In this document: one piece after another, positions 1 to 36,682 of the stretch
How positions within the stretch are numbered: position 1 is the first letter of the stretch
Layout of the letters: each line of letters begins with the position of its first letter
Origin: a virus
Lineage: Duplodnaviria; Heunggongvirae; Uroviricota; Caudoviricetes
Virus record (IMG/VR): IMGVR_UViG_2545824713_000010
Strand: one strand, 5' to 3'
Length of the DNA stretch: 36,682 nt
Notes under the pieces: generated by a model
The model's database searches: none
Seen by the model: only the letters and a program-made list of their open reading frames with translations
Told to the model about the DNA's origin: nothing
Translations under genes and position numbers: made by a program

Positions 1-1005
1 TTAATCCCCCGTGGACACTGCGTGGACACTCACGCCACCTTTCAGCGGATTAAGGGCCACCGCATCCTGCAGGTAATCCGGTGCAAAATGTGCATATGCC
101 ATTGTTTGCTGAATGGTTGCGTGGCCAAGAATCTTCTGAAGCGCAATAATGTTTCCTCCGTTCATCACAAAATGGCTGGCGAACGTATGCCGCAGCACAT
201 GTGCAGCCTGGCCTTTTGGTAAATCGGGCTTAACTCTTTTCAGCGCCAAGCAGAATTCCCGGTACTTCACCTCAAACAAGCCGCCTGTTTCTCTGGTTTT
301 GATCGCCTCACAAACTGCCTGCGAAATTGGCACTGTTCTCTTTCGGCCATTTTTGGTTTCAAGAAACGTTACACGGTTATGAACTATCTGTTCACCACGA
401 AGCTTACAAGCTTCACTCCAGCGCGCCCCTGTGCTTAAACACAAAAGCGCAACACGCCAGTAGTCGCCATCCAGTGTATCGAGCAATAGCGCTACTTCCT
501 TCTGGGACAGGAAAGCCATTTCTCGCGGGGATACATAAAGAATGGAGATCCCCCTTACCGGATGTTCTACATCCCAAAGGCCTATTCTTTTCAGAACAGT
601 AAACATGCCGGATAGTCGGTTCATGTACCTGTTAGCAGATGACGGTTTCAATCCAGCAGCTATCTTTTGAGAACGCCACGCGATAATTTTCAGCTTATCA
701 AGATCCACAGCCTGCATATCAGCGCCAAGCTCATTGATTATGTTGCACAGTTGTTTTCGGTCTTCTTCCGCCTTACGCCTGTGTTGACCGTGATACATCC
801 ACCACAACTCAAGCAAATCATTTAGCGTTCGGCGATCACGGTAGCCCTGTATATATTCCCGCTTTTCAGCGTTCGCCATGATGTAGCGTTCAGTGGCCAC
901 CGCTACCGATTTTTTGTCAAATACCTTACGCACGCGCTTTCCCTTGCGTCCGTTCGGCCTGATGTCCAGCAAATAACGACCATCTTCGAGCTTCTTAATT
1001 GACAT
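1..1005 (-). CDS. int: Tyrosine integrase, P2 Int-like
   Basis: ORF 1..1020(-); the likely true start is the internal MSIKKLEDGRY (P2 Int begins MAIKKLDDGRY from memory). C-terminal region carries conserved tyrosine-recombinase residues (ARWSEA, HVLRHTFASH, YAHF). Confidence 0.9.
   Translation of the reverse strand: MSIKKLEDGRYLLDIRPNGRKGKRVRKVFDKKSVAVATERYIMANAEKREYIQGYRDRRTLNDLLELWWMYHGQHRRKAEEDRKQLCNIINELGADMQAVDLDKLKIIAWRSQKIAAGLKPSSANRYMNRLSGMFTVLKRIGLWDVEHPVRGISILYVSPREMAFLSQKEVALLLDTLDGDYWRVALLCLSTGARWSEACKLRGEQIVHNRVTFLETKNGRKRTVPISQAVCEAIKTRETGGLFEVKYREFCLALKRVKPDLPKGQAAHVLRHTFASHFVMNGGNIIALQKILGHATIQQTMAYAHFAPDYLQDAVALNPLKGGVSVHAVSTGD
11..28. other. Putative att core copy (gtggacactgcgtggaca) overlapping the 3' end of int
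   Basis: 17 of 18 bases identical to 35502..35519 (gtggtcactgcgtggaca); lies in the last codons of int, where P2-type att cores sit. Confidence 0.45.
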
Positions 1006-1101
1006 TGCGAAGCCCTCCAATGAACCGCCCTACAATTTCTCCAGCCTCTTTCCAGCAATAATCAGACCAGACAAAGAGCAGGTCTAACCAGTTTTCTGGC
1101 C

Positions 1102-1422
1102 TTAGCGGGGTAATTTTTGGTTTGTTTCGGTTGAAACCTGATCGCCCTCCGAACCGAAGAAGCCATCAAGAGAGAGAGGCGGAGCAATCTGCCCCGTCGC
1201 AGCATTAGTTTGATTAAACATCACCCAATCCGAATACTTCCGAAAACGAGGATGATTCAAAATCAGGAGTAACGTTTCTCCAGGTATCATTCTTCCCAAT
1301 ATTTCATAATTTTTGAGATTGTATTGAGATACCCCTGTCACCTCTTCCATCTCTCTACGTGACAATCCCTCTGCCTCTCGAATCAGGCGAAGTTTTTCTC
1401 CAAGGCTTGATTTATGGATCAT
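1102..1422 (-). CDS. C: Immunity repressor, P2 C-type
   Basis: ORF 1102..1440(-); the track start is a GTG, the probable start is the ATG at MIHKSSLGEKLR. Similar to P2 C as recalled (RFRKYSDWVMFNQ and TGQIAPP versus QFTKYTLWFMTNQ and SGQIAP). Divergent from cox. Confidence 0.8.
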   Translation of the reverse strand: MIHKSSLGEKLRLIREAEGLSRREMEEVTGVSQYNLKNYEILGRMIPGETLLLILNHPRFRKYSDWVMFNQTNAATGQIAPPLSLDGFFGSEGDQVSTETNQKLPR

Positions 1423-1537
1423 ATGTGATCTAAACTCCACGCTATTGGGTTACATGTGATACAAAGCATTCAAATAGCCAAAATAAGCCTATATAAGCTA
1501 TTTTGGGCCATTTGGACGAATTAAGGAGATTACCACA
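1419..1537. promoter_or_regulatory. C/cox divergent switch region with direct repeats (catatgtgatc at 1420..1430, tacatgtgata at 1451..1461)
   Basis: Intergenic region between divergent repressor and cox; P2 C binds direct repeats overlapping Pe. Exact operator and promoter positions not determined. Confidence 0.35.
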
Positions 1538-1825
1538 ATGAGCGAATCAGAGCTTGAGGGGTTCATTCAGGTAGCACCATATCCACTTGAAGCGGTGCCA
1601 TATCAACTATTTGCCAAGATGATTGGTCGCAAAGAATCAACCGTCAGAACCATGATTGACGCTGCAAAGTTACCAACGATTGACTTTGTGAAACCAGGTT
1701 CAGTGAAGACGCGAGCATCAGAAAACTGGGTATATCTGCCAGCATTTAACGCAGGTATGCGCAAAGCGTTTTTTGATCAGCCGAAAGAACGCCGCGATGC
1801 ATGGTTGTTGTGGCTGGGGCTTTAA
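1538..1825 (+). CDS. cox: Cox excisionase/transcriptional regulator
   Basis: 95 aa; motifs AVPYQLFAKMIGRKESTVRTMID, NWVYLPAFN and AWLLWLGL match P2 Cox as recalled; RBS aaggag upstream. Confidence 0.85.
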   Translation: MSESELEGFIQVAPYPLEAVPYQLFAKMIGRKESTVRTMIDAAKLPTIDFVKPGSVKTRASENWVYLPAFNAGMRKAFFDQPKERRDAWLLWLGL

Positions 1826-1831
1826 TCATAA

Positions 1832-2038
1832 ATGACCAGCAATATCACCAGCGCCATTTTGGATCTTGTATTCCTAGAAGTGAGTGTAATAGCGATTTAT
1901 CTGCTTAGCAAGCTAACAGGACAAAAAGAACGCTTTATTGTTCTCAACGTTCATTACCTCGCCGCTTATGCCAGAGGTCTTTTTCCGATCACCATTGGTG
2001 CGGTGCTCATGGCGTTTGTTATTTGGCTCATCGGGTAG
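1832..2038 (+). CDS. Small hydrophobic protein (P2 orf78 position)
   Basis: 68-aa ORF directly after cox with two predicted hydrophobic segments; positional only. Confidence 0.4.
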   Translation: MTSNITSAILDLVFLEVSVIAIYLLSKLTGQKERFIVLNVHYLAAYARGLFPITIGAVLMAFVIWLIG

Positions 2039-2049
2039 AGGCACGAAAA

Positions 2050-2508
2050 ATGAATAAGCAACAGCGAAATGGCAAGCCCCATAACACGGGATTTCGTCGC
2101 AATTACTTTGAAAATGGGCGTTATGCCGGGGAAGTAAATAGGTACGGAGTTTTTGACATGAAGCAACAGTGCAATTCTTCACAGCAACGCTTCCGCAACG
2201 GGGAGGAACGCCATGCTAACCGTTTCGCTACCAGTACATCGCGTAGCAACTATCGCTACAGCCTGAGCGAAACACACGCCACACCTGATGGCCATCCCGT
2301 AAAACAAATTGGTGAACACACCTGGCTGATTGAGAAAGCTGGAATCGTGGTTCACAGATGCCCGCACAACCCATTTACCGGAAACCGCATTTTTGCTCTG
2401 AGCAACGGCGACAATCAGTTTGGGCAGGATTTCACATTGTACGAAGCGCTACGCACGGTTGATCGTCTGCTGCGCGGACAGAATTTCATTAAACAGGCTG
2501 ATTTATAA
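2050..2508 (+). CDS. Early-operon protein in the P2 gene B position (putative replication accessory protein)
   Basis: ORF 2023..2508; ATG at 2050 has the better RBS (agagg). Assignment is positional; sequence not confidently recognised. Confidence 0.5.
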   Translation: MNKQQRNGKPHNTGFRRNYFENGRYAGEVNRYGVFDMKQQCNSSQQRFRNGEERHANRFATSTSRSNYRYSLSETHATPDGHPVKQIGEHTWLIEKAGIVVHRCPHNPFTGNRIFALSNGDNQFGQDFTLYEALRTVDRLLRGQNFIKQADL

Positions 2509-2518
2509 CAGGTGCTTT

Positions 2519-2797
2519 ATGACCAAAGAGCATGCACAAGGTGTATTTATCCGTTTTATTGATTTTCGCGGTGAACTGTTATTACGCGCATCAGCTATTG
2601 ATGGAGTCGTCCCATCAGAAAAAAATGCAGCTACTTACGTTTATCTGAACGGCACGCGCCTGACCGTAGAACTTCCGTACCAGACTGTACACGAAATCAT
2701 TAGCGAAGCTGAAAAAGCACGTAATATTGATGGCGATAAACCCTATATCGAAATTATCTGCATGGATTCAGAAGCTGAAATTCAGAAAGCAGATTAA
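2519..2797 (+). CDS. Hypothetical early protein
   Basis: Internal ATG of ORF 2420..2797 with RBS aggtg; about 92 aa; co-oriented in the early operon. Confidence 0.5.
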   Translation: MTKEHAQGVFIRFIDFRGELLLRASAIDGVVPSEKNAATYVYLNGTRLTVELPYQTVHEIISEAEKARNIDGDKPYIEIICMDSEAEIQKAD

Positions 2798-2808
2798 AGG
2801 ACGTTGCG

Positions 2809-3051
2809 ATGGGCAAAGAATATAAAACTCTCATTAACAAAGCACTTGAGCGTTTTTATTTTCGCTTAAGTGCATCAGGCGCGCATGCTGAACGTGCAGC
2901 CCGTGACTCATTGACCAGGGCAATCCGGAGTCTGTATGACGTGGCTTTTTACGCTGATGATCTGGATGCACTTAACGAACTTTCCGAGCTGATCTGTGCC
3001 GCAGAATGCGGGGAACATATTGAACCGTATAAGCTAGGGAATATCGCATGA
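2809..3051 (+). CDS. Hypothetical early protein
   Basis: 80-aa ORF with RBS aagga upstream. Confidence 0.5.
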   Translation: MGKEYKTLINKALERFYFRLSASGAHAERAARDSLTRAIRSLYDVAFYADDLDALNELSELICAAECGEHIEPYKLGNIA

Positions 3052-3161
3052 GTATATTTATCTCATGGCTTGTTCTGATTATTTCGGTGGCCTGCGCCAT
3101 TGGGATTATGCGAATTATTAATTCAGTGAAAAAGATTGAACGCTTTTTCACTGGCGAATAA
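3048..3161 (+). CDS. Possible 37-aa membrane peptide (MSIFISWLVLIISVACAIGIMRIINSVKKIERFFTGE)
   Basis: ATGA start/stop overlap with the preceding ORF; single hydrophobic helix; below the ORF-track size cutoff, found by reading the sequence. Confidence 0.3.
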   Translation: MSIFISWLVLIISVACAIGIMRIINSVKKIERFFTGE

Positions 3162-3247
3162 CAGCGCAAATAAAACCACAGGTTAAATAAGAAAATGTAA
3201 AAACAATCCGCATTCGCGGAGGTATTCGCACACGCCAAGGAGGCGTA

Positions 3248-3451
3248 ATGGCAATTAAGCATTTTCCTGTCGTTCGTTTTACCTCCAGAGGACGTGAATA
3301 CGAAGTCGACGAACGCCTGATTACCACAATCGACAAACACCGTTCGGAAAAGGATGCACACCACATCTACCTCACTGACGGCACTTACTTCTGCGCCACC
3401 AACGTGGCGCGGGTGAATCTTATCCGACAGGTACAGGAGCCACGCAGATGA
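3248..3451 (+). CDS. Hypothetical early protein
   Basis: 67-aa ORF with strong RBS aaggagg. Confidence 0.55.
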   Translation: MAIKHFPVVRFTSRGREYEVDERLITTIDKHRSEKDAHHIYLTDGTYFCATNVARVNLIRQVQEPRR

Positions 3452-3714
3452 CCATTCTGGACTACATCGCTACCCATCCGGGTTGTAGCGGCGGAGAAAT
3501 CGCCGCAGCACTGAATACCCCAACCACAGCCATCAATGCTGAGTTACGCCGACTCTGGCGCGGCGGCTTAGTCATCAGAACAAACCGCAGCACAGGTGGT
3601 CGCGCTCGCAAAGCAGGAGGCCAGGCTTCTTATCACGTAAACCCGATGCCGTTCGGGTGTAGCAATCCACTTACTCACATGTTTAACCAGCTACTGAAGG
3701 AAGCCAGAGCATGA
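3448..3714 (+). CDS. Hypothetical protein, possible winged-helix DNA binder
   Basis: 88 aa; ATGA overlap with the upstream ORF; the segment GEIAAALNTPTTAINAELRRLWRGGLV looks like an HTH. Confidence 0.5.
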   Translation: MTILDYIATHPGCSGGEIAAALNTPTTAINAELRRLWRGGLVIRTNRSTGGRARKAGGQASYHVNPMPFGCSNPLTHMFNQLLKEARA

Positions 3715-4010
3715 GCACCATCAATCACCAGAAGCTACGCGAACTGGCATTTGCCCTGCAACGAATGGCAACGCTTCAAAAATTACTGGCATTTCGCGCA
3801 ATGCTCTCGCCGTCTGCTGTGCTGGCGCTGCAGGATGAGCTGGAGCACGCCAGAACCACACCTCTAGCCATTCGCCTGACGCTCCGTCATGAAATCGAGG
3901 ATTTCTGCGCGACGTTGGAGGCGCCAGGTGAACCGGAAACGCCGGAAGCAATACAGCAAGAGCTGCTGCAACGCATTGACAAGGTTTTTGATTTTTTTCT
4001 GAACCACTAA
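3711..4010 (+). CDS. Hypothetical early protein
   Basis: 99-aa ORF, ATGA overlap with the upstream ORF. Confidence 0.5.
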   Translation: MSTINHQKLRELAFALQRMATLQKLLAFRAMLSPSAVLALQDELEHARTTPLAIRLTLRHEIEDFCATLEAPGEPETPEAIQQELLQRIDKVFDFFLNH

Positions 4011-4332
4011 GAAACCAGAACATGCACACACAAAAAAACCGCTTGCCATGCCGCAATCAGCCAGGTTACATTTCCGCTGCACCTCACAAAACGGGTGCCG
4101 GGTTTCGCAGCCTGCTGACAAACATAGCGCACAACCGCGCCAGCGGTTTTTTTGTGCGTACTGTATCGCCACGTTTTTTTCGCACACGAATTATGGCGGG
4201 GCGTACGGGGCCGACTTCGGTCGGGCCGGGTTCTATGTTTGCCGGTACTGCGAACCTCGTACGTCTCGCCACCCACAGTTTCGCAGCTCTGGATGGTGAG
4301 TTTTCAAAACTTACACACATAGAGGCCACACC

Positions 4333-4563
4333 ATGGCAAACCGCAAACAGCACCGCACTATCGCGGAGCGTCGTCACATCCAGACTGAAATCGATCGCAG
4401 ACTCACCCGCGCTGCACACATCGCCTTTATCATGCAATCCAACACATTGCACAGACTCAACAGCACTATTTCAGCCGACTACTGCGCCGCTGTATTCAGC
4501 TATCTGGCGGAAGACCTCCTGTCTCTTCAGGATCTCATCCAGCAGCAAAACAAACTCCATTAA
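4333..4563 (+). CDS. Hypothetical protein
   Basis: 76-aa ORF with RBS agagg. Confidence 0.4.
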   Translation: MANRKQHRTIAERRHIQTEIDRRLTRAAHIAFIMQSNTLHRLNSTISADYCAAVFSYLAEDLLSLQDLIQQQNKLH

Positions 4564-4635
4564 TTCCTGTTCCGGGCCTTTCCTGCACCTTGCGGCGGGA
4601 GGCCTTCGCACATCTGTAACAAGAGGATTGCCGCA

Positions 4636-5001
4636 ATGATTCTCGCCAACGACTTTCTTGAATACCTGCTCAACACAGAGCGTGATCTTGCCGTTCGCGT
4701 GCGTGAACGTTATGACATGTACCTGAAATCCCTGCCTGTACCGCAGCTCGCTGACGGAAAGATTGTTATTGATGGTCGCTACATGATTGACAGCCACGAG
4801 GGAAATTACAGGCTTTACCGCATTGAAGGTGGCACTCCGTCCGTTATTGGCATTTACCAGCGCCCATCCTCTGCAATCGTCGATGTGATTGCCGACAGCA
4901 TCCGCATCACACATCGCTATGCCGACACAGAAGACACCGTGCTGGAAATTCAGCGGCTGGCTGCCGTTTGCCGTGACACCCTGAACGGTATGACGCAGTA
5001 A
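4636..5001 (+). CDS. Hypothetical protein immediately upstream of A
   Basis: 121-aa ORF with RBS aagagg. Confidence 0.5.
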   Translation: MILANDFLEYLLNTERDLAVRVRERYDMYLKSLPVPQLADGKIVIDGRYMIDSHEGNYRLYRIEGGTPSVIGIYQRPSSAIVDVIADSIRITHRYADTEDTVLEIQRLAAVCRDTLNGMTQ

Positions 5002-5007
5002 ATCAGT

Positions 5008-7830
5008 ATGACGACAGAGTACATCAGGGACTGGCAACAACCGCGCCACGCAGTGGGGCGTGAAGGAACGGGGATCCCCGCACCTGAATCCGCGCTTTCC
5101 TCCTGGCTGGATGCCTACCGGGCAGAGAACGAGCGCCGACAGGAAAAGGCTGATGCGGCGTTCTCCGCCACGCCGCTGGGCAACCTGATTAATAAAAGCC
5201 TGGATGCACAGGAAAAACAGGACAAAACCATCACACTGGCAGGAGACGCCAGAAAGCAGGCACGCGGCGCGGTGGATGAAGCCATGGCCTCGCTGCGCCT
5301 GCTGCCGTCCTATCTGCGCGATCCGCTTATTCGCCACCTCTCCTTCCTGCGCAAAAAACAGGAATCTGACCGCCAGAAAGGTAAAAAGAACCAGCAGGCG
5401 GAACGCTATGCACGCGGAACCCTGCGCAAAATATTCGAACGTCTGGATCGCACTGACGGACGCTGGCTGACACCGGGTTATCGCTCCCTTGCCGGACGCG
5501 AACGCCTGGACGATTTGCTTTACCTGCCGCAGCTCAACAAACACCAGATACAGACGCTGGCCACCATGACGGCGGCGATGTTCAGCAGCACCTTCGAAAA
5601 ACTCTGCGATGGCTTTGGCGCGACCGATGGCGAACTGACCATGGATGTAACGCTGAAGACGTATCAGATGCTGGCCCGCATGGCGTTACACCTGCACATC
5701 ATGCCTCCACATTATGACGCACTGACAACAGATAAAGACCGGAGGAACGAACCGGACACGGAGCTGCTGCCGGGCGCAGTCCTTCGCCTGACCTGTGCGG
5801 AATGGTGGAAACGCAAACTGTGGCTGTTACGTTGCGAGTGGAGAGAAGAACAACTCCGCGCCGCCTGTCTGGTTTCCAGAAAAACATCGCCCTATCTGAG
5901 CCAGGACGCATTAAGCGAGTTTCGCGCACAGCGCGAGAAAACACGCGATTTCCTGAAAAGTTTCATGCTGGAAAATGAAGACGGGTTCACGATTGATCTC
6001 GAGACGGTGTATTACGCGGGAGTAAGTAACCCGGTTCACCGTAAGGCAGAAATGATGGCCACCATGAAGGGGCTGGAACTTCTGGCCGAAGCCCGTGGCG
6101 ACAGAGCGGTGTTTCTGACTGTCACCTGCCCGTCAAAATACCACGCAACAACGGAGAACGGTCATCCGAATCCCAAATGGAACGGGGCCACCATGCGCGA
6201 CTCCAGCGATTACCTGGTTAACACGTTTTTTGCGGCGGTCCGCAAAAAACTGAACCGCGACGGTCTTCGCTGGTATGGCATCCGCACGGTGGAGCCTCAC
6301 CATGACGGCACTGTGCACTGGCATATGATGGTCTTTGCACATCCGGACGAGATTGAAACCATCGTGTCCCACGTCTGCGATATTGCCATTCAGGAAGACC
6401 GCCACGAGCTGGGCGATGACATAACTCCGCGTTTTAAAGCGGAGTACGTCGACGGCTCAAAAGGCACGCCAACCAGCTACATCGCCACCTACATCGGAAA
6501 GAACCTGGACAGCCGCGCCGTGGATGGTATCGACCCGAAAACGGGCAAGCCACGCGTTGACCACGAAACCGGAAAATCAATGGCCGAGAGCGTGGAGCGC
6601 GCCATCGGCTGGGCGCGCCTTCACCGGGTCCGCCAGTTCCAGTTCTTTGGCATCCCCTCCCGTCAGGTGTGGCGTGAACTGCGCCGCCTTGCCAGCCAGA
6701 TGGCACGCAACCCGGAAGGCCCGCAACGGCTGAAGGATGACGCAATGGATGCAGTGCTCGCTGCCGCTGATGCCGGGTGTTTTGCCTCCTACATTGAAAA
6801 ACAGGGCGGCGTACTTGTTCCACGCAAAGACTACCTGATTCGCACCGCCTACGACCTCGCAGATGAGCTGAACGATTACGGCGAACAGAGCGTACAGATT
6901 TACGGGATCTGGTCACCACTCATCGGGGAGTCTTCCCGTGTGTGCACACATCCGGATAACTGGAAGCTGGTAAGACGTAAACCGGAAGCGGAAGACAGCG
7001 CCCGCGAAAATGGTTTTGACCTTCAGGGCGGTCCTGCCGCCCCTTGGACTCGTGGCAATAACTGTCCCCGTGTACAGGAAACAGGCAACAGCGGGACAGA
7101 ACAGTCGAAAGAACGGCCAGCACCGTGGCCGCAGCTTCCTGACGGCGTTGAAGTGAACGAATGGATGCGCTCACTGAAACGGCACGAACGCCGGGCGCTG
7201 ATGCGTTCGCTTCGTGACAAACAGGCAAAAAACAGCAGTGATGAAATGCAGAGCTGGACACAGAGCCGCAAACAGCAGCGGCCTTTGCCTGATAACCACG
7301 AATTACTCGCTAAAGAATGGCGGGAGTCTGCCGAATCTCTCGGCCTGCATATCGGTGAACAGCAGACGCAGCACCTGCTACGGGGCGGCAGCCTGTACGT
7401 TGACGGCAGCATCATTGCACCGCAGGGATATGAAATTGTACGCAAACCGGATACCCGCCCGGACAGCCGAATCACGCAGCTCTGGCAGCACCTGAGCCGT
7501 AATCACGGCGTAAGCAGCACGGAGATCCGCCATAACCCGGTCGCCAGCTATCTGGCACAGCTGGGGGCATCAGACCCCGAAGCCGCCGCACGCCTGGCAT
7601 CCGCACTTCAGCAGGATCAGAACACCATGAAAACACCCGTTACCGTGCTTTCTGACATGCTGCGCGCCATCCGCGACGCAGAGCACGCACAGAGAATCAG
7701 TGAAACCACTGAACGCGCCAGCCGCAAAGCAGACCTGCTGCAGGGTGGCCTGACCAGTGGAAACAAAAAACAGACAGAAACGGGACTCACGAATCCCGTA
7801 AATGAGCAAAAAACGCGCAGCGATATATGA
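5008..7830 (+). CDS. A: Replication initiation endonuclease, P2 gpA family (rolling-circle initiator), with a long C-terminal extension
   Basis: 940 aa; HUH-like motif TVHWHMMVFAHPDE and paired tyrosines in YIATYIGKN are typical of the gpA nickase; position matches P2 A. Confidence 0.85.
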   Translation: MTTEYIRDWQQPRHAVGREGTGIPAPESALSSWLDAYRAENERRQEKADAAFSATPLGNLINKSLDAQEKQDKTITLAGDARKQARGAVDEAMASLRLLPSYLRDPLIRHLSFLRKKQESDRQKGKKNQQAERYARGTLRKIFERLDRTDGRWLTPGYRSLAGRERLDDLLYLPQLNKHQIQTLATMTAAMFSSTFEKLCDGFGATDGELTMDVTLKTYQMLARMALHLHIMPPHYDALTTDKDRRNEPDTELLPGAVLRLTCAEWWKRKLWLLRCEWREEQLRAACLVSRKTSPYLSQDALSEFRAQREKTRDFLKSFMLENEDGFTIDLETVYYAGVSNPVHRKAEMMATMKGLELLAEARGDRAVFLTVTCPSKYHATTENGHPNPKWNGATMRDSSDYLVNTFFAAVRKKLNRDGLRWYGIRTVEPHHDGTVHWHMMVFAHPDEIETIVSHVCDIAIQEDRHELGDDITPRFKAEYVDGSKGTPTSYIATYIGKNLDSRAVDGIDPKTGKPRVDHETGKSMAESVERAIGWARLHRVRQFQFFGIPSRQVWRELRRLASQMARNPEGPQRLKDDAMDAVLAAADAGCFASYIEKQGGVLVPRKDYLIRTAYDLADELNDYGEQSVQIYGIWSPLIGESSRVCTHPDNWKLVRRKPEAEDSARENGFDLQGGPAAPWTRGNNCPRVQETGNSGTEQSKERPAPWPQLPDGVEVNEWMRSLKRHERRALMRSLRDKQAKNSSDEMQSWTQSRKQQRPLPDNHELLAKEWRESAESLGLHIGEQQTQHLLRGGSLYVDGSIIAPQGYEIVRKPDTRPDSRITQLWQHLSRNHGVSSTEIRHNPVASYLAQLGASDPEAAARLASALQQDQNTMKTPVTVLSDMLRAIRDAEHAQRISETTERASRKADLLQGGLTSGNKKQTETGLTNPVNEQKTRSDI

Positions 7831-7878
7831 AGCGCGCAAAAAACAGGCAAAAACGGGATTTCAGAATCCCGTAAACGA
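7765..7878. repeat. Two imperfect 41-bp direct repeats (7765..7805 and 7838..7878), each with an internal palindrome (acggga...tcccgt)
   Basis: Copy 1 encodes the last codons of A; copy 2 lies in the A-parM spacer with a perfect 8-bp inverted repeat acgggatt/aatcccgt. Confidence 0.6.
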
Positions 7879-7906
7879 TTAATTAATCAACATAAGGAAA
7901 AGCGAC

Positions 7907-8866
7907 ATGAAAATTTGTATCGACGACGGCTCCACCAACATCAAGCTGGCATGGACTGAGAACGGCGAACGCCGCAACGCCATCAGCCCGAACAGCTTCA
8001 AGTCGGAATGGTCTGCGCCGTTCGGTGGCACGCAGCCCGCGAACTACATGCTTGATGGCGTGCGCTATGGTTTTGATCCGGTCAGCGATCGCTTTGTCCA
8101 GACGACCGACACGCAATACCAGTACAGTGATGTGAATGTCATTGCCATTCATCACGCGCTGGTCAAATCAGGCATCACGCCACAGGAGGTGGATGTGGTT
8201 GTCACCCTGCCACTGAGCGAGTATTTCGACACAAACGCACAGCCGGACATAGCCAACATCAACCGCAAAAAAGCGAACGTTATGCGCCCGGTGGAGTACC
8301 AGAACGGCGAAGCATTCACTATCCGTAACGTGCGGGTTATGCCTGAATCCATTCCGGCTGGCTTTAAGGCACTGGCTGACATGAGTCCGTTTGAATCCCT
8401 GCTGATTGTGGATTTGGGCGGAACCACGCTGGATGTGGCAAAGGTTCAGGGGCAGCTGGCAGGTATCAGCCAGGTGTTTTGCGATCCACACGTAGGCGTT
8501 TCCCTGATGGCTGATGCCGTGCTGTCGGTGATGGCCACTAACGGTATGCGTACCAGTCACCACATCGCCAATACCATTATTGAGCACCGTCACGATGAAG
8601 CCTGGCTGCGCCAGCACATTCACAATGACGCGCATTACAACAGCCTGATGGCGGTTATTCGTGAAAAGGAGGAGACACTGAAACAACGAGTGATCCGCGC
8701 GCTGGCGGGTTTTTCCGGTTACGGGCGGGTGATGGTTGTCGGTGGAGGGGCGGAGATTGTGGCACCCGCTATCCGCGAAGCCTGCGGAGTTAATGCGACT
8801 TTCATCACGGACGGGGTGCCACATTTTGCTCTGGTTAATGGGCTGTACGCAATGAACAAGGAGTAA
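7907..8866 (+). CDS. parM: ParM/StbA-family actin-like ATPase
   Basis: 319 aa; N-terminus MKICIDDGSTNIKLAW closely matches plasmid R1 ParM/StbA as recalled (FIDDGSTNIKLQW), and YSDVNVIAIHHAL resembles the R1 WQYSDVNVVAVHHAL region; length equals ParM; RBS aagga. Confidence 0.8.
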   Translation: MKICIDDGSTNIKLAWTENGERRNAISPNSFKSEWSAPFGGTQPANYMLDGVRYGFDPVSDRFVQTTDTQYQYSDVNVIAIHHALVKSGITPQEVDVVVTLPLSEYFDTNAQPDIANINRKKANVMRPVEYQNGEAFTIRNVRVMPESIPAGFKALADMSPFESLLIVDLGGTTLDVAKVQGQLAGISQVFCDPHVGVSLMADAVLSVMATNGMRTSHHIANTIIEHRHDEAWLRQHIHNDAHYNSLMAVIREKEETLKQRVIRALAGFSGYGRVMVVGGGAEIVAPAIREACGVNATFITDGVPHFALVNGLYAMNKE

Positions 8867-8870
8867 ACCA

Positions 8871-9182
8871 ATGACGACACCAACCAGAAGAATAAGTTTC
8901 TATCTGAAGCCAGCTGCCGTCAAGAACGAAGGAGAAGCATGCGCCTGGCTGGACAGCCTTACACCAGAAGCCCGCAAAAGCGGCCAACGCGTGGCTTTTC
9001 TGGCCGGGCTGGCACTTCTGAAGACGAATCCGGCAGAGGCTTACCGACTGGCCGCATGGGCTGATGATGAGATGTTACCTGTGACACAAATCAGCTCAAA
9101 AAAGTTTGAAGCACAGTCTGCACCAGTGGCTAAGATAACCAGCCAGATGGCTGGGAATATCCGGGCGTTATTTCCTGAGTAA
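8871..9182 (+). CDS. parR: ParR-like ribbon-helix-helix adaptor
   Basis: 103 aa directly after parM. RISFYLKP and LDSLTPEARKSGQRVAFLAGLAL parallel R1 ParR (RTIAFKLNP, LDSIPQGERSRLNRAALTAGLAL) as recalled from memory. Confidence 0.55.
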   Translation: MTTPTRRISFYLKPAAVKNEGEACAWLDSLTPEARKSGQRVAFLAGLALLKTNPAEAYRLAAWADDEMLPVTQISSKKFEAQSAPVAKITSQMAGNIRALFPE

Positions 9183-9310
9183 AAGCATCTGCGCGAAAAA
9201 TGCTCACATTTATAGAAACAGTATCATTCCATTTGGCGCACTTACTTCAATAATCGATCTGTTAAACAAATAGATTGTCTATTATCTATCGATTAAAACG
9301 ATCAATTATC

Positions 9311-9338
9311 TTGACAGTAATGTGCCTTTTTGTAAGAT
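9311..9338 (+). promoter_or_regulatory. Sigma70-like promoter (TTGACA, 16-nt spacer, TAAGAT) preceded by a dyad aatagattgtctatt
   Basis: Near-consensus -35 and -10 hexamers read directly; dyad at 9270..9284 could be an operator. Confidence 0.4.
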
Positions 9339-9344
9339 CGTTCG

Positions 9345-9530
9345 CATTGTGAGCGACAAGATAATTGCGCGGCATTGTCCATGCAAAACGCCCCAATAGC
9401 AGCAACTATTGGGGCGTAGAACTCGGTCGGACTCACTTAACCTGATATGCGTGCCTTCCGAAGTAAATCAAAATGTGCGTCGTATATTTTATTGCTTACA
9501 CGCACCTCTGTAAAGGCACGCATATTTTTC
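9345..9530 (+). ncRNA. Candidate structured RNA or attenuator leader
   Basis: Perfect 12-bp stem acgccccaatag/ctattggggcgt (9388..9417); long-range 13-bp pairing atatgcgtgcctt (9445..9457) with aaggcacgcatat (9513..9525) followed by a T-run, immediately before the RBS of the 9547 ORF. Confidence 0.3.
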
Positions 9531-9546
9531 CTATGAGGTAAATAAA

Positions 9547-9816
9547 GTGCGGGCTAAAACAGGTATTTGCAAGAACCCTCATCGTTATAACCCAACATTT
9601 CTGTCTCTCCCTGAATATCAAGGACAAGAAGGTCGGCACAAATGCGCTGCCTGTGCTTTTGAGCTAGGCATAAAAGATGCGCTTGAAGGACGCGCTATGG
9701 CTCAGAATGATTTAGTTTTAGCTAACATTCCGTTTAGCCAGGCTGGAACTGTAAGGCACAGAGATGCTTATGAAGCATATGTTCGTGGTTGGCGATTAAT
9801 ACACAGCAACAATTGA
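9547..9816 (+). CDS. Hypothetical 89-aa protein with paired cysteines (CKNPH...CAACAF)
   Basis: GTG start with RBS tgaggt; followed by a strong terminator; function unknown. Confidence 0.5.
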   Translation: MRAKTGICKNPHRYNPTFLSLPEYQGQEGRHKCAACAFELGIKDALEGRAMAQNDLVLANIPFSQAGTVRHRDAYEAYVRGWRLIHSNN

Positions 9817-9823
9817 TATTTTT

Positions 9824-9849
9824 GAAGCGCCGATAAGGCGCTTTTTTTT
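9824..9849 (+). terminator. Rho-independent terminator (aagcgcc gata aggcgctt plus T8)
   Basis: GC stem and run of eight T immediately after the stop of the 9547..9816 ORF. Confidence 0.65.
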
Positions 9850-10060
9850 GTTTGCACGATAGTGCACAAGTTTGCACAATTTTTTTGAACGACTTTTTGT
9901 ACTTCCGGCCCGCGTGGCGGCTGGATCCGTCAAGGATCCGTACGTGCACAAAAAACGCGTTTTTTCTACGCGCAGGTGACGGGGGAACAGCCCGCGTTTC
10001 AGGGGGTAAATAGCATTCCCTGAACGATGTCGCAGAGATAGAACAGAATGGCTGTATTTC
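9850..10060. other. Probable cos / packaging region
   Basis: Non-coding stretch between the cargo slot and Q, where P2 cos lies; contains cgcgtggcgg reminiscent of P2/186 cohesive-end sequences (from memory), ggatccgt direct repeats and the palindrome aaaaaacgcgtttttt. Exact cos termini not determined. Confidence 0.3.
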
Positions 10061-10302
10061 TCACGCTGAGCGTGAAAAAGACGTGAGGGCTTTTGATTTG
10101 ATGGGGTGAAAGGTAAGGCCGTCAAAATCGCACTGAGACGGCGAGAACATGCAGTCAACGCGGTGGGATTGCGTAAGAGTCTGACTGTCGATGATGGCAA
10201 TCAGCAGGAAAGCGTCGTGAAATTATCTGACTGATACAGGAGCTGGAGAGTCGGGGCATAAATTTTTTATGCCCCGGCGAAGCAGCAGACAAGCGAAGCG
10301 CG

Positions 10303-11349
10303 TCAGGATGTGGGCTGGGTGTCTAACAGTGCGTAAGGGTTAAAGCGGATCACCTCTTCGCCAAGCCAGTCATTGATGTGCTTCATGGCCTCCATGACGG
10401 GCATCAGCTCGTTAATTGCGTAAACCCGCGCGGCCTTCTCCACATCACCAAACGCACTTTTTTCGCCCGGCATCGCCCCCATCAGTTGCGGCGGAACGCG
10501 GTGCGCAGCCAGCACATCATCACGGGATGCCGCCTTAACATTCATGAACTCATCCTTTGCGGTGATCTGCTGGAACGGCAAAATTTGCACCCCTTCTTTG
10601 CCCCCGTTGGGCGCATGAATGAGCACGTTTTTAAATGCACCACCACCACGCGCACCCTGTAACGTTTCTTTCAGGGAGTCCATGCTTTCGCGGTTTACCT
10701 GCGCTGCACCGATGTAGATGATGCACCCGGCGTGGGATCCGTTGTCGTAGTACAGTTTTCTGAACATGTCCGCCGAATGAGAAAGGCTGGCCGAGAGTAA
10801 TGCGCCAAGATATTCCGGCATGCCGTAGATTTCCTGGTTAATATCCGGATTCATCAGGTGGCACACTTTGCCAGGGCGAAACTGGAACGCGTCCTTGCCA
10901 TCCTGCACATACCACCATGATTCAAGATCGCTTCCGCGTCGCATGTATTTCGCCAGGGCGTGCCGTAATTTAAGCGGTTCGCCGAGCATATTGCTCCGAA
11001 GCTCAAGGAATGCGTTACCGAACACAAACCAGTCCAGCGCCAGCGCCGAGAAATCCTGCCGGGAAAGCAGCGGGTGCGGGATGTAGCACCCGAGCAATAC
11101 ATTACGCTTAAAGTAAAGCGCAGACTGATGCCAGGACGTTTGCCGGGCGGCTCTTGCCAGACCGTACCAGTCCACCGGGGTTTCATACCACCGCCCGTTA
11201 TCAGCACAGTACATATTGTCCAGCAGGTCATGCCCGGTCAGGCGATAAGGACCATCAAATGTGAATGCACTGAGCGATGATTCTTTCCTGAGCGCATCAG
11301 CGAGATCAATGCGTGAACTCATGCGCACTTTTTTATTTTTTCTGCTCAT
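10303..11349 (-). CDS. Q: Portal protein, P2 gpQ-like
   Basis: 348 aa; size and position (upstream of P, divergent from O) match P2 Q. Confidence 0.9.
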   Translation of the reverse strand: MSRKNKKVRMSSRIDLADALRKESSLSAFTFDGPYRLTGHDLLDNMYCADNGRWYETPVDWYGLARAARQTSWHQSALYFKRNVLLGCYIPHPLLSRQDFSALALDWFVFGNAFLELRSNMLGEPLKLRHALAKYMRRGSDLESWWYVQDGKDAFQFRPGKVCHLMNPDINQEIYGMPEYLGALLSASLSHSADMFRKLYYDNGSHAGCIIYIGAAQVNRESMDSLKETLQGARGGGAFKNVLIHAPNGGKEGVQILPFQQITAKDEFMNVKAASRDDVLAAHRVPPQLMGAMPGEKSAFGDVEKAARVYAINELMPVMEAMKHINDWLGEEVIRFNPYALLDTQPTS

Positions 11350-13100
11350 CAGAACTCCATAACCGTAAAACGCTCGTTTTCCCCTTCGCCGCCAATCGGT
11401 TCGTTAATGACAGCAAGCATGGTTGCCCACGCAAGGTCGCCGTGGCTGATCCCCCTCGCACGGTCCGTTTCGTAAGTGATAAAGCCGCCCGGTGTTTTCA
11501 CCTTACGCACGGCGTTAAAGGCTGCGACCAGCTCGCGTTCGGCGCGATCATATTCCCACCGCCCGGCACGCATTATTTGCAGCATTTTCAGTACCAGCGA
11601 CCGTTTTGATGACAGCGTGAAGGTGTACGGAATAGCAGCAGGGAAAAACCGTTTCACTATCTGATAAACAGCCTCCCCGTTCCCGCCCGTCACATCAATG
11701 CCGATGTGTTCCACGTTGTAGCGACACGTGAACTCTTCAATGACTCTGGCCTGTTCTTCAAACTCCAGCCCCTGAACGCGTCGCGTCTCCACCGTTCGAA
11801 AACGGCCTCCAGGAACAGCCGGAGGAACCACCACGGACACAGCGCCGCTGTCGCCGTTTCCACTGCTGCCGTTTGCGTCATACCCAATCCATACCGGACG
11901 ATTCCCCATCGGGCGGGGAGCAAAAGGTTTCCAGTCTTTCCAGTCGTCGTATCCGTCAACACCGCAGCCAATCAGGATATTCAGGTTAAATGCCGATTCC
12001 CCTTCGCGGACAAACTCACACATATAGAGATTGCGGAACTCGTCTTCGGTGTTTTCATCACGAATTTCGTCAATATCGGTGTGTTTCCAGCCGTGATTAA
12101 CCACATCTTCCAGCGTGACAATTTGCCGCCACGTCCGGTCAGGGCAGATAAGCCCGTTATGCAGCGTTTTCCAGTCCACAGAAAAACGCTGGCGTTTATG
12201 CGTGGCCTTTTTCTCGTTCCAGCGGTCGCCATTCCAGTAGGCGTATGCCTCGTGCGTTTCGGTGGATGGCGTGGAGAAGTAGGTGCGCCGCAGTCCGCTG
12301 AGGGTTGCCATAGCGCCAGCCACCTTGCGCAGTTCAGCAAAGCGACTGACCCAGAAAAATTCATCAAAATAAAAATTGCCCGTGTAGGACTGTGCCGTCG
12401 CAGCAGAAGTACCAAGAAAATGCAGCTCTGCGCCGTTGGAGAGGATGATTTTATCGCCCCCTTTCAGCTCCACATCAACTTCAGCCGCAGCCTTCTGAAT
12501 AATGCTTTTAAACTGGAACGCCTGACGACGCGACGCAGACAAAAAAATCTGGTTACGCTGGTAAGGTTGTGCCACATCGTCACGCAGCGCCATCAGCAGT
12601 GCTTCCTGTGCAAAATACCAGGTCGCCCCAATCTGTCGGGATTTCAGGATCATCCTGTTACGTATCCCGGCTTCCCTGCAAAGGGTCAGGGAGTCAAACC
12701 AGCCCCGCTGATGCCACTCCAGCCTGCTGATGATTTTTTCCCGCAGTGCGGCAATCTGTTCCGGCGTGAAATGATTTTTGAGTTTTTTCGCCCGGCCTTT
12801 CTTTCCTGCGGCCATCACATCCGGCTGGCCATCATGCAGCTTTTTAAGCTGCCGGGTCAGCAGGTCTATTTCCTTGAAGTCACCACCTGTTTTATTCTGT
12901 TTTTCAGTAAGCTGGATGAGGCGCGCATCGATGGACTGCGCGACACGCTGCACGGGTGGCGTTTCATCCCACTGGTCGCGTTTTTTCCACGCATAAATCG
13001 TGTTCGGGTTTATTCCCATCAGACGTGATATTTCTGCGGGCGGATAACCCTGCCAGTAAAGTTGCCGCGCACGCTGGCGCACAAAAGCGTCCTGAATCAT
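11349..13100 (-). CDS. P: Terminase large (ATPase) subunit, P2 gpP-like
   Basis: 583 aa; N-terminal HTH-like region and central nucleotide-binding region typical of gpP; overlaps the Q start as in P2. Confidence 0.9.
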   Translation of the reverse strand: MIQDAFVRQRARQLYWQGYPPAEISRLMGINPNTIYAWKKRDQWDETPPVQRVAQSIDARLIQLTEKQNKTGGDFKEIDLLTRQLKKLHDGQPDVMAAGKKGRAKKLKNHFTPEQIAALREKIISRLEWHQRGWFDSLTLCREAGIRNRMILKSRQIGATWYFAQEALLMALRDDVAQPYQRNQIFLSASRRQAFQFKSIIQKAAAEVDVELKGGDKIILSNGAELHFLGTSAATAQSYTGNFYFDEFFWVSRFAELRKVAGAMATLSGLRRTYFSTPSTETHEAYAYWNGDRWNEKKATHKRQRFSVDWKTLHNGLICPDRTWRQIVTLEDVVNHGWKHTDIDEIRDENTEDEFRNLYMCEFVREGESAFNLNILIGCGVDGYDDWKDWKPFAPRPMGNRPVWIGYDANGSSGNGDSGAVSVVVPPAVPGGRFRTVETRRVQGLEFEEQARVIEEFTCRYNVEHIGIDVTGGNGEAVYQIVKRFFPAAIPYTFTLSSKRSLVLKMLQIMRAGRWEYDRAERELVAAFNAVRKVKTPGGFITYETDRARGISHGDLAWATMLAVINEPIGGEGENERFTVMEF

Positions 13101-13254
13101 TGCTCCCCCTGAGTAATTACAGGAAGATTACCCGCGCGCGAAACCGTTCTCCTTAACCCCCTGTTCTGACTGTTTTCTTACAACAAAAGCCCTTTGTATC
13201 AGCCTGTTACGCTTTGCCATCATGACTGAAGAACCAGTCAGAGGGGCAAAAACT

Positions 13255-14091
13255 ATGACTAATGAAAAAAAGACATCCCGCAAAAAGTTTCGCGTGGCTG
13301 TCTCCGGTGTGACGGCAGACGGGCGCGAAATCAACGGCGACATGCTGAAAGCTGCCGCCACCAGTTATAACCCGTCCGTTTATGGTGCACGTGTGAATAT
13401 TGAGCACATCCTGTCACCACTCCCCGGTAGCGAGTTTTCCGCTATGGGCGATGTTGTGGGGTTGAGCACCGAAGACATAACCGATGGCCCGCTGGCAGGC
13501 CGCACGGCACTGTATGCCGAAATTGAGCCGACCGCTCGCATGATGTCCCTGCTTAACGATGGTAAAAAAATTTACTCCAGTATTGAGCTGGAACCACAGT
13601 CAACCATCACGGGAGGCCCTTACCTGCGCGGGCTGGCAATGACCGACACCCCCGCCAGCCTGGGCACGGAACGTCTGGCCTTTGCGGCACAACAACGTAT
13701 GCAACTGATGACATTCAACTGTCAGCAGGGAGACGTGGCGATGTTCACCGCCGCTATGGAGTCAGAACTTATCGAACTCACCGAACAACGTCAGGAAGAA
13801 GGCACCCAGTGGTTTAACCGCGTTATGGGGATTATTGGCCGTGGCCGCAAAGCGGATGACGCCAGTTTCTCCCGTATTCAGGAAGCGGTGGAAGGTGTCG
13901 CAACGTCACAGGCCGATATTATCGACCGTTTTAATGCACTGGAAACCCGCCATCAGCAGGACAGCCAGAAAATCACTTCGCTGACCACAGAGCTGACAGC
14001 ACTGAAGGAAAAGCTGCGCACGCAGGACGGCGATCCGCAGAACCGGTTCACCGCAACGGGCGCAGCCTCCGACCAGCTGGCTGACTTCTGA
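13255..14091 (+). CDS. O: Capsid scaffolding protein, P2 gpO-like
   Basis: ORF 13222..14091; the internal ATG at 13255 has RBS gagggg; resembles P2 O as recalled (VYG.R.N.EH, LAMTDTPASLGTE). Confidence 0.85.
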   Translation: MTNEKKTSRKKFRVAVSGVTADGREINGDMLKAAATSYNPSVYGARVNIEHILSPLPGSEFSAMGDVVGLSTEDITDGPLAGRTALYAEIEPTARMMSLLNDGKKIYSSIELEPQSTITGGPYLRGLAMTDTPASLGTERLAFAAQQRMQLMTFNCQQGDVAMFTAAMESELIELTEQRQEEGTQWFNRVMGIIGRGRKADDASFSRIQEAVEGVATSQADIIDRFNALETRHQQDSQKITSLTTELTALKEKLRTQDGDPQNRFTATGAASDQLADF

Positions 14092-14114
14092 TAAGACAAA
14101 GGAGCAAATTTTTT

Positions 14115-15167
14115 ATGAATCTGGTGATGTCAGATAATGCCCGTAACAAGCTGGGCTGCTACATGACGCGACAGGCGTCGATTAACAATATCCCGGTTTC
14201 TGGGCTGGTATCGCGATTTACCGTGGAACCCTCGGTGCAGCAGCGTTTTGAAAACGCCTCAAAGGATAGCACCGAACTTACAAAAAAAATTAACGTGATC
14301 GGTGTGACCGACCAGAAAGGCGAAAAAGTCCTCATGGACACCACCGGGCCGATTGCGCGCACAAATACCAGTTATGACGGCACAGATCGCCGCAACCCGA
14401 TTAACGCTGTCGACCTGAAGTCCCGTCAGTACCAGTGTGAGCAGGTGAACTACGACACGTTTATTTCGTATCCGCAGCTTGATGCCTGGGCGGCGCACAA
14501 TGACTTCCAGACCCGCATCAGCGCACAGATTGCCCGACAGGTGGCGCTTGACCGCATCATGATCGGCTTTAACGGCACGTCACACGCGGAAAAATCCAAC
14601 TTCAGCACCAACAAGCTGCTTCAGGACGTTAACGTGGGGTGGCTGGAGCACATCAGAACCAATGCCAGCGCGCGCGTAATGAATGACGTGACGCTGACCT
14701 CCCGCAACATGGACAACACCGTGGCGCACGCGGGTAAGTATGCGAACGCTGATGCACTGGTTCAGGACGCACGCTCATCCCTGCTGGATGAATGGCACAA
14801 GGAAGCTGACGACCTCGTGGTGATTATGGGGCGCAACCTGTTTAACTCGCTGCGTCTGCCCGTGCTGAACAGCATCAGCGGCCAGAATCCCAATGCGGAA
14901 TTACTCGCCGGACAGCTCATCCTGTCATCGCGCACCATTGGCGGGCTGGGTGTGTTCCTTGCGCCGTTCTTCCCGGATGCAACGATGCTGATCACCTCGT
15001 TCAACAACCTGTCGATTTACTGGCAGAAAGGTTCAATGCGTCGTCTGATGAAAGACGAGCCGGAATACAACCGCATCGCCACCTACCAGTCCATCAATGA
15101 CGCTTATGTCGTTGAAGACTATGGCAAGTGCGCGATGGTCACTGGCCTGAAGTTCGCCGACAGCTAA
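14115..15167 (+). CDS. N: Major capsid protein, P2 gpN-like
   Basis: 350 aa; motifs FTVEPSV, GFNG, DVNVGWL and YVVEDYG align with P2 N as recalled; RBS aaggag. Confidence 0.85.
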   Translation: MNLVMSDNARNKLGCYMTRQASINNIPVSGLVSRFTVEPSVQQRFENASKDSTELTKKINVIGVTDQKGEKVLMDTTGPIARTNTSYDGTDRRNPINAVDLKSRQYQCEQVNYDTFISYPQLDAWAAHNDFQTRISAQIARQVALDRIMIGFNGTSHAEKSNFSTNKLLQDVNVGWLEHIRTNASARVMNDVTLTSRNMDNTVAHAGKYANADALVQDARSSLLDEWHKEADDLVVIMGRNLFNSLRLPVLNSISGQNPNAELLAGQLILSSRTIGGLGVFLAPFFPDATMLITSFNNLSIYWQKGSMRRLMKDEPEYNRIATYQSINDAYVVEDYGKCAMVTGLKFADS

Positions 15168-15212
15168 TCAACTCACGGCGGGCATCATGCCCGCCAGTAA
15201 CGGAGAGAACAA

Positions 15213-16013
15213 ATGATTACTCCTGCACAGCAACACTGGCAGAACGTGATGGCACAGCGCGCAGGCCGGGCGAATGAAGGCGTGGACCACGCCGCGCGTA
15301 CCGCGCATGAAGAGGTGCTGTATCGTCTGCGTCTGGCACAGGCCCGGCTTAAGGGCGTACAGGCCAGAAGCGCGAAAGCCGCCATCAAAAAAGAGTTGTT
15401 GCCGGATTTTTCCGGCTGGATTGAGGGAACGCTGGAGGCTGACGGCGGGCAGCAGGATGAAGTGATTGCCACGCTGATGGTGTGGGCGATTGACTGCGGC
15501 GATCTTCCGCTGGCGTTGCGTATTGGTGCGTATGTGGTCCGTCATAACCTCATTATGCCGGATAACTTTGGCCGTACTGCTGCCACAGTGCTGACCGAAG
15601 AAATCTGCAACCCGGTACTGACGCAGGCCGGGGCGGATGCCGACGCGGATTTGTCCGCCTTTATCGAACCACTGGACACCCTCCGGAAGATTGTCACCGA
15701 CCAGGACATGCCGGACGAAGTACGCGCCAAATTATGCAAGGCGTGCGCCTTTGCCCGTCGTGGTCTGACCGATGCAGACAACATGGCCTTATCACTGAAG
15801 CTGCTGCGCGAAGCGATGCACCTGAACCCGAACGCAGGTGTGAAACGCGAGATTGCAACCCTTTCCCGCGCCCTGAAAAAAGCCGATTCCGCAGCCGCAT
15901 CAGAAGACGCCAGCGCACAGCAGGCGCAGGACGAAAGCAGCAAAAGTAAAAAGACAACGCGGAAGCCTGCAACACGAAAAACCACCGCGACGCAGAAGGC
16001 GAAGCGCGGTTAA
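15213..16013 (+). CDS. M: Terminase small subunit, P2 gpM-like
   Basis: 266 aa; KELLPDF, MPDEVRAKL and GVKREI match P2 M as recalled; basic C-terminal tail. Confidence 0.85.
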   Translation: MITPAQQHWQNVMAQRAGRANEGVDHAARTAHEEVLYRLRLAQARLKGVQARSAKAAIKKELLPDFSGWIEGTLEADGGQQDEVIATLMVWAIDCGDLPLALRIGAYVVRHNLIMPDNFGRTAATVLTEEICNPVLTQAGADADADLSAFIEPLDTLRKIVTDQDMPDEVRAKLCKACAFARRGLTDADNMALSLKLLREAMHLNPNAGVKREIATLSRALKKADSAAASEDASAQQAQDESSKSKKTTRKPATRKTTATQKAKRG

Positions 16014-16114
16014 CGACTGACCCCGTCAGCGGGCGGCGTGCGCGGTGTTCCGGTTTGACTCCGTGGCCGTTTACACCGCGCACCCACCGCCCGATTTTTT
16101 CAGGAGTGAATCCC

Positions 16115-16609
16115 ATGAGCATGGTTGCCAGAACCAACCCCGGCCCCGCAGAGGACGACATCACCGATACCGATGATGGTGATACCCGTATTTCAGCGGG
16201 TGCATTCTGGCCGGATATTGTGCTGCGTGAGCTGCGTCTGGCGATACGACTGCCGGGCCGTGTGACCACCTCCCGCCTGCTGCATACCGCCACCGGGGCC
16301 GTGGCACACGTTACCCGCGAGCTGGAAGCGTGGCAGCAGGAACAGCAGGCGGCTGGCCATCAGACGCTGGCCGATGTTCCGGCCCCCGTAATTAACGGAG
16401 AAAGCGTCAATCTCTGGCTCTGGCGCAATGCTGTTTATACCGCCACACGCGCCCTGATTCTGGAGCGTTACCGCGATGCGGACACAACGGACAAGGGCGA
16501 CCGCCGGGCGGATGCACTGGATATACAGACATCGGATTTGTGGCGCGATGTGAGCTGGGCCATCTCTGACATTCTGTGCCGCCCGCGAATCTTTGCGGAG
16601 TTGTGCTGA
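16115..16609 (+). CDS. L: Head completion/stabilisation protein, P2 gpL-like
   Basis: ORF 16055..16609; the ATG at 16115 has RBS aggagtg and gives 164 aa (P2 L is about 169 aa). Confidence 0.8.
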   Translation: MSMVARTNPGPAEDDITDTDDGDTRISAGAFWPDIVLRELRLAIRLPGRVTTSRLLHTATGAVAHVTRELEAWQQEQQAAGHQTLADVPAPVINGESVNLWLWRNAVYTATRALILERYRDADTTDKGDRRADALDIQTSDLWRDVSWAISDILCRPRIFAELC

Positions 16610-16809
16610 TGAAAGTGAAGGCACTGGAAGGCGACACCGTGGATTCGCTCTGTTTCCGGTACTACGGCACGACGCAGGGCGTCACCGAAAAGGTGCTGGA
16701 TGCCAACCCCGGACTCTGTCAGCAGGTATTTCTGGACGCCGGGCAGGAAGTGGAGATGCCGGAGCCGGAGAAGAAGAAACGAGAAATGATTCAGTTGTGG
16801 GGGGAGTAG
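16609..16809 (+). CDS. X: Tail protein X (LysM-like), P2 gpX-like
   Basis: 66 aa from the ATG overlapping the L stop; resembles P2 X (GDT.D..C.RYYG...G....VL.ANPGL). Confidence 0.75.
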   Translation: MKVKALEGDTVDSLCFRYYGTTQGVTEKVLDANPGLCQQVFLDAGQEVEMPEPEKKKREMIQLWGE

Positions 16810-16811
16810 CA

Positions 16812-17135
16812 GTGAGCACCATTCAAACAGGGATCACAGAGCAGGTTATTGCGTGGCTCTTTGACCACCTGCCAACGGTGTATGCAGTAGGCGCGGCGGT
16901 CAGCATTTCCGCGCTGATGAGTCTTTATGACGGACGAACACTGGTTCAGACCGTAACGGGATCGCTGGCGTGCGGCGTTCTGGCCATGGCCGTGGCCGGG
17001 TCGTTGCGCTTCTTCGGTTTTCCTGAAGATGCCGTGACGTTTATCGGCGCATCAATCGGTTTTATGGGCGCAGAGAAAGCACGCGACAAGGTTATTGCAG
17101 CCTTTAATCGCAGGGTGAAGGAGAAGGACGAATGA
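16812..17135 (+). CDS. Holin (P2 gpY position)
   Basis: GTG start after RBS ggggag; about 107 aa with three hydrophobic segments; sits before the endolysin. Confidence 0.6.
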   Translation: MSTIQTGITEQVIAWLFDHLPTVYAVGAAVSISALMSLYDGRTLVQTVTGSLACGVLAMAVAGSLRFFGFPEDAVTFIGASIGFMGAEKARDKVIAAFNRRVKEKDE

Positions 17136-17524
17136 GCAACACATTTAAATTCAGCAGCCGGAGCGAAAAGAATTTGCAGGGCGTAAATCCTGATCTGGTG
17201 AAAGTGACCCGACGGGCACTGGAAATCTCGGAAGTGGATTTTGGTATCACCGAAGGGTTGCGCAGCCGTTACCGCCAGAAGCAACTTGTGGCCACGGGTA
17301 AGAGCCAGACCATGAACAGCCGCCACCTTACGGGGCATGCCGTGGATGTTGTGGCTTATATCGGCAGCCAGGTGTCATGGGAATGGCCACTGTACGAAAA
17401 AATCGCAGCAGCATTCAGACAGGCCAGCCGGGAACTGAATATTCCGGTGGAATGGGGCGGCGACTGGAAGACCCTGAAAGACGGACCGCATTTTCAGTTA
17501 CCACACGGAGCCTATCCGGCATGA
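17132..17524 (+). CDS. Endolysin, peptidase M15-type (L-alanyl-D-glutamate or D-Ala-D-Ala peptidase family)
   Basis: 130 aa; the HLTGHAVDV and WGGDW motifs are typical of zinc M15 peptidases; occupies the P2 K lysozyme slot. Confidence 0.7.
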   Translation: MSNTFKFSSRSEKNLQGVNPDLVKVTRRALEISEVDFGITEGLRSRYRQKQLVATGKSQTMNSRHLTGHAVDVVAYIGSQVSWEWPLYEKIAAAFRQASRELNIPVEWGGDWKTLKDGPHFQLPHGAYPA

Positions 17525-17928
17525 AGCTCTGGCACACGCTGGGCGTCGCTTTCCTTCTGATTGCCGCATGGGGAACATCCATGCGTCTGTCGTGGTCGCT
17601 GGGCCGGGAGAACGCCAGAAACGAAGCGCAGGCCAGCGCCCTGAAAAGTACCGCCGACACCCTGAATATCATCAGCGCCGGGGTACAGGATATGCAGCAG
17701 GTGCTGGCGCAACTCCGCGTGGAAAATCAGCAACGCAATCAGGACGGAGAGGTAAGACGTGAACAGCTACGCAACGATATTGCAAAAGATGAATGCGCCC
17801 ACGCTTTGCCTGACGCTCGTTTTACTGACAGGTTGCGCAGGCACGCAGAACGCGCCACGGCCAGCGCCGTCAGTCCGGCTTATACCGCAGACGCTGACCA
17901 TACCGGTAACGCCTCCCCCCTTCCCTGA
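17521..17928 (+). CDS. i-spanin (LysB/Rz-like)
   Basis: ATGA overlap with the endolysin stop; N-terminal TM helix then a coiled-coil-like region; internal start of ORF 17377..17928. Confidence 0.6.
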   Translation: MKLWHTLGVAFLLIAAWGTSMRLSWSLGRENARNEAQASALKSTADTLNIISAGVQDMQQVLAQLRVENQQRNQDGEVRREQLRNDIAKDECAHALPDARFTDRLRRHAERATASAVSPAYTADADHTGNASPLP

Positions 17929-18079
17929 CACTCCCACATGGGGAAATCTCGGTATATGGGGCGACCGCCTTCTGGATGCACTGGAAACCTGTAACGCGGA
18001 TAAACGGGCCATTGAATTACTGGAACAGCGCAGGCTGCAACGACTGAACAACGAGGACAACAACCATGCTGAAAACTGA
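17759..18079 (+). CDS. o-spanin lipoprotein (LysC/Rz1-like) overlapping the i-spanin 3' end out of frame
   Basis: Lipobox LLTGC after a hydrophobic leader and a proline-rich region; the alternative start at MNAPTLCL (17789) is possible. Confidence 0.55.
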   Translation: MNSYATILQKMNAPTLCLTLVLLTGCAGTQNAPRPAPSVRLIPQTLTIPVTPPPFPDTPTWGNLGIWGDRLLDALETCNADKRAIELLEQRRLQRLNNEDNNHAEN

Positions 18080-18533
18080 TTCCCTGCGTGAAGCCATGAC
18101 CCGTTCATGCCGATGGTGTCAGGCCAACCCGGAAAAATTCACCATTTTCGTGGAGAGCGGCAACATTGAAACGACAGGAGAAACCCCATCGTTTGTTTAC
18201 CGCTATCAGATGGTGATGTTTGTCATGGATTACGCCGGGGAGCTGGACGACCTCACGCTGCCGCTGCTGGCGTGGTTATCCAAAAATCAGCCACAGTTGT
18301 TGCTCAACCCTGAGCGTAATCAGGACATCAAATTCTCCGCCGTTATTAATGACGATGACAGCGCCGATCTCCTGTTTACGCTCCCCCTGCGGGAACGCGT
18401 TCGCATCACGCGCAGCAGTCAGGGCACACCGCAGGCAGAACACCTGCCGGAGCCAAAACCCCGCCTGCCATCTTCCGAAGGCGACTGGTCGCATGTATTC
18501 CAGGATGTGACGTGGGGTGAAAGCGATGGATAA
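18066..18533 (+). CDS. R: Tail completion protein, P2 gpR-like
   Basis: 155 aa, same length as P2 R, with a similar N-terminus (MLK.DSLR) and the motif PLLAWL.KNQP. Confidence 0.8.
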   Translation: MLKTDSLREAMTRSCRWCQANPEKFTIFVESGNIETTGETPSFVYRYQMVMFVMDYAGELDDLTLPLLAWLSKNQPQLLLNPERNQDIKFSAVINDDDSADLLFTLPLRERVRITRSSQGTPQAEHLPEPKPRLPSSEGDWSHVFQDVTWGESDG

Positions 18534-19161
18534 GGCATTCACCCGCGTGGATGAAACCTTTGAGGCCATCCGCGACAGCCTGAATCAGCAGGCCATCAAT
18601 AACATCGCCAGAAAGCTGGCACAGAATTTACGCCGCGCCCAGCAGGCGCGTATCCGGTCACAGAAAGCGCCGGACGGGACCGCGTGGACACCACGCAGAC
18701 GCCGCGTAACCCGGATACAGGAACGCATTCGCTTTATCTGGAATAACGAAGCACGCACGCTGAAAAACTGGCATCACGACACGGGGAAATACGGGCGAAC
18801 CATTACCGGGTGGGATGAGGATAAAAACAATATCCGCACGTTTTACCGGGATGACATCGACCGTTTTCTGGAAATACGCACCCGGCGCATCAACCAGGAC
18901 AGCACCAGGCGCGTCCCCATGTTCGTAAAACTGCGCACCGCCCGCTACCTGAAAGCCCGTGCAGATGCTTCCGGTGTGACGGTGGGTTACAGCGGCGTGG
19001 CTGCACGTATTGCACGCGTTCATCAGTTCGGTGAGCGCGATCAGGTTGCGCCGGGCATTTTCACCGATTACCCGGTACGTGAGCTGCTGGGTATCAGCCA
19101 GACAGATGAACGCCTGATTTATAACACGGTGCTGGGCCGGATTGCGGAGGCTGTACGGTGA
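18526..19161 (+). CDS. S: Virion morphogenesis / tail completion protein (P2 gpS position)
   Basis: ORF 18517..19161; ATG at 18526 (a GTG at 18517 is the alternative start); positional call, longer than P2 S. Confidence 0.65.
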   Translation: MDKAFTRVDETFEAIRDSLNQQAINNIARKLAQNLRRAQQARIRSQKAPDGTAWTPRRRRVTRIQERIRFIWNNEARTLKNWHHDTGKYGRTITGWDEDKNNIRTFYRDDIDRFLEIRTRRINQDSTRRVPMFVKLRTARYLKARADASGVTVGYSGVAARIARVHQFGERDQVAPGIFTDYPVRELLGISQTDERLIYNTVLGRIAEAVR

Positions 19162-19739
19162 GCGCAGAACTCATGCGGCTGCTGAGCAACATCATCCGCA
19201 CCGGGATCATCTCTGAAGTTGATGAGGAATCCTGGTGCGTGCGCGTTCGCAGCGGCGAACTGGAAACAGGCTGGCTGCGCTGGAACACCACGCGCGCGGG
19301 TGCCTTCAATGTGTGGTTGCCGCCATCACCAGGCGAACAGGTGGTAATTGCCTGCATTGGCGGCAACCCGGAAACCGCCATGATAATTGGCAGCCTGTGG
19401 AGTGATGCCAGTCCGGCCCCCGGCAAAAGCCTGAAAGAAATCGTGGTCAGCGCGCCGGATGGCGCGGTGTTCCGCTACGACGCAGACGCTGGCGCACTGA
19501 GCGCCAGCGGCATGAAAACAGCCACCCTGCAGGCATCCGTCAGCGTGACACTGGATACGCCCGTCGTGGAATGCACAAACCTTCTGAGAACAGCGACGCT
19601 TGACGTCACAAAAGGGGGAAAGATGAGCGGCAATATCACGCACAGCGGCGGCGATTTCACCTCAAACGGCATCACAGTGCATACGCATAAGCACGGTGGC
19701 GTTAAAGGTGGCAGCGATTCGACAGGAGGCCCGCAGTGA
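19158..19739 (+). CDS. V: Baseplate spike protein, P2 gpV-like
   Basis: 193 aa; ATGA-type overlap with S; C-terminal region HTHKHGG fits a spike apex metal-binding motif. Confidence 0.8.
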   Translation: MSAELMRLLSNIIRTGIISEVDEESWCVRVRSGELETGWLRWNTTRAGAFNVWLPPSPGEQVVIACIGGNPETAMIIGSLWSDASPAPGKSLKEIVVSAPDGAVFRYDADAGALSASGMKTATLQASVSVTLDTPVVECTNLLRTATLDVTKGGKMSGNITHSGGDFTSNGITVHTHKHGGVKGGSDSTGGPQ

Positions 19740-20086
19740 CAACCCGCTACACAGGAATGAACCCGGACGGAACGGGAAACCTGAACGATACGGAGCACCT
19801 GAAACAGTCAGTCAGGGACATCCTGACCACCCCGCTGGCCAGCCGGGTTATGCGACGGGAATATGGCAGCCTTGTACCTGATTTGATTGACGAACCCATG
19901 AATAACACCACGCGTCTGCAATGCATGAGTGCTGCCGTGATTGCACTGACACGATGGGAACCCCGCATTGCCCTGGACGCCATCGACGTTGTCTGGAAGG
20001 CAGGAGGCCGCGCCGGGGTGACGCTGTCGGGCACTGTCATGCAGACCATGCAGAATGTTGAATTAACCATCACGCTGAGGGAGTAA
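19736..20086 (+). CDS. W: Baseplate wedge protein, P2 gpW-like
   Basis: 116 aa (P2 W is 115 aa); position after V. Confidence 0.8.
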   Translation: MTTRYTGMNPDGTGNLNDTEHLKQSVRDILTTPLASRVMRREYGSLVPDLIDEPMNNTTRLQCMSAAVIALTRWEPRIALDAIDVVWKAGGRAGVTLSGTVMQTMQNVELTITLRE

Positions 20087-20089
20087 ATC

Positions 20090-20986
20090 ATGCCCGCCGT
20101 TGACCTTTCCCAGTTACCGGAACCCGCCATCATCGCGGAGCCTGACTTTGAAGCAATTCTGGCTGACACAAAAGCCATGATGATTGCGTCCTATCCCGCC
20201 GAACAGCGTGAAGCCGTTTCCGCCGCGCTGGAGCTGGAATCGGAACCCCTGAACGTTATCGCCCAGACAACAGCGTTTCGTGAAATGCTGTTACGCCAGC
20301 GGGTTAACGAGGGCGCACGCGCCTGCATGTTAAGCCACAGCGCCGGGACAGACCTGGACAACCTCGCGGGCAATATGAACACAAAGCGCCTGGTTATCAC
20401 TCCGGCAACGGATACCACCGACGCGGTGATGGAGAGCGACACCTCGCTTAGACTGCGGGCGCAGCGGGCGTACGACGGCCTGAGTGTTGCTGGCCCGTCA
20501 GGTGCATACGAGTATTTTGCCCGCAGCGCCAGCGGTCTGGTGCGTGATGCGCGGGCTATCAGTCCGTCTCCGGCCAATGTGACGGTTTCCATCCTGTCCA
20601 CTGAAGGCGACGGCACAGCAACGGAGGCGTTGCTTAATACCGTTCGCGCCGTTCTGAATGCAGAGGATACCCGCCCGGTGGCCGACCGCCTGACGGTACA
20701 GAGCGCCAGAATCGTGACATGGCGGCTGAATGCAAAACTGTACTTTTACCCCGGCCCGGAATCCGAACCTATTCTGGCCGCAGCTGAATCGTCGTTCAGG
20801 AAGTGGCTGGCTGAGCAGGGGCTTATCGGTCAGGACGTGGCGTTGTCCGCCATTGCTGCCGCACTGCATGTGCACGGTGTGCAACGCGTGGAGATAATCG
20901 AACCCACACAGAATATGGCCATCAGCGACATACAGGCGGCGCGCTGTGAGTCATTCACCATCAGCGAAGGTGGGCGTAATGAGTAA
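20090..20986 (+). CDS. J: Baseplate protein, P2 gpJ-like
   Basis: 298 aa (P2 J is about 302 aa); position. Confidence 0.85.
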   Translation: MPAVDLSQLPEPAIIAEPDFEAILADTKAMMIASYPAEQREAVSAALELESEPLNVIAQTTAFREMLLRQRVNEGARACMLSHSAGTDLDNLAGNMNTKRLVITPATDTTDAVMESDTSLRLRAQRAYDGLSVAGPSGAYEYFARSASGLVRDARAISPSPANVTVSILSTEGDGTATEALLNTVRAVLNAEDTRPVADRLTVQSARIVTWRLNAKLYFYPGPESEPILAAAESSFRKWLAEQGLIGQDVALSAIAAALHVHGVQRVEIIEPTQNMAISDIQAARCESFTISEGGRNE

Positions 20987-21509
20987 TTCACTGTTACCGC
21001 CATCAGCCAGCAATTTCATGCGTTGCGCCGAAGCTGTCGGAGCGCGCATTACAGACATCCCGGTAGACCTCAACACGCTGTGGTCACCGGACACCTGCCC
21101 GGTGCATCTGCTGCCTTATCTCGCCTGGGCATTTTCCGTTGACCGCTGGGATCGCAACTGGCCGGAAGAGACAAAGCAACAGGTGATTCGTGATGCATGG
21201 CTGATACACCGACACAAAGGGACCATCAGCGCACTGCGCCGGGCCATTGAGCCGCTGGGATACCTCATTCGCGTGTCTGAGTGGTGGGAGTTCGGCGGAG
21301 AACCGGGAACATTTACCGTTGAAGTCGGCACGCTGGACAGTGGCGTGACGGAGGAAATGTATCTGGAAATGGAGCGGTTGATTGCTGATGCCCGCCCGGT
21401 CAGCCGCCACATGACAGGGCTGAATATCATTCAGGAAATTCCGGGAGATATTTTCGCGGCGGCAGCAACTTACGACGGTGAAGTCATTACCATTTATCCG
21501 GACGATTAA
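20979..21509 (+). CDS. I: Baseplate protein, P2 gpI-like
   Basis: The ATG overlapping the J stop gives 176 aa, identical in length to P2 I. Confidence 0.85.
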   Translation: MSNSLLPPSASNFMRCAEAVGARITDIPVDLNTLWSPDTCPVHLLPYLAWAFSVDRWDRNWPEETKQQVIRDAWLIHRHKGTISALRRAIEPLGYLIRVSEWWEFGGEPGTFTVEVGTLDSGVTEEMYLEMERLIADARPVSRHMTGLNIIQEIPGDIFAAAATYDGEVITIYPDD

Positions 21510-21511
21510 GC

Positions 21512-23794
21512 ATGAGTACCACAACACGAAAATTTAAAACCGTTATCACCGATACGGGTGCAAAAAAATTAGCTCAGGCAGCCGCGCCAGATGGTAAGCC
21601 TGTCCGCCTGACTCATATGGCCGTGGGCGACGGTGGCGGCACGTTGCCCACACCAGACAGTAAGCAGACCCGTCTGGTGCATGAGGTGTGGCGACACACT
21701 GTTAATCGCGTCATCCTGGACGCAACACATCAGAACCGCATTATTGCGGAGCTGGTTATTCCTCCTGAAACGGGCGGATTCTGGATCCGGGAAATTGGTG
21801 TATTTGATGAGCACGGCGATTTAATCGCGGTGGGCAATACTGCCGAAAGTTACAAGCCAGCCGTTGCCGAAGGGTCCGGTCGTGCACAAACGTTTCGCAC
21901 CATTCTGACCGTATCCAGCACTGCCACCGTGGCGCTTACCGTGGATAACACCATGGTGATGGCCACAGTGGATTACGTGGATGACAAACTGAAAGAGCAT
22001 GAACGGTCACGACATCACCCGGACGCCTCGCTGACCGCAAAAGGCTTTGTTCAACTCAGTAGCGCCACTAACAGCGTGTCTGAAACGCAGGCTGCAACGC
22101 CGAAAGCAGTAAAGGCAGCATATGACCTGGCTAATGGCAAATACACCGCACAGGACGCTACCACTGCGCGGAAAGGGATAGTTCAGCTCAGTAGCGCCAC
22201 CAACAGCACGTCTGAAACGCAGGCTGCAACGCCGAAAGCAGTAAAGACCGCGTATGATCTTGCTAACGGTAAATATACTGCGCAGGATGCCAGCACGACG
22301 CGAAAAGGCCTTGTCCAGCTCAGTAGCGCCACCAACAGCACGTCTGAAGCGCAGGCTGCAACGCCGAAAGCAGTAAAGGCCGCGTATGACCTTGCTAGCG
22401 CAAAATATACCGCTCAGGACGCCACGACGACACAAAAAGGGATAGTCCAGCTCAGTAGTGCCACCAACAGCACGTCTGAAACACTGGCCGCGACACCGAA
22501 AGCGGTTAAGGCGGTAATGGATGAAACGAACAAGAAAGCGCCTTTAAACAGTCCTGCGCTGACCGGAACGCCAACAACGCCAACTGCGCCAAAAGGGACT
22601 AATAATACTCAGATCGCAAGCACGGCTTATGTGATGGCCGCGATTGCCGCACTTGTAGACTCGTCGCCTGACGCACTGAATACGCTGAACGAGCTGGCGG
22701 CGGCGCTGGGCAACGACCCGAATTTTGCGACCACCATGACTAAAGCGCTTGCGGGTAAGCAACCGAAAGATGCCACCCTGACGGCGCTGGCCGGGCTTGC
22801 TACTGCGGCAGACAAGTTTCCGTATTTTACGGGGAATGATGTCGCCAGCCTGGCAACTCTGACAAAAGTCGGGCGGGATATTCTTGCGAAATCGACCGTT
22901 GCCGCTGTTATCGAATACCTCGGTTTACAGGAAATGGTAAACAGGGCCAGGAACGCGGTGCAAAAGAATGGCGATACCTTGTCCGGTGGGCTTACTTTTG
23001 CAAACGACTCAATCCTTGCCTGGATTCGAAATACTGACTGGGCAAAGATTGGTTTTAAAAATGATGCTGACAGCGATACTGATTCATTCATGTGGTTTGA
23101 AACAGGCGACAACGGCAATGAATATTTCAAATGGAGAAGCCGCCAGGGCACCACAACAAAAGACCTGATGACGCTGAAATTGAATGCACTAAATATTCTG
23201 GTTAATGCCGTCATTAATGGCAGTCTTGGAGTTGGTACAACGAATGCGTTAGGTGGTAGCTCAATTGTTCTTGGTGATAATGATACCGGATTTAAACAGA
23301 ATGGTGATGGTATTCTGGATGTTTACGCTAATAGTCAGCGAGTATTCCGCTTTCAGAATGGAGTTGCTATTGCTTTTAAAAACATTCAGGCAGGTGATAG
23401 TAAAAAGTTCTCGCTATCCAGCTCCAACACCTCCACAAAGAATGCAACGTTTAATTTATGGGGTGCTTCAACCCGTCCAGTAGTTGCAGAGTTAGGCGAT
23501 GAGGCAGGATGGCATTTCTATAGCCAGCGAAATACAGATAACTCGGTAATATTTTCTGTTAACGGTCAGATACAGCCCAGCAACTGGGGGAATTTTGATT
23601 CACGCTATGTAAAAGATGTTCGCCTGGGTACGCGTGTTGTTCAATTGATGGCGCGTGGTGGTCGTTATGAAAAAGCCGGACACGCAATTACCGGATTAAG
23701 AATCATTGGTGAAGTAGATGGCGATGATGAAGCCATCTTCAGACCAATACAAAAATACATCAATGGCACATGGTATAACGTCGCACAGGTGTAA
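21512..23794 (+). CDS. H: Tail fibre protein, P2 gpH-like, with constant N-terminal part and invertible C-terminal receptor-binding part
   Basis: 760 aa; four tandem 43-aa repeats; crossover site inside the gene at 22908..22933; C-terminus ends INGTWYNVAQV, like the alternative segment. Confidence 0.9.
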   Translation: MSTTTRKFKTVITDTGAKKLAQAAAPDGKPVRLTHMAVGDGGGTLPTPDSKQTRLVHEVWRHTVNRVILDATHQNRIIAELVIPPETGGFWIREIGVFDEHGDLIAVGNTAESYKPAVAEGSGRAQTFRTILTVSSTATVALTVDNTMVMATVDYVDDKLKEHERSRHHPDASLTAKGFVQLSSATNSVSETQAATPKAVKAAYDLANGKYTAQDATTARKGIVQLSSATNSTSETQAATPKAVKTAYDLANGKYTAQDASTTRKGLVQLSSATNSTSEAQAATPKAVKAAYDLASAKYTAQDATTTQKGIVQLSSATNSTSETLAATPKAVKAVMDETNKKAPLNSPALTGTPTTPTAPKGTNNTQIASTAYVMAAIAALVDSSPDALNTLNELAAALGNDPNFATTMTKALAGKQPKDATLTALAGLATAADKFPYFTGNDVASLATLTKVGRDILAKSTVAAVIEYLGLQEMVNRARNAVQKNGDTLSGGLTFANDSILAWIRNTDWAKIGFKNDADSDTDSFMWFETGDNGNEYFKWRSRQGTTTKDLMTLKLNALNILVNAVINGSLGVGTTNALGGSSIVLGDNDTGFKQNGDGILDVYANSQRVFRFQNGVAIAFKNIQAGDSKKFSLSSSNTSTKNATFNLWGASTRPVVAELGDEAGWHFYSQRNTDNSVIFSVNGQIQPSNWGNFDSRYVKDVRLGTRVVQLMARGGRYEKAGHAITGLRIIGEVDGDDEAIFRPIQKYINGTWYNVAQV
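22042..22525 (+). repeat. Four tandem ~129-bp coding repeats (KG.VQLSSATNS.SETQAATPKAVKAAYDLANGKYTAQDA)
   Basis: Repeats start near 22042, 22175, 22304 and 22436; typical phage tail-fibre repeat. Confidence 0.75.
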
Positions 23795-24325
23795 ATGATG
23801 CAGCATTTAAAAAATATTAAGTCAGGAAATCCAAAAACAAAAGAGCAATATCAGCTAACAAAGAATTTTGATGTTATCTGGTTATATACAGAAGACGGTA
23901 AAAACTGGTATGAGGAAGTGAAAAACTTTCAGCCAGACACAATAAAGATTGTTTACGATGCAAATAATATTATTGTCGCCATCACTAAAGATGCCTCCAC
24001 GCTTAACCCTGAAGGTTTTAGCGTCGTTGAGGTTCCCGATATTACAGCCAACCGCCGCGCTGATGATTCAGGAAAGTGGATGTTTAAGGATGGAGCTGTA
24101 GTTAAACGGATTTATACGGCAGACGAACAGCAACAACAGGCCGAATCACAAAAGGCCGCGTTGATTTCCGAAGCTGAATCAGTCATCCAGCCGCTGGAAC
24201 GCGCTGTCAGGCTGAATATGGCAACAGACGAGGAACGCACACGACTGGAAGCATGGGAACGCTACAGCGTTCTGGTCAGCCGTGTGGATACGGCAAATCC
24301 TGAATGGCCACAAAAGCCTGAATAA
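23795..24325 (+). CDS. G: Tail fibre assembly chaperone, P2 gpG-like
   Basis: 176 aa (P2 G is 175 aa); conserved N-terminal half shared with the inverted paralogue. Confidence 0.85.
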
Positions 24326-24330
24326 AAATT

Positions 24331-24350
24331 AAGGCCCGATAGCGGGCCTT
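24331..24350. terminator. Bidirectional hairpin between convergent chaperone genes (aaggcccg atag cgggcctt)
   Basis: Perfect 8-bp GC-rich stem in the 28-bp spacer between the two convergent genes. Confidence 0.45.
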
Positions 24351-24353
24351 GTT

Positions 24354-24887
24354 TCATTCTGGTTGTTCTGGAAACGTTACTGGCAGGCTGGAGGTGTCTG
24401 TGGATTCGACCTTCTGCGCATAGAGCATCCACTCGGTTAATTTTTGTTTATTCTCGTTGGAAATGATACCCAGCCGTAGCTGTGAGTCCCATAGCTGGGT
24501 TTTATCCCTGACGAGCTGTAGCAGGCTTTGCTTTTCATTTTCCGCTTGTTGCCTCTGCTCTTCCTCGGTATAAGTTCGCTTTATCACTACGCCATCTTTG
24601 AACATCCATTTCCCCGAAATATCAGCCCGGCGATTTGCTGTAATATCAGGTAATTCAACGACGCTTGCACCCTCTGGATTAATTGCTGAAACATCCTTTT
24701 CAATACAAATAATAACGCCGTTATGGTCATAGACCATTTTCAAAGTGTCTGGCTGGAAATTCTTTTGTTCCTCATACCAGTTTTTTCCATCATCTGAATA
24801 AAGCCATTTGATGTTAAATTGCTTTGTTAGCTGGTATTGCTCTTTTGTTTTAGGGTTGCCAGCAGTAATGTTTTTTAAGTGCATCAT
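24354..24887 (-). CDS. Alternative tail fibre assembly chaperone (G', Mu U'-like)
   Basis: 177 aa; N-terminal half near-identical to G ([29 protein letters not shown]), C-terminal half divergent. Confidence 0.8.
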   Translation of the reverse strand: MMHLKNITAGNPKTKEQYQLTKQFNIKWLYSDDGKNWYEEQKNFQPDTLKMVYDHNGVIICIEKDVSAINPEGASVVELPDITANRRADISGKWMFKDGVVIKRTYTEEEQRQQAENEKQSLLQLVRDKTQLWDSQLRLGIISNENKQKLTEWMLYAQKVESTDTSSLPVTFPEQPE

Positions 24888-24889
24888 CG

Positions 24890-25834
24890 TTAAATACTCC
24901 CCGCGTTATACCACGTCCCATTAATGCAATACTGAATTGGCCTTGCCTGAGTTGTATCAATTAATTCATCACGGTTTCCGTTAACTGAACCCGTAACGAC
25001 ATAACCTGACCTGTCAGACCAGCCGGGACCATTCCATGTCTGAACAGATGACAGACCGCCAAGGCGAATACCTGTAATAAACCTTGAGTTACATTCTGCC
25101 TGCGTATATGCTCCAACATCTCCCGCAGAGGGTTTGCGGGTTGTGGTGTAAAACTCTGACCAGTCAGCTTCAAAGCCATAACCATCTCGCGCTGAACGAT
25201 AATAAATACCGCCGTTCTTATAATTCACACGGAACTGAACCGCCGGGCAACTCCCCGCATTCATATTAAAGTGAAGAATCAATGTTGACGCTCCACTAAT
25301 AGTCGCATTATAAACGCCGCTATTTGAGTTCCATCCAACAGCTTTGTCATTTCCAACAGTGCTTCCTGTCTGCCCTAAAGCAAATGCAGGCTGCTGGTTT
25401 TTCGTGTTGTAGTCTCTTCGCCAGCCAGGAGCATAAGCATTACCATGATTAATATAGGTGAATTGAGCGTTAGTAATTCCGCCACCGCTGGATGTACTCG
25501 GCGTAGTAACGCGTATGGTCATTGCGCCGCGAGTGCCAATAACTTCCACCACAGCACCTGCAAGACAAATATTTCCGCAACCTGTATCTGTAATGACCTT
25601 ATTGTTTGCATAAGCCCATGAGCCTTTGCACATCCAGTAAGGATGGTTAAATGCCCCCTGACTCTCCAGCCACGAAATGAATTGTGCGGTTGTCCAGGTC
25701 TGACTATCGCCACCAATATTCAGCCATGCGCTATATGCGCGGCAGGCACCAATATTTTTGGTGAAGGTATCTTTTCCTGGAATATCTGCGCCGTTCTGTT
25801 TTTTCTGTAATGCGCCAGAAGCCTGATTTACCGT
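24890..25834 (-). CDS. Alternative tail-fibre C-terminal segment (Hv'), no own start; expressed only after inversion fuses it to the H constant part
   Basis: Open frame continuous from the right crossover site to the stop at 24890 (track ORF 24890..25633); ends QYCINGTWYNAGSI, parallel to the H C-terminus. Confidence 0.7.
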   Translation of the reverse strand, partial: TVNQASGALQKKQNGADIPGKDTFTKNIGACRAYSAWLNIGGDSQTWTTAQFISWLESQGAFNHPYWMCKGSWAYANNKVITDTGCGNICLAGAVVEVIGTRGAMTIRVTTPSTSSGGGITNAQFTYINHGNAYAPGWRRDYNTKNQQPAFALGQTGSTVGNDKAVGWNSNSGVYNATISGASTLILHFNMNAGSCPAVQFRVNYKNGGIYYRSARDGYGFEADWSEFYTTTRKPSAGDVGAYTQAECNSRFITGIRLGGLSSVQTWNGPGWSDRSGYVVTGSVNGNRDELIDTTQARPIQYCINGTWYNAGSI

Positions 25835-25914
25835 TTCCTGTAAACCGAGGTTTTAGATAATGGCCGTTTCTGGCCTGCATGGCATGATTTGCGCTTTTGG
25901 ACGGGAGATTCAGT

Positions 25915-26505
25915 GTGCTGATTGGCTATGTAAGGGTATCAACAAATGACCAGAATACAGACCTGCAACGAAACGCTCTTGTTTGTGCAGGATGTGAACA
26001 AATATTTGAAGATAAATTAAGCGGGACAAAGACTGACCGACCGGGATTAAAACGCGCTTTAAAGCGCCTTCAACAAGGTGACACGCTGGTTGTCTGGAAA
26101 CTGGATCGCCTCGGGCGAAGCATGAAACATCTGATTTCTCTCGTCGGGGAACTACGGGAGCGAGGGATTAATTTTCGCAGTCTGACCGACAGCATAGATA
26201 CATCTTCTCCAATGGGGCGTTTTTTCTTCCACGTGATGGGTGCCCTGGCTGAAATGGAACGTGAATTAATTGTTGAACGTACACTGGCCGGACTGGCGGC
26301 AGCGCGCGCACGGGGGCGCACAGGCGGACGTCGACCGAAGCTGACAAAAGAACAGCATGAGCAAATAGCAAGGCTGATTAAAAACGGTCACGACAGAAAA
26401 CAACTGGCAATAATTTACAGCATTGGTATATCGACAATTTATCGTTACCACCCCGCAGGAGAATCAAGTGGAACAATTGAGAAGAGTAAACAAAATAACC
26501 GCTAA
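25915..26505 (+). CDS. Serine DNA invertase, Hin/Gin/Cin/Pin family
   Basis: GTG start gives MLIGYVRVSTNDQNTDLQRNAL, strongly matching e14 Pin / Hin as recalled; catalytic-serine motif VRVST and a C-terminal HTH. Confidence 0.85.
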   Translation: MLIGYVRVSTNDQNTDLQRNALVCAGCEQIFEDKLSGTKTDRPGLKRALKRLQQGDTLVVWKLDRLGRSMKHLISLVGELRERGINFRSLTDSIDTSSPMGRFFFHVMGALAEMERELIVERTLAGLAAARARGRTGGRRPKLTKEQHEQIARLIKNGHDRKQLAIIYSIGISTIYRYHPAGESSGTIEKSKQNNR

Positions 26506-26527
26506 TCTGGCCATTAGCGGTTTTTGT
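26498..26527. terminator. Bidirectional rho-independent terminator between the convergent invertase and U genes (accgctaat ctggcc attagcggt then TTTTT)
   Basis: 9-bp stem overlapping the invertase stop, T-run on the plus strand and A-run upstream for the minus strand. Confidence 0.55.
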
Positions 26528-26533
26528 GTTAAA

Positions 26534-27028
26534 TCAGAACAGCCCTTTAACGGAGCTGGCCGCGCTGTTAAGGGATAATGTGACCTTATCTTTGAAGCCG
26601 GACAGCATATCGCTGAACGATGAGGATTGCAGGCGCTCCCGCAAATCCTCATCACAGCGTTCAAGGGTCAGTGAAAATTCTATTTTTTTCGCCTTACCGT
26701 AGCGATCAAATTCAGAGCGGGTCGTACTCGTTTCGGTCAGGACATACATGCCGTAAATCTGCCCGACGCCATCAATCAGAGGCCAGGGGCGTCCTGTATA
26801 TGCCTGCGTGGTCAGCAGCGACAGCGACACTTCGCCACCTGTAATTTCAGGATAAAGCACGCCTGAAAGCACGATGCGATCATTACCTGCACCGATATAC
26901 TGCCAGCTTGCTGAACGGTTAACGCGTTCATTTTTCACATGCCGCCAGCTTTTGTTTTGCTGTAACTGCTGATGCGGCAGCGTGCGCAACTCAAAAACAA
27001 ACATGCCGTAGATCATCATCATGACCAT
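26534..27028 (-). CDS. U: Tail protein, P2 gpU-like
   Basis: 164 aa; N-terminus resembles P2 U as recalled; position downstream of T on the same strand. Confidence 0.75.
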   Translation of the reverse strand: MVMMMIYGMFVFELRTLPHQQLQQNKSWRHVKNERVNRSASWQYIGAGNDRIVLSGVLYPEITGGEVSLSLLTTQAYTGRPWPLIDGVGQIYGMYVLTETSTTRSEFDRYGKAKKIEFSLTLERCDEDLRERLQSSSFSDMLSGFKDKVTLSLNSAASSVKGLF

Positions 27029-27034
27029 GACTCC

Positions 27035-29878
27035 TCAATCTTTATCGTAAAAACTGCCACGCCCGGCACGGGCGCGCCGTTCCATTTCTGCCCTGACCAT
27101 TTCGCCAACCAGTTTCGCCAGTTCACGGGGATTCTGCGTAACAACGTTATGCAGATGAACATGAATTTCACCGCCAAATCCGGAGGCAACAGGCTCCCGG
27201 TTACGGGAAGTTGCAGGAACTGATGCCACTGGCGATCGTATAGCCTCCGCCACCGGGCGGGAGCTGGCCGCAACAACAGGGACCAGCGCCGGAGGCAGCG
27301 GAGCCGGAACTACGGGGGTGATATTAATTGCGGGGGCAGGCTTACTGACCTGCGGAATCTTCCGCTCCTGCCACTCCCCACGAACGGCAAGTGCGCGGGG
27401 CAGGTTCTTAAAGACAATATCGCCGGGGCCAATACGTTTTTTCGTCTCATCAACCAGCTTACCTGTGTTATCAGCAATTTTGCTGAGCCTGCGTAGCGTA
27501 CCGGTATTGTTGTCTGTGAGCGGTTTGTTGTCTTTGGGTTTATCACCTCCGGAGCCATTTCCATTTTCCACAGGCTTCGGCGGATTGATTTTCGCCAGGT
27601 CCCCCTGAAGCAAGGCAACCTTGTCCTGAAGAATGGCCGCACGCTGTGCGTCTTCGATTTTCTTTCTCGCCCGTTCCGCTTCATCCGGAAGCACTCCGAG
27701 CTTTTCAAGTATCCACGCCAGTGAATCCATCAATGCTTTTGTTGGTGTCAGGACAAGCTCTATCGCTCCACCAAGTACCCTGCCAAATACCTCGCCAGCA
27801 CTGGTACATTTATCCAGCGTTTCCTTGCTGGACTCCATCGGTGACAGCAGCGATTTAAACCAGTTAAACACCTGGCTGATCCCGCTTCCGATTGCGTCAA
27901 AAACAGGACCGAACCGTTCAAAGGTTTCGCGCAACGGAGCCAGCCGTTCCATAATCCCACTGAACACCCCTGCATAAAACGCCTTGATGGGTTCCCAGTA
28001 TTTCCAGATGAGAACCGCCGCAGCCACAAACGCAGCAGCAATCAATCCGACCGGGCTGAACAGCGCCCCGATAGCGCCCCCCAGTAACGAAACGGAACCC
28101 GTCACCATTCCCCATAGTGCTGGCAGGAGCCTGACAGCATTCATTGATCCGGTCAGGAGGGAAAAGCCAAGACGCAGTTTTGCCAGCGGGCCAGCAAGCA
28201 CACCAATAGCCAGCGACAACGAGCCGACCGTTGCAGTCATCGCCAGCAACGCCCCACCTGCAATCAGTAGCTGGCGCGTCAGTGCCGGATGGGCCTGCGC
28301 CAGCGCCGTCACCTTTGATACCACCCGCGTGAGCCACTGCGTGACAGAACGCAGCGGACCGTCAATCAGATCTGCAATGCGGATGCGCAACCCTTCCCAT
28401 GCACTGCCGAGTGATTTCAGATCGCCGTCAAGGTTGTTGGCCATAACCTTTGCCGTGCGTTCAGCCTCACCGCGTGCGCCTTCAAGTTCTTTTCTCAGTT
28501 TAGGTAAGGATCCGTCACCTGCCGCATCAACGAGGGCCATAAATGATGTGAAAGCCTCTTCTCCGGCAATGTCCTTAAAGAACGATACCCGATCAACTTC
28601 TCCGTATTTGCGGGTGGCTTTATAAAGGTCAGTCAGCAGATCTTCCATCGGGCGCATTTTGCCCCCGGCATCCGAGACAGACACGCCCAGCTCTTTCAGC
28701 GCCTCTGCTGCCGCCTTTGGCGGTGATGCCAGACGAGCCAGGCTGGCACGCATTGCCGTCCCGGCATCACTTCCCCTGATACCCATATTCGCCAGCACGC
28801 CCGCCATCGCTGCGGCCTGCTCCAGCGATATTCCCAGCTTACCCGCCACCGGACCTGCATATTTCATGGTTTCGCCCAGTGCGCGAAGGTCAGTGTTGGT
28901 ACGGGTAAACGCTGCAGTGAGTGTGTCACCGACCCGGTCCATCTGGTCAGCAGAAAGGCCGAACTGCGTCAGGATATTTGAGCCAATATCCGCCGTCTCG
29001 CCGAGATCCATACCGCCAGCCGTTGCCATGCTCAACACGCCGGGAAGCGCAGCCTGAATGGCCTGCGGTGTGAAGCCAGCCATTGCAAGAAATGCCTGCC
29101 CACTGGCGGCATCGCCTGCGGTGAACTGCGTTTCAGAGCCAAGTTTTAACGCCTGCTCACGCAGCGCCTTAAACTGCGGGCTGTTCTGGTCGATTCGCGT
29201 CAGCGCCTGAACGCGGGACATCTCTTTCCCGAACCCGATCGCAGGCTGCAAAAAACGCCCGGCAGCATAGCCGCCCGCCGCTGCCGCACCAGTTGCCAGC
29301 GCACCACCTGTTTTCAGTTTTCCCGCGGTTTCCTGCACGCGCGAATACCGCTCACGCGCCCGCGTTACACGCGCAAGCGCCTGCCGTTCGCGTTCAAGCT
29401 GGTTGTTGTACTGTTCGGTGCGTCTGATGGCCTGCTGGATGGTGTTATCGCTGCCTGTCAGGGAAATGCCGTGGCGTTTCAGCTCTCCGCCAAGCTCCCG
29501 CATTTTCTGAATTTCCCGTGTGCGCGATTCATTCAGGCGTTCAAGCCGGGTGCTTAACTGCTGCATCAGCTTTTGTTGTTTTTCGCTGAGCACTGTACCC
29601 GTGCGTTGTAACTGATTAAGGGCGTTAAGCTGGCGTCGCGCTTTCACGATGCCCGCATCCGCTGTACTGACAGCGTCGCGGGCGCGCTCAAATGAACGCG
29701 CCTGACGCTCGAGATTTTTGATCGCCCCCTGCGTTCGCTGGATGGAGTCACCAAACCGCCCCATCAGGCGGCGGGCGTTTTCGGCAGGCCGGGTCAGCCT
29801 GTCAACGGCGCTGAAAGCGACCCGGATATCAAGAGTCTTCATTATCTGCATTCCCGCTGCGAAGTGCCGCCCGCTCAC
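27035..29878 (-). CDS. T: Tail tape measure protein, P2 gpT-like
   Basis: 947 aa; coiled-coil N-terminus, Ala/Gly-rich hydrophobic central region; follows the E/E' chaperone pair. Confidence 0.85.
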   Translation of the reverse strand: MSGRHFAAGMQIMKTLDIRVAFSAVDRLTRPAENARRLMGRFGDSIQRTQGAIKNLERQARSFERARDAVSTADAGIVKARRQLNALNQLQRTGTVLSEKQQKLMQQLSTRLERLNESRTREIQKMRELGGELKRHGISLTGSDNTIQQAIRRTEQYNNQLERERQALARVTRARERYSRVQETAGKLKTGGALATGAAAAGGYAAGRFLQPAIGFGKEMSRVQALTRIDQNSPQFKALREQALKLGSETQFTAGDAASGQAFLAMAGFTPQAIQAALPGVLSMATAGGMDLGETADIGSNILTQFGLSADQMDRVGDTLTAAFTRTNTDLRALGETMKYAGPVAGKLGISLEQAAAMAGVLANMGIRGSDAGTAMRASLARLASPPKAAAEALKELGVSVSDAGGKMRPMEDLLTDLYKATRKYGEVDRVSFFKDIAGEEAFTSFMALVDAAGDGSLPKLRKELEGARGEAERTAKVMANNLDGDLKSLGSAWEGLRIRIADLIDGPLRSVTQWLTRVVSKVTALAQAHPALTRQLLIAGGALLAMTATVGSLSLAIGVLAGPLAKLRLGFSLLTGSMNAVRLLPALWGMVTGSVSLLGGAIGALFSPVGLIAAAFVAAAVLIWKYWEPIKAFYAGVFSGIMERLAPLRETFERFGPVFDAIGSGISQVFNWFKSLLSPMESSKETLDKCTSAGEVFGRVLGGAIELVLTPTKALMDSLAWILEKLGVLPDEAERARKKIEDAQRAAILQDKVALLQGDLAKINPPKPVENGNGSGGDKPKDNKPLTDNNTGTLRRLSKIADNTGKLVDETKKRIGPGDIVFKNLPRALAVRGEWQERKIPQVSKPAPAINITPVVPAPLPPALVPVVAASSRPVAEAIRSPVASVPATSRNREPVASGFGGEIHVHLHNVVTQNPRELAKLVGEMVRAEMERRARAGRGSFYDKD

Positions 29879-30065
29879 GCCAGCTAACCACTTCGCCGGG
29901 CGTCATCATGAAGATTTCGGCGGGCGACCAGTTAAAAATAACGGCAATATCTGCCACAAAGTCTTCTATGTGCTCAAAGCACACAACCGTGATCAGGCTT
30001 CCGTCGCCTGTTCGTTCTTCCCGCCAGAGTCCGCACCGCTCAAAAAATTTACGGCAACCACACAT
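29829..30065 (-). CDS. E' extension reached by programmed -1 frameshift (E+E' product)
   Basis: The -1 frame ORF 29829..30065 overlaps the E 3' end; slippery T TTT TTG on the minus strand at 30041..30047, as in P2 E/E' and the lambda G/GT paradigm. Confidence 0.55.
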   Translation of the reverse strand: MCGCRKFFERCGLWREERTGDGSLITVVCFEHIEDFVADIAVIFNWSPAEIFMMTPGEVVSWRERAALRSGNADNEDS

Positions 30066-30358
30066 AACTGAATAAAGTCACGGGATGCCATTTTTTTGAT
30101 CGTCACTTCATCCAGTCGCGGTGATGTCACGCGTGACAGCAGCGTAAACATGGATTCCGCTTTCAGATTCAGCACATCAGACAGCGACAAATCTCGCAGA
30201 GATCCAGCCTGCTCAATAGCCCCGGTGATCTCCACATACGTGATTTTTTCGCCGCCTCGCTCAATTGGTTGGGTAAGTTTTACGCCACGCTCACTGGTTT
30301 CTTTCACAGTGTCAGTAACTACCGTGTTTTCGGTATCGATGTTTTTCGTCTCTTTCAT
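29993..30358 (-). CDS. E: Tail assembly chaperone, P2 gpE-like (frame 0 product)
   Basis: 121 aa between the tail tube and tape measure genes; contains the slippery T-run. Confidence 0.7.
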   Translation of the reverse strand: MKETKNIDTENTVVTDTVKETSERGVKLTQPIERGGEKITYVEITGAIEQAGSLRDLSLSDVLNLKAESMFTLLSRVTSPRLDEVTIKKMASRDFIQLCVVAVNFLSGADSGGKNEQATEA

Positions 30359-30412
30359 CAGGAAACTCCTTTCAGTCAGAGGCGACGCACTGCGCCGCCT
30401 GCATATTACTTA

Positions 30413-30925
30413 TCAGCCAAGCCCAAGCGCGGAACGGATGCGATCGGGCACAATGTCCTTGCCGTCCTTCCGGTAAATGAAGTTCAGCAGGTCAATCTCC
30501 CACAACGGGCGATCGTTAACGCTCAGCTTGTAGTAGGTGTTTTTAATGGCGTAAGTGTGTGATGTGGCTTCGCCCTGTTTGGCTTCCCCCATATCAATTT
30601 CCGTCACACGTCCGCGCATTTCGACTTCATACAGGTCGCTTTCTGCATCGGTGTAGTATTCACCCGCAAAACGCAGCAGCGTGCCGTCAATCGTGCCGCC
30701 ATACTTAAGGAACAGCTCACGAACTGCGCCCCCCATGACAAAGCTCGCATCAAGCGCGGAGTCGTCCAGACCGAGATCAATACTTACCGCCCCCATCATG
30801 CCACCACCCCGGTAGCTGTCGGTTTTGCGCGTCAGTTTGGGCAGAGTGACGGACGTCACCTTACCCACTTCGTTTTCACCATCCACAAACAGCGTAAAAA
30901 AGCGAAGATGTTTTGGCACAGCCAT
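30413..30925 (-). CDS. FII: Tail tube protein, P2 gpFII-like
   Basis: 170 aa (P2 FII is about 172 aa); immediately downstream of the sheath gene. Confidence 0.85.
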   Translation of the reverse strand: MAVPKHLRFFTLFVDGENEVGKVTSVTLPKLTRKTDSYRGGGMMGAVSIDLGLDDSALDASFVMGGAVRELFLKYGGTIDGTLLRFAGEYYTDAESDLYEVEMRGRVTEIDMGEAKQGEATSHTYAIKNTYYKLSVNDRPLWEIDLLNFIYRKDGKDIVPDRIRSALGLG

Positions 30926-32109
30926 CAGGCACCTCCCAGCACCGCAAATGCGGGTTCAAAGTATTCATCAGTAAACGTCTGGTAAAGCTCCATATCTTCC
31001 AGCGGGGGAACAGGCGTATATTTGTAGCGAATACGCACACGCCCCTGACGTAAATCCGTGGTGCTGTTATCCACCACGTCATACCAGCACTCCGCGCCAA
31101 TCAGTTTCCCGGCAGTCACCAGTGAATCCAGTTTTGCCCTGATGGCGCTGATAACATCCTTCACGTTCGCAGGCGTCAGTGGACTGTCGATGGTTTCAAA
31201 CTGCGCTTCCGCAATTGAATCAGCCAGCACCTGTGCGGTTCGGGTATACACCTCAAAGATGTAGGCGTTCGTTTCCGGTGTGCGGTTGCCCCAGAAGCGG
31301 AACCCGTTGCGACGAATAATGGTCGTGATTTCTTTGTTATTGAGGCTGTTGGCATCACTGTCTTCGGCCTGCAACGACCAGAACACATGCCTCGACATCC
31401 CCAGCACATTTTTAACCGGAACGTTGGACAGCGATTTGTGCCAGCCCTGCTCATGGTCAATGTACGCACGAAGGCCGCACGCATAAGCAGGAGCGGGGAA
31501 CGTTTCGTTTTTGCCACTTTTCGGGTTGTAGGCGATGAAGTCCGGCCATAAGAGCATCACCTCACGTTCGTTGAATTTCTGGCGGTAGGTAATTGCCTCA
31601 GCCATCGTGTTACAGTCATGACATGAGGCATACACAAACGCGCGCAGTTTACCCGCAATCACGCACAGGGATTTTGTCACCGCCTCCGTGTCCAGCTCCG
31701 GCGCGGCCAGAATACGCGGACGGTATCCGATGCTTTCATCCTGCTCTGCAACAAGCAGCGCATACATCCCCGTATAGCTGCCGTCAGATTCAGAACCACC
31801 GATAACCAGTTGATCCTGCGTCTTACCGCCTTCTTCTTTGTGTTCAGCCACGCGAACGACGATCACCTTTGTGCTCACCTGGTCTGCGATGGCCTTAAGC
31901 GCACGATAAAGCGTCCCCGTTGTCCCGCATTTTCCCAGCACGTCATTGACGCGGGTCAGCAATGTGGGCTTGTTCAGCGGGAACAGCTTCGCGTCCGCAT
32001 CATCCGCCGTTGCCACGATACCGATAACACTGGAATCAACATCATTAATCGCTGTTACCAGGTCGGTATTTTCCGTAACACGGGCACCATGAAAACGAGT
32101 TTCACTCAT
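30925..32109 (-). CDS. FI: Contractile tail sheath protein, P2 gpFI-like
   Basis: 394 aa; FPLNKP, LRAF.Y, WPDF, EQGWHK.LSNV, IRR.GFRFWGNRT and YTPVPPLE match P2 FI as recalled. Confidence 0.9.
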   Translation of the reverse strand: MSETRFHGARVTENTDLVTAINDVDSSVIGIVATADDADAKLFPLNKPTLLTRVNDVLGKCGTTGTLYRALKAIADQVSTKVIVVRVAEHKEEGGKTQDQLVIGGSESDGSYTGMYALLVAEQDESIGYRPRILAAPELDTEAVTKSLCVIAGKLRAFVYASCHDCNTMAEAITYRQKFNEREVMLLWPDFIAYNPKSGKNETFPAPAYACGLRAYIDHEQGWHKSLSNVPVKNVLGMSRHVFWSLQAEDSDANSLNNKEITTIIRRNGFRFWGNRTPETNAYIFEVYTRTAQVLADSIAEAQFETIDSPLTPANVKDVISAIRAKLDSLVTAGKLIGAECWYDVVDNSTTDLRQGRVRIRYKYTPVPPLEDMELYQTFTDEYFEPAFAVLGGA

Positions 32110-32266
32110 AGCTTCAGCCCCTTGTATCCGTTAAATGATTCGGCAACAATCATCACCCACCACGCGCGTAATCTCACCCCCTGCGCCGTTCTCCCGCCAC
32201 GGCGACAACAAAAAGCAGTAACCCCCTCCGCACGCACATGCGACCATGCCGCACAGGGAGGGAAAG

Positions 32267-33376
32267 ATGACCGACACCACCATGCAATTGCTCAGTCAGA
32301 GCACAGACCCCGTGAAAATGCCGGATTTTGATATTCTCGCGGAGGGGGAAACGCTGTCCGGCGTGGCAGAGCGCCTGATGAGTCTGTCACTGACCGACAA
32401 CCGGGGATTTGAAGCGGACCAGCTCACCATCACGCTGGATGATGCGGATGGTCAGTTGCAGCTACCGCCACGGGGCGCGCGCCTGACGGTTCTCATTGGC
32501 TGGAAAGGAGAACCGCTGACAGAAAAAGGCACTTACATTGTTGATGAAATCGCTCACGAAGGACCGCCGGACAGGCTGACGGTTTCAGCCAGAAGCGCAG
32601 ATTTTCGGGGTGAATTTAACGTTAAACGTGAGGTGTCCTGGCATGATGTGACCGTTGAGCGAGTGGTATCCGCCATCGCTCATCGGTACGGTCTGAAACC
32701 GCAAATCAGCGAAATGCTGATGGATATCGAAATCGACCACGCCGACCAGACCGAAGAAAGTGACATGTCCTTCCTTACGCGCATGGCGGAAATGCTGGGC
32801 GCAATCACCACGGTAAAAAGCGGTAATCTGTTATTCATCATGCCCGGCGGTGGCGTGAACGCACAGGGCCAGCCGTTGCCATCGTTCGCCATCACACGCA
32901 GCAGCGGCGATCGCCATCAGTTTCGCATTGCTGACCGCGAGGCGTATACGGGGGTACGCGCTTACTGGCTTGATCTTAATTACGGGAAAAAGAAAAAAGT
33001 CAGCGTGAAACGCCGCAAACCGCCAAAACCCAAAAAGGAGAAAAGCAGCAGCCGTGAAGGTGATTATATGGAAGGCGCAGAAGGCAATGTGTTTGTGTTA
33101 CGCAAGACTTATCAGAACGAGCAGGCAGCAAGACGCGCAGCAGCGGCAAAATGGCAGCAGCTACAACGCGGAGCCGCATCATTCTCCATCACGCTGGCGC
33201 GTGGACGCGCAGAACTCTATCCCGAAATGCATGGCACGGTGAAAGGCTTCAAAAGTGACATCGACAATCAGGACTGGATTATTGCAAAAGCTGAGCACAC
33301 CATTGATAACAGCGGCTTTACCACACAGCTTGAGCTTGAGGCAAAAATCCCGGAATGGATAGCGGAAACAGAGTGA
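32267..33376 (+). CDS. D: Tail protein D (late control gene D family)
   Basis: ORF 32246..33376; the ATG at 32267 has RBS gggaggg; about 369 aa. Confidence 0.85.
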   Translation: MTDTTMQLLSQSTDPVKMPDFDILAEGETLSGVAERLMSLSLTDNRGFEADQLTITLDDADGQLQLPPRGARLTVLIGWKGEPLTEKGTYIVDEIAHEGPPDRLTVSARSADFRGEFNVKREVSWHDVTVERVVSAIAHRYGLKPQISEMLMDIEIDHADQTEESDMSFLTRMAEMLGAITTVKSGNLLFIMPGGGVNAQGQPLPSFAITRSSGDRHQFRIADREAYTGVRAYWLDLNYGKKKKVSVKRRKPPKPKKEKSSSREGDYMEGAEGNVFVLRKTYQNEQAARRAAAAKWQQLQRGAASFSITLARGRAELYPEMHGTVKGFKSDIDNQDWIIAKAEHTIDNSGFTTQLELEAKIPEWIAETE

Positions 33377-33418
33377 AGAACTTAGAATAGCGGCAGCACC
33401 ACGTTAAGGGAGGTCGCT

Positions 33419-33679
33419 ATGTTCCGTTGTCCGCTTTGTGGCGCATCTGCCCGTATCCGCACCAGTCGTCCGGAAAATGATTCAAACACCGTGCGGCAAA
33501 AGTATTACCAGTGTAACAACCTGGAATGCGGCGTATGCTTCTCAACACTGGAAGCCTTCCATAAATTCACATCGAAACACGCCTCCGGCGTTCACTCATC
33601 AGAAGGTATTCCGTGGCATGAGCTGCCAGCTTCACACAGGGGAAACAATCAGATGAGTTTGCCTTTACCTCAGAATTAA
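33419..33679 (+). CDS. ogr: Ogr/Delta-type zinc-finger late-gene activator
   Basis: MFRCPLCGA...YYQCNNLECG gives a C-x2-C...C-x4-C zinc motif matching P2 Ogr as recalled (MFHCPLC...YHQCQNVNC). Confidence 0.8.
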   Translation: MFRCPLCGASARIRTSRPENDSNTVRQKYYQCNNLECGVCFSTLEAFHKFTSKHASGVHSSEGIPWHELPASHRGNNQMSLPLPQN

Positions 33680-33767
33680 CAGGCAGAATTGCCGGAGTAA
33701 CAAAAAAGCGATAGATTACGTGCGGGTGCCTTTCGGCTGATGGTCGGAGGGAATACCCGAAGGCCAG

Positions 33768-33953
33768 ATGTGGAAAGGCCCCGAGTCAACTTTAACGTTA
33801 ACCCGAGGCCCTAACCATCTACCCTTAGCAAGTGATAGGTTAGCGCCTCCCCGAAAAAGGAGCAAGCGCTATGTCGCAAAAATCGCTTACGGCCATCACG
33901 TTCTGCGTGACGGCAATCCTCATCATCTGGATGCTGCACGGTTCGCTGTGTGA
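33768..33953 (+). CDS. Possible mok-like overlapping reading frame of the hok-like locus
   Basis: 61-aa ORF in a different frame that overlaps the hok-like start, the arrangement seen for mok/hok; weak evidence. Confidence 0.3.
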   Translation: MWKGPESTLTLTRGPNHLPLASDRLAPPRKRSKRYVAKIAYGHHVLRDGNPHHLDAARFAV

Positions 33954-34011
33954 AATACGGATGAGCTTCTGGGGAGCGGAGTTTGCGGCGTTCTTACAGT
34001 GTAAGCAGTAA
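33871..34011 (+). CDS. Hok/Gef-family type I toxin-like small membrane protein (46 aa)
   Basis: MSQKSLTAITFCVTAILIIWMLHGSLCEIRMSFWGAEFAAFLQCKQ: a hydrophobic helix then SLCEIR and EFAAF, matching Hok (KSLCEIR...EVAAF) as recalled; RBS aaggag; below the ORF-track cutoff. Confidence 0.6.
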   Translation: MSQKSLTAITFCVTAILIIWMLHGSLCEIRMSFWGAEFAAFLQCKQ

Positions 34012-34020
34012 GGAAACCGC

Positions 34021-34042
34021 GACGGGGGAGTAATCCCCCGTC
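34021..34042 (+). terminator. Stable hairpin after the hok-like stop (gacggggga gtaa tcccccgtc)
   Basis: Perfect 9-bp GC stem immediately 3' of the toxin ORF; no clear U-tract. Confidence 0.4.
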
Positions 34043-34188
34043 AATCAGTTGCCGGGATAAGGTCGATAAGGCATCCTGTCTCACTCTATACCAGCTAATC
34101 AATTGACACATATCAATAAAAAGCCTGATAAAATCAAAATATTTTGTTACAAATGTCAGCTAGTAGAGGGCCAAAGGAGGCAGATTAT

Positions 34189-34521
34189 ATGGCATTAATC
34201 AAATGTCCTGAATGCCAGAAAGAGGTGATCGATTCAGTATTGTCTTGCCCTGCTTGTGGCAAACAACTGAAAAATCTTAAACGCTCATTTTTTGGAGAAC
34301 TCATTAAGTGTTTTTTTATATTATTTAATATTTTTATAATCTACACGATTTGTATTGGGCTAAGAGAGGTGGGTGAAATAATAAACAACGCCACATCCGA
34401 TGTCGAAAAAGCCGGTACAGTTATTGGTACGGGCTTAGGTTTAATTGCTATTGGAGGCTTATGGGTTATTGGCAATATCATTATCGGAAATTTAGTATTT
34501 CTTACTAAACCAAAGGGATAA
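34189..34521 (+). CDS. Zinc-ribbon membrane protein (CPEC...CPAC then two TM segments)
   Basis: ATG with RBS aaggagg; AT-rich gene; the N-terminal C-x2-C-x13-C-x2-C is followed by hydrophobic and Gly-rich helices. Confidence 0.55.
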   Translation: MALIKCPECQKEVIDSVLSCPACGKQLKNLKRSFFGELIKCFFILFNIFIIYTICIGLREVGEIINNATSDVEKAGTVIGTGLGLIAIGGLWVIGNIIIGNLVFLTKPKG

Positions 34522-34525
34522 CAAA

Positions 34526-35419
34526 ATGAAAAATGTGATTATTTCTATAGGCGCATCATTTATATCAATTAGTGTGCTACCTGCTCACGCAGCAACTGAG
34601 CATAATAACTTTAAGTCATCACTCCAGTGCCGAGCAATAGAAAATAATAAAGAAAGACTTTCTTGTTATGATAAGTCAATACAACCGACTCGAACGACAG
34701 TTGCTGAAAAATTCGAAAGCAGAGATCAATGCCCTGATGAGAAAGATGATGACAGACGTTTATCTTGTTATGACCGTTTTTTTTCTCCAACATTTACTCC
34801 GCCTGTAAGCTCAAAATCTAAAGTGAAACAGCTAGTAACAACAGAGACTCAGCAACCAAATCTTTCTGAGATATCTAAATGTCGAGCAGAAAACGATAAA
34901 GAAACTAGAGTAAACTGCTACGATAAACTATTTTCACAGGAAAAAGCTACGCAATCTAAATCAAAATTAGAGAAAGCCACAGACTCAGGAAAATGGCACA
35001 CATCCATTACTACATCGCCAATTGATGATTCGAAAAATGTAATTTTATCGTTAGAAAGTGATGATTATATAAGAACTCCATTTGGAGAAGCGGTTACCCC
35101 TACTCTGTTTATAGCTTGCCGAGAAAAGAAAACCGAAGTATTTCTTAATTGGGATGTATATTTAGGCCTTGAACAAACCAGCATGCTGTATCGCCTTGAT
35201 AAACAGAAAGCAGTTGAGCGAAACTGGCTAGTATCTACAGATACAAAGGCTGTTTTTTATAAAGGCAATGACATTAACTTCATCAGAAAACTAGCCAACT
35301 CAAACAAAATGTATGCAAGAATAACCCCTTATAATGAAAGCCCTGTAAGTGCAACTTTCAATTTAAACGGCCTGTCAACCACGCTAAAACCGCTTCAAGA
35401 AGCCTGTAACTGGAAATAG
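34526..35419 (+). CDS. Secreted/periplasmic protein with three Cys-pair repeats (C-x9-11-R/V-x-CYD)
   Basis: N-terminal signal peptide ending AHA-ATE; repeats LQCRAIENNKERLSCYDK, QCPDEKDDDRRLSCYDR and KCRAENDKETRVNCYDK; AT-rich. Confidence 0.6.
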   Translation: MKNVIISIGASFISISVLPAHAATEHNNFKSSLQCRAIENNKERLSCYDKSIQPTRTTVAEKFESRDQCPDEKDDDRRLSCYDRFFSPTFTPPVSSKSKVKQLVTTETQQPNLSEISKCRAENDKETRVNCYDKLFSQEKATQSKSKLEKATDSGKWHTSITTSPIDDSKNVILSLESDDYIRTPFGEAVTPTLFIACREKKTEVFLNWDVYLGLEQTSMLYRLDKQKAVERNWLVSTDTKAVFYKGNDINFIRKLANSNKMYARITPYNESPVSATFNLNGLSTTLKPLQEACNWK

Positions 35420-35447
35420 TATAAATCATGCGGCTAAGCCACAATCA

Positions 35448-35487
35448 CAGATAACACAAAGCCCGTGAAAACGGGCTTTGTGTTATC
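35448..35487. terminator. 17-bp perfect inverted repeat hairpin (agataacacaaagcccg tgaaaa cgggctttgtgttatct)
   Basis: Read directly from the sequence; lies between the last cargo gene and the attR core. Confidence 0.5.
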
Positions 35488-35501
35488 TATAACTCGAAAA
35501 T

Positions 35502-35519
35502 GTGGTCACTGCGTGGACA
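35502..35519. other. Putative att core copy (gtggtcactgcgtggaca), right prophage boundary
   Basis: 17 of 18 identical to 11..28; phage-type genes stop here and a host-like gene follows. Confidence 0.45.
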
Positions 35520-35686
35520 TGCGCCGATACAAATCCTTTTATATCAAAAAGTTAAATCAACATCTTTTTCATCAACAAGGATTTTCACGTTTGTGTTACC
35601 TGTATGAGACGAGAGTTAACCGGACAAGTGTGCCATAATCTCGCGGCCAGGCATACTTGCGAAGATTTCAGGTATAAGGATACGTA

Positions 35687-36682
35687 ATGATACAACCTAT
35701 TTCCGGCCCTCCTCCTGGGCAACCACCAGGTCAGGGAGATAACCTGCCGTCTGGCGCGGGCAATCAGCCTTTATCCAGTCAGCAACGTACTTCGCTGGAA
35801 AGCTTAATGACGAAAGTGACCTCACTGACGCAACAACAAAGAGCAGAACTGTGGGCGGGTATCAGGCACGATATTGGTCTGTCGGGAGATTCACCGCTGC
35901 TTTCGCGTCACTTCCCTGCCGCTGAGCATAATCTGGCGCAACGTCTGCTGGCCGCGCAAAAAAGCCATTCTGCCCGCCAGCTTTTAGCGCAATTAGGGGA
36001 GTATTTACGTCTGGGGAATAATCGTCAGGCGGTCACGGATTATATCCGTCATAACTTTGGTCAGACGCCGCTGAATCAGCTCTCACCGGAGCAATTAAAA
36101 ACCATTCTCACCCTGTTGCAGGAAGGGAAGATGGTTATTCCGCAACCACAGCAGCGCGAGGCGACCGACCGTCCTTTATTACCGGCGGAGCACAATGCGC
36201 TAAAACAGCTGGTGACCAAACTTGCGGCGGCAACGGGGGAACCCAGCAAACAGATCTGGCAATCGATGCTGGAACTTTCCGGGGTGAAAGATGGCGAGTT
36301 AATTCCAGCGAAACTGTTTAACCATCTGGTGACCTGGTTGCAGGCGCGCCAGACGTTAAGCCAGCAAAATACGCCGACGCTGGAATCACTACAGATGGCG
36401 CTAAAACAACCTTTAGATGCCAGTGAACTGGCGGCGTTATCGGCATATATCCAGCAAAAATATGGCCTTTCTGCGCAATCATCGCTTTCTTCTGCCCAGG
36501 CCGAGGATATTCTTAATCAGCTTTATCAACGGCGGGTTAAAGGGATTGATCCGCGTGATATGCAACCGCTGCTTAATCCTTTTCCACCGATGATGGACAC
36601 GTTGCAAAATATGGCAACGCGTCCCGCGCTGTGGATACTGTTAGTCGCGATTATCCTGATGCTGGTCTGGCTGGTTCGTTAG
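35687..36682 (+). CDS. flk: Host chromosomal gene, Flk-like flagellar regulator (C-terminal membrane anchor)
   Basis: 331 aa; Pro/Gln-rich N-terminus and a single C-terminal TM helix (ALWILLVAIILMLVWLV); matches enterobacterial Flk as recalled; stop codon is at the window end. Confidence 0.55.
   Translation: MIQPISGPPPGQPPGQGDNLPSGAGNQPLSSQQRTSLESLMTKVTSLTQQQRAELWAGIRHDIGLSGDSPLLSRHFPAAEHNLAQRLLAAQKSHSARQLLAQLGEYLRLGNNRQAVTDYIRHNFGQTPLNQLSPEQLKTILTLLQEGKMVIPQPQQREATDRPLLPAEHNALKQLVTKLAAATGEPSKQIWQSMLELSGVKDGELIPAKLFNHLVTWLQARQTLSQQNTPTLESLQMALKQPLDASELAALSAYIQQKYGLSAQSSLSSAQAEDILNQLYQRRVKGIDPRDMQPLLNPFPPMMDTLQNMATRPALWILLVAIILMLVWLVR

Follow-up and report, generated by a model that had tools for sequence, protein, structure and literature searches.

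Putative integrase arm-type sites and a crossover core within pdxB at the ends of a P2-like prophage

Genes and repeats at the prophage ends

The stretch of DNA analyzed here (the window; 36,682 nucleotides) contains a complete P2-like prophage that ends just before the host gene flk (35687-36682, + strand; assigned by alignment and annotation). The flk flank is widely shared, aligning in 5,420 of 5,426 genomes. At the left end, on the - strand, lies int (1-1005), which encodes a P2-type tyrosine integrase of 334 aa when read from its ATG (the mechanical open reading frame extends to 1020). Int contains the Pfam domains Phage_integrase and Int_N and is annotated as a phage integrase in a lysogen. 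Its identity to the Int proteins of phages PhiSM, P88_4B11, and PhiR44_2 is 98% (98.5% for PhiSM), and identities across PhiSM, P88_4B11, Chuche, and PhiR44_2 range from 96 to 98.5%. The adjacent - strand gene (1102-1422) is a candidate for the immunity repressor, a C-like helix-turn-helix (HTH) protein. Its Pfam HTH matches are all sub-threshold (HTH_19 scores 27.1 bits against a cutoff of 30.2), and it carries a helix-turn-helix annotation in a lysogen. On the + strand follows cox (1538-1825), a homologue of the excisionase and early repressor (Pfam Phage_Cox, E=1e-22). At the other end, the final core gene of the phage, ahead of the cargo, encodes an ogr/Delta late-gene activator (33419-33679, + strand; Pfam Ogr_Delta and annotation), and the last cargo gene specifies a VasI/TagO-like protein (34526-35419, + strand; Pfam VasI, E=1e-24, and annotation). 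No tRNA or tmRNA that could serve as an integration target is present within the window.

Beyond the cargo, a hairpin with a 17-bp stem (35450-35487, + strand) occupies the position of the P2 ogr/F-operon terminator. Its predicted RNA fold has a free energy of -29.9 kcal/mol; a scan for consensus terminators did not call it because the stem absorbs the T-run.

A nearly identical 18-mer is found close to each end, GTGGACACTGCGTGGACA at 11-28 and GTGGTCACTGCGTGGACA at 35502-35519, both on the + strand and differing by one mismatch. The original prediction had taken this pair to be the att core of a 35.5-kb prophage. As an observation the repeat is accurate and non-random: a search allowing up to 3 mismatches yields just these two sites in the window, while shuffled sequences give a mean of 0.03 matches, with two or more in 0 of 100 shuffles. 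Likewise, the pattern GTGGACA-N4-GTGGACA, allowing up to 2 mismatches on both strands, matches only at the same two places. The placement of the copies was also described correctly. The left one codes for the C-terminus of Int (the reverse complement of 1-30 reads ...SVHAVSTGD*), and the right one lies 3' of the last cargo gene and 5' of flk. It is the reading of the repeat as an att core that fails.

The crossover core and the pdxB attachment site

A three-way alignment of attL (from ATCC 43896), attB (from K-12), and attR (from the window) leaves a single block common to all three, the 20-bp sequence TTTTCATCAACAAGGATTTT. In the window this block lies at 35566-35585 (+ strand), where it forms the crossover region and the right boundary of the prophage. 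The switch between host and phage DNA is thus located at 35566-35585 in attR and at L001:2799-2818 in attL, and not at the 18-mers. At attR, TTTTCATCAACAAGGATTTT spans codons 2-8 of pdxB; together with a GTG start codon (35588-35586) it makes up a severed 5' stub of the host gene (35566-35588, - strand), as judged against K-12 pdxB. The stub translates as VKILVDE..., and the native pdxB promoter region has been left behind with it. Genomes with an empty pdxB-flk site in the listed sample all align only from window position 35566 on. The prophage extends over ~35.77-35.8 kb; an element of about this size ending just before flk was correctly recognized, but the 18-mer is not its boundary.

The left junction was located from lysogens, because no complete genome matches the whole window (the best match among complete E. 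coli genomes in the collection has 98% coverage at ~96% identity). The lysogens used are 99.9% identical to the window over positions 1-1500, the int region, and they indicate that the attL copy of TTTTCATCAACAAGGATTTT would lie ~182-201 bp to the left of window base 1. Since this junction falls outside the window, beyond int, the 18-mer at 11-28 is internal phage DNA. The same lysogens, together with the pdxB stub at attR, suggest that the left flank of the prophage is pdxB. Reading leftward from base 1, one would expect ~182 bp of phage P'-arm DNA (TAACCCTTTTTCAGTCTCTGACAATCTAAGGCTCC...), followed by TTTTCATCAACAAGGATTTT and by pdxB starting at codon 9. The sequence predicted for attP is ...AACATCT-TTTTCATCAACAAGGATTTT-TAACCC..., and that for attB ...AAGGCATA-TTTTCATCAACAAGGATTTT-CACGTTTG.... 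A search for a longer relevant direct repeat inside the window found none, the true attL copy being outside it.

Free phages carry the predicted attP. The rebuilt attP is present, unbroken, in the Xuanwuvirus P88_4B11 (92.8% identity) and in Chuche (95.8%), and the record of PhiR44_2 starts exactly after the core. On a plasmid, a remnant of the right end of the phage is identical through TTTTCATCAACAAGGAT and diverges inside the core. The core of P88_4B11 carries a natural variant (TTTTCCTC...). Among complete E. coli genomes the pdxB site is occupied in ~5.6% (pdxB-core-phage attL junction in 303 of 5,426 E. coli genomes).

The attP sequence is also that of the Citrobacter rodentium phage PhiSM, to which P88_4B11, Chuche, and PhiR44_2 are related. 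For PhiSM, RP-PCR and Sanger sequencing placed the integration site in E. coli K-12 at ATCCTTGTTGATGAAAA, in the pdxB 5' end (Magaziner et al. 2019, PMC6456863). Core bases 1-17, read on the opposite strand, give this sequence, so that the 17-bp PhiSM site falls inside the 20-bp block; the two reports differ in that 17 bp were given for PhiSM and 20 bp of identity are found here in E. coli. The PhiSM group further shares a phage-borne AAGGAG-N7-TTG that reads into pdxB. It differs in the rest of the genome, which is mosaic (~96% identity or less), with other cargo upstream of the P arm.

These junctions bear directly on the possibility that the 18-mer is a crossover core duplicated on integration, which would make the prophage run from 11 to 35519. 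The repeat is indeed direct and non-random and brackets nearly the whole prophage, and the attP of P2-like phages does adjoin the 3' end of int. However, the unoccupied K-12 pdxB-flk locus has no copy of it (best match 6/18 mismatches, in 6.1 kb), and host homology sets in only at 35566, 47 bp rightward of the repeat. Left of int, phage DNA continues for another 182 bp in the lysogens, and a different shared core comes next. Moreover, free phages hold both 18-mers ~275 bp apart, flanking the TTTTCATCAACAAGGATTTT core, and the experimentally mapped PhiSM integration is at the pdxB site (PMC6456863). An att-core role for the 18-mer, already ruled out by the comparison with the empty site, is scarcely credible.

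Putative arm-type sites of a P2-like integrase

P2-type arm sites have the consensus tgTGGaCa and are repeated in direct orientation to either side of the core (PMC3448106). Two direct matches to this consensus are found on each side of the core here, all four in the same direction. The putative P' arm, within the last int codons, has CGTGGACA at 10-17 and again at 21-28 (+ strand). The putative P arm, directly after the hairpin, has TGTGGTCA at 35501-35508 and CGTGGACA at 35512-35519 (+ strand). Both pairs have an 11-bp period, and this two-site, all-direct layout is identical in the window phage, P88_4B11, Chuche, P2, and Wphi.

The P2 record (GenBank AF063097) annotates the Int P arm, IHF, core, Cox, and Int P' arm as protein_bind features. 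The P2 arm sequences are TGTGGTCAatgTGTGGACG and TGTGGACActgTGTGGACA, the P' arm being inside the 3' end of int, and Wphi is arranged alike. The P arm of the window is near-identical to the Int-bound P2 P arm, TGTGGTCAatgTGTGGACG, and the P' arm corresponds in motif and position to the P2 "Int P' arm" feature and to its counterpart in Wphi. The positions also match those of the footprinted P2 sites: the P arm comes next after the terminator at the right end, a probable IHF site separates it from the core, and the P' arm falls in the 3' end of int. From the start of the first P-arm site to the core is 65 bp, compared with 59 bp in P2. The probable IHF site, TATCAAAAAGTTA (with a perfect WATCAANNNNTTR), is at 35542-35554 (+ strand), within DNA (AAATCCTTTTAT...) that is homologous to the region marked as IHF-footprinted in the P2 record. 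It was assigned from its position and its homology to P2, the IHF consensus not being enriched across the window (2 found vs. 1.2 expected). The Cox-box pattern TTAAA[GC]NCA has no match in the P' arm spacer, but it also has none in P2's own annotated Cox region and is thus an unreliable guide.

Further points of likeness to P2 are the heterobivalent tyrosine Int, 54% identical overall, and the cox and C genes adjoining int. However, the P2 core, AAAAAATAAGCCCGTGTAAGGGAGATT, is used at intergenic loc sites, whereas TTTTCATCAACAAGGATTTT is inside pdxB, and the distance from core to P' arm is ~211 bp here but ~115 bp in P2. The two integrases are 51% identical in the N-terminal arm-binding domain and 60% in the catalytic domain, but merely 31% in the core-binding domain, a distribution that would fit conserved arm sites combined with a different core. 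The more distant λ attP, in which the sites P1, P2, and P'1-P'3 are bound by the Int N-domain, offers a general parallel: arm sites far from the core are bridged by a bivalent Int with the aid of IHF bending, and the arms are split onto attL and attR after integration. λ is no close relative and differs in arm consensus, site number, spacing, and excisionase (Xis, vs. Cox here).

Alternatively, the two 18-mers might have no functional site in common, the left copy being kept for the Int C-terminus (SVHxVST) and the right one being coincidental or vestigial. It is true that SVHAVST is encoded by the left copy and that P2 Int terminates in SVHTVST. Yet the non-coding right copy is conserved in P88_4B11 and Chuche despite unrelated upstream cargo, the homology to these phages beginning ~8 bp before the P arm. 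It also nearly matches the P2 P arm and lies just as far from the core; the number of matches expected by chance is 0.03. A merely coincidental pair is thus highly improbable.

Another reading is that the repeats bind not Int but a different phage regulator, either Cox or the C repressor. In P2, Cox does bind inside the attP P' arm, and the annotated Cox footprint (24399-24472) reaches barely into the Int site of that arm (24470-24496). However, exactly these tandem repeats are annotated as Int sites on both arms in the P2 record, with Cox located between core and P' arm. Furthermore, the motif is common to P2, Wphi, and the window phage, whose annotated repressor proteins differ, and it tracks the conserved N-terminal domain of Int. 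P2 and Wphi are heteroimmune. Cox or C as the protein bound by the repeats is therefore very unlikely. Instead, the 18-mers are best read as putative integrase arm sites of a P2-like prophage, with binding expected from homology to P2; the whole explanation, arm sites together with a pdxB core, is given a probability of about 0.9. The repeat would thus belong to the integration machinery, as the original prediction supposed, although it does not mark the ends of the prophage.

The junctions, the core, the contiguous attP of free phages, and the P2 homology in sequence and position are direct observations; physical binding of Int and IHF to the predicted sites is inferred from homology. In the mechanism we propose, a P2-like (Peduoviridae, Xuanwuvirus-type) phage would insert into the first codons of pdxB by means of a heterobivalent tyrosine integrase, with strand exchange within the 20-bp identity block TTTTCATCAACAAGGATTTT. 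The attP would consist of a P arm ~65 bp before the core, an IHF site between the two, and a P' arm ~210 bp beyond the core, lying within the int 3' end. In the circular form of the phage, Int would occupy the arm sites with its N-terminal domain and the core with its core-binding and catalytic domains, while bending of the DNA by IHF would allow formation of an intasome that recombines attP with attB. Integration would then put the two arms at opposite ends of the prophage; thus, the motif seems to bracket it.

Consequences for pdxB and for prophage boundaries

The target, pdxB, is an essential-pathway gene (vitamin B6 synthesis), whose 5' end is repaired by a ribosome-binding site and start codon supplied by the phage. 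In a lysogen, pdxB is separated from its native promoter and start codon and lies directly downstream of, and co-oriented with, the C-int lysogenic genes of the prophage. A small phage-borne promoter for pdxB has been proposed in the literature. A promoter scan of the int-pdxB spacer gave a single weak site, downstream of the TTG start, which neither supports nor refutes this proposal; the interval from int to pdxB yielded no terminator. It is conceivable, though doubtful, that host B6 synthesis proceeds partly via read-through from the lysogenic promoter of the prophage and not solely from the small phage-borne promoter. If so, read-through would couple an essential host cofactor pathway to the state of a prophage in ~5% of E. 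coli genomes.

P2-type arm sites and the pdxB attB have both been published (the arm-type sites are not discussed in the PhiSM paper, PMC6456863), and the biology described here is ordinary; its value is as a correction. Taking the 18-mers as boundaries misplaces the right end of the prophage by ~50-65 bp and the left end by ~190-210 bp, and it hides the real target, the 5' end of pdxB. With the pdxB site used in such a share of complete E. coli genomes, it is important for prophage annotation to place the boundaries correctly. When direct repeats enclose a P2-like prophage, they can be integrase arm-type sites and not the crossover core.

Junctions and the att core

The original prediction took an 18-bp repeat as the probable att core of a prophage of ~35.5 kb. 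The repeat itself lies where it was described, as GTGGACACTGCGTGGACA at positions 11-28 and GTGGTCACTGCGTGGACA at 35502-35519, both on the + strand. The left copy falls within the 3' codons of int, a minus-strand gene whose product ends ...SVHAVSTGD*, and the right copy is situated between the last cargo gene (VasI/TagO-like, 34526-35419) and host flk (35687-36682). The window has no match beyond these 2 at up to 3 mismatches; shuffled sequence yields a mean of 0.03, with two matches in 0 of 100 shuffles.

Comparison with host genomes places the crossover elsewhere. The flk flank is matched in 5,420-5,426 of 5,426 complete E. coli genomes. Among the matches listed, those with an empty site (pdxB adjoining flk, as in K-12 MG1655) show no alignment left of window position 35566, which is 47 bp past the right-hand 18-mer. 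The loci used were the ATCC 43896 lysogen (L001), the empty K-12 locus (L002), and a lysogen right end (L003). A three-way alignment of attL from L001, attB from L002, and attR of the window reveals only one common block, TTTTCATCAACAAGGATTTT. This core is present at window 35566-35585 in attR, at L002:2501-2520 in attB, and at L001:2799-2818 in attL. The int region of L001 is 99.9% identical to the window, whose base 1 corresponds to L001:3001; the core and that base are 182 bp of phage DNA apart, and the attL core thus lies beyond the window. The 18-mer was not found in the 6.1-kb K-12 locus, where the nearest match has 6/18 mismatches. Thus, because the unoccupied locus has a different junction, with host homology beginning at 35566 and the shared block away from the 18-mer, the repeat is ruled out as the crossover core. 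The P2-like prophage stands, but its extent is corrected to ~35,767 bp, a value that includes one core copy and presumes a 182-bp spacer as in close lysogens.

Other genomes and a published mapping confirm the core independently. The free phage genomes P88_4B11 (92.8% identity) and Chuche (95.8%) carry, without a break, the attP predicted by joining phage right end, core, 182-bp spacer, and int 3' end, and the first base of the PhiR44_2 record is the base directly after the core. For PhiSM, random-primed PCR and Sanger sequencing in E. coli K-12 placed attP/attB at ATCCTTGTTGATGAAAA, a 17-mer in the pdxB 5' end (Magaziner et al. 2019, PMC6456863); its reverse complement equals bases 1-17 of the shared block. 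This attB is already in the literature, from a phage whose integrase is nearly identical. The pdxB-core-phage attL junction occurs in 303 of 5,426 genomes and the window-type attR junction in 224, a difference consistent with cargo that varies upstream of the P arm. On the ETEC plasmid LR883008.1, a remnant of the same phage right end agrees fully with the window up to and including TTTTCATCAACAAGGAT, diverges thereafter, and abuts a 5'-truncated topoisomerase gene; it looks like a degraded secondary-site insertion, resolved within the core. The remnant (1042-3190 of NZ_LR883008.1, 142 kb) carries ogr-hok-zinc ribbon-TagO-P arm-IHF-17 bp of core and is adjoined by a group II intron. Overall, the right-end segment is matched at nine plasmid places.

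The repeats as probable arm-type sites

Each 18-mer consists of two direct 8-mers 11 bp apart: TGTGGTCA at 35501 and CGTGGACA at 35512 on the P-arm side of the core, and CGTGGACA at both 10 and 21 on the P'-arm side. This tandem motif of 11-bp period has no further occurrence in the window. By analogy with P2, the 18-mers are best read as Int arm-type sites of attP. The experimentally defined binding features of the P2 record (AF063097) run terminator, Int P arm, IHF, Int attP core, Cox, and Int P' arm, with the P' arm within the int 3' end. The P2 arm features are TGTGGTCAatgTGTGGACG and TGTGGACActgTGTGGACA; those of Wphi, in equivalent positions, are TGTGGACGctaTGTGGACA and TGTGGACActaTGTGGACA. 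For P2-type arm sites the published consensus is tgTGGaCa, occurring as direct repeats to either side of the core (PMC3448106). Judged by sequence, the order in the window phage agrees: a strong hairpin closing the right-hand operon (35450-35487, -29.9 kcal/mol), the P arm (35501-35519), a predicted IHF site with the perfect consensus TATCAAAAAGTTA (35542-35554), contained in a AAATCCTTTTAT... stretch homologous to the P2 IHF region, and the core (35566-35585), whose start lies ~211 bp from the P' arm in the circular form. The first P-arm site begins 65 bp ahead of the core, versus 59 bp in P2, and the core-to-P' arm distance is ~100 bp greater than in P2. The Cox-site consensus used in the search had no match here and failed on P2 too.

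In Chuche, the preceding cargo is unrelated and homology sets in only ~8 bp ahead of the first P-arm repeat, which marks this repeat as the outer edge of the conserved functional attP. Window Int is 51% identical to P2 Int in the N-terminal (arm-binding) domain, 31% in the core-binding domain, and 60% in the catalytic domain, the pattern that would be expected for common arm sites with a different core. P2-type arm sites are already known from P2 footprinting and comparative work, and the window attP is a textbook example of the type.

Prophage gene content

The window holds a complete P2-like prophage, with int (Phage_integrase and Int_N), Cox, the gpA replication protein, portal, terminase, capsid and tail genes, and Ogr/Delta, with a small cargo block after it; a low-scoring protein annotated as a helix-turn-helix regulator is taken as the repressor. 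No tRNA or tmRNA was found in the window. Its integrase shares 54% identity with P2 Int and 96-98.5% with the counterparts in Citrobacter phage PhiSM, Escherichia phages PhiR44_2 and Chuche, and Xuanwuvirus P88_4B11. Within this group the prophage is a mosaic member, with no end-to-end match among the complete E. coli genomes searched. By annotation transferred from L003, the cargo after ogr (~33870-35419) comprises a Hok/Gef toxin, a zinc-ribbon protein (34144-34521), and the VasI/TagO-like protein (34526-35419); relatives differ at this place, Chuche carrying Com and a DNA methyltransferase.

Inverted repeats of 34 nt (22908-22941 and 25827-25860, 91% complementary) flank ~2.9 kb in which genes for the tail-fibre C-terminus and its assembly occur as two sets in opposite orientation (Caudo_TAP twice, gp37_C; 23795-24325 (+), 24354-24887 (-), 24890-25633 (-)). 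Together with the adjoining serine invertase (Resolvase and HTH_7, 25897-26505, +), this invertible segment is a Gin/Cin-type host-range switch. The tail-fibre gene (21512-23794) contains three to four tandem 132-bp (44-aa) repeats, Pfam Phage_fiber_2, at 22039-22510. Between gpA and the cos/portal region of this integrating prophage lies a partition module, ParM (StbA_N and ParM_N, 7907-8866, +) and Plasmid_stab_B (8871-9182, +), which either hints at a plasmid-like maintenance option or is a moron. Tandem early-region RNAs at 4079-4153 and 4189-4276 (+), matching Rfam isrK (65 bits) and C4 antisense RNA (83.5 bits), form a P1/P7-type c4 immunity/antirepressor-control module. The gpA protein (5008-7830) has 940 aa, with the Phage_GPA domain confined to residues 179-503; P2 gpA has ~760 aa, and the window protein appears to have long additional N- and C-terminal regions.

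Integration and its effect on pdxB

The junctions, the core, the contiguous attP, and the identity and placement of the motifs are shown by the sequence comparisons; for the steps of integration, P2 and lambda suggest a scheme. With the phage circular, the Int N-domains would bind the four arm-type repeats, and IHF would bend the P arm. The core-binding and catalytic domains would then engage the core and the identical attB in pdxB, and strand exchange within the 20-bp block would integrate the phage. The P arm would end up at attR and the P' arm at attL, which would be why the same 18-mer is seen near both ends of the lysogen. Excision would need Cox (gene 1538-1825) in addition.

The core spans pdxB codons 2-8. 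What remains at attR is a 14-codon stub, VKILVDEKDVDLTF*, that keeps the native promoter and GTG start together with 7 codons of the gene. At attL, a phage-borne AAGGAG-N7-TTG TCA GAG ACT GAA AAA GGG TTA is in frame with AAA ATC CTT..., giving the predicted product M-SETEKGL-KILVDENMPYA.... In the attL region of lysogens (L001:2685-2850, outside the window), PGAP passes over this start, which would give a 385-aa fusion, and annotates pdxB as 370 aa from the internal Met8, a systematic annotation inconsistency in ~300 genomes. Since int and pdxB have the same orientation, with no terminator-like site detected in the intervening DNA, a hypothetical read-through of pdxB from the lysogenic C-int transcript is possible. 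The phage-supplied pdxB start has already been described, and MG1655(PhiSM) keeps growing on minimal medium (Magaziner et al. 2019, PMC6456863).

Follow-up and report, generated by a model that had tools for sequence, protein, structure and literature searches.

The question raised by this locus is what the DNA between two early genes of a phage encodes. We analyzed a 36,682-nucleotide stretch of viral DNA (the window; IMG/VR record IMGVR_UViG_2545824713_000010), in which positions 4011-4332 had been noticed as a gap between ORFs. Working from the letters alone, the original prediction had proposed that this gap is an internal terminator or anti-terminator, a small RNA, or an iterated protein-binding site. 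The left end of the window contains an integrase gene (1-1020, minus strand) and a gene for a 112-aa helix-turn-helix (HTH) repressor (1102-1440, minus strand) that is a homologue of the P2 C protein (39% identity, E = 3e-19). These are followed by cox (1538-1825), a run of small co-directional ORFs, the gap, and gpA. This order, from the C-type repressor to gpA, confirms that the gap lies inside an early operon. The phage records nearest to the window belong to Xuanwuvirus (P88-like, Peduoviridae) and have the same annotated gene order, and the window itself is a P2-type prophage of the P88-like group (Xuanwuvirus). Phage P88 itself was obtained from its lysogen following treatment with mitomycin C (PMC5285337). 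A ParM / Plasmid_stab_B pair comes after gpA in the window, and no tRNA or tmRNA was found there. The gap is 100% identical to the corresponding sequence of E. coli ATCC 43896 and is present at ≥80% identity in 1112 of 5426 complete E. coli genomes (about a fifth). Among the sampled matches from these genomes, the region was mostly unannotated, or was annotated as a hypothetical or 'ash family' gene.

An Rfam scan of the window gave two matches above the gathering scores of their families, one to isrK and one to C4, both on the plus strand and both in the gap (Table 1). The small RNA that had been suggested for this region thus turned out to be a pair, IsrK-like and C4-like. We consider it very probable that the gap is a non-coding IsrK-C4 antisense-RNA immunity cassette, and we are equally confident that the cassette is homologous to seqA-CI-seqC of P4, a1b1-c4-a2b2 (immI) of P1, and isrK-STnc1160 of Gifsy-1. 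The same models recognize the elements of known systems. In P4, seqA is matched by the isrK model (60.8 bits) and the CI RNA by the C4 model (74.9 bits). In P1, c4 is matched by the C4 model with 68.8 bits and a1/b1 by the c4-a1b1 model with 51.0 bits; the isrK model reaches 35.1 bits there, which is below its gathering score. There was no match to IsrK or C4 in the early region of P2 itself. Both are present in P88 and in L109, a relative that is 72% identical. In the literature searched, we found no description of an IsrK/C4 cassette in P2-like or P88-like phages.

Table 1. Positions of the RNAs, RNA-RNA pairing sites, signals and genes in and downstream of the gap (numbering of the window).
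Feature	Position	Strand	Details
Inverted-repeat left arm	4026-4046	+	Perfect core 4029-4043, CACAAAAAAACCGCT; overlaps the -35 hexamer, mostly upstream of it
Sigma-70 promoter-like site	4043-4072	+	-35 TTGCCA 4043-4048, 18-nt spacer, -10 TACATT 4067-4072
IsrK-like sRNA	4079-4153	+	Rfam RF01394, 65.4 bits (gathering score 50)
a1 target	4100-4110	+	GGGUUUCGCAG; core UUCGCAG 4104-4110 in the loop of IsrK hairpin 2, complements a'
b1 target	4119-4127	+	CAAACAUAG; perfect 9-nt complement of C4 loop b'
IsrK intrinsic terminator	4133-4153	+	Stem AACCGC/GCGGUU, loop GCCA, U7 at 4147-4153
Spacer and C4 5' leader	4154-4194	+	Holds the second T7 run (4174-4180)
C4/CI-type antisense RNA	4189-4276	+	Rfam RF01695, 83.5 bits (gathering score 45), full-length match 1-87
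b' specificity loop	4232-4241	+	UCUAUGUUUG; hairpin 2 of C4
a' specificity segment	4248-4254	+	CUGCGAA; single-stranded junction of C4
a2 target	4277-4286	+	AGUUUCGCAG; directly 3' of C4, a' complement at 4280-4286
b2 target	4314-4325	+	CACACAUAGA (4314-4323); overlaps Shine-Dalgarno AGAGG 4321-4325 of the ORF starting at 4333
76-aa P4-epsilon-like 'derepression protein' gene	4333-4563	+	ATG at 4333; name given by PGAP in relatives
orf121	4636-5001	+	PHROG 3237
gpA replication endonuclease, 940 aa	5008-7830	+	Phage_GPA domain, 1.8e-129; 31% identical to P2 A

The C4 RNA of the gap is a homologue of P1 c4 and P4 CI, and its fold is supported by covariation. The structure consists of a closing stem (4194-4210/4255-4271), a first hairpin (4211-4224) and a second hairpin (4225-4246), and the minimum free energy (MFE) fold is the same as the structure of the Rfam model (z = -4.1). 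In an alignment of 78 distinct sequences of the C4 family, 97% of the pair cells were canonical, and compensatory changes on both sides were found at 18 of 27 pairs. The hairpin with a UUCG loop that had been noticed in the gap is real and is helix 1 of this RNA. It had been drawn with a longer GC stem, but the stem supported by covariation is only 5 bp (4211-4215/4220-4224, with the UUCG loop at 4216-4219), and the flanking G and C bases are part of the neighbouring C4 helices. By alignment to the annotated P1 C4, the mature RNA is predicted to span approximately 4195-4273. A conserved AAUUAU (in the context AAUUAU|GG) lies directly before the predicted RNase P cleavage site, and the 3' end of C4 is GCCACC. 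The leader region also contains AAUUAUGG, which is common to the window and P1, and 4157-4172 nearly duplicates the 3' strand of the closing stem of C4.

The IsrK-like RNA is the equivalent of P4 seqA and of the P1 a1b1 region. It is laid out as a first hairpin (4079-4098), a second hairpin (4099-4114) with a1 in its loop, a single-stranded stretch that contains b1, and a terminator hairpin followed by U7. The predicted fold agrees with the RF01394 model, and its stability is like that of shuffled sequences (z = -0.5). The terminator that forms the 3' end bears out the suggestion of an internal terminator in the gap; the tract of seven T residues that follows its stem is the first of two such runs in the gap, both of which are where they had been reported. 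Among relatives, only 1 of 23 columns of the terminator is variable (4%). The promoter-like site upstream matches the consensus at 9 of 12 positions, and its predicted start, near 4079, coincides with the first base of the IsrK model. Both hexamers are conserved among relatives, and the -10 element and CTTGC are kept even in L109. The geometry is the same as that upstream of seqA in P4 (TTGCCT, 18 nt, TATAGT).

What had been described as repeats in the gap are the a1/b1, a'/b' and a2/b2 complementarity sites characteristic of P1 c4 and P4 CI. In the window, a' is complementary to both a1 and a2 over 7 nt, and b' is complementary to b1 over 9 nt and to b2, next to the Shine-Dalgarno sequence, over 7 nt. 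We analyzed this pairing across the family using 120 loci from a pattern scan of viral contigs, which gave 105 unique C4 loci. Of these loci, 98% had a Watson-Crick complement to their own a' (7 nt or longer) on the upstream side, and 96% had one on the downstream side. Complements of at least 7 nt to the locus's own b' were present upstream in 70% and downstream in 87%. When each C4 was paired with the flanks of another locus as a control, the values were 12-15%. The median positions of the sites in the family, including a2, coincide with those in the window. There were no other paired a and b sites in the window outside the locus.

Comparison of 23 close relatives (79-94% identity) showed that variation is concentrated in the pairing sites. 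In the six specificity sites, 42-80% of the columns were variable, compared to 0% in the hairpin-2 stem and the 4% in the terminator; the other stems were nearly fixed. In the C4 loop (4230-4241), 9 of 12 columns varied, in concert with b1 and b2, and a' changed in concert with a1 and a2. The 23 relatives had 14 distinct (b', a') specificity types, with some of the pairings held via G-U. This concerted variation of six sites bears the mark of selection for RNA-RNA pairing and of a diversifying immunity specificity. Among the loci sampled for RNA cross-talk (26 from helper-type and 37 from P4-type modules), there were no specificities common to the two.

These data bear on two other accounts of the gap. 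One is that it encodes a protein, either an 83-aa Cys-containing product or a 205-aa 'Ash family' product acting as a transcriptional regulator. The 83-aa ORF (4048-4299, with CAYC and CRYC) is present as described. It is not the sole ORF of the gap, as had been stated; a 205-aa ORF (4022-4639), a 56-aa ORF (4152-4322) and three ORFs on the minus strand also cross it. The original prediction doubted that the 83-aa frame codes and attributed its Cys pairs to repeats in the DNA, and both views were correct. The Cys pairs fall in a direct repeat (TTTGTGCGTACTG / TTTGCCGGTACTG), codon 14 of the frame is a stop in 18 of the 22 relatives compared, and the substitutions have no codon-position bias (25/27/29 variable columns at the three positions). 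Synonymous-biased substitution in this frame, which had been named as the sign of a coding sequence, was looked for among the relatives and was not found. More can be said for the 205-aa frame. It is open in most relatives, it matches PHROG families labelled as transcriptional regulator or repressor, it has a weak match to PF10554 (Phage_ASH), and in some genomes PGAP labels the region as a partial 'ash family protein'. However, its variable columns within the gap are also without third-position bias (38/41/36), its start codon is gone in several relatives, and where it overlaps the epsilon-like gene the variation tracks the epsilon frame. The PF10554 score (15.9 bits) is below the cut-off of 26, and neither the score nor the codon-position test places the ORF in the Ash family. 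Further, variation in the gap clusters where the RNAs pair, with changes that compensate each other at the RNA level, and the PF10554 match on P4 covers the CI RNA, whose immunity function is RNA-borne according to the P4 literature as cited in PMC3632133. Based on scans against Pfam, NCBIfam and PHROGs together with the codon-position and ORF-integrity tests, we rejected the gap as protein-coding, and we regard a coding function as very improbable.

The other account is that the gap is merely an intrinsic terminator or attenuator accompanied by hairpins that arose by chance, or else an array of repeated protein-binding sites in DNA (GTACTG, TTTCGCA). There is a canonical terminator in the gap, and there are short direct repeats. 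Two copies of GTACTG were found (4158-4163 and 4245-4250), in agreement with the original prediction, but the motif is not enriched: there are 11 copies in the window compared to 9.2 expected. The third copy of TTTCGCA (4178-4184) does not reach a full target, and the other repeats are target sites for RNA-RNA pairing, which pair as antisense and target and co-vary. Given also the two independent Rfam matches well over threshold, it is highly unlikely that a terminator with chance hairpins, or an array of protein-binding sites, accounts for the gap. A search by eye for a LexA box around 4158-4176 revealed only a CTGT half-site.

PF10554 matches the old 137-aa 'cI' ORF of P4, over the CI RNA, with 59.7 bits, and it matches neither P4 epsilon (which matches PF25738 with 170 bits) nor kil alone. 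It also weakly matches the translated IsrK-C4 region of the window and an 'ash family' pseudogene annotated by PGAP in a relative. Because of its matches on the P4 CI RNA and on the IsrK-C4 region, the family appears to capture translated RNA sequence. A survey of P4-like satellites used PF10554 as a marker for epsilon (PMC8628076).

Unlike the frames in the gap, the 76-aa ORF immediately downstream behaves as coding sequence, with a third-position bias of 30/30/56. It is intact in all relatives, although in one of them, L084, an internal deletion makes it shorter. The product is 30% identical to P4 epsilon over 66 aa (BLASTP, E = 4e-9) and scores 22.7 bits against PF25738, which is under the cut-off of 27. 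Homology to P4 epsilon is therefore likely, and membership in the family is not established. P4 epsilon derepresses P2 by binding the C repressor of P2, the target that Liu and colleagues reportedly described in 1997/1998. Of the sampled P88-like loci, 25 extend far enough downstream to be informative, and in every one of these the epsilon-like gene and gpA come after the module, most often separated by orf121. We infer that the epsilon-like gene is the first gene under C4 control. Once this ORF is silenced, orf121 and gpA would likely be subject to polarity.

The most likely mechanism, by analogy with P4, P1 and Gifsy-1 (PMC4825925, PMC3632133), would be the following. As in the homologous systems, the internal promoter would produce a 75-nt IsrK that ends at its own terminator. 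Transcripts that read through this terminator, together with those from the early promoter, would be processed to a C4 of approximately 79 nt, with its 5' end cut by RNase P and its 3' end at GCCACC. In a lysogen, the internal promoter would then supply IsrK and, through terminator read-through, the C4 precursor. C4 would pair with a2 and b2 and block the ribosome-binding site of the epsilon-like anti-repressor gene. Silencing of this gene would limit expression of orf121 and gpA by polarity, keeping the prophage quiet and conferring an immunity specified by RNA. IsrK, which carries a1 and b1, would compete for C4, relieving the block and turning the operon back on. Rho-dependent termination as the coupling upstream of gpA would be an extrapolation, since there is no icd- or kil-like leader ORF here. 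In the MFE fold of the read-through transcript (4079-4345), a1 and b1 are paired in cis with a' and b', and there is an alternative pairing that involves the C4 leader and spacer (4154-4194). The cis pairing resembles the inactive 'structure A' of Gifsy-1, in which the read-through mRNA can fold IsrK sequences onto the C4-like region (PMC4825925). The published Gifsy-1 model stresses activation by IsrK, not repression by the C4-like RNA (PMC4825925). Given that model, regulation in vivo could have a different net sign from that of the scheme outlined above. Binding of Hfq by IsrK and trans-activation of the read-through mRNA are known only for Gifsy-1 (PMC4825925).

The arrangement in the window has counterparts in each of the three systems. 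In the P4 satellite, the order is PLE - seqA - CI RNA/seqB - seqC - kil - epsilon - orf151 - cnr - alpha, and the term 'IsrK-C4 immunity system of P4' has been used (PMC3632133). As in P4, there is two-site complementarity both upstream and downstream of the antisense RNA, with the distal site on the Shine-Dalgarno sequence of the first ORF, and an epsilon-type derepression gene is followed by small ORFs and a replication protein. In contrast to the satellite, the host of the cassette here is a full, helper-type P2-type phage, and the cassette is inside a longer early operon driven by Pe. P4 has a kil/eta leader ORF, whereas the epsilon-like gene is itself the first regulated ORF here; the replication protein of P4 is the alpha primase-helicase and here it is gpA, a rolling-circle nickase. 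P4 also does not have the 15-21-nt inverted repeat described below. In the P1/P7 immI operon (a1 b1 - c4 - a2 b2 - icd - ant1/2), the order of sites is the same as in the window, a2 abuts the 3' end of C4, b2 is next to the Shine-Dalgarno sequence, and the regulated product is an anti-repressor. The heteroimmune variants P1 and P7 differ in a and b, as the specificity types do here. P1 is unlike the window in having an icd leader ORF, a C1-controlled promoter and an Ant protein unrelated to epsilon. In the Gifsy-1 locus of Salmonella (isrK - orf45/STnc1160 - anrP - isrJ; PMC4825925), IsrK is transcribed from a promoter of its own and ends at a leaky terminator, comparable to the promoter-like site and terminator here. 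The downstream gene is also an anti-repressor, and IsrK acts in trans on the long transcript (PMC4825925). Gifsy-1 differs in being lambdoid, in its cargo AnrP, which acts through AntQ, and in being translated via orf45, which overlaps the C4-like RNA; there is no equivalent conserved ORF in the window.

The cassette of the window has one element beyond those of the known systems. A perfect 12-bp inverted repeat had been reported in the gap, and it is present (caaaaaaaccgc at 4031-4042 and gcggtttttttg at 4143-4154). The perfect repeat actually extends over 15 nt (4029-4043/4142-4156), and over 21 nt at 90% (4026-4046/4139-4159). The right arm (4139-4159) overlaps the 3' half of the IsrK terminator and its U tract. 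Since the left arm is upstream of the internal start, only transcripts from the early promoter contain it. Among 96 unique C4 loci with an upstream T run, the repeat was found only in the P88-like group (24 of the 96). In a second sample, collected with a second viral-contig pattern, it was present in all sequences (74 unique segments). A separate scan of genome contigs with a strict 20-base pattern gave at least one locus (L127).

The repeat could be a switch that depends on the origin of the transcript (an antiterminator), or an RNase III site of approximately 21 bp; either would add to, rather than replace, the immunity cassette. As a switch, it would let Pe transcripts reach the epsilon-like gene and gpA, whereas transcripts from the internal promoter would end as IsrK. 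We hold this possibility only tentatively. In its favour, a repeat of 15 nt was reached in only 1 of 1000 dinucleotide shuffles of 3950-4400 (and one of 12 nt in 7). The repeat is also present in every P88-like module, with the left arm in all P88-like relatives including L109, and it is absent from P4-like and other C4 loci. A recurrent break in homology among the relatives falls at approximately 4021-4030, directly left of the left arm. The fold of 4024-4160 is stable relative to shuffles (z = -5.3), and the two pairings are mutually exclusive at equilibrium: the terminator stem had a probability of 0.92-0.96 when the transcript began at 4079, and of no more than 0.005 when it was initiated upstream (window, L109 and L090). 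In addition, a C to A variant of the terminator loop, found in nine loci, extends the repeat to 18 nt. On the other hand, the arms are nearly invariant, too much so for covariation to be seen, and the few changes are uncompensated (A7 to A5 in 11 loci, one G to A, and shortened T runs). Each arm has another likely job, the right arm as terminator and the left as A tract and -35 hexamer; the A7 run of the left arm, at about -47 to -41, could act as an UP-element-like A tract. Finally, the left arm would compete for the 3' arm of the terminator and would not sequester its 5' arm, so the local hairpin should be kinetically favoured during transcription, a point that the equilibrium probabilities do not decide. 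The anti-terminator of the original prediction survives only in this hypothetical role of the long inverted repeat.

The type of cassette found in the gap is well known, and the known mechanism of the C4/IsrK family is unchanged by it. What is new is the host, a P88-like P2-type phage, and the extra inverted repeat. Compared to P4, P1 and Gifsy-1, there are three differences: the helper-type host with its Pe operon, the lack of an icd or kil leader, and the extra repeat. For annotation, the findings mean that two known regulatory RNAs can be assigned to a stretch that occurs in roughly one of every five complete E. coli genomes. For the biology of these phages, they mean that antisense RNA would govern both an epsilon-like anti-repressor and a replication gene in one inducible branch of the P2-like phages. 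The occurrence of a homologous module, combining RNA immunity with epsilon, in both a helper-type phage and the P4 satellite bears on the evolution of their regulatory circuits. A broader reading, which we regard as rather unlikely, joins these elements. The cassette would be a second, RNA-encoded layer of immunity, either borrowed from or ancestral to the immunity-epsilon module of P4, with the a/b sites serving as 'barcodes' and with an IsrK terminator that depends on the origin of the transcript. If so, the inverted repeat would make this terminator conditional, with Pe transcripts reading through and internal-promoter transcripts stopping, and the at least 14 a/b types among nearly identical prophages would set which co-resident phages and satellites silence each other's anti-repressor and replication genes.

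Protein families match the translated DNA of the two RNA genes, those of the IsrK-like sRNA and the C4 antisense RNA. PF10554 (Phage_ASH) matches translations of this region in the window (weakly), in P4 and in a further locus, L126. Several PHROG 'transcriptional regulator/repressor' families also match such translations. In P4, the PF10554 match (59.7 bits) is to the obsolete 137-aa 'cI' ORF, at the part that covers the CI RNA. When P4 proteins were compared with Pfam profiles, neither epsilon, which matches PF25738 (170 bits), nor kil alone matched PF10554, the family that serves as the epsilon marker in PMC8628076. What PF10554 and these PHROG families capture is probably a conserved RNA gene, and the same probably holds for the 'ash family protein' pseudogenes called by PGAP. 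In the GenBank record of P88 (KP063541), a 'hypothetical protein' CDS spans both RNA genes, each of which has an Rfam match there; this CDS is probably a spurious call.

Features in the window and in compared loci
Feature	Sequence	Coordinates	Strand
Translated region with PF10554 match	window	4022-4639	+
Translated region with PF10554 match	P4	8168-8584	-
Translated region with PF10554 match	L126	1491-1754	
'Hypothetical protein' CDS	P88	5033-5221	-
Rfam match, IsrK	P88	5028-5102	
Rfam match, C4	P88	5138-5225	
IsrK pattern match	L127	1096-1118	
Spacer between IsrK and C4	window	4154-4194	
3' strand of C4 closing stem	window	4258-4272	
Near copy of that strand	window	4157-4172	
GC-rich hairpin	window	4574-4605	+
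ParM actin-like segregation protein	window	7907-8866	+
Plasmid_stab_B protein	window	8871-9182	+

The closing stem of C4 has a near copy of its 3' strand, CGUACUGUAUCGCCAC, in the spacer between IsrK and C4. As long as a transcript is unprocessed, the C4 5' strand could anneal to this copy, and the precursor would then adopt an alternative fold of the kind that the MFE of 4079-4345 shows. A strong hairpin (GGGCCUUUCCUGCA...GCGGCGGGAGGCC) that lacks a U tract separates the epsilon-like ORF from orf121. It is kept in most relatives, among which clear covariation was not found, and it has no Rfam match.

Homology among relatives breaks recurrently at window positions ~4021-4030 and ~4655. These breaks bracket a mosaic module comprising the left arm of the long inverted repeat, IsrK, C4 and the epsilon-like gene. 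The genes upstream vary (P88, for example, has an SPFH-domain gene), and in some relatives the gene 3' of the epsilon-like gene also differs. In a collection of species-representative genomes, the enterobacterial-phage pattern of IsrK promoter and hairpin matched only a contig titled Vagococcus sp., a Firmicute (NZ_JBQPOM010000071.1; L127), a label that may reflect contamination or mislabelling.

Directly 3' of the replication gene gpA, this P2-like prophage, which also bears an integrase, encodes ParM, which matches StbA_N (3.5e-82) and the ParM C-terminal domain (2.5e-67), followed by a Plasmid_stab_B protein. Together they make up a partition system of the plasmid type, here carried by a phage that integrates.

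Follow-up and report, generated by a model that had tools for sequence, protein, structure and literature searches.

Two copies of a 42-bp unit and the 31-bp spacer between them, situated where the replication gene A of a prophage meets the genes parM and parR, probably constitute parC, the cis-acting centromere and operator for the adaptor protein ParR, of a parC-parM-parR partition cassette. The window, that is, the whole stretch of 36,682 nucleotides analysed here, is a P88-like (Xuanwuvirus) prophage of the P2 type; of 5426 complete E. coli genomes, 1380 contain a match to it, O157:H7 EDL933 and UTI89 among them. The two units have a defined anatomy, are inherited together with parM and parR, and keep their layout in diverged cassettes. 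ParMRC is the textbook system of actin-based plasmid segregation, and the logic of its centromere is known mainly from plasmid R1; here, an R1-family ParM/ParR pair is likely to be accompanied by a centromere made of two dyad-containing units.

Anatomy of the repeat pair and its neighbouring genes

Positions 7764-7805 and 7837-7878 form an imperfect direct repeat of 42 nt, identical at 35 of the 42 positions and with a start-to-start distance of 73. The best 42-nt repeat in 500 dinucleotide-preserving shuffles of 7400-8000 had 23.8 matches on average and 29 at most, and both units are found nowhere else in the 36.7-kb window, with 0 occurrences expected by chance. A tandem 41-bp duplication had been predicted originally; the repeat is real, but with 31 bp between the copies it is not strictly tandem. 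The inverted repeat claimed for each copy is indeed present, being imperfect in unit 1 (7780-7799) and having perfect 8-bp arms in unit 2 (7853-7860 and 7865-7872), where it reads ACGGGATT-TCAG-AATCCCGT. The features of the region are as follows.

5008-7830, + strand: gene A, replication endonuclease, 940 aa (open reading frame and translation; Pfam PF05840, E = 1.8e-129)
7745-7766, no strand: left boundary of the cassette (cargo junction), where similarity is lost or gained among relatives
7764-7805, + strand: candidate centromere, unit 1, with CAAAAAACAGACAGAAAC as its A-tract head and a dyad after it, within the A coding sequence
7782-7797, no strand: dyad 1, GGGACTCACGAATCCC (GGG-N10-CCC), 125 nt 5' of the parM ATG
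7806-7836, + strand: central spacer, 31 bp; the A-tract head recurs here for a third time (7806-7819), gene A stops at 7828-7830, and TATATG weakly resembles a -10 element
7837-7878, + strand: unit 2 of the candidate centromere, intergenic, identified by its repeat match to unit 1
7855-7870, no strand: dyad 2, GGGATTTCAGAATCCC (GGG-N10-CCC), 52 nt 5' of the parM ATG and 73 bp from dyad 1
7877-7890, + strand: GATTAAT..AA motif, invariant columns in the alignment of four diverged lineages
7894-7899, + strand: Shine-Dalgarno-like AAGGAA, 8 nt 5' of the parM ATG, read from the sequence
7907-8866, + strand: parM, actin-like partition ATPase, 319 aa (Pfam PF06406 and PF21523)
8871-9182, + strand: parR, adaptor of the R1/StbB family, 103 aa (Pfam PF10784, E = 9.8e-24)

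The TGA at 7828-7830 that terminates gene A is also the end annotated by RefSeq in phage P88, so that A does not stop at 7805, as had been supposed when the first copy was taken for its last codons. Unit 1 therefore lies within A, encoding residues of about 920-933, and unit 2, which begins 7 nt past the stop, is intergenic. Nor is the pair a duplication of the 3' end of A; the direction is the reverse, the pair being part of the parMR cassette and the A frame extending into it, and the last ~22 codons of A are candidate parC sequence (unit 1 and spacer) read in frame. Unit 2 ends 29 nt before the parM ATG, and GGG-N10-CCC occurs 7 times in the whole 36.7-kb window. The repeat region is A-rich on the sense strand of parM (45% A, 13% T). 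Autocorrelation of the A-tracts in the window was flat, with no helical periodicity, and the 10.5-bp phasing of the AAAC heads is weak (Rayleigh p about 0.05), confined to the window and absent in the other lineages.

ParM matches the R1 ParM structures 1MWK and 4A62 with E of about 1e-92. ParR is 26% identical to R1 ParR and shares N- and C-terminal motifs with the ParRs of R1 and other plasmids in an alignment; its N-terminal ~50 residues and the C-terminal NIRALFPE are conserved around a variable linker, and a sequence search of the PDB with ParR returned no match. The cassette spans about 7766-9182 in the cargo slot downstream of A, and its right boundary is the stop codon of parR, where similarity among relatives ends. 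The unnamed ORFs upstream and downstream gave no Pfam matches. The pair thus has the setting of a type II parC: a parM-parR operon follows it immediately, the adjoining genes encode a cognate actin-like ParM and a small ribbon-helix-helix (RHH) adaptor ParR, and the repeated units are specific to the cassette.

Inheritance with parM and parR

Locus diversity was drawn from protein searches, contig look-ups and an IMG/VR pattern scan; a scan of genome contigs for ParM yielded only 3 near-identical loci. Three E. coli relatives whose A is 92-94% identical and whose cargo is different (L005-L007) carry neither unit, and their similarity to the window drops out at about 7715-7745. Conversely, in three loci with other upstream genes (L019, L133 and L069) similarity begins at about 7766, at the edge where unit 1 starts, and the L069 copy of this unit is non-coding. 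Both units are retained across four different upstream contexts (126 junctions, 91 of them unique). In the original prediction, absence of the repeat from relatives with different cargo was to make the resemblance coincidental. Such absence is what was seen in L005-L007, but coincidence does not follow; the units are missing where the cargo is other, and therefore the repeat belongs to the parMR module. The same relatives make A, Cox, Ogr and the repressor unlikely ligands, since they share the backbone and are devoid of the units.

Layout in diverged cassettes

The comparison was extended to cassettes of P2-like elements whose ParM is 61-88% identical to that of the window. In E. coli, Hafnia (L014 and L143) and Plesiomonas (L142), exactly two GGG-N10-CCC dyads are present in the 220 bp upstream of parM. 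Their positions relative to parM are -125/-52 in the window, -124/-51 in L014, -128/-55 in L143 and -131/-59 in L142, with a spacing of 72-73 bp in all four, while in the Hafnia and Plesiomonas cassettes neither the surrounding sequence nor the stability of the hairpins is conserved. Among E. coli variants the N-terminus of ParR (TRRISFYLKP...) is invariant, even as overall ParR identity falls to 42-56%, and this constancy of the DNA-reading part of the protein matches the nearly unchanged units. The Serratia and Enterobacter cassettes have another ParR beta-strand (NRKISFYL) and another repeat arrangement. Hence, of the options first offered for the repeat, a protein-binding site, with ParR as the presumed ligand, is favoured by the co-inheritance with parM-parR and by the two-dyad layout of diverged cassettes.

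A functionless scar of the insertion of parMR after A, be it a local duplication or a recombination joint, is an unlikely explanation for the repeat, although several observations fit such an origin. The cargo boundary lies immediately to the left of unit 1, and recombination between the units does occur, a natural variant (L109) having kept a single hybrid unit after a 73-bp deletion. Moreover, the conservation of unit 2 within E. coli is unremarkable; its nucleotide diversity (pi) of 0.084, as compared to 0.048 at third codon positions, makes it not less variable than nearby sites, and therefore conservation at the population level gives no functional signal. What disfavours a scar is that the two dyads keep their spacing of 72-73 bp and a fixed distance to parM where the surroundings are barely alignable, and that more than 98% of the 126 junctions retain both units despite the risk of recombination. 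Further, no copy of the unit is found at the right end of the cassette, after parR. The recombination joint envisaged originally is borne out to the extent that the cargo boundary (about 7745-7766) adjoins unit 1, but both repeats are internal to the cargo module rather than at its two sides; a joint for cargo exchange or site-specific recombination would have them at both ends of the module. Transposon-like flanking repeats were likewise rejected, there being only two copies, both on the left side.

Transcription and RNA structure

No sigma-70 promoter scoring at least 9 of 12 was found at 7700-7906 of the window, or between or after the units in L142 and L143. The promoter-like sequences near the units are the weak -10-like TATATG and the conserved GATTAAT; the GATTAAT..AA motif may belong to a promoter or to the ParR site. 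As no promoter reached the threshold, an operator role is left unsupported on this count, and parMR may be read through from A.

Transcription of the units together with A is probable, given that no promoter of their own was found, and this counts in favour of their acting as stem-loops of the + strand in the A-parM transcript, with a role in processing, stability or parM translation; this possibility, taken together with that of binding by a protein other than ParR, is nevertheless quite improbable. On the + strand the folding energies of the hairpins are -9 and -10.7 kcal/mol (z-scores -3.2 and -3.9), and unit 2 is 35 nt upstream of the parM start codon. Against this, the stability is not conserved in L142 and L143, the stems show no covariation, and no Rfam family matched at E <= 1. 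One-sided transitions in the stems of the 91 unique junctions comprise 8 that give a wobble pair on the minus strand, 4 that give one on the plus strand and 4 mismatches, favouring neither strand. With no double compensatory change and this 8/4/4 split, RNA structure is therefore unsupported on either strand.

The hairpins are very unlikely to be intrinsic terminators of leftward, minus-strand transcription that shield A from transcripts of the cargo or the late region. Both units do look terminator-like on the minus strand in a scan, with 8-bp stems followed by the T-runs TTTTTGCCTG and TTCTGTCTGT and hairpins folding at -10.2 kcal/mol, and a terminator here would make sense for cargo genes that point towards A, as in L005, L007 and the tin-old genes of P2. 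However, with parM and parR both on the + strand, there is no minus-strand gene that ends at this place, and the feature travels with parMR and not with A. In Plesiomonas and Hafnia (L142 and L143) the dyads stay, but the stems are reduced to 3-4 bp with 10-nt loops, z is near 0 and no terminator appears in the scan; moreover, the 91 junction variants contain no compensatory double change. The terminator put forward in the original prediction is thus not upheld for either strand: the + strand lacks a U-tract, the terminator-like appearance of the minus strand is lost in Plesiomonas and Hafnia, and the combination characteristic of intrinsic terminators, a stable GC-rich hairpin of conserved structure that closes a transcription unit and is followed by a U-tract, was not found.

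P2-type phages have their origin of replication inside gene A, and initiators of the HUH type often act near hairpins. That the hairpins, which overlap the 3' end of A, are the phage origin or serve A as a single-strand initiation signal in rolling-circle replication is extremely improbable, since the annotated nick site of P2 (GCGCCTCGGAGTCCTGTCAATAAC) aligns to window positions 7039-7070 (GCCGCCCCTTGGACTCGTGGCAATAAC), about 700 bp upstream of the units, and relatives with the same A and other cargo are without the units. The stretch 7764-7878 was accordingly rejected as a P2-type origin.

Comparison with known partition systems

The parC of plasmid R1 is 159 bp long, with a 39-bp promoter region placed between two sets of five 11-bp iterons (PMC2241845). 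It shares with the prophage cassette a position immediately before parM-parR, a sense strand rich in A and two blocks of repeats around a central segment. The ten iterons of R1 are direct and without dyads, whereas here there are two dyad-centred units of 42 bp in about 115 bp, and the R1-type architecture of two sets of five direct 11-bp iterons was not encountered in the window; the R1-like locus L004 does display such iterons, in two blocks around a central segment. Further, R1 has its promoter in the central segment, while no clear promoter is seen in the spacer here, and in the prophage, unlike in R1, a phage replication gene is read through unit 1 and into the spacer to its stop codon. 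The R1 locus belongs to a plasmid, whereas the host element here is an integrating phage.

The SXT/R391 elements provide a case of a ParMRC-type cassette, srpC-srpM-srpR, on an element that is likewise normally integrated. There, srpC lies upstream of the actin-like gene and consists of four 13-bp repeats, direct and inverted, that are bound by the adaptor; binding by SrpR and plasmid stabilisation have been established experimentally (PMC4489591). SrpR has no recognisable similarity to ParR (PMC4489591), whereas the ParR described here is a member of PF10784. The sequence and layout of the srpC repeats are different, and the host is an integrative and conjugative element (ICE), not a P2-like phage.

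A prophage with an actin-like filament and an adaptor is also known from Corynebacterium glutamicum, where the alpS site of CGP3 has 24 short TTAAnnG repeats (PMC4446434). The alp system has been proposed to link circular phage DNA to the filaments and thereby support phage DNA replication (PMC4446434). In this alpS-alpA-alpC system the adaptor binds the repeats upstream of the operon, but the adaptor gene comes first, and neither the actin-like family nor the host phylum is related to those considered here.

Proposed mechanism and implications

What we infer for function is binding of the units by ParR, partition activity and regulation. Ribbon-helix-helix ParR, as dimers or dimers of dimers, would bind the GGG-N10-CCC dyads, and the A-rich heads are probably bound by it too. 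Being 73 bp apart, about 7 helical turns, the dyads would face the same side of the double helix. ParM filaments may then be captured by the conserved peptide at the C-terminus of ParR and would move or position circles of phage DNA after excision or during replication, and the expression of parMR is probably also limited by ParR bound at the units. The overlap of unit 1 with the A frame would be explained solely by fusion of the cassette to the 3' end of A, and the tail of A past about ...ADLLQ would be a by-product of that fusion. Points against assigning the units to parC are that two are few for a centromere, that the characterised parC sites of the R1 family have about ten direct 11-bp iterons and no dyads, and that the variant L109, with its single hybrid unit, occurs in nature.

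A bolder and more doubtful proposal is that an integrating P2-type prophage of about a quarter of sequenced E. coli houses the whole ParMRC machine in working order, its centromere being of an unusual two-dyad kind and joined to the 3' end of the replication gene. The machine would act on the excised or replicating circle, with a ParR roadblock coupling read-through from A to the dosage of parMR. It might position or segregate copies, permitting a plasmid-like carrier state or efficient lytic replication. If this were true, it would represent a new mode of centromere recognition for an R1-family ParR, through dyads and not direct iterons, and would add a cytoskeletal step to the biology of P2-like phages. 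The question raised is of what use a partition machine is to a phage that normally integrates.

If ParR binds the dyads, the cassette would offer a compact and naturally variable model for the evolution of ParR specificity. Full-text literature searches yielded no description of this element among the papers found. For annotation, the lesson is that the last ~22 codons attributed to A in these phages are candidate centromere DNA read in frame. Finally, six plasmid records carry a ParM 95-99% identical to that of the window, and in the one inspected, the Salmonella IncHI2 record H15, the matching sequence is a copy of this prophage that has integrated into the plasmid.

Anatomy of the repeat pair

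The two 42-nt units lying between the phage replication endonuclease gene A and the actin-like ATPase gene parM are best read as a candidate parC, the centromere/operator of the parMR cassette. Their position, their co-inheritance with parMR, their two-block architecture and their co-variation with the type of ParR, the adaptor protein, make this reading probable.

Features of the junction
5008..7830, + strand: gene A ORF, 940 aa, TGA at 7828-7830
7764-7805: unit 1, with an imperfect inverted repeat at 7780-7799
7837-7878: unit 2, with the inverted repeat ACGGGATT-TCAG-AATCCCGT at 7853-7872
7907-8866: parM, downstream of A; Pfam StbA_N/ParM, E about 1e-92 to structures of ParM from plasmid R1
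8871-9182: parR, downstream of parM; Pfam PF10784, the R1 StbB/ParR family

The units form an imperfect direct repeat (35/42 identical, start-to-start spacing 73), and the original prediction was right that the repetition is real, since 500 shuffled versions of 7400-8000, with dinucleotide content preserved, yielded top 42-nt direct repeats that averaged 23.8 matches and reached at most 29. Across the 36.7-kb window, patterns built from either half-unit match at these two places only, against a chance expectation of 0. The inverted repeat described for each copy is also present, with perfect 8-bp arms in unit 2 and an imperfect form in unit 1. Gene A, previously taken to end at 7805, in fact runs to its TGA, the same end as in the RefSeq annotation of phage P88. 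This puts unit 1 within the A coding sequence (...KKQTETGLTNPVNE...) and the stop codon in the 31-bp spacer; unit 2 falls between the genes, with its right end 29 nt short of the parM ATG. Past about ...ADLLQ, the A tail is lineage-specific in all relatives, and we infer that in the window lineage it is the left end of the cassette read in frame.

Several smaller features accompany the units. Their A-tract head (GCAAAAAAC...) has a third copy in the spacer (7806-7819), and A-tract phasing is marginal. Two CGCGCA motifs in the spacer (7814-7838) both read CGTGCA in the Hafnia locus L014, a parallel change. The element GATTAAT..AA (7877-7890) follows unit 2 and precedes the ribosome-binding site; it is unchanged across E. 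coli, two Hafnia and Plesiomonas and could be a -10-like element or a piece of the ParR site; a promoter scan of the window and the relatives L142 and L143 found none to threshold.

Co-inheritance with the parMR cassette

The window is a P2-type prophage of the P88-like (Xuanwuvirus) kind; 14 phage records share 95-99% identity with 7400-8300, and a match to 7300-8000 occurs in 1380 of the 5426 complete E. coli genomes, EDL933 and UTI89 among them. The P88 record leaves the junction without any annotation. In three E. coli relatives with other cargo (L005-L007), A is 92-94% identical over 7300-7745, similarity to the window ends at ~7715-7745 and both units are absent. Such absence had been proposed as a sign that the resemblance is coincidental, but coincidence does not follow, since the units go with parMR. 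The cargo of L005 and L007 comprises three unnamed minus-strand ORFs (4000-6700), and that of L006 an AAA ATPase and an S8 peptidase (4155-7445), a defence-like module.

Scanning IMG/VR with a pattern anchored at the start of parM, together with contig look-ups, gave 126 A/parM junctions (91 unique). Both units are present in >98% of these and are kept in four upstream contexts, namely the common 940-aa A, a 153-aa ORF (L019/L133), a 159-aa ORF (L069) and a diverged Hafnia A (L013/L014). The 159-aa ORF stops 41 nt before unit 1, which is thus non-coding in L069. The left edge of unit 1 (~7766) is precisely where L019/L133 and L069 become similar to the window; on the right, similarity among relatives ends at the parR stop codon, and the genes beyond differ. 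The conserved mobile unit is therefore unit 1-spacer-unit 2-parM-parR (~7766-9182), which has the shape of a plasmid par cassette, and these sequence limits place the units in the parMR cassette and not in gene A.

The proposal that the repeats are a recombination joint, or a neutral scar, at the cargo boundary is unlikely to hold. The cargo junction is indeed adjacent (7745-7766), and the units do recombine with each other, as seen in the IMG/VR locus L109, where a clean 73-bp deletion (equivalent to 7785-7857) has fused them into a single hybrid unit and altered the C-terminus of A. Even so, both repeats sit inside the module instead of flanking it, their layout is kept over large divergence, and nearly all junctions retain both. 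The L109 allele offers a natural, ready-made test of whether one unit suffices. In L042, unit 2 persists only in part, adjoining a truncated parM.

Beyond parR, the minus strand of the window carries the portal and terminase genes. The stretch from parR to the portal gene (9183-10302) has no Pfam-recognisable ORF, carries promoter-like matches at 9311-9338 (+) and 9514-9486 (-), and is where P2 gene order would place the cos site. Various relatives carry zf-ClpX-like, Ead/Ea22, HicAB, KAP NTPase or Rrf2 genes downstream of parR.

Conservation of the two-dyad layout

In more distant P2-like prophages, too, parM-parR directly follows A: Plesiomonas L142, Hafnia L143, Serratia L144 and Enterobacter L145 (ParM 63%, 61%, 58% and 54% identical to that of the window, respectively). 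The GGG-N10-CCC dyad inside each unit occurs just 7 times in the whole window, and exactly two lie in the 220 bp upstream of parM in each of four lineages.

Dyads upstream of parM (positions from the parM ATG; spacing)
Window (E. coli): -125 / -52; 73 bp
Hafnia L014: -124 / -51; 73 bp
Plesiomonas L142: -131 / -59; 72 bp
Hafnia L143: -128 / -55; 73 bp

The sequence around the dyads aligns poorly, and the invariant columns across the four lineages cluster in the GGGA...CCC..AA cores and GATTAAT..AA. In L142 and L143, as in the window, the preceding ORF runs into unit 1. L144 and L145 have another layout, a 14-20-nt inverted repeat pair 26-28 bp apart (L144 3380-3480, L145 3380-3475) with a GCCGTTTAAACGGC palindrome also present; the L144 left arm still shares AACAGGCAAAAACGGGA with unit 2 of the window. 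Their ParR beta-strand reads NRKISFYL vs TRRISFYL, and these cassettes may be a second specificity class.

The hairpins also look like minus-strand terminators, as on that strand both units and a weaker spacer stem are each followed by a T-run. Yet no minus-strand gene ends at the units, and the feature travels with parMR. The stems of L142 and L143 are 3-4 bp with 10-nt loops and z-scores near zero, and neither locus has a terminator in the scan; the 91 junction variants hold 0 compensatory double changes, their one-sided stem transitions dividing 8/4/4 among minus-strand wobble, plus-strand wobble and mismatch. With no U-tract on the plus strand either, the terminator suggested originally is not borne out. 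A replication origin at the units is rejected, the annotated P2 nick site aligning about 700 bp upstream; by similarity (GCCGCCCCTTGGACTCGTGGCAATAAC vs P2 GCCGCGCCTCGGAGTCCTGTCAATAAC), 7039-7070 within gene A is the likely nick region.

A candidate centromere for ParR

Among Escherichia ParR variants (8871-9182 in the window; proteins P0006-P0081), overall identity falls to 42-56%, and the hypervariable linker alone differs; the C-terminal NIRALFPE and residues 1-50, the ribbon-helix-helix part that reads DNA, are almost unchanged. The nearly unchanged units in Escherichia loci fit the conservation of residues 1-50. Within E. coli, unit 2 is no less diverse (nucleotide diversity 0.084) than nearby third codon positions (0.048), and two units are few for a centromere. 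A PDB sequence search with ParR gave no match. The most divergent ParR (P0081, locus L017) adjoins IS fragments and a broken A gene and may therefore be decaying.

R1 parC (159 bp) has a 39-bp promoter segment with five 11-bp iterons on either side, and roughly one ParR dimer binds per iteron (PMC2241845). In the window, each block is instead one 42-bp unit, about four helical turns long, with a symmetric dyad at its centre; plasmid homologues (IncI, IncL/M, IncF, R1-like; ParM 46-52% identical) have A/T-rich 11-bp iterons and no short dyads. The junction is thus a candidate type II partition centromere for an R1-family ParR, made of two dyads and joined to the 3' end of a gene for phage replication. 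Being 73 bp, or about seven turns, apart, the dyads would face the same side of the DNA. The half-sites of each dyad, and perhaps the AAAC heads too, could be contacted by ParR as dimers or as dimers of dimers, and the conserved ParR C-terminal peptide would then engage ParM filaments. By analogy with integrated elements, the cassette may act on excised or replicating phage circles; AlpAC/alpS of prophage CGP3, which supports phage DNA replication (PMC4446434), is such a machine on an element that is likewise integrated.

The papers retrieved by full-text searching do not describe parC or a ParMR role in P88/P2-like phages; the P88 papers name the gene just as partition protein, and a 2025 study of chromosome-encoded ParMs concerns other taxa. 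The 272-kb IncHI2 Salmonella plasmid pS2122_1 (L147) carries the same P88-like prophage in integrated form, with A-parC-parM-parR intact, and therefore owes an extra ParMRC cassette to it.

Follow-up and report, generated by a model that had tools for sequence, protein, structure and literature searches.

We analyzed a window of 36,682 nucleotides that holds a P88-like (Xuanwuvirus) P2-family E. coli prophage, from the 3' end of its integrase gene to the host gene flk, and found that a parM-parR pair and two candidate cis sites directly follow replication gene A in the interval 7765–9182. On balance, we favor the reading that this interval is a working type II (ParMRC) cassette whose target is the phage genome in its circular, non-integrated form. 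P88-like phages and related members of the P2 family have carried the cassette at this position for a long time. Its presence in such prophages is neither rare nor new: both PGAP and PHROGs annotate the pair, and Rousset et al. 2022, whose hotspot tables and text include the arrangement of StbA and Plasmid_stab_B, reported that roughly one P2-like phage in four has a putative partition system at the locus (PMC9122126). Added here are the borders of the cassette (7765–9182), the site pairs across lineages, the purifying selection on both genes, and the position of a hypervariable boundary at 9183.

An earlier note on this DNA, made from the letters alone, had claimed a full-length ParM and a ParR-like adaptor and had called for profile or structure searches with both; the two ORFs are as it described, and matches in Pfam, PDB and PHROGs bear the claim out. 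parM (7907..8866, plus strand) encodes a 319-aa actin-fold segregation ATPase that is matched end to end by the Pfam models StbA_N (3.5e-82) and ParM C-terminal domain (2.5e-67). Residues 2–316 match the R1 ParM structures 1MWK and 4A62 (E=3.5e-92), and the nucleotide motifs are kept (phosphate-1 DDGSTNIKL, catalytic MPESIPAG, phosphate-2 DLGGTTLD, and adenosine GGGAE). Directly 3' of it, parR (stbB family; 8871..9182, plus strand) encodes a 103-aa adaptor that matches Pfam PF10784 (Plasmid_stab_B; 9.8e-24) and, over its full length, phrog_2515. A PDB search with the single ParR sequence gave no match; only the family profile reached a solved structure, its top match being the ParR/StbB of pB171 (2JD3), a weak one (E=1.5e-3) over residues 9–75, which form the DNA-binding N-domain. 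The same profile recovered R1 ParR as P0097.

The ParR sequence predicts a ribbon-helix-helix-type, DNA-binding N-domain (residues ~5–62), a variable linker (residues 63–92) and a conserved C-terminal tail (residues 93–103, with NIRALFPE) that may dock to ParM and that appears to align with the (R/K)xNAxx(L/M)F tail common to relatives. An AlphaFold2 monomer of ParR, built on a 13-sequence alignment, was of low confidence (pLDDT 55). The diversity of the ParR family was sampled through the ParR profile search plus contig look-ups; a ParM contig scan gave three near-identical loci. By these matches and motifs, the ORF pair is a genuine ParM with a ParR-family adaptor.

As the earlier note supposed, the prophage is integrative: it lies between pdxB and flk. 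Among 5,426 complete E. coli genomes, 1,304 contain the same DNA, with EPEC E2348/69, O157:H7 and ST131 strains among the carriers. Of the 1,452 copies that they hold, 1,450 are chromosomal and two are on plasmids; because the element is almost always chromosomal, the substrate of the cassette would have to be the circular, non-integrated genome. The pair follows about 91–94% of P88-type gene A copies (1,260–1,304 of ~1,386 genomes), while the ~6–9% of P88-type prophages without it indicate that the module is dispensable. At least three further P2-like lineages, divergent from this one (Plesiomonas, Hafnia and metagenomic), have the pair in the same place, and it is kept across lineages whose ParM identity falls to 56–63%. 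Between the window and the Plesiomonas lineage (L091), identity is 55% for gpA, 63% for ParM and ~49% for ParR, a parallel divergence of the three proteins that suggests long co-descent with the replication module.

That ParMR instead supports a long-term, low-copy plasmid state, in place of integration or besides it, is what Rousset et al. 2022 suggested when they raised the idea of episomal maintenance (PMC9122126). Complete P88-like genomes do exist in the databases as circular replicons of their own (NZ_CP148288.1, 34,461 bp with the integrase present; CP025923.1; CP025874.1), and the nearest non-P2 relatives of the pair are found on a Regiella plasmid and on the phage-plasmid D6. However, spontaneous excision or induction could account for these rare circular records just as well, and both the chromosomal location of nearly all E. 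coli copies and the intact integrase, repressor and Cox genes argue against a plasmid lifestyle. So does the replication equipment: in the annotation of P88 and its relatives the sole replication function is gpA, a rolling-circle initiator belonging to the repressed early operon, and no plasmid Rep or theta-type replicon is evident. We consider a stable plasmid-prophage poorly supported and unlikely.

Gene A (5008..7830, plus strand; 940 aa, P88 type, Pfam Phage_GPA 1.8e-129) has its last ~22–35 codons encoded by cassette DNA, the cassette junctions falling at ~7716–7728 (H95–H97) and at 7765 (H98). In strain SWHEFF_58, parMR stands behind an unrelated 768-aa gpA, and the cassette homology in a foreign gpA context begins exactly at the first of the two cis sites (7765). 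In E. coli E110019 the parMR slot holds the defense system PD-Lambda-5 instead (8e-122), and where parMR is replaced both of the repeats that carry the cis sites are missing as well. The mobile unit is 7765–9182, site pair included. At its other end, homology to most relatives stops at 9182. The segment 9183..10302, which comprises hypervariable cargo and the cos-proximal stretch up to the portal gene (10303..11349, minus strand), falls into 22 unrelated sequence types among 80 loci; in the window it contains a promoter-like site, an sRNA-like minus-strand unit and an ORF at 9547–9816 (phrog_3941). parMR is always on the gene A-proximal edge, and the variable cargo begins after the parR stop codon.

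The pair lies, as had been claimed, in the locus between gpA and cos or the portal gene that holds tin and old in P2, although its description as swappable cargo stands only in part. It can be replaced, and it can follow a foreign gpA, but it accompanies the great majority of P88-type gene A copies; its position is conserved in divergent lineages, and the variability of the slot starts at 9183.

This locus is the gpA-gpQ hotspot known to carry anti-phage systems (PMC9122126), and the presence of PD-Lambda-5 in the E110019 slot could likewise be taken to mean that the pair has been repurposed to keep out other phages, plasmids or phage-plasmids, for instance by incompatibility at the centromere or by interfering filaments, in the manner of P2 tin and old. 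Neither ParM nor ParR, however, matched any PADLOC model at E<=0.01, and the pair is near-fixed and keeps its position across divergent lineages, unlike the cargo downstream of it. Its constrained parts are canonical partition features (the putative docking tail and the candidate cis sites), no promoter of its own was detected, and a tblastn search of ParR against 72,556 plasmids returned prophage-derived copies only, so that no known plasmid presents itself as a target of incompatibility. A defense or exclusion role, which the earlier note had entertained, is therefore poorly supported, and we regard it as improbable.

Two conserved 42-nt repeats lie upstream of parM, each holding one 20-bp palindrome. 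Repeat unit 1 (7764..7805), within the last codons of gene A, combines a direct with an inverted repeat and contains the palindrome ACGGGACTCACGAATCCCGT at 7780–7799. Repeat unit 2 (7837..7878), in the intergenic region between gene A and parM, contains the perfect palindrome ACGGGATT-TCAG-AATCCCGT at 7853–7872, which stops 35 nt before the parM ATG. The palindrome motif has two matches in the window, as against 0.09 expected. Site 1 is present in all 85 related loci, and the spacing of 73 bp between the sites is kept in 84 of them. Pairs of the form GGG-N10-CCC, 72–73 bp apart, also occur in the Plesiomonas and Hafnia P2-like lineages (at −131/−59 and −128/−55), at the same distance from the ATG even though ParM is only 62–63% identical. 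The background frequency of GGG-N10-CCC is 0.19 per kb, and apart from the upstream pair the window has none of this kind.

The 142 bp that travel with parMR contain no repeat other than the site pair, which we propose as a candidate minimal parC. The earlier note had found no canonical array of iterons upstream of parM; no multi-iteron array of that kind is present, but the two palindromes provide a candidate centromere that it had missed. Through site 1, the candidate parC is partly built into the coding tail of gene A. Elements such as satellites that carry the site without parMR were also sought: 80 viral loci have the exact motif, of which 75 have parM, three are cut by contig ends and two are unrelated single AT-rich hairpins, and we dropped the idea of such elements. 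Rfam yielded no family match in or near the cassette.

Three observations count against a ParMRC reading of these sites. Only two candidate sites are present, compared with the larger arrays of other systems, the centromere iterons numbering ten in R1 and four in pSK41. Variants of the sites do not co-vary with ParR alleles; since the DNA-reading strand RRISFYLKP is invariant, the lack of association between N-domain alleles and site variants among 104 cassette haplotypes is uninformative. Finally, both palindromes also score as terminator-like hairpins on the minus strand.

This last observation raises the alternative that the palindromes are minus-strand intrinsic terminators or insulators against antisense transcription that would run from the cargo or late region into gene A, the ParR site lying elsewhere or being absent and ParR perhaps being only autoregulatory. 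Both have an 8-bp stem, a 4-nt loop and a T-rich tail on that strand, with fold energies of −10.2 and −13.3 kcal/mol, and on the plus strand each palindrome follows a conserved A-rich tract. Yet the minus-strand fold z-scores are weak (−1.6 and −1.7), and the 24 distinct variants include no compensatory changes, their substitutions breaking the pairing on either strand; on these grounds an RNA-structure reading of the palindromes is not supported. The common allele GCGGGATTTAAAAATCCTGT (17 of 85 loci) loses two minus-strand pairs, and in the Plesiomonas lineage the GGG/CCC cores and their 72-bp spacing persist at equivalent sites that cannot fold into a hairpin. As the DNA that moves with the genes offers no other repeated element, we give little credence to this alternative and retain the palindromes as the candidate parC.

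Both parM and parR are under purifying selection. The dN/dS of parM is 0.068 (66 distinct alleles), and the ORFs are intact in 82 of 84 loci for parM and in 81 of 81 for parR. Within ParR, dN/dS is 0.12 in the N-domain, 0.50 in the linker and 0.035 in the tail, and this constraint on N-domain and tail is the pattern expected for a working adaptor. That the cassette is a functionless remnant of past recombination between phage and plasmid, carried passively, is a notion that could appeal to its dispensability in a minority of otherwise similar prophages and to the fact that no phenotype has been reported in the literature, but it is largely refuted by this strong selection, with ORFs intact in more than 97% of loci, constraint on ParR that is domain-specific and conservation across lineages down to the ParM identities given above, and we hold it to be very improbable.

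No consensus sigma-70 promoter was detected upstream of parM, and the stretch from gene A to parM contains neither a consensus promoter nor a plus-strand terminator. Within 7878..7899 (plus strand), a ATTAATTAATCAAC motif, near-invariant by column conservation among 50 haplotypes, may act as a weak −10 region and is followed by the parM Shine-Dalgarno sequence AAGGAA; a related ATTAAYCAA with a Shine-Dalgarno sequence is present in L091 and in L092. Since parMR lies directly downstream of gene A, with neither of these signals in between, its expression is probably confined to times when the genome exists as a free circle. The earlier note had considered a plasmid segregation system to have no obvious job in an integrated prophage; with the module directly downstream of gene A, this paradox is weaker than it was made to appear. 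No expression data for the gene were found in a ciprofloxacin study of EDL933 or in an O157 proteome paper, and papers on P88, phiSM and CP-933T mention it solely in lists of 'fitness factors'.

In the mechanism that we favor, the cassette would be expressed from the early operon along with gene A and would be shut off while the lysogen is repressed. Ribbon-helix-helix dimers of ParR would bind the two GGGA...TCCC palindromes, seven helical turns apart, and the C-terminal tail of ParR would capture the ends of ATP-ParM filaments, whose growth would push apart or position copies of the phage genome. The substrate would be a free circle, present after infection and before integration, after excision, or as monomeric circles arising from P2-type rolling-circle replication. 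The benefit might lie in better inheritance or spatial distribution of these circles, with gains in replication, packaging or lysogenization. More tentatively than for the cassette as such, we suggest that an integrative phage of Gram-negative bacteria may here use a plasmid-derived actin system with a minimal two-site centromere to position or segregate its free circles in brief non-integrated phases.

If the cassette does act on free circles, cytoskeleton-assisted positioning of viral genomes would extend to the best-studied family of enterobacterial phages. The mechanism has so far been known from AlpAC in Corynebacterium, of which the cassette would be a widespread enterobacterial counterpart, and roughly a quarter of E. 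coli strains would carry a latent, repressed DNA-segregation machine. A ParR centromere as small as two sites would also bear on how few ParR-DNA contacts suffice for the capture of a ParM filament. For studies of the P2 defense hotspot, parMR should be treated as a conserved flank rather than as cargo.

Among known systems, a functional precedent is AlpA/AlpC of prophage CGP3 in Corynebacterium glutamicum, a chromosomally integrated pair of an actin-like ATPase and a co-transcribed DNA-binding adaptor that binds sites in the upstream promoter region; its induction comes early after excision, and without it the circular phage DNA does not replicate efficiently (PMC4446434; PMC5539076). AlpAC is from another family of actin-like proteins and a Gram-positive host, and the comparison with parMR is a functional one. 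The StbA/StbB pair of phage-plasmid D6, whose annotation itself mentions similarity to P88 StbA, is related in sequence (ParM 47% identical, ParR ~35% over the N-domain). However, D6, a P1-like plasmid prophage of 91 kb, depends on partition to be maintained, and its upstream repeats, of the TCTCAAA type, are unrelated to the GGGA...TCCC sites. Unlike phage-plasmids of the P1, N15 or D6 type, the prophage described here is not extrachromosomal, a few circular records aside. With tin, old and other gpA-gpQ hotspot cargo, parMR shares the locus between gene A and cos or the portal gene; in contrast to such cargo, it lacks a match to defense models, is near-fixed and always gene A-proximal, and is not patchy among close relatives, although rare replacements occur.

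Also among the closest known systems is ParMRC (StbA/StbB) of R1/NR1. R1 is a plasmid, whereas the host of parMR is an integrative P2-family phage, and the prophage ParR is shorter (103 versus 117 aa), lacking the extra helix TTxxxIxxLIxSVxP that longer ParR relatives carry. The R1 parC comprises ten 11-bp direct iterons that flank the promoter, while the candidate centromere of the prophage is a pair of 20-bp palindromes with a 73-bp spacing, one of which, site 1, lies inside the coding tail of gene A. In both systems, however, the order is sites, parM, parR; the ParM proteins are 46% identical over their full length and share all nucleotide-binding motifs; the ParR proteins belong to the same Pfam family, PF10784; and the ParM-binding end of R1 ParR (KKNAMKLIN) appears to align with the tail NIRALFPE of the prophage adaptor.

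The earlier note had placed ParM-like and ParR-like reading frames between replication gene A and cos, and both the positions and the protein identifications proved right. The genes parM (7907-8866, + strand, 319-aa ORF) and parR (8871-9182, + strand, 103-aa ORF) are flanked upstream by replication gene A (5008-7830, 940 aa) and on the other side by the portal gene (10303-11349, minus strand). The 319-aa protein matches, along its whole length, both Pfam ParM domains (StbA_N, 3.5e-82; ParM C-terminal, 2.5e-67) and the sequences of R1 ParM crystal structures over residues 2-316 (E=3.5e-92), the ParM chain of PDB 4A62 being among the structure matches. It is 46% identical to R1 ParM, and its phosphate-1, catalytic, phosphate-2 and adenosine motifs align with the R1 structures; given the Pfam and R1 matches, its proposed actin-fold homology to ParM is borne out. 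The 103-aa protein matches PF10784 (Plasmid_stab_B; 9.8e-24) and, across all 103 residues, the phage family phrog_2515. RefSeq already labels the pair 'plasmid segregation protein ParM' and 'plasmid partitioning/stability family protein', and PHROGs families exist for both.

The window represents a P88-like prophage (genus Xuanwuvirus, family Peduoviridae) bounded on one side by the integrase gene's 3' end and on the other by host flk. In an E. coli chromosome with an identical parMR region the insertion falls between pdxB and flk; the element is therefore integrated, as had been supposed. DNA of the 7700-9500 region is present in 1,304 of 5,426 complete E. coli genomes, at 1,450 chromosomal versus 2 plasmid locations, and in 14 phage records. 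Three complete P88-like genomes with an integrase have been deposited as separate circles (NZ_CP148288.1, CP025923.1 and CP025874.1), one as a 34,461-bp 'plasmid' and two as 'phage' records from complete-genome projects; these may be excised or induced DNA, or cases of rare episomal carriage.

Whether parMR is swappable cargo, as the earlier note proposed, has a divided answer. A 3.5-kb query running from the 3' half of gene A through parMR into the region beyond found matches in 1,444 genomes; identity was ≥90% in about 1,386, and gene A and parM were contiguous in 1,260. From these counts and that of the 1,304 genomes, the pair follows ~91-94% of P88-type gene A copies (the kind found in this prophage). 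In E. coli E110019, homology to the window ends at ~7728, inside the gene A tail, and a methyltransferase (DNA methylase) and an AAA ATPase (8020-10580 of that locus) replace parMR in an otherwise P88-like prophage; these genes match the defence system PD-Lambda-5 (methyltransferase versus PD-Lambda-5_B, 8e-122). Conversely, strain SWHEFF_58 carries parMR in another P2-like phage, one whose 768-aa gpA is unrelated (31% identity); there, homology to the window spans exactly 7765-9182 and a pseudogene remnant of a P88-type gene A tail lies upstream. This replacement and this transfer establish parMR as a discrete, transferable cassette, but within its own P88-type lineage the pair is nearly fixed. 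DNA exchanged along with the downstream cassette encodes the final ~22-35 codons of gene A (3' tail, 7728-7830), so that gpA C-terminal tails differ between prophages.

Hypervariability sets in at the stop codon of parR: among 80 loci, the 300 nt that follow it fall into 22 unrelated sequence types, and position 9182 is also where most BLAST matches end. An exhaustive profile search showed the ParR family to be small (42 clusters at 50% identity). The members nearest the window protein come from P2-like prophages of Plesiomonas shigelloides and Hafnia and from a metagenome, in which the order is likewise gene A, ParM, ParR, cargo, portal, terminase; more distant members are those of a Regiella plasmid and R1. 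Between the window and the Plesiomonas element, gpA (55% identity), ParM (63%) and ParR (~49%) diverge in parallel, which suggests that the module and the replication gene have long descended together. The pair is nevertheless not universal in P2-like phages, being absent from P2, 186 and most Peduoviridae.

The unit directly after parR (9183-9850) contains a strong promoter-like site (9311-9338, + strand), an ORF (9547-9816, 89 aa; phrog_3941, function not assigned) without a PADLOC match, and a strong plus-strand terminator (9824-9844). A minus-strand promoter-like site (9514->9486) accompanies a perfect hairpin (9388-9417) followed by a T-run on the same strand; this unit is sRNA-like and possibly antisense to the plus-strand leader.

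Upstream of parM in the window there is indeed no R1-like iteron array, as had been noted, but two conserved 42-nt direct repeats occur there, at 7764-7805 (inside the last codons of gene A) and 7837-7878. Each holds a 20-bp palindrome (ACGGGACTCACGAATCCCGT and ACGGGATTTCAGAATCCCGT), with centres 73 bp apart, or about seven helical turns; these are the only matches in the 36.7-kb window, versus 0.09 expected. The SWHEFF_58 transfer keeps both repeats, from the very first base of homology, and both are missing in E110019. They were found in 85 of 85 related loci examined, with the 73-bp spacing in 84. In the Plesiomonas lineage a GGG-N10-CCC pair with 72-bp spacing lies at -131/-59 relative to the parM ATG, and in the Hafnia lineage one with 73-bp spacing lies at -128/-55; for the window the positions are -125/-52. 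The background of this pattern is 0.19 per kb, and the window holds no other such pair. A consensus terminator scan flags both palindromes, which could thus be minus-strand intrinsic terminators, but we consider this improbable: fold z-scores are modest, none of 24 distinct variants shows compensatory changes, a common allele loses two minus-strand pairs, and the Plesiomonas sites, although unable to form a hairpin, retain the GGG/CCC cores and spacing. We therefore favour the palindromes as candidate ParR-binding sites; elsewhere in this ParR subfamily, too, there are a few long sites rather than arrays. Two further ParMR systems, in a P2-like prophage and a short contig (L093, 2920-2986; L097, 262-326), have a 19-20-bp inverted repeat, GGGAACGAAATAGAAAAAT, upstream of parM with 25-29 bp between its arms, and seem to rely on a GGGA-core site akin to the window's but arranged differently from its pair.

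Aligned across allele classes down to 43% identity, ParR consists of an invariant N-terminal segment that reaches about residue 62 (an RRISFYLKP strand and helices), a hypervariable linker and an invariant tail, NIRALFPE. The dN/dS values are 0.12, 0.50 and 0.035 for these three parts, respectively, and 0.068 for parM; the ORFs are intact in 82 of 84 (parM) and 81 of 81 (parR) loci. Such constraint on the coding sequence marks a working adaptor-motor pair rather than a remnant.

Since the canonical parts are those under constraint and the cis sites travel with the genes, we lean towards a genuine ParMRC system, whose substrate would be the circular, non-integrated phage genome. The pair lies directly behind gene A, and a consensus scan found neither a promoter nor a plus-strand terminator between gene A and parM, so it would probably belong to the repressor-controlled early operon. 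P2-type replication yields monomeric circles, which argues for such a substrate, as does the near absence of extrachromosomal copies from finished genomes. An integrated Corynebacterium prophage provides a precedent, its analogous actin/adaptor pair serving efficient replication of the excised circle (PMC4446434). A stable plasmid lifestyle, to which the three circular deposits could point, is unlikely given that rarity, and a role in defence or incompatibility, with location as the one point in its favour, is more doubtful still.

Elsewhere in the early region, gathering-level Rfam matches to isrK (4079-4153, + strand, 65 bits) and C4 antisense RNA (4189-4276, + strand, 83.5 bits) overlap a mechanical 205-aa ORF (4022-4639) without a Pfam match; they suggest that this P2-family phage has a c4/isrK unit of the P1/P7 type, acting by antisense in immunity or anti-repressor control. 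A serine invertase gene (25897-26505; Resolvase, 2e-50) adjoins opposed tail-fibre and tail-fibre-assembly genes (24354-26505), an arrangement predicted to form a host-range switch driven by inversion, as with Gin of Mu and Cin of P1. Between the tail/ogr end and host flk, a second low-GC cargo region (34144-35419; GC 0.36-0.38) holds two genes, one for a zinc-ribbon protein (34144-34521) and one for a VasI/TagO-like protein associated with type VI secretion (34526-35419; PF11319, 1e-24). Neither product has a PADLOC match; phiSM has a similar 'T6SS VasI family protein' (PMC6456863).

Prophage parMR is common, databases already annotate it, and the same leading hypothesis has been published before. 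Rousset et al. 2022 (PMC9122126) studied exactly this gpA-gpQ locus and noted a putative partition system there in about a quarter of P2-like phages, with episomal maintenance as the suggested role; their hotspot tables include 'StbA + Plasmid_stab_B' arrangements; the Citrobacter phiSM paper (PMC6456863) only lists the gene, as a 'fitness' factor. We found no functional test in the literature. The present analysis adds the exact cassette borders (7765-9182), a candidate parC of two conserved sites that lies partly within gene A, the domain layout of ParR with evidence of selection, and the placement of parMR as a conserved flank of the hotspot rather than typical cargo. Its main interest is an easily testable question on a module present in about one-quarter of E. 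coli genomes.

Compared with known adaptors, the prophage ParR lacks the extra helix of its 116-148-aa relatives. Its NIRALFPE tail lines up with RxNAxxLF(P), the corresponding tail in longer relatives, and with KKNAMKLIN, the end of R1 ParR that, in peptide work on R1 ParM and ParR (Gayathri et al. 2012), reportedly forms the ParM-docking helix.

Follow-up and report, generated by a model that had tools for sequence, protein, structure and literature searches.

A mobile prophage cassette with a GATC-decorated promoter and a predicted cis-antisense sRNA in the leader of a small zinc-protein gene

Introduction

Among the type I toxin-antitoxin (TA) loci, tisB/istR-1, zorO/orzO and hok/sok have long leaders and antisense binding at upstream positions. 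In the RNA-IN/RNA-OUT system of IS10, the transposase gene is under the control of the Dam-sensitive promoter pIN. Temperate phages also use antisense RNA, such as the sar RNA of P22 (Rfam RF00262), which restrains ant, a gene that is silent in the lysogen. In P2-like phages, old, tin and other cargo genes are located between gpA and gpQ, next to cos. This region was defined as a variable hotspot, in which roughly one quarter of the P2-like phages carry a partition system; arrangements consisting solely of proteins shorter than 120 aa were dropped by the pipeline of that study (Rousset et al. 2022, PMC9122126). Finally, RAMA, HARE-HTH and the DpnI-type winged helix are predicted readers of adenine methylation linked to restriction-modification (R-M) systems (Iyer et al. 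2016, PMC4738411).

Here we describe a cassette which has features of all these systems. It lies at positions 9241-9852 of a 36,682-nt viral sequence (IMG/VR record IMGVR_UViG_2545824713_000010, in the following the window), which is a P88-like (Xuanwuvirus) prophage of the P2 family. Similarly to type I TA loci, it is a small mobile-element cassette with a long structured 5'-UTR, a partly masked Shine-Dalgarno sequence (SD) and a predicted short antisense RNA with an own promoter, which would pair well upstream of the start codon. Unlike in those loci, its product is a predicted soluble zinc protein of 89 aa with homologues in R-M operons instead of a membrane peptide, and the predicted antisense RNA is encoded strictly in cis, within the leader. 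With IS10 it shares GATC sites at or next to the core promoter and a cis-antisense RNA directed against the 5' part of the mRNA, a combination which would give very low, possibly replication-coupled expression. However, the gene does not encode a transposase, the antisense RNA does not reach the start codon, and the antisense promoter of the window variant is free of GATC. The parallel to P22 sar/ant, an antisense sRNA of a temperate phage restraining a lysogen-silent gene, is strengthened by one variant of the module which gates a Bro-N (antirepressor-like) gene, but the similarity to sar itself is confined to the hairpin (22 bits, threshold 43), and locus and target region differ. The cassette occupies the same slot next to cos as the P2 hotspot cargo, among which it was not described in Rousset et al. 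2022 (PMC9122126). Like the methylation readers, the protein belongs to a family of small domains whose genes adjoin those of Dam-class methyltransferases and restriction endonucleases, and which also occur in fusions with nuclease domains; in contrast to them, it does not match the respective Pfam families and has a zinc-containing two-repeat fold with no structural neighbour.

Results and Discussion

Table 1. Features of the cassette and their positions in the window.
Feature	Position	Strand	Description
Cassette left end	9241..9310		Imperfect dyad and two GATC sites
Dyad	9250-9275 and 9284-9309 (arms)		73% complementary
GATC sites	9256-9259, 9300-9303, 9336-9339		Position scan
Sense sigma-70 promoter	9311..9338	+	TTGACA (9311-9316), 16 nt, TAAGAT (9333-9338); 10/12 matches
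Sense 5'-UTR	9345..9546	+	About 200 nt, highly structured
Predicted cis-antisense sRNA	9381..9479 (9479→9381)	-	About 100 nt; ends deduced from promoter and hairpin
sRNA 3' stem-loop, probably terminator	9388..9417	-	Followed by UUUGCAUGG on the minus strand
Long-range helix	9445-9457 with 9513-9525	+	Perfect 13 bp; ATATGCGTGCCTT pairs with AAGGCACGCATAT
Antisense promoter	9486..9514	-	TTTACA (9514-9509), 17 nt, TAAAAT (9491-9486); 10/12 matches
SD and start codon	9536..9549	+	SD GAGG (9536-9539), GTG (9547-9549)
Two-repeat zinc-binding protein, 89 aa (predicted)	9547..9816	+	PHROG 3941; no Pfam, NCBIfam or PADLOC family
Intrinsic terminator of the sense transcript, cassette right end	9824..9852	+	8-bp stem (9824-9844) with 5 G-C pairs, T-run

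Predicted minus-strand transcription within the leader

Comparison of related leaders revealed a promoter on the minus strand (Table 1). The pattern TTTAC(A/T)-17-TAnnnT was found in 55 of 55 distinct leaders, which belong to four sequence groups. Its -35 box corresponds on the sense strand to the conserved motif TGTAAAG, while the middle of the -10 box is variable; conservation of T1, A2 and T6 is the pattern expected of a real -10. The leaders of group B, which are independent, carry TTTACA-17-CACAAT with an upstream TG on the minus strand, and there the minus-strand hairpin is followed by U6-7 and thus is a canonical terminator.

Over its full length the predicted sRNA is complementary to the central part of the sense leader, and the SD lies outside this region. 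In the window it folds at -35.8 kcal/mol (z = -3.1); the homologous sRNAs of relatives have a length of 72-82 nt and two covarying stem-loops. At its 3' end lies a perfect 12-bp hairpin, in which ACGCCCCAATAG (9388-9399) pairs with CTATTGGGGCGT (9406-9417) around a 6-nt loop. The sequence-only reading had located this hairpin correctly and took it for an element of the sense leader RNA; the comparison, however, places it on the minus strand. Its helix shows double compensatory changes in 10 of 12 pairs and G·U pairs on the minus strand, and no U-run follows it on the sense strand.

Structure prediction and a covariance search of the leader region yielded a stable fold and covarying helices, the latter on the minus strand. 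When the antisense RNAs were aligned across groups with plain MAFFT, the result was inconsistent with structure and gave almost no prediction in RNAalifold; this problem was resolved by a covariance model built from eight consistent sequences. Covariance model R1 matches only within leaders and only the strand opposite to the ORF. In alignment A7, 96.5% of the cells of the two stem-loops are paired (a value inflated by the fitting of the alignment to the model structure), as compared to 41-57% in slid controls; double changes were seen in 17 of 21 pairs, and the observed scores were reached by none of 500 shuffles. Much less affected by the fitting is the ratio of 74 G·U to 2 A·C cells, which makes the helices good only on the minus strand. 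The sRNA body of the window differs from the modelled type and is not matched by R1, so that the window shares the promoter and the 3' hairpin alone with it. Termination at this hairpin is not assured, because the U-tract following it in the main leader groups is short and interrupted by C (UUUCC; UUUGC in the window).

In Rfam 15, nothing in the window passed the E-value threshold, and a search of ten related loci at the gathering thresholds returned tRNAs only. The best sub-threshold matches, sar and ctRNA_pGA1 (22.1 bits, threshold 45), are both antisense RNAs and cover the hairpin only, on the minus strand. We found no description of this sRNA in the literature. Based on the minus-strand promoter, the covarying minus-strand stem-loops and the group B terminator, we infer that the leader encodes a cis-antisense sRNA of approximately 100 nt with ends as deduced in Table 1, and that control of the gene is very likely exerted at the level of RNA. 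Such control had been suggested before, although by a sense-strand hairpin or attenuator, which is not how it appears from our data.

The GATC-decorated sense promoter and the portability of the unit

The near-consensus sigma-70 promoter and the dyad preceding it, which were noticed in the sequence-only reading, are indeed present, the dyad in imperfect form. Alone, the promoter match is not above chance (2 promoter-like sites vs. 1.8 expected in shuffles). Support for it therefore comes from conservation and not from the match score: each of the four leader groups has an equivalent promoter, whose distance to the hairpin is constant. Transcription would start near 9345.

Two of the GATC sites listed in Table 1 are close to the core elements, one being 7 nt upstream of the -35 and the other overlapping the 3' end of the -10. 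This position in or adjacent to core elements is characteristic of Dam-regulated promoters of the IS10 pIN type. By comparison, a GATC is located 39 ± 1 nt (38-40) upstream of the end of the -10 in 54 of the 55 distinct leaders of the four groups, and most leaders contain a second one between -3 and +24, which in the window is the copy at 9336. The sole outlier in GATC position is the leader L156, in which the -35 is poorly predicted. A six-frame scan of the window for a Dam gene with [DNS]PP[YFW], which is a motif check and not a homology search, gave matches only in ORFs which, with 16-81 aa, are too short to encode a methyltransferase.

The cargo of the genuine G0-type modules is this protein family in 23 of 24 cases and in the remaining one a Bro-N gene behind the same leader. 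The RNA module is thus, as judged by comparison, a portable control unit. When viral contigs were scanned, a 14-nt pattern gave mostly chance matches, while a 19-nt pattern was specific; one match of the latter (L290) was dismissed as a chance match.

We propose that the cassette consists of two convergently overlapping transcription units. The sense unit would lead from the GATC (Dam)-decorated sigma-70 promoter through the structured leader of about 200 nt and the 89-aa gene to the terminator. The antisense unit would start at the leader-internal minus-strand TTTACA-17-TAAAAT and give rise to a cis-antisense sRNA of about 100 nt ending at the 12-bp hairpin. This sRNA may bind the central part of the leader, the 5' arm of the long-range helix included, and lower translation or stability of the mRNA, so that the protein would be off in the lysogen, while the methylation state of the promoter GATCs may modulate expression. 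Prophages would use the protein as a tightly gated regulator or exclusion factor. On balance we favour, with moderate confidence, the view that 9241-9852 is a moron with a GATC-decorated sense unit and an antisense sRNA, and that its protein is tied to the GATC or adenine-methylation state.

The 89-aa product

The ORF is real and conserved. Its family comprises 172 representatives and 1583 clusters from many phyla, and the AF2 model (pLDDT 91.6) is largely helical and soluble. Residues 4-89 match PHROG 3941 (unknown function) over profile positions 1-86 of 86 (E = 6.3e-49). The earlier description of the protein as Cys-rich with paired cysteines was overstated: there are three Cys (C8, C33 and C36), which together with H12 probably form a CHCC zinc site according to the model. 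The protein is built from a unit of about 31 aa (LPxxQGGxGRHKCxxCAYxxG) which is duplicated in tandem, and carries a single predicted CHCC zinc site; hhalign recovered the internal repeat at 98.7% (E = 2e-16). No structural neighbour was found among solved structures; Pfam and NCBIfam searches gave no family, PADLOC-DB 2.0 no defence-protein model at E <= 10, and a PDB sequence-profile search nothing. We also found no description of the family in the literature. From the model we are confident that it is a zinc protein with two repeats and a novel fold, and its family is widespread and unnamed. The net charge of the family is near neutral (median +1, range -6 to +10), which is atypical of DNA binders.

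The overall architecture raises the question whether the locus is a type I TA or abortive-infection module, in which the protein is harmful, for example by coating or blocking GATC DNA, and the sRNA is a labile antitoxin. Phage-induced shut-off of transcription or prophage loss would then free translation of the stable structured mRNA. As in type I loci with long processed leaders, the locus has, by comparison only, a predicted antisense RNA gene which overlaps the mRNA or pairs with it, in cis and 55-75 nt upstream of a partly masked SD. It occupies known anti-phage hotspots, namely P2 gpA–gpQ (PMC9122126) and the position after cI, and the Bro-N gene gated by the same module is likewise one to stay off in the lysogen. 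However, type I toxins are typically hydrophobic peptides of less than 60 aa, and here the product is an 89-aa protein with a soluble helical model and a zinc site, for which PADLOC gave no match. Further, members of this family are also expressed from R-M operons, where nothing points to an antisense partner, and therefore intrinsic toxicity is not implied. We regard this explanation as possible, but rather doubtful.

Relatives in restriction-modification operons

Approximately 40% of the homologues in other genomes adjoin genes for a Dam-class methyltransferase or a DpnII endonuclease. The neighbours among 84 loci include Dam-class methyltransferase (37), N6_N4 methyltransferase (34) and DpnII (29), and an operon of Dam, DUF6996/6997/7226 and the family gene was seen. 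Fusions exist with NOV_C (nuclease), DndB and BrxR-WYL. Since its relatives are found in Dam/DpnII operons or fused to nuclease, DndB or BrxR/WYL domains, the protein is, by analogy, most likely a small DNA- or enzyme-binding module tied to the GATC or adenine-methylation state, a function assigned through guilt by association.

In Clostridia, the family gene is located directly upstream of DpnII (gaps of 0-20 nt) in the order Dam – family – DpnII – M2, and elsewhere its orientation beside R-M genes is variable, as known for C genes. Thus, it could be considered that the protein is an orphan R-M controller, a non-HTH analogue of the C proteins which times the expression of DpnII-type endonucleases, with the phage copy serving as a regulator of phage or host promoters or as an antagonist of incoming GATC R-M systems. 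A location upstream of or beside an endonuclease gene applies to homologues of Clostridia, Bacteroidales and Treponema, not to the copy in the window. Against a controller argue the novel fold, which is not of the Xre-type helix-turn-helix kind and has no Pfam match, and the fusions to nuclease, DndB and BrxR, which suggest a sensor or recognition module and not a dedicated transcription factor. Moreover, no conserved operator or GATC cluster was found upstream of the R-M-linked copies. We consider such a controller unlikely.

The latter result also bears on the promoter of the cassette. Autoregulation via GATC operators was checked at the R-M-linked family genes and was not borne out by GATC clustering upstream of them (0.54 per 200 nt vs. 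0.33 locus-wide); the link between the promoter GATCs and the specificity of the protein is thus putative. Because of this, and because one module has another cargo, the promoter GATCs could be a property of the control module and might say nothing on what the protein binds. It is tempting to speculate, at low probability, that the protein founds a new two-repeat zinc domain which reads GATC sites or their adenine methylation, serves DpnII/Dam-type R-M systems as a standalone subunit or as a fusion part of nucleases, DndB and BrxR regulators, and was captured by temperate phages of Dam+ bacteria as an antisense-gated, Dam-sensitive switch for the exclusion or sensing of DNA which is under-methylated because it is replicating or foreign.

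Structure of the sense leader

The expectation of a highly structured leader was confirmed: the region 9345-9565 folds at -71.4 kcal/mol (z = -4.27), which was equalled by none of 200 shuffles. In relatives the leader is 167-208 nt long. Group-wise RNAalifold predicted a 5' stem and a long-range helix on the sense strand. The latter was already pointed out as a 13-bp stem with a T-run before the RBS; it is perfect, and TTTTT (9526-9530) directly follows it. The helix encloses the -10 and the start site of the antisense promoter, and its 5' arm lies within the region covered by the antisense RNA. Equivalent helices of different sequence are present in L004 (GAGGTGTCATC / GATGAACACCTC) and in the Providencia and Gilliamella leaders. 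The U-run is restricted to the window and L004 types; the other leader groups keep the helix but not the T-run, which speaks against its interpretation as an attenuator, and no conserved sense-strand terminator (hairpin and U-run) was found between promoter and ORF. The spacing of the SD is the same as that of GAGGTAAATCAAATATG in L004. For the SD region of the window, a mean unpaired probability of 0.43 was predicted. Modelled binding of the sRNA lowers SD accessibility only modestly and leaves that of the window unchanged (0.43 to 0.42).

These data allow to evaluate the possibility that the leader works only in cis and on the sense strand, as an attenuator, a thermosensor or a riboswitch-like element, in which the hairpin and the 13-bp stem with its T-run act on the mRNA and no antisense RNA exists. 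The high stability of the sense leader, the T-run of the window, and the 5' stem and long-range helix of Providencia and Gilliamella, which carry sense-strand G·U pairs, are in line with it. However, the two best-covarying helices show the above G·U bias towards the minus strand, the T-run is missing in other groups, and no Rfam family was matched. Further, neither the minus-strand promoter of all 55 leaders and of group B nor the canonical minus-strand terminator of group B would be explained. Thus, we judge it improbable that the leader acts in this way only. Since sense structure and antisense RNA are compatible, only the exclusion of an antisense RNA is disfavoured.

Genomic slot and mobility

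The cassette was initially seen as self-contained, and this is borne out by its own promoter and its own terminator, the latter being the strong terminator expected before cos, which is next after it. An own terminator directly 3' of the ORF is present in every relative. The full cassette was found in 166 of 5426 complete E. coli genomes (approximately 3%); in four of six full-length RefSeq matches inspected, no annotation, not even an ORF, is present under the match. In P22-like phages, the same unit of promoter, leader, ORF and terminator is located after cI, and in Providencia phages it lies between Q and the lysis genes; Gilliamella prophages and Klebsiella/Citrobacter contexts carry it as well.

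The sequence-only reading had left undecided whether the cassette belongs to the parMR module or is an independent cargo. That it is a functional part of this partition module, serving for instance as a centromere downstream of the par genes or as an accessory gene under ParR control, is hardly tenable: although it directly follows parM-parR in all 40 P2-like loci recovered and the dyad 9250-9309 could pass for a centromere-like site, at least four other prophage contexts (those named above) have the identical architecture but no parMR, the candidate parC repeats are upstream of parM, and the two P2-like variants are dissimilar between parR and the cassette, the homology with the second locus (E. 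coli ECL27829) beginning only at approximately 9241, downstream of parR. Dependence on parMR is thus largely refuted by the distribution of the cassette, which on the basis of sequence comparison is a mobile accessory moron.

Conclusions

The predicted sRNA represents a new cis-antisense family with two leader types, which is well supported by comparison, and which moves together with its target gene between the accessory slots of prophages, namely P2-like, P22-like and other enterobacterial ones as well as those of Orbaceae. The promoter-leader-antisense unit is reusable, since one variant of it drives the unrelated Bro-N gene. Further, the cassette provides a way into an unnamed protein family of 1583 clusters, which is genetically tied to GATC-specific R-M and has a confident model with a fold unlike the solved ones. 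If the link to GATC is true, the protein would represent a novel type of accessory factor or reader for one of the best-studied epigenetic marks of bacteria, and prophages would have borrowed an R-M component and placed it under RNA control.

Genomic setting and independence from parMR

The window belongs to the genus Xuanwuvirus (P88-like) and is a P2-family prophage, and over 9183-9900 it shares 98.7% identity with Escherichia phage 520873. Of 5426 complete E. coli genomes, 166 contain this region at a coverage of at least 80%, with all matching places except one being chromosomal. The gene order is replication protein, parM, parR, cassette, cos region and portal/terminase genes, and the cassette occupies the cos-proximal gpA–gpQ locus. 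This locus is a hotspot for accessory and anti-phage genes, and it harbours a partition system in approximately one quarter of P2-like phages (Rousset et al. 2022, PMC9122126). Adjoining parM on its upstream side, and overlapping the end of the replication gene, a 26-nt unit occurs twice, both times with an ACGGGA...TCCCGT dyad inside it; the copies are plausible candidates for parC/ParR operator sites.

Features of the cassette and its surroundings in the window
Feature	Position	Strand	Remarks
Replication protein, 940 aa	5008-7830		'replication endonuclease' in the annotation of a related prophage
26-nt units	7780-7805, 7853-7878		ACGGGACTCACGAATCCCGTAAATGA, ACGGGATTTCAGAATCCCGTAAACGA
parM	7907-8866
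parR	8871-9182		Pfam StbA_N E = 3.5e-82; Plasmid_stab_B E = 9.8e-24
Dyad	9250-9275, 9284-9309
GATC sites	9256, 9300, 9336
11-bp inverted repeat	9303-9313, 9357-9367		CAATTATCTTG / CAAGATAATTG
Sense promoter	9311-9338	plus	TTGACA-16-TAAGAT
Antisense sRNA, expected extent	~9479 to ~9381	minus	ends inferred
Perfect 12-bp hairpin	9388-9417
Long-range stem, perfect 13 bp	9445-9457 with 9513-9525		ATATGCGTGCCTT/AAGGCACGCATAT
Antisense promoter	9514-9486	minus	10/12 score
T-run; SD	9526-9530; 9536-9539		TTTTT; GAGG
89-aa ORF	9547-9816	plus	GTG start
Terminator	9824-9844		followed by a T-run
Portal and terminase genes		minus	names from homologous annotated genes of phage 520873

The sequence-only reading offered two alternatives, namely that the cassette is part of the parMR module or that it is independent cargo. 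parMR indeed adjoins the cassette in all 40 P2-like loci recovered, yet the cassette does not depend on it. The homology shared by the two P2-like variants starts at approximately 9241 and not at parR, and the cassette is therefore independent cargo. Elsewhere, homologues of the ORF each come with a promoter and a terminator of their own and with a leader of 170-210 nt. In the Salmonella P22-like phage BIS08P22 the cassette directly follows cI and precedes the N antiterminator gene, as it does in related loci; in the Providencia phage PSTCR7lys it lies between Q and the lysis genes in the opposite orientation. Prophages of Gilliamella, Proteus, Yersinia, Rahnella and Enterobacter contain further cassettes, next to genes for cI-like, UmuD-like, tail-fibre or capsid proteins. 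The cassette follows parMR in another, diverged P2-like prophage (type L004), and its ORF there was not annotated by PGAP. This locus additionally contains a G8...C9 palindrome (ggggggggtgacatcaccccccccc, L004 4880-4915) between parR and the cassette, and a 95-aa ORF and an Ogr/Delta zinc-finger gene (5622-6479) between the cassette and the portal gene.

In E. coli RefSeq genomes (H12, H13, H15-H17), no annotated feature lies under the cassette in four of the six full-length (100% coverage) matches listed, and a 'hypothetical protein' is annotated at the match in H14 and in H2 of the phage set. Despite the absent annotation the 89-aa ORF is conserved in the RefSeq matches; some NCBI records contain truncated versions of 64-83 aa.

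Elements of the cassette

All elements listed in the sequence-only reading, from the dyad and the promoter to the terminator, were found as described. The match to the sense promoter is by itself at chance level (2 sites vs 1.8 expected), and therefore the support for this promoter is comparative. The sense leader folds much better than its shuffled versions (z = -4.27; none of 200 shuffles was equally good). The protein, which had been called Cys-rich, does contain cysteines, but only three. The 11-bp inverted repeat is perfect and flanks the sense promoter from the -35 region to approximately +20; it is limited to the window variant, L004 being without it, and its role could be that of an operator pair or of a structure at the 5' end.

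A predicted antisense sRNA in the leader

The regions upstream of the ORF form four related sequence groups and a fifth, unrelated group B (Klebsiella, Citrobacter, Serratia). Every group shows the sense-strand motif TGTAAAG 25-45 nt upstream of the start codon, the reverse complement of which is a -35 element, TTTAC(A/T), on the minus strand. In 55 of 55 distinct leaders, TAnnnT (TAAAAT, TACGAT, TAATCT, TACTCT, TAGACT, TAGAAT and others) comes after this element at a spacing of exactly 17 nt, so that conservation is restricted to the three most important positions of a -10.

A covariance model seeded with eight predicted antisense RNAs, in which a 5' tail and stem-loop 1 are followed by a U-rich linker and stem-loop 2, matched the leaders on the minus strand only, including leaders outside the seed (Gilliamella, Providencia, type L004). 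In the alignment built from the matches, 96.5% of the cells are paired, compared to 41-57% in slid-register controls, and double compensatory changes occur at 17 of 21 pairs; none of 500 shuffles attained any of the observed covariation measures. Read on the minus strand, the helices have 74 G·U cells, which would be mismatches on the ORF strand, vs 2 A·C cells. Group B leaders are unrelated in sequence and identical in layout, with TTTACA-17-CACAAT preceded by TG and a structured RNA of ~95 nt ending in a hairpin and U6-7, again on the minus strand. The minus-strand promoter, the strand-specific model matches, the covariation, the G·U asymmetry and group B together make it likely that an RNA gene, encoding a cis-antisense sRNA, is present opposite the ORF in the leader.

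The idea of a self-contained cargo gene under RNA-level control was thus correct in outline, but the hairpin was assigned to the wrong strand: the perfect 12-bp hairpin is the predicted 3' stem-loop of the sRNA. An attenuator on the sense strand, which had been proposed from the long-range stem and the T-run before the RBS, is not supported, because the T-run is not conserved across leaders. Two points weaken the case for the sRNA. In the main leader groups the antisense hairpin is followed by a brief U-tract (UUUCC; UUUGC in the window). The body of the window sRNA is unlike the modelled type, with only the promoter and the hairpin in common. Rfam, searched with the window and its relatives, contains no corresponding family. 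The 6-nt loop of the 3' hairpin is reverse-complemented between close relatives with an unchanged stem (L128 vs L130, L147 vs L145, L161 vs L158; cggcaa vs ttgccg, cgtcaa vs ttgacg), which suggests repeated inversion, for example by template switching at a palindrome.

Sense leader structure and predicted effect of the sRNA

The mRNA keeps a structure of its own in every leader group, consisting of a 5'-terminal stem and a long-range helix with the (U)GUAAAG motif within its 3' arm. The sequence of this helix differs completely between groups (besides the window, GAGGTGTCATC/GATGAACACCTC in L004 and GGTTTTACATGTGATCACC/GGTGATCTGTGTAAAGCC in Providencia). Since its loop contains the -10 and the start of the antisense promoter, the sRNA would cover the 5' arm only. 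When the covered region was blocked in silico, the predicted accessibility of the SD or of the translation-initiation region decreased in most representatives. The unpaired probability of the SD changed from 0.45 (free) to 0.24 (blocked) in L004, from 0.22 to 0.07 in L133 and from 0.54 to 0.30 in L145; in the window type it was unchanged (0.43 and 0.42), and that of the initiation region decreased from 0.56 to 0.43. These computations hint that the sRNA might repress through refolding of the leader.

GATC sites at the promoters

In 54 of 55 leaders a GATC precedes the end of the -10 by 38-40 nt and the -35 by 7 nt, inside the motif TAAGCTGATCtttttATTGAAG; the outlier, L156, has a poorly predicted -35. 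Most leaders have a second GATC between -3 and +24 (missing, for example, in L144, L158-L160, L164 and part of the Providencia group), and in most groups GATC is also found at the antisense promoter or start, often as GAGATCTC. In the whole window GATC is rarer than expected from base composition (86 vs ~142). The positional conservation suggests that the promoters may be Dam- or SeqA-sensitive. The GATC sites may be a property of the RNA module and not of the function of the protein.

The putative zinc protein family

The protein matches PHROG 3941, to which no function is assigned, and has no match in Pfam, NCBIfam, PADLOC or PDB sequences. An exhaustive HMMER search yielded 172 representatives at 50% identity and a profile search 1583 clusters at 90% identity; among the 120 clusters listed, none has a Pfam domain or any name but 'hypothetical protein'. 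The hosts comprise Proteobacteria, Clostridia, Bacteroidota, Spirochaetes, Myxococcota, Actinobacteria and Chloroflexi. C8, H12, R30, Q65 and R70 are invariant, and Q25, H31, C33, C36, S64 and H71 nearly so. The halves of the protein are homologous to each other, residues 17-47 matching 57-87 (hhalign 98.7%, E = 2e-16), making this a pseudo-symmetric two-repeat protein, with zinc ligands retained in the first repeat only.

We surveyed the neighbours in 84 clustered loci (80 species genomes, three phage/prophage records and the window). A Dam-class (D12) methyltransferase is encoded within 4 kb of the family gene in 37 loci, an N6_N4 methyltransferase is found in 34 and a DpnII endonuclease in 29. 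Among the arrangements, Clostridia have Dam–family–DpnII–M2, and Bacteroidales and Endomicrobia have Dam–DpnII–M2–family; in Treponema the family gene is convergent with, or inserted within, the restriction-modification (R-M) operon. Fusions of the domain, or of its first repeat in two copies, to NOV_C (a nuclease-fold domain), to DndB and to a BrxR-type WYL regulator also occur. On metagenome contigs (L165-L169) the setting consists of a Dam-class methyltransferase, a 425-aa DUF6996/DUF6997/DUF7226 protein and the zinc protein, and may be an uncharacterised GATC-linked restriction system; some of these contigs lack the methyltransferase and have a truncated DUF protein. Other proteins encoded beside family genes are a 331-aa protein that is DUF4062-like by eye (L030 4308-5303, N-terminus MDKRYQVFVSSTF), an uncharacterised 587-aa protein (L017 3123-4886) and a 1031-aa protein with a DNA methylase-like sequence (L075 4300-7395).

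The R-M neighbours and the fusions point to a recognition or regulatory module linked to GATC or adenine methylation. We infer this role with caution, because the net charge of the family is near neutral and the R-M-linked genes have no upstream GATC clusters.

A portable control module

A search of viral contigs with a specific 19-nt leader pattern revealed 24 genuine modules, 23 of which carry the zinc protein family. In contig L219 (2300-3285), downstream of a cI-like S24 repressor, the same promoter, leader and antisense gene precede a 242-aa Bro-N protein (antirepressor-like), with the cargo junction immediately before the SD. Therefore, the RNA unit is a reusable platform for tight control.

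The cassette RNA and protein are outside all described RNA and protein families. The antisense circuit resembles that of type I toxin-antitoxin systems, from which the cassette differs in that its protein does not qualify as a toxin of this kind. It likewise resembles circuits of the IS10 type, and the Dam- or SeqA-sensitive promoter predicted from the GATC positions would be a further likeness to IS10. The protein may act in the phage as a regulator, an exclusion factor or a toxin, and the composite explanation, with the proposed role of the protein included, is in our view somewhat favoured. The best-supported mechanism is the gating itself: in the lysogen, the sense/antisense pair would hold the small R-M-related zinc protein under tight control.

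Follow-up and report, generated by a model that had tools for sequence, protein, structure and literature searches.

A very probable Mu G-segment-type host-range switch in a P88-like (Xuanwuvirus, Peduoviridae) prophage of Escherichia coli

The window, a stretch of 36,682 nucleotides of viral DNA (IMG/VR record IMGVR_UViG_2545824713_000010), very probably includes a functional host-range switch of the Mu G-segment type, carried by a P88-like (Xuanwuvirus, Peduoviridae) E. coli prophage. The observations behind this reading are the crossover sites and their geometry, an in-frame fusion on inversion, intact genes, purifying selection, and the occurrence of both orientations in relatives. The module itself is already known, the same element having been deposited and annotated in sequenced phages.

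Host phage and position of the module

On gene content and similarity, the host element is assigned to Xuanwuvirus (P88-like) in the Peduoviridae, where the nearest phages are classified, and not to the P2-type Peduovirus. The P2-type gene set is present, with gpA, the Q portal, P terminase, O, N, M, L and X and, on the tail side, V-W-J-I-H-G, FI/FII/E/T/U/D and ogr. It was read from the RefSeq annotation of a 99.6%-identical prophage together with Pfam matches to Phage_GPA, Phage_GPD and Phage_P2_GpU. The P2-family phage named in the initial annotation is thus retained, and refined to the P88 type.

The minus strand carries the genes FI-FII-E-T-U (26534-32109), which converge with H-G, and the plus strand carries gpD and ogr; the canonical P2 order (G, the Z/fun slot, then FI FII E T U D in the same direction) is not found in the window. 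The module had been placed at the Z/fun hotspot, and it does lie directly downstream of G, but its other neighbour is the convergent gpU. The placement therefore fits only loosely, since the tail block from FI to U has the opposite orientation to that in P2.

It is very unlikely that the switch serves mainly the host, by diversifying tailocin-like particles or by making chimeric fibres that block the adsorption of other phages. Such a role has a precedent, as the accessible text of two reports (PMC12529663; bioRxiv 10.1101/2025.03.28.646004) describes Pin-type inversions (PinQ/PinR) in cryptic prophages that inhibit T2 adsorption, and a possible benefit to the host is raised in PMC4272514. However, the element in the window appears to be a complete phage, with genes for integrase, gpA, portal, terminase, capsid, lysis, baseplate, tail and ogr and no sign of domestication, and the genus has inducible, plaque-forming members according to the accessible text on P88 (PMC5285337) and phiSM (PMC6456863).

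Crossover sites and the invertible cassettes

A repeat search of the window revealed an inverted repeat of 34 nt (22908-22941 and 25827-25860) with 91% complementarity, which includes the two gix-type sites listed in Table 1. Compared with Mu gix, as read from AF083977, the left site has two differences and the right site one per 26 bp, and the outer half-sites differ from those of Mu. A degenerate gix pattern allowing up to three mismatches matched the 36.7-kb window twice, at these sites on opposite strands, and gave no match in 100 dinucleotide-preserving shuffles of the window. The central dinucleotides TC and GA represent one dinucleotide in inverted orientation, hence the requirement for religation after strand exchange is satisfied. 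The left site is identical in relatives of both orientations. The repeat search, the comparison with Mu and the shuffles all agree with the inverted gix-type sites proposed in the initial annotation, including the near-identity of the right site to Mu gix.

Table 1. Features of the invertible module and its surroundings (positions in the window).
Feature	Position	Strand	Evidence or remark
Tail-fibre gene H, current form, 760 aa	21512..23794	+	ORF, Pfam
H constant part, to about codon 470	21512-22919	+	
Left gix-type site, inside H	22908..22933	+	TTATCGAATACC-TC-GGTTTACAGGAA; core dinucleotide 22920-22921
Invertible segment between crossover cores	22920..25848		About 2.93-2.95 kb; breakpoints of relatives in 22908-22945 and 25822-25860
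Hv(+), variable part of H	22921-23794	+	
Chaperone G(+), 176 aa, expressed in current orientation	23795..24325	+	Caudo_TAP, E = 7.7e-38
G+C-rich hairpin with T-runs on both strands, between convergent chaperone genes	24330..24351		Terminator-like on both strands
Silent alternative chaperone G', 177 aa	24354..24887	-	Caudo_TAP, E = 1.9e-36
Silent alternative C-terminus Hv'	24890..25847	-	Startless open frame 24890-25834; Pfam gp37_C
Right gix-type site	25835..25860	-	Plus strand reads TTCCTGTAAACC-GA-GGTTTTAGATAA; 25/26 as in Mu gix
Gin-family serine DNA invertase, 196 aa, GTG start	25915..26505	+	Resolvase + HTH_7
Enhancer-equivalent stretch, 5' end of invertase gene	25933..26004		Matches cin nt 19-90
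Hairpin between invertase and convergent gpU	26497..26522		Inverted repeat, terminator scan
gpU	26534-27028	-	Phage_P2_GpU, E = 1.5e-39

The H protein gave Pfam matches to the Phage_tail_fib N-terminal domain, four Phage_fiber_2 repeats and Gp34_trimer. When the two C-termini were compared with known fibres, Hv(+) proved to be of the P2 gpH kind (95.3% identity over 295 aa, to residues 375-669) and Hv' of the Mu S' kind (96.3% identity to Sv' over 323 aa; dN/dS 0.078). The chaperone G(+) shares 97% identity with P1 U and 93% with both P2 G and Mu U, and G' is 97.2% identical to Mu U' (dN/dS 0.063). The dN/dS values of the silent cassette against Mu are thus 0.06-0.08, those of the expressed cassette fall in the same range, and the silent cassette is under purifying selection. 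The Hv' frame is closed by a stop within the outer half of the right site, and a promoter scan found no promoter-like site on the minus strand upstream of it. Open reading frames, Pfam matches and identities together bear out the earlier description of two convergent cassettes between the sites, each a C-terminus with its chaperone, and of the alternative C-terminus as promoterless; it also lacks a start codon.

Inversion of the segment in silico makes Hv' a continuous in-frame extension of the H constant part, so that the fibre ORF is open in both states, encoding 760 aa as found and 788 aa when inverted. The inverted product and the fibre annotated in E. coli 99-3165 agree at 768 of 788 positions; the prophage of this strain has the orientation opposite to that of the window.

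Since the left site lies inside H, the constant N-terminal part, transcribed from the late V-operon promoter, would be joined to either of the two C-termini. The present orientation would give a fibre with the P2-gpH-type C-terminus together with the G/U-type chaperone, and inversion would give the Mu S'-type C-terminus with the U'-type chaperone. The hairpin at the centre of the segment is probably a bidirectional terminator, judging from its sequence, and would stop transcription whichever way the segment is turned. A population of lysogens would then release two kinds of virion differing in receptor (LPS-core) specificity and presumably in host range.

The invertase and the orientation of the segment in relatives

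The invertase probably starts at GTG 25915, the start used by Mu gin and annotated by RefSeq in the closest genome, and not at TTG 25897. Its catalytic domain matches Resolvase (PF00239, E = 2.1e-50) and its DNA-binding domain matches HTH_7 (PF02796, E = 3.5e-13, residues 138-181 of 196). Of the solved structures, Gin (4M6F/3UJ3, E about 1e-100) matches best, and residues 1-103 are almost identical to it, VRVSTNDQ included. The domains and the structure match support the Pin/Gin-family invertase that had been placed next to the switch. The enzyme has no inactivating change: 117 of the first 120 residues are those of Mu Gin, and the Ser9 nucleophile motif VRVS(9)T is intact. The C-terminal 76 residues share 40 positions with Mu Gin, and the DNA-binding domain shares only ~50% identity with the corresponding domains of Gin and Hin (1HCR). 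Helix 1 of this domain has EQIARL, compared with EQISRL in Hin 1HCR, with Q, R and L kept; Gln151, Arg154 and Leu155 in helix 1 of Hin are reported to be uniquely conserved in Fis-dependent invertases (PMC3798978).

Over the 80 nt upstream of the invertase gene and its first ~350 nt, identity to Mu gin is 88-100%. The enhancer-equivalent stretch is identical to Mu gin at 72/72 positions and to the P1 enhancer at 55/72, the latter being nt 19-90 of cin, annotated 'enhancer of Cin-mediated C-segment inversion' in the P1 record AF234172. It is accordingly annotated here as a putative recombinational (Fis-dependent) enhancer; a crude Fis-motif scan was uninformative. The hairpin that follows the invertase is probably a bidirectional terminator.

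By analogy, dimers of the Gin-family invertase would bind both inverted 26-bp gix-type sites, and host Fis on the enhancer would aid assembly of the synaptic complex. The invertase would cut at the central TC/GA, and one half of the complex would turn through 180 degrees before religation, so that the segment flips. The enzyme is predicted to be active in the window's strain, and on exactly these sites; relatives with identical sites and with invertases identical at 189-196 of 196 positions occur in both orientations.

Right-junction probes, which include the invertase of the window's lineage, found 81 complete E. coli genomes in the orientation of the window and 69 in the inverted one, and left-junction probes found 103 and 126, respectively. 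The assembly of E. coli DS26-1 has two copies of a related prophage with flanks 99.97-99.98% identical, which differ by inversion of a 2952-bp segment with breakpoints in the gix repeats. The window inverted in silico is collinear with one of these DS26-1 prophages (95.6% over 9 kb). Both orientations thus occur among close relatives, and within the assembly of one strain, as seen in assembled genomes.

These counts bear on whether the switch still operates. It is unlikely that the architecture is merely intact by descent and the segment flips at no meaningful rate, for instance since the invertase is unexpressed or its chimeric DNA-binding domain is ill-suited to the sites, with the orientation polymorphism among genomes left by older events. 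A frozen state of this kind would fit the result of a consensus scan, which found no sigma-70-like promoter for the invertase, and the divergence of the DNA-binding domain from Gin and Hin. It would also fit the two nearest genomes (99.3-99.6% identical), which have the same orientation as the window, and decay in some relatives: U' is frameshifted in ATCC 43896 and DS26-1, and phiSM has a degenerate right site and lacks part of Sv'. However, none of the five components is disrupted in the window, purifying selection acts on the silent cassette, and the sequence just upstream of the invertase gene and at its 5' end is conserved with Mu gin. The near-even split of orientations among genomes with the same invertase type and the two virtually identical, oppositely oriented copies in DS26-1 argue against it as well.

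Hardly any likelihood attaches to inversion in the relatives by RecA-dependent homologous recombination between the 34-nt repeats in place of a serine invertase. Homologous exchange is formally possible given the length and complementarity of the repeats, but mismatched repeats of 34 nt lie close to, or under, the shortest length that RecA uses efficiently. Moreover, these repeats are genuine gix sites whose cores match, an intact Gin homologue and an enhancer stretch identical to that of Mu adjoin them, and the roughly 50:50 split of orientations implies frequent switching. A working switch driven by the Gin-family invertase is therefore the preferred reading.

Comparison with known systems

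Among the closest counterparts is the Mu G segment with Gin (also in D108), whose 26-bp gix sites match those of the window at 24/26 and 25/26 positions. Mu and the window share 34-bp terminal inverted repeats, a left site within the tail-fibre gene, a pair of convergent cassettes that each encode a fibre C-terminus and a chaperone, and an invertase gene directly outside the right site, and the proteins of the S'/U' cassette are 96-97% identical. In contrast to the transposable phage Mu, the window belongs to a P2-family myovirus; its (+) cassette is of the P2 gpH type, 45% identical to Mu S, and the constant part of its fibre is P2-H-like with Phage_fiber_2 repeats. The C-terminal DNA-binding domain of its invertase is ~53% identical to that of Gin, and its segment is ~2.95 kb compared with 3.08 kb in Mu.

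The P1/P7 C segment with Cin has homologous U and U' chaperones (95-97% identical), a constant part fused to alternative variable parts, and an enhancer annotated inside the 5' end of cin. It differs in its cix sites (5/26 positions off, TT core), in Cin (68% identical), in the 4.2-kb length of the segment and in the location of cin on the other side of the segment.

The H protein of P2 is 73-91% identical to that of the window in the constant part and 95% in the expressed C-terminus, and the two G proteins share 93% identity. P2 lacks an invertase, an alternative cassette and a second site; its gene G is followed by Z/fun, and its tail operon from FI to D runs in the same direction. The statement in the initial annotation that canonical P2 lacks the module therefore holds for the switch, although one relic gix-like site, TTATCGAATATC-TC-GGTTTACAGGAA, remains in P2 H at the homologous position, with one mismatch to the left site of the window.

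In the P2-like prophages of EPEC E2348/69, invertible tail-fibre loci flip and the orientations coexist in clonal cultures (Goldberg et al. 2014, PMC4272514). In these loci, as in e14 Pin and in the window, a Gin/Pin-family recombinase adjoins an invertible segment of fibre and chaperone genes. The E2348/69 segment lies between the fibre genes and FI, the true Z/fun position. Its crossover repeats are of the pin type (…AAACCTTGGTTTGGGAGAA…), no gix-like match being found in the locus, and the segments are about 1.9-2.0 kb with different variable domains.

Effectively the same element as in the window is present in the Xuanwuvirus (Peduoviridae) phages P88, P884B11, 520873, 503458 and Citrobacter phage phiSM and in E. 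coli prophage relatives. They share the order V-W-J-I-H-G, G', Hv', invertase, convergent gpU and tape-measure genes, as well as the parM/parR cargo, at a DNA identity of 93-95%. The gix sites of P88 are identical to those of the window; inversion is not mentioned in the accessible text of the P88 paper (PMC5285337). The invertases of these relatives, annotated 'DNA invertase' in the records, are identical at 182-196 of 196-199 positions, and the differences from the window are allelic, namely the count of 44-aa fibre repeats, mosaic patches in Hv and, in phiSM, the degenerate right site and truncated Sv'.

Crossover sites and fibre cassettes of the invertible segment

A repeat search of the window revealed a 34-nt inverted repeat (22908-22941 and 25827-25860, complementary at 91%), within which lie the two 26-bp gix-type crossover sites. 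Compared with the Mu gix sequences taken directly from record AF083977, the left site has two mismatches and the right site one. A degenerate gix pattern, with up to three mismatches tolerated, matched only this pair in the 36.7-kb window, one site on each strand, and gave no match in 100 shuffles of the window. Both sites include the same central dinucleotide in inverted orientation (TC and GA, respectively), and the outer half-sites TTATCGAATACC and TTATCTAAAACC differ from those of Mu. The gix-type inverted sites proposed in the initial annotation were confirmed, and every ORF listed there is present in the window.

Features of the switch region and its neighbourhood (H, tail-fibre gene; Hv', silent variable part; G(+) and G', chaperones of the expressed and silent parts)
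Feature	Coordinates	Strand	Description
Gene H	21512-23794	+	760 aa; collar domain of P2 type at the N-terminus; Phage_fiber_2 repeats, four of 44 aa each
Left gix-type site	22908-22933	+	26-bp core TTATCGAATACC-TC-GGTTTACAGGAA; ~codon 470 of H
Chaperone G(+)	23795-24325	+	Caudo_TAP; within the segment, 3' of the H C-terminus
G+C-rich hairpin	24330-24351	both	T-runs on each strand; between the convergent chaperone genes
Silent chaperone G'	24354-24887	-	Caudo_TAP
Silent C-terminus Hv'	24890-25834	-	314-aa open frame without its own start codon
Right gix-type site	25835-25860	inverted vs left	26-bp core TTCCTGTAAACC-GA-GGTTTTAGATAA
Serine invertase	25915 (GTG)-26505	+	196 aa; Resolvase and HTH_7 domains
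Enhancer-homologous stretch	25933-26004		72/72 identical to Mu gin, 55/72 to the P1 enhancer
Tail block FI-FII-E-T-U	26534-32109	-	inverted vs P2
gpD and ogr	32246-33376	+	gpD divergent from FI
Zinc-ribbon protein	34144-34521		between ogr and flk
VasI/TagO-like type VI secretion-associated protein	34526-35419		between ogr and flk

When 22920-25848 is inverted in silico, the silent C-terminus continues the reading frame of the constant H part, for a product of 788 aa; as found, the silent frame ends at a stop in the right site's outer half. A sigma-70 consensus scan found no minus-strand promoter-like site upstream of the silent frame, no invertase promoter, and promoter-like sites within the segment at chance level (4 found vs 6.9 expected).

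The expressed variable part, Hv(+), is 95.3% identical to residues 375-669 of P2 gpH and 45% identical to Mu S, and its chaperone G(+) is 97%, 94% and 93% identical to P1 U, Mu U and P2 G, respectively. Hv' is 96.3% identical to Mu Sv', and G' 97.2% identical to Mu U'. The comparison of both C-terminal domains with known fibres, as suggested earlier, assigned Hv(+) to the P2-gpH type and Hv' to the Mu-S' type. The alternative C-terminus with its own chaperone was predicted correctly: it is Sv'/U'-like and fuses in frame upon in-silico inversion. Against these relatives, the silent cassette had a dN/dS of 0.06-0.08 and the expressed cassette one of 0.07-0.11; the former value indicates that the silent cassette is maintained under purifying selection. 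A function of the switch that serves the host was considered very improbable.

The constant part of H includes tandem 132-nt (44-aa) Phage_fiber_2 repeats at 22039-22510 with a mutual identity of 85-86%. Alignments with phages P88 and phiSM go out of register by one repeat at this place, suggesting a copy number that varies among relatives.

Invertase gene and candidate enhancer

The top solved-structure matches of the invertase are those of the Mu invertase Gin (4M6F and 3UJ3, E ~1e-100). From the right gix site to about codon 120 of the invertase, the DNA is 88-100% identical to that of Mu, with zero mismatches between the GTG start and 26024. Past about codon 120, identity to Mu gin drops from 90-100% to ~55-60% (26270-26505, the 3' third). 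At the protein level, residues 1-120 match Gin at 117 of 120 positions, and the C-terminal 76 residues at 40. The gene is a mosaic with a sharp recombination breakpoint at about codon 120. A Hin origin of the divergent C-terminus was rejected, as it shares ~50% identity with Gin and Hin alike; matches of at least 81% identity were found only in P88-type phages and one P1-like phage.

The DNA-binding domain retains the Gln, Arg and Leu residues of helix 1 that have been described as uniquely conserved in Fis/enhancer-dependent invertases (McLean et al., PMC3798978). The enhancer of the P1 invertase Cin is annotated in the P1 record at nt 19-90 of cin, and the candidate enhancer was placed by identity to Mu gin over the corresponding stretch instead of by Fis motifs: a crude scan of 25861-26320 for Fis-motif pairs (G-N13-C, A/T-rich centre, pairs 48 bp apart) gave no informative pair.

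It is conceivable, albeit unlikely, that the P88-type switch is a partly insulated Gin variant, in which a Gin-identical catalytic domain and enhancer are combined with its own DNA-binding domain and altered outer half-sites. If this pairing of domain and sites shifts site preference, flipping could be independent of Mu, e14 or P1 invertases co-resident in polylysogens; if true, this would be the first documented Peduoviridae phage switching between P2-type and Mu G(-)-type receptor specificity.

Both orientations in related genomes

Junction probes were searched for in 5,426 complete E. coli genomes. With the right-junction probe, which includes the invertase of this lineage, 81 genomes showed the window orientation and 69 the predicted inverted one; with the left-junction probe, the counts were 103 and 126, respectively. 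In a prophage of E. coli 99-3165, the matching flanking genes are 97-99% identical and the segment is inverted; its fibre of 788 aa is identical to the predicted inverted product at 768 of 788 positions. Inverted in silico, the window aligns collinearly with one prophage of E. coli DS26-1 (95.6% over 9 kb), whereas the alignment of the uninverted window breaks exactly within 22908-22945 and 25822-25860.

DS26-1 (NZ_CP035879.1; loci L007 and L011) carries two P88-like prophage copies that straddle the record origin about one phage length apart. Their flanks are 99.97-99.98% identical, and they differ only by inversion of a 2952-bp segment; an internal stop in gene I and a frameshift in U' are common to both. 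The pair could be a genuine tandem lysogen or an overlap created during assembly by mixed-orientation reads, and each would imply that both orientations existed in the DNA of this strain. In these relatives, both sites are exactly as in the window, and the invertases are identical at 189-196 of 196 residues. The comparative case for flipping, drawn from assembled genomes, is strong; a frozen switch was considered improbable and inversion mediated by RecA very improbable. The initial interpretation was essentially right and the element is real: a Mu-type Gin/gix host-range switch with P2-type and Mu-S'-type receptor-binding modules in a P88-like Peduoviridae prophage, which very probably works as described.

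Some relatives show signs of a decaying switch. U' is frameshifted in E. coli ATCC 43896 and DS26-1 (L001 22855-23387; L007 7582-8114 and 8143-8669; L011 6855-7387). In phiSM (L004 ~6573-6845), the right site is degenerate with 4 mismatches and ~500 nt of Sv' are absent, so that the switch is probably locked there.

Host phage and relation to known systems

The window is an E. coli prophage of the P88-like Peduoviridae, with a gene run of integrase (1-1020), gpA, portal, terminase, capsid, lysis, baseplate, tail, gpD and ogr; host flk comes next. The switch region is 99.6% identical to that of a prophage of ATCC 43896. Escherichia phage P88, Xuanwuvirus P884B11 and Citrobacter phage phiSM (Peduoviridae; Xuanwuvirus) share the layout downstream of G, with a 'DNA invertase' annotated in each.

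Between gpA and the portal gene, the cargo slot (7907-9182, plus strand) includes a type II plasmid-partition pair within this integrating P2-family prophage, namely a ParM/StbA actin-like segregation ATPase (319 aa; PF06406, E = 3.5e-82, and PF21523) and a ParR/Plasmid_stab_B-like protein (103 aa). The pair, under the annotation of partition proteins, also occurs in P88, P884B11, 520873 and others, and is replaced by three hypothetical genes in the ATCC 43896 prophage, which is otherwise 99.6% identical. Three further genes lie between ogr and flk (~33870-35419), the first with a homologue in ATCC 43896 annotated as a hok/gef-family toxin; they may belong to the phage, as cargo, or to the host, at the attachment site.

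The switch had been assigned to the Z/fun hotspot. It does lie directly downstream of G, like Z/fun in P2, but the interval is not the G-to-FI interval of P2, as FI-FII-E-T-U is strand-flipped and the gene next after the invertase is the convergent gpU. The claim that canonical P2 lacks the switch held: P2 is devoid of a second site, alternative cassette and invertase. Its gene H keeps a single gix-like relic, TTATCGAATATC-TC-GGTTTACAGGAA, at the constant/variable boundary (L005, AF063097, 3905-3930), with one mismatch to the left site of the window.

The fibre annotated in P88-like assemblies depends on the orientation captured, being either the 760-aa P2-type or the 788-aa Mu-S'-type form; host-range prediction, engineering of P88-like phages for therapy and prophage typing should therefore weigh both. 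In host range, the (+) form would be expected to resemble P2 and the (-) form Mu G(-). Mixed orientation can also upset assemblies and may account for the duplicated DS26-1 prophage at the record origin.

Mu G/Gin, P1 C/Cin and e14 P/Pin are the textbook inversion systems. Their mechanism is summarised in PMC3575834 and PMC3798978. Coexisting orientations of invertible tail-fibre loci were measured in two P2-like prophages of EPEC E2348/69 (Goldberg et al. 2014, PMC4272514), one locus being situated between the fibre genes and FI. These loci include pin-type repeats, not gix, and were rejected as the same module, as a gix-like site was not found in the locus; they are a precedent in kind only. 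The inversion for which Milman et al. 2023 (PMC9881135) obtained long-read confirmation in E. coli FDAARGOS_1059 resides in a Mu-like prophage with a com gene and Mu-type baseplate, and a P88-like prophage was rejected as its seat. Inversion goes unmentioned in the P88 paper (PMC5285337), and the phiSM paper names the invertase merely in passing; hence, within the searchable literature, the P88-type switch, though deposited and annotated, seems to be without explicit study. The switch is already known in kind, the same element is present in public phage records, and only its chimeric invertase, whose DNA-binding domain is lineage-specific, is mildly novel. Conceptually, it is the classic bet-hedging host-range switch of Mu and P1, which a P2-family phage acquired through modular exchange, and gene H of P2 itself still has the crossover-site scar.

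Follow-up and report, generated by a model that had tools for sequence, protein, structure and literature searches.

Reversed FI to U tail gene block as a conserved layout in a branch of P2-like phages, with a predicted bidirectional late promoter between FI and D

The tail genes FI, FII, E/E', T and U lie backwards, compared to P2, in a 36,682 nt viral sequence (IMG/VR record IMGVR_UViG_2545824713_000010; the whole of this stretch is referred to below as the window), and this is almost certainly how the block normally lies in a large branch of P2-like phages, P88, PhiSM and SEN4/5 among them, in which the layout is old and conserved. The spacer separating FI from D probably acts as a bidirectional late promoter with a single shared Ogr site, judging from an alignment of relatives and by analogy with a promoter pair of P2. 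An old inversion defining the clade, taken together with this shared late promoter, is very likely the best explanation of the arrangement.

An ORF map and family searches placed all of the genes named in the initial annotation at the same positions and on the same strands (Table 1). The minus strand from 26534 to 32109 carries U, T, E/E', FII and FI, and the plus strand carries D and ogr. The convergent ends of the invertase and U genes are 28 bp apart, and the divergent spacer between FI and D is 157 bp, the length first described. This length follows from taking ATG 32267 as the start of D, behind its own Shine-Dalgarno sequence (GGGAGGG, 32256–32262). The true start of the invertase is probably GTG 25915, reading MLIGYVRVSTNDQ from there, and that of gpT may lie about 12 codons further in, going by the P88 annotation. 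An Ogr/Delta zinc-finger activator (PF04606), as required by an Ogr/Delta-dependent late promoter, is encoded in the window. PADLOC found no defence genes among the cargo ORFs.

Table 1. Positions of genes, recombination sites and predicted regulatory elements in the window
Feature	Position	Strand	Basis
Second candidate activator site, GTTCT-N12-ACAACAAAA	13163–13188	none	Divergent P/O spacer
Left gix-like crossover site of the invertible tail-fibre segment	22908–22933	inverted relative to right site	26-mer match
Right gix-like crossover site, immediately 5' of the invertase gene	25835–25860		Exact match TTCCTGTAAACCGAGGTTTTAGATAA
DNA invertase, Gin/Cin/Pin-type serine (resolvase-type)	25897–26505	+	PF00239 (2.3e-50), PF02796; phrog_125 (2e-96)
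Bidirectional intrinsic-terminator hairpin, common to the convergent invertase and U ends	26497–26522	both	10 bp stem
gpU, tail protein, final gene of the leftward F operon	26534–27028	-	PF06995 (1.5e-39); 47% identity to P2 U
gpT, tape measure (extent of its longest reading frame)	27035–29878	-	PF10145 (4.6e-58); phrog_28
E' frame, overlapping E	29829–30065	-	PF06528, phrog_1756
E+E', -1 frameshift product	29829–30358	-	P2-type slippery TTTTTTG at 30047–30041; P2 annotates an E+E' frameshift
gpE	29993–30358	-	phrog_103
gpFII, tail tube	30413–30925	-	PF04985 (7.5e-47)
gpFI, tail sheath, at the head of the leftward operon	30925–32109	-	PF04984, PF22671, PF17482; phrog_23 (2e-127)
Predicted -10 (GATGAT) of leftward late promoter P_F	32149–32154	-	Conserved offset; predicted start about 32142–32143
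Candidate Ogr-family activator dyad, TCT-N12-ACA	32190–32207, centre 32198.5	none	Alignment of relatives
Predicted -10 (GACCAT) of rightward D-ogr late promoter P_D	32242–32247	+	Conserved offset; predicted start about 32254
gpD, tail/baseplate hub	32267–33376 (longest ORF from 32246)	+	PF05954; phrog_52 (8e-166); 49% identity to P2 D
Ogr/Delta-type zinc-finger late activator	33419–33679	+	PF04606 (5.1e-14); 42% identity to P2 Ogr over residues 1–51

The window carries the full late gene set examined (Q P, O N M L X ... R S V W J I H G, FI FII E T U D, and ogr) along with int, C, cox and A, all in the order of P2, and is thus P2-like (Peduoviridae). Searches by tblastn matched 26 of the 31 P2 proteins in the window, all collinear and with identities of 25–94%; only FI, FII, E, T and U were on the opposite strand compared to P2, the other late genes being co-oriented. 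The C-terminal part of H and the entire G are about 93% identical to P2, and the remainder 31–61%. The F operons of P2, 186 and Fels-2 share with the window their genes, internal order, TTTTTTG frameshift in E/E', and an Ogr-type activator with its dyad. In these phages, however, the block points the same way as D, U overlaps D, and all seven genes depend on one P_F; the deposited annotations of P2 and Fels-2 show the common direction for FI to U, D and ogr. In the window, FI to U runs the other way, D and ogr make up a rightward unit of their own, and a divergent promoter region lies between them. ORF strands, tblastn and the P2 and Fels-2 annotations thus agree with the initial annotation, which described the block as inverted relative to D/ogr and to P2 and 186.

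By its sequence, the window is an ordinary P88-like, P2-family prophage of the genus Xuanwuvirus. The region 23500–34000 aligns with phage P88 in a single collinear match running from 23588 to 34000 (99% coverage, 96.0% identity) and with Citrobacter phage PhiSM and Xuanwuvirus P884B11 at 94–95% identity, while bases 1–25000 match PhiSM at 95.3% identity over 96% coverage and P88 at 95.0% over 81%. The ICTV genus threshold is about 70% identity across the genome length, and nucleotide identity to P88 and relatives extends across most of the genome. Across nearly the whole window, P88 and PhiSM (Peduoviridae, Xuanwuvirus) are 94–96% identical to it; the order and strands of invertase, U, T, E, FII, FI, D and ogr are the same, also in their deposited annotations, and the minor differences are in cargo genes and tail-fibre C-termini, with none in the FI to U block. 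The synteny comparison proposed in the initial annotation therefore gave a clear outcome, with P88, PhiSM and P884B11 collinear and on the same strands.

The layout is common in Escherichia coli. E. coli ATCC 43896, whose genome is finished, is 100% identical across 25897–33679, and at least 80% of that region was present in one collinear place in 1107 of 5426 complete E. coli genomes. A 757 bp probe of the FI/D junction (the spacer with 300 bp from each of the two flanking genes) was contiguous in 1358 of the 1376 matching genomes from the same set, so that about one in four of these complete genomes shows this layout. It is also carried by working phages: P88 is inducible and plaque-forming, and its genome was determined from virion DNA (PMC5285337), PhiSM is temperate and spontaneously active (PMC6456863), and SEN4/5 were documented by plaques and electron microscopy (PMC5261728). 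The initial annotation had reasoned that the same orientation in functional P2-like relatives would point to a conserved architecture, and P88, PhiSM and SEN4/5 do carry it as their normal layout. SEN4/5 (Senquatrovirus) and Klebsiella phages of Reginaelenavirus have an inverted FI to U block beside D-ogr with D proteins 63–73% identical to that of the window, although they belong to other genera and SEN5 has no invertase or invertible fibre segment beside U.

The depth of the inverted layout was assessed from 160 loci, the best 80 viral contigs, retrieved with the D protein of the window, and the best 80 loci from bacterial assemblies (one genome per species), retrieved with an alignment of three D proteins; each locus was then sorted by tblastn. 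Among the matches listed, the viral contigs gave only relatives of 98–100%, and the depth came from the bacterial assemblies. Where D was at least 61% identical to that of the window, all of the loci among the matches listed (109/109) read U- T- E- FII- FI- D+ ogr+, while at 54% identity or less every listed locus with visible neighbours read FI+ ... U+ D+ ogr+. Rare exceptions may lie beyond the best 80 hits of each set. The inverted block was found in Escherichia (E. coli), Salmonella, Kluyvera, Kosakonia, Enterobacter, Klebsiella, Xenorhabdus, Photorhabdus, Providencia, Rouxiella, Hafnia, Morganella, Yersinia, Pectobacterium, Citrobacter and Dryocola, and in the isolated phages SEN5 (Senquatrovirus) and Klebsiella phage Kp4871-3 (Reginaelenavirus). 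Among the matches listed, identity to the window was 55–97% for FI of inverted loci versus 45–51% for canonical ones, and 51–96% versus 38–50% for U; the D proteins of canonical phages were 47–54% identical. Neighbour-joining trees separated inverted from canonical loci in all bootstrap replicates for D (100/100), FI (60/60) and U (60/60). The window shares the features of the inverted clade, with FI and D divergent over a short spacer, U distal, and D and ogr co-directional. P2, Fels-2 and the outgroup, Burkholderia phage phiE202, have the canonical order, so the inverted state is derived. The simplest reading of the D identity split and of the three trees is one old, clade-defining event. 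A lineage-specific arrangement, the first of three options in the initial annotation, is therefore the correct one, as seen in the uniform layout of the 109 listed loci and in the trees. The second option, a large inversion, survives in part: an inversion that founded the clade long ago is retained as a proposal, and a recent or strain-specific one is excluded by the tree split, the counts across E. coli genomes and the plaque-forming relatives.

The FI/D spacer was compared among 30 non-redundant members of the clade. Most of it has diverged freely, and a central dyad is the sole conserved element, reading exactly TGT-N12-ACA, the classical Ogr-family form, in 25 of the 30 aligned spacers. 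TCT-N12-ACA, one mismatch from this form, is found in the window and its two nearest relatives, and the symmetric variant TCT-N12-AGA in two prophages of Providencia; P2 sites are also imperfect, with TGT-N12-CCA at P_F and at P_P/P_O. A scan of the window for exact TGT-N12-ACA returned three sites, fewer than expected by chance and none in the FI/D spacer, since the site there reads TCT-N12-ACA. An alternative dyad picked out by eye (CGCCGT-N9-ACGGCG, 32184–32204) was rejected, as it is not conserved among relatives.

Hexamers of the form nAnnAT are found at a fixed distance on both sides of the dyad. On the left, 28 of 30 relatives have the hexamer exactly 43 nt away from the centre of the dyad, and all 30 have it at 42–45 nt; on the right it is at exactly 43 nt in 26 and at 42–45 nt in 27, and at any other offset the pattern occurs in at most 6 of 30. 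The left hexamer of the window (GATGAT) is one base farther out than in most relatives. Starts predicted 7 nt past each hexamer would be about 55.5 nt from the dyad centre, the leftward one giving a 33 nt leader to FI and the rightward one lying just before the Shine-Dalgarno sequence of D. No sigma-70 consensus was found by scanning the FI/D spacer; the one weak site (33255–33282) is within the 3' end of D, and the region is below chance. This absence fits activator-dependent promoters and is not evidence by itself. Small ORFs annotated over the predicted promoter region in P88 (SF19_gp50) and SEN5 (SEN5_27) are probably spurious.

A second candidate activator site (Table 1) is found in the divergent P/O spacer, and also has TCT, as in the FI/D dyad. 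The pattern common to the two (14 specified bases) occurs in the window only at 13163–13188 and 32188–32213, but was built from the same two sites it retrieves, making any estimate of chance circular. The position of the P/O site suits a -10-like sequence (CATCAT, 13218–13223) and the O start codon (ATG 13256) behind AGAGGGG. In P2, the mapped starts of P_P and P_O (3016 and 3127) are each 55.5 nt from the centre of the dyad at 3063–3080. The FI/D spacer resembles this promoter pair in having a single dyad midway between two divergent units, and its -10-like hexamers predict the same geometry of 55.5 nt to either side. The P_P/P_O starts are experimentally mapped, whereas those of the FI/D spacer, and their dependence on Ogr, are predicted, and P2 has no FI/D pair. 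The initial annotation had suggested searching this spacer for two divergent Ogr-dependent promoters; an Ogr-type site is present, though as one shared dyad and not as two separate sites.

In the proposed scheme, one old inversion, or an equivalent re-insertion, would have separated U from D in an F operon of the P2 kind and left FI to U reversed; all descendants would have retained the reversed block, which became fixed in this P2-like clade of the Enterobacterales. One Ogr-binding dyad about 55 bp upstream of two divergent starts would activate both directions. Transcription from the leftward start would proceed from FI to U and end at the bidirectional terminator at 26497–26522, and that from the rightward start would proceed from D to ogr. 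As the dyad is symmetric, an inversion that brought the P_F site beside D could activate D, and it is proposed that the severance of D from its operon was tolerated because the symmetric site could supply this activation. On balance, it seems reasonable to suppose that the palindromic site once served P_F only, was moved beside D by the ancestral inversion, and now fires both ways.

An alternative origin of the layout is mosaic replacement, in which an ancestor lost FI to U and regained the module, reversed, from another phage. P2-like genomes are mosaic, as exemplified by the near identity of G and the C-terminal part of H to P2 (about 93%), and the interval between G and U is a hot spot for cargo genes. 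This origin is nevertheless unlikely: compared to canonical phages FI (45–51%), U (38–50%) and D (47–54%) have one split in common, and this shared split and similar divergence mean that the FI–U module is no more foreign than its neighbours. The data fit both an inversion in situ and an early re-insertion of the module in the opposite orientation.

It is very improbable that the arrangement is a recent inversion confined to this strain, disabling the prophage by cutting off D from the promoter of the F operon. The D gene of P2 overlaps U and lacks a dedicated promoter; reversal of the block should therefore leave it orphaned. However, the layout follows the deep split of the D, FI and U trees in every bootstrap replicate and is present in plaque-forming phages (PMC5285337, PMC5261728), and D is preceded by a Shine-Dalgarno sequence of its own and, at the appropriate spacing from the dyad, by a conserved -10-like element.

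The invertase gene abuts the block, which raises the question of whether the orientation seen is one of two states of a programmed, reversible inversion by this Gin-like enzyme; one relative (L082) carries a rearrangement in which T is split and two inverted invertase genes are present. The crossover sites indicate otherwise. A gix-like 26-mer has only two matches in the window, at 22908 and 25835, mutually inverted and with none expected by chance, and the same scan found no third site near 26505–26534 or 32109–32267. A search of 23000–34500 for inverted repeats around the block gave only short, chance-type matches, and no long inverted repeat brackets 26534–32109. The block does not qualify as a segment of the Gin/Cin/Hin/Pin kind, as both 26 bp sites bracket the tail-fibre segment instead, and the invertase would flip only that segment (22908–25860), leaving FI to U alone. 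In addition, many clade members have no invertase and an unchanged orientation, and no locus of the clade among the matches listed has the opposite one. A switch of this type is accordingly regarded as scarcely credible. At the border between invertase and U, the terminator hairpin has T-runs on both strands and scored as a terminator both ways; its predicted RNA fold is at -16.7 kcal/mol (z -3.6), and none of 200 shuffled sequences was equally stable.

An assembly error, with the block mis-oriented during contig building, was raised initially only because the layout departs from P2, found no support, and is effectively excluded by identical junctions in virion genomes that were each sequenced separately (P88 by 454, PhiSM and SEN5), by the contiguous FI/D junction in 1358 complete E. 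coli genomes and complete identity of the region to a finished genome, and by the functional-looking signals at the junctions (the bidirectional terminator and the conserved dyad).

As a sequence feature the layout is already known, being present in deposited, annotated genomes of working phages from three genera. The papers describing P88, SEN4/5 and PhiSM (PMC5285337, PMC5261728, PMC6456863) do not mention the inversion, and no discussion of it or of a shared FI/D late promoter was found in the literature searched, which covered few subscription journals and so is weak evidence. The sole element that may be mildly new is the predicted bidirectional late promoter with a single dyad, proposed from sequence comparison and by analogy with P2.

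The result is chiefly a negative one, in that the backwards block is neither a misassembly, nor the mark of a decaying prophage, nor a new switch. The layout is to be expected whenever P2-like prophages are annotated, occurring as it does in about one in four complete E. coli genomes and in three or more ICTV genera, and it provides a simple synteny marker for the inverted-block branch of Peduoviridae. If the shared promoter is real, all late genes would run from two bidirectional activator sites, P/O and FI/D, and D-ogr would be a self-activating late unit, uncoupled from sheath and tube expression. The operon would then have been rewired without regulatory loss, a clade-defining inversion of the tail operon apparently being tolerable by way of a symmetric, bidirectional activator site.

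The scaffold gene O has two candidate start codons. The first ATG of the reading frame falls within the predicted -10/start region of the late promoter P_O, while the second (see the table) is preceded by AGAGGGG and agrees with the N-terminus of P2 O, and is more likely to be the start of the gene. Further downstream, genes S and V overlap, so a separate P_V region like that of P2 would not fit between them. Only two activator-type sites (predicted Ogr-family dyads, in the P/O and FI/D spacers) were found in the whole window. Given this small number, and the absence of space for P_V, the late genes may be driven by two bidirectional sites, compared to the three promoter regions of P2.

Features of the prophage, with positions in the window
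Feature	Position	Details
ParM/StbA actin-like ATPase	within 7907-9182	PF06406 (3.5e-82), PF21523
Plasmid_stab_B protein	within 7907-9182	PF10784 (1e-23)
O, first ATG	13222	
O, second ATG	13256	
S/V overlap	within 18517-19739	S end 19161, V start 19158
H (C-terminal part) and G	within 22286-25860	
Cargo region	34144-35419	GC 0.37
Zinc-ribbon protein	within 34144-35419	
VasI/TagO-like type VI secretion-associated protein	within 34144-35419	PF11319 (1e-24)

The C-terminal part of H and the whole of G share about 93% protein identity with P2, and the other proteins of the phage are 31–61% identical to their P2 counterparts. The invertible tail-fibre segment, together with the invertase region, shows 90–96% DNA identity to the G and C segments of Mu, D108, P1 and P7. 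The tail-fibre cassette is common to unrelated phage families through horizontal sharing.

Among the E. coli relatives (genome matches H43-H51), the site left of U, between it and G/invertase, is a variable cargo position and the analogue of fun(Z) in P2. It carries HxsB/HxsC radical-SAM genes, YecA, PIN-domain or DUF3800 genes, or IS elements, depending on the genome, and this cargo either replaces the invertase or adjoins it. The prophage itself has a low GC cargo region downstream of ogr; PADLOC gave no matches there. PhiSM has a tagO gene annotated at the equivalent position.

In a close relative (L082, positions 430-7612 of IMGVR_UViG_2654587728_000014), the tape-measure gene is broken at residue 455, its distal half and U point the other way, and between the tape-measure halves lie two distinct invertase genes (81–84% identity to that of the window), arranged head to head. 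This arrangement may have arisen by secondary inversion or by insertion, or the contig may be chimeric. L086 (NZ_JBQPOM010000071.1) is an enterobacterial prophage region on a contig of a Firmicute assembly, 'Vagococcus sp. WN89Y'. It has the same gene layout as the window and a D 97% identical, and most likely represents contamination of the Vagococcus assembly.

A plasmid-type partition pair is located between A, the replication gene, and the gene for the portal protein, and a ParM annotation is also present in one relative. Because the prophage carries both a ParM/StbA and a Plasmid_stab_B gene, the question arises whether these P2-like phages are able to persist as plasmids.
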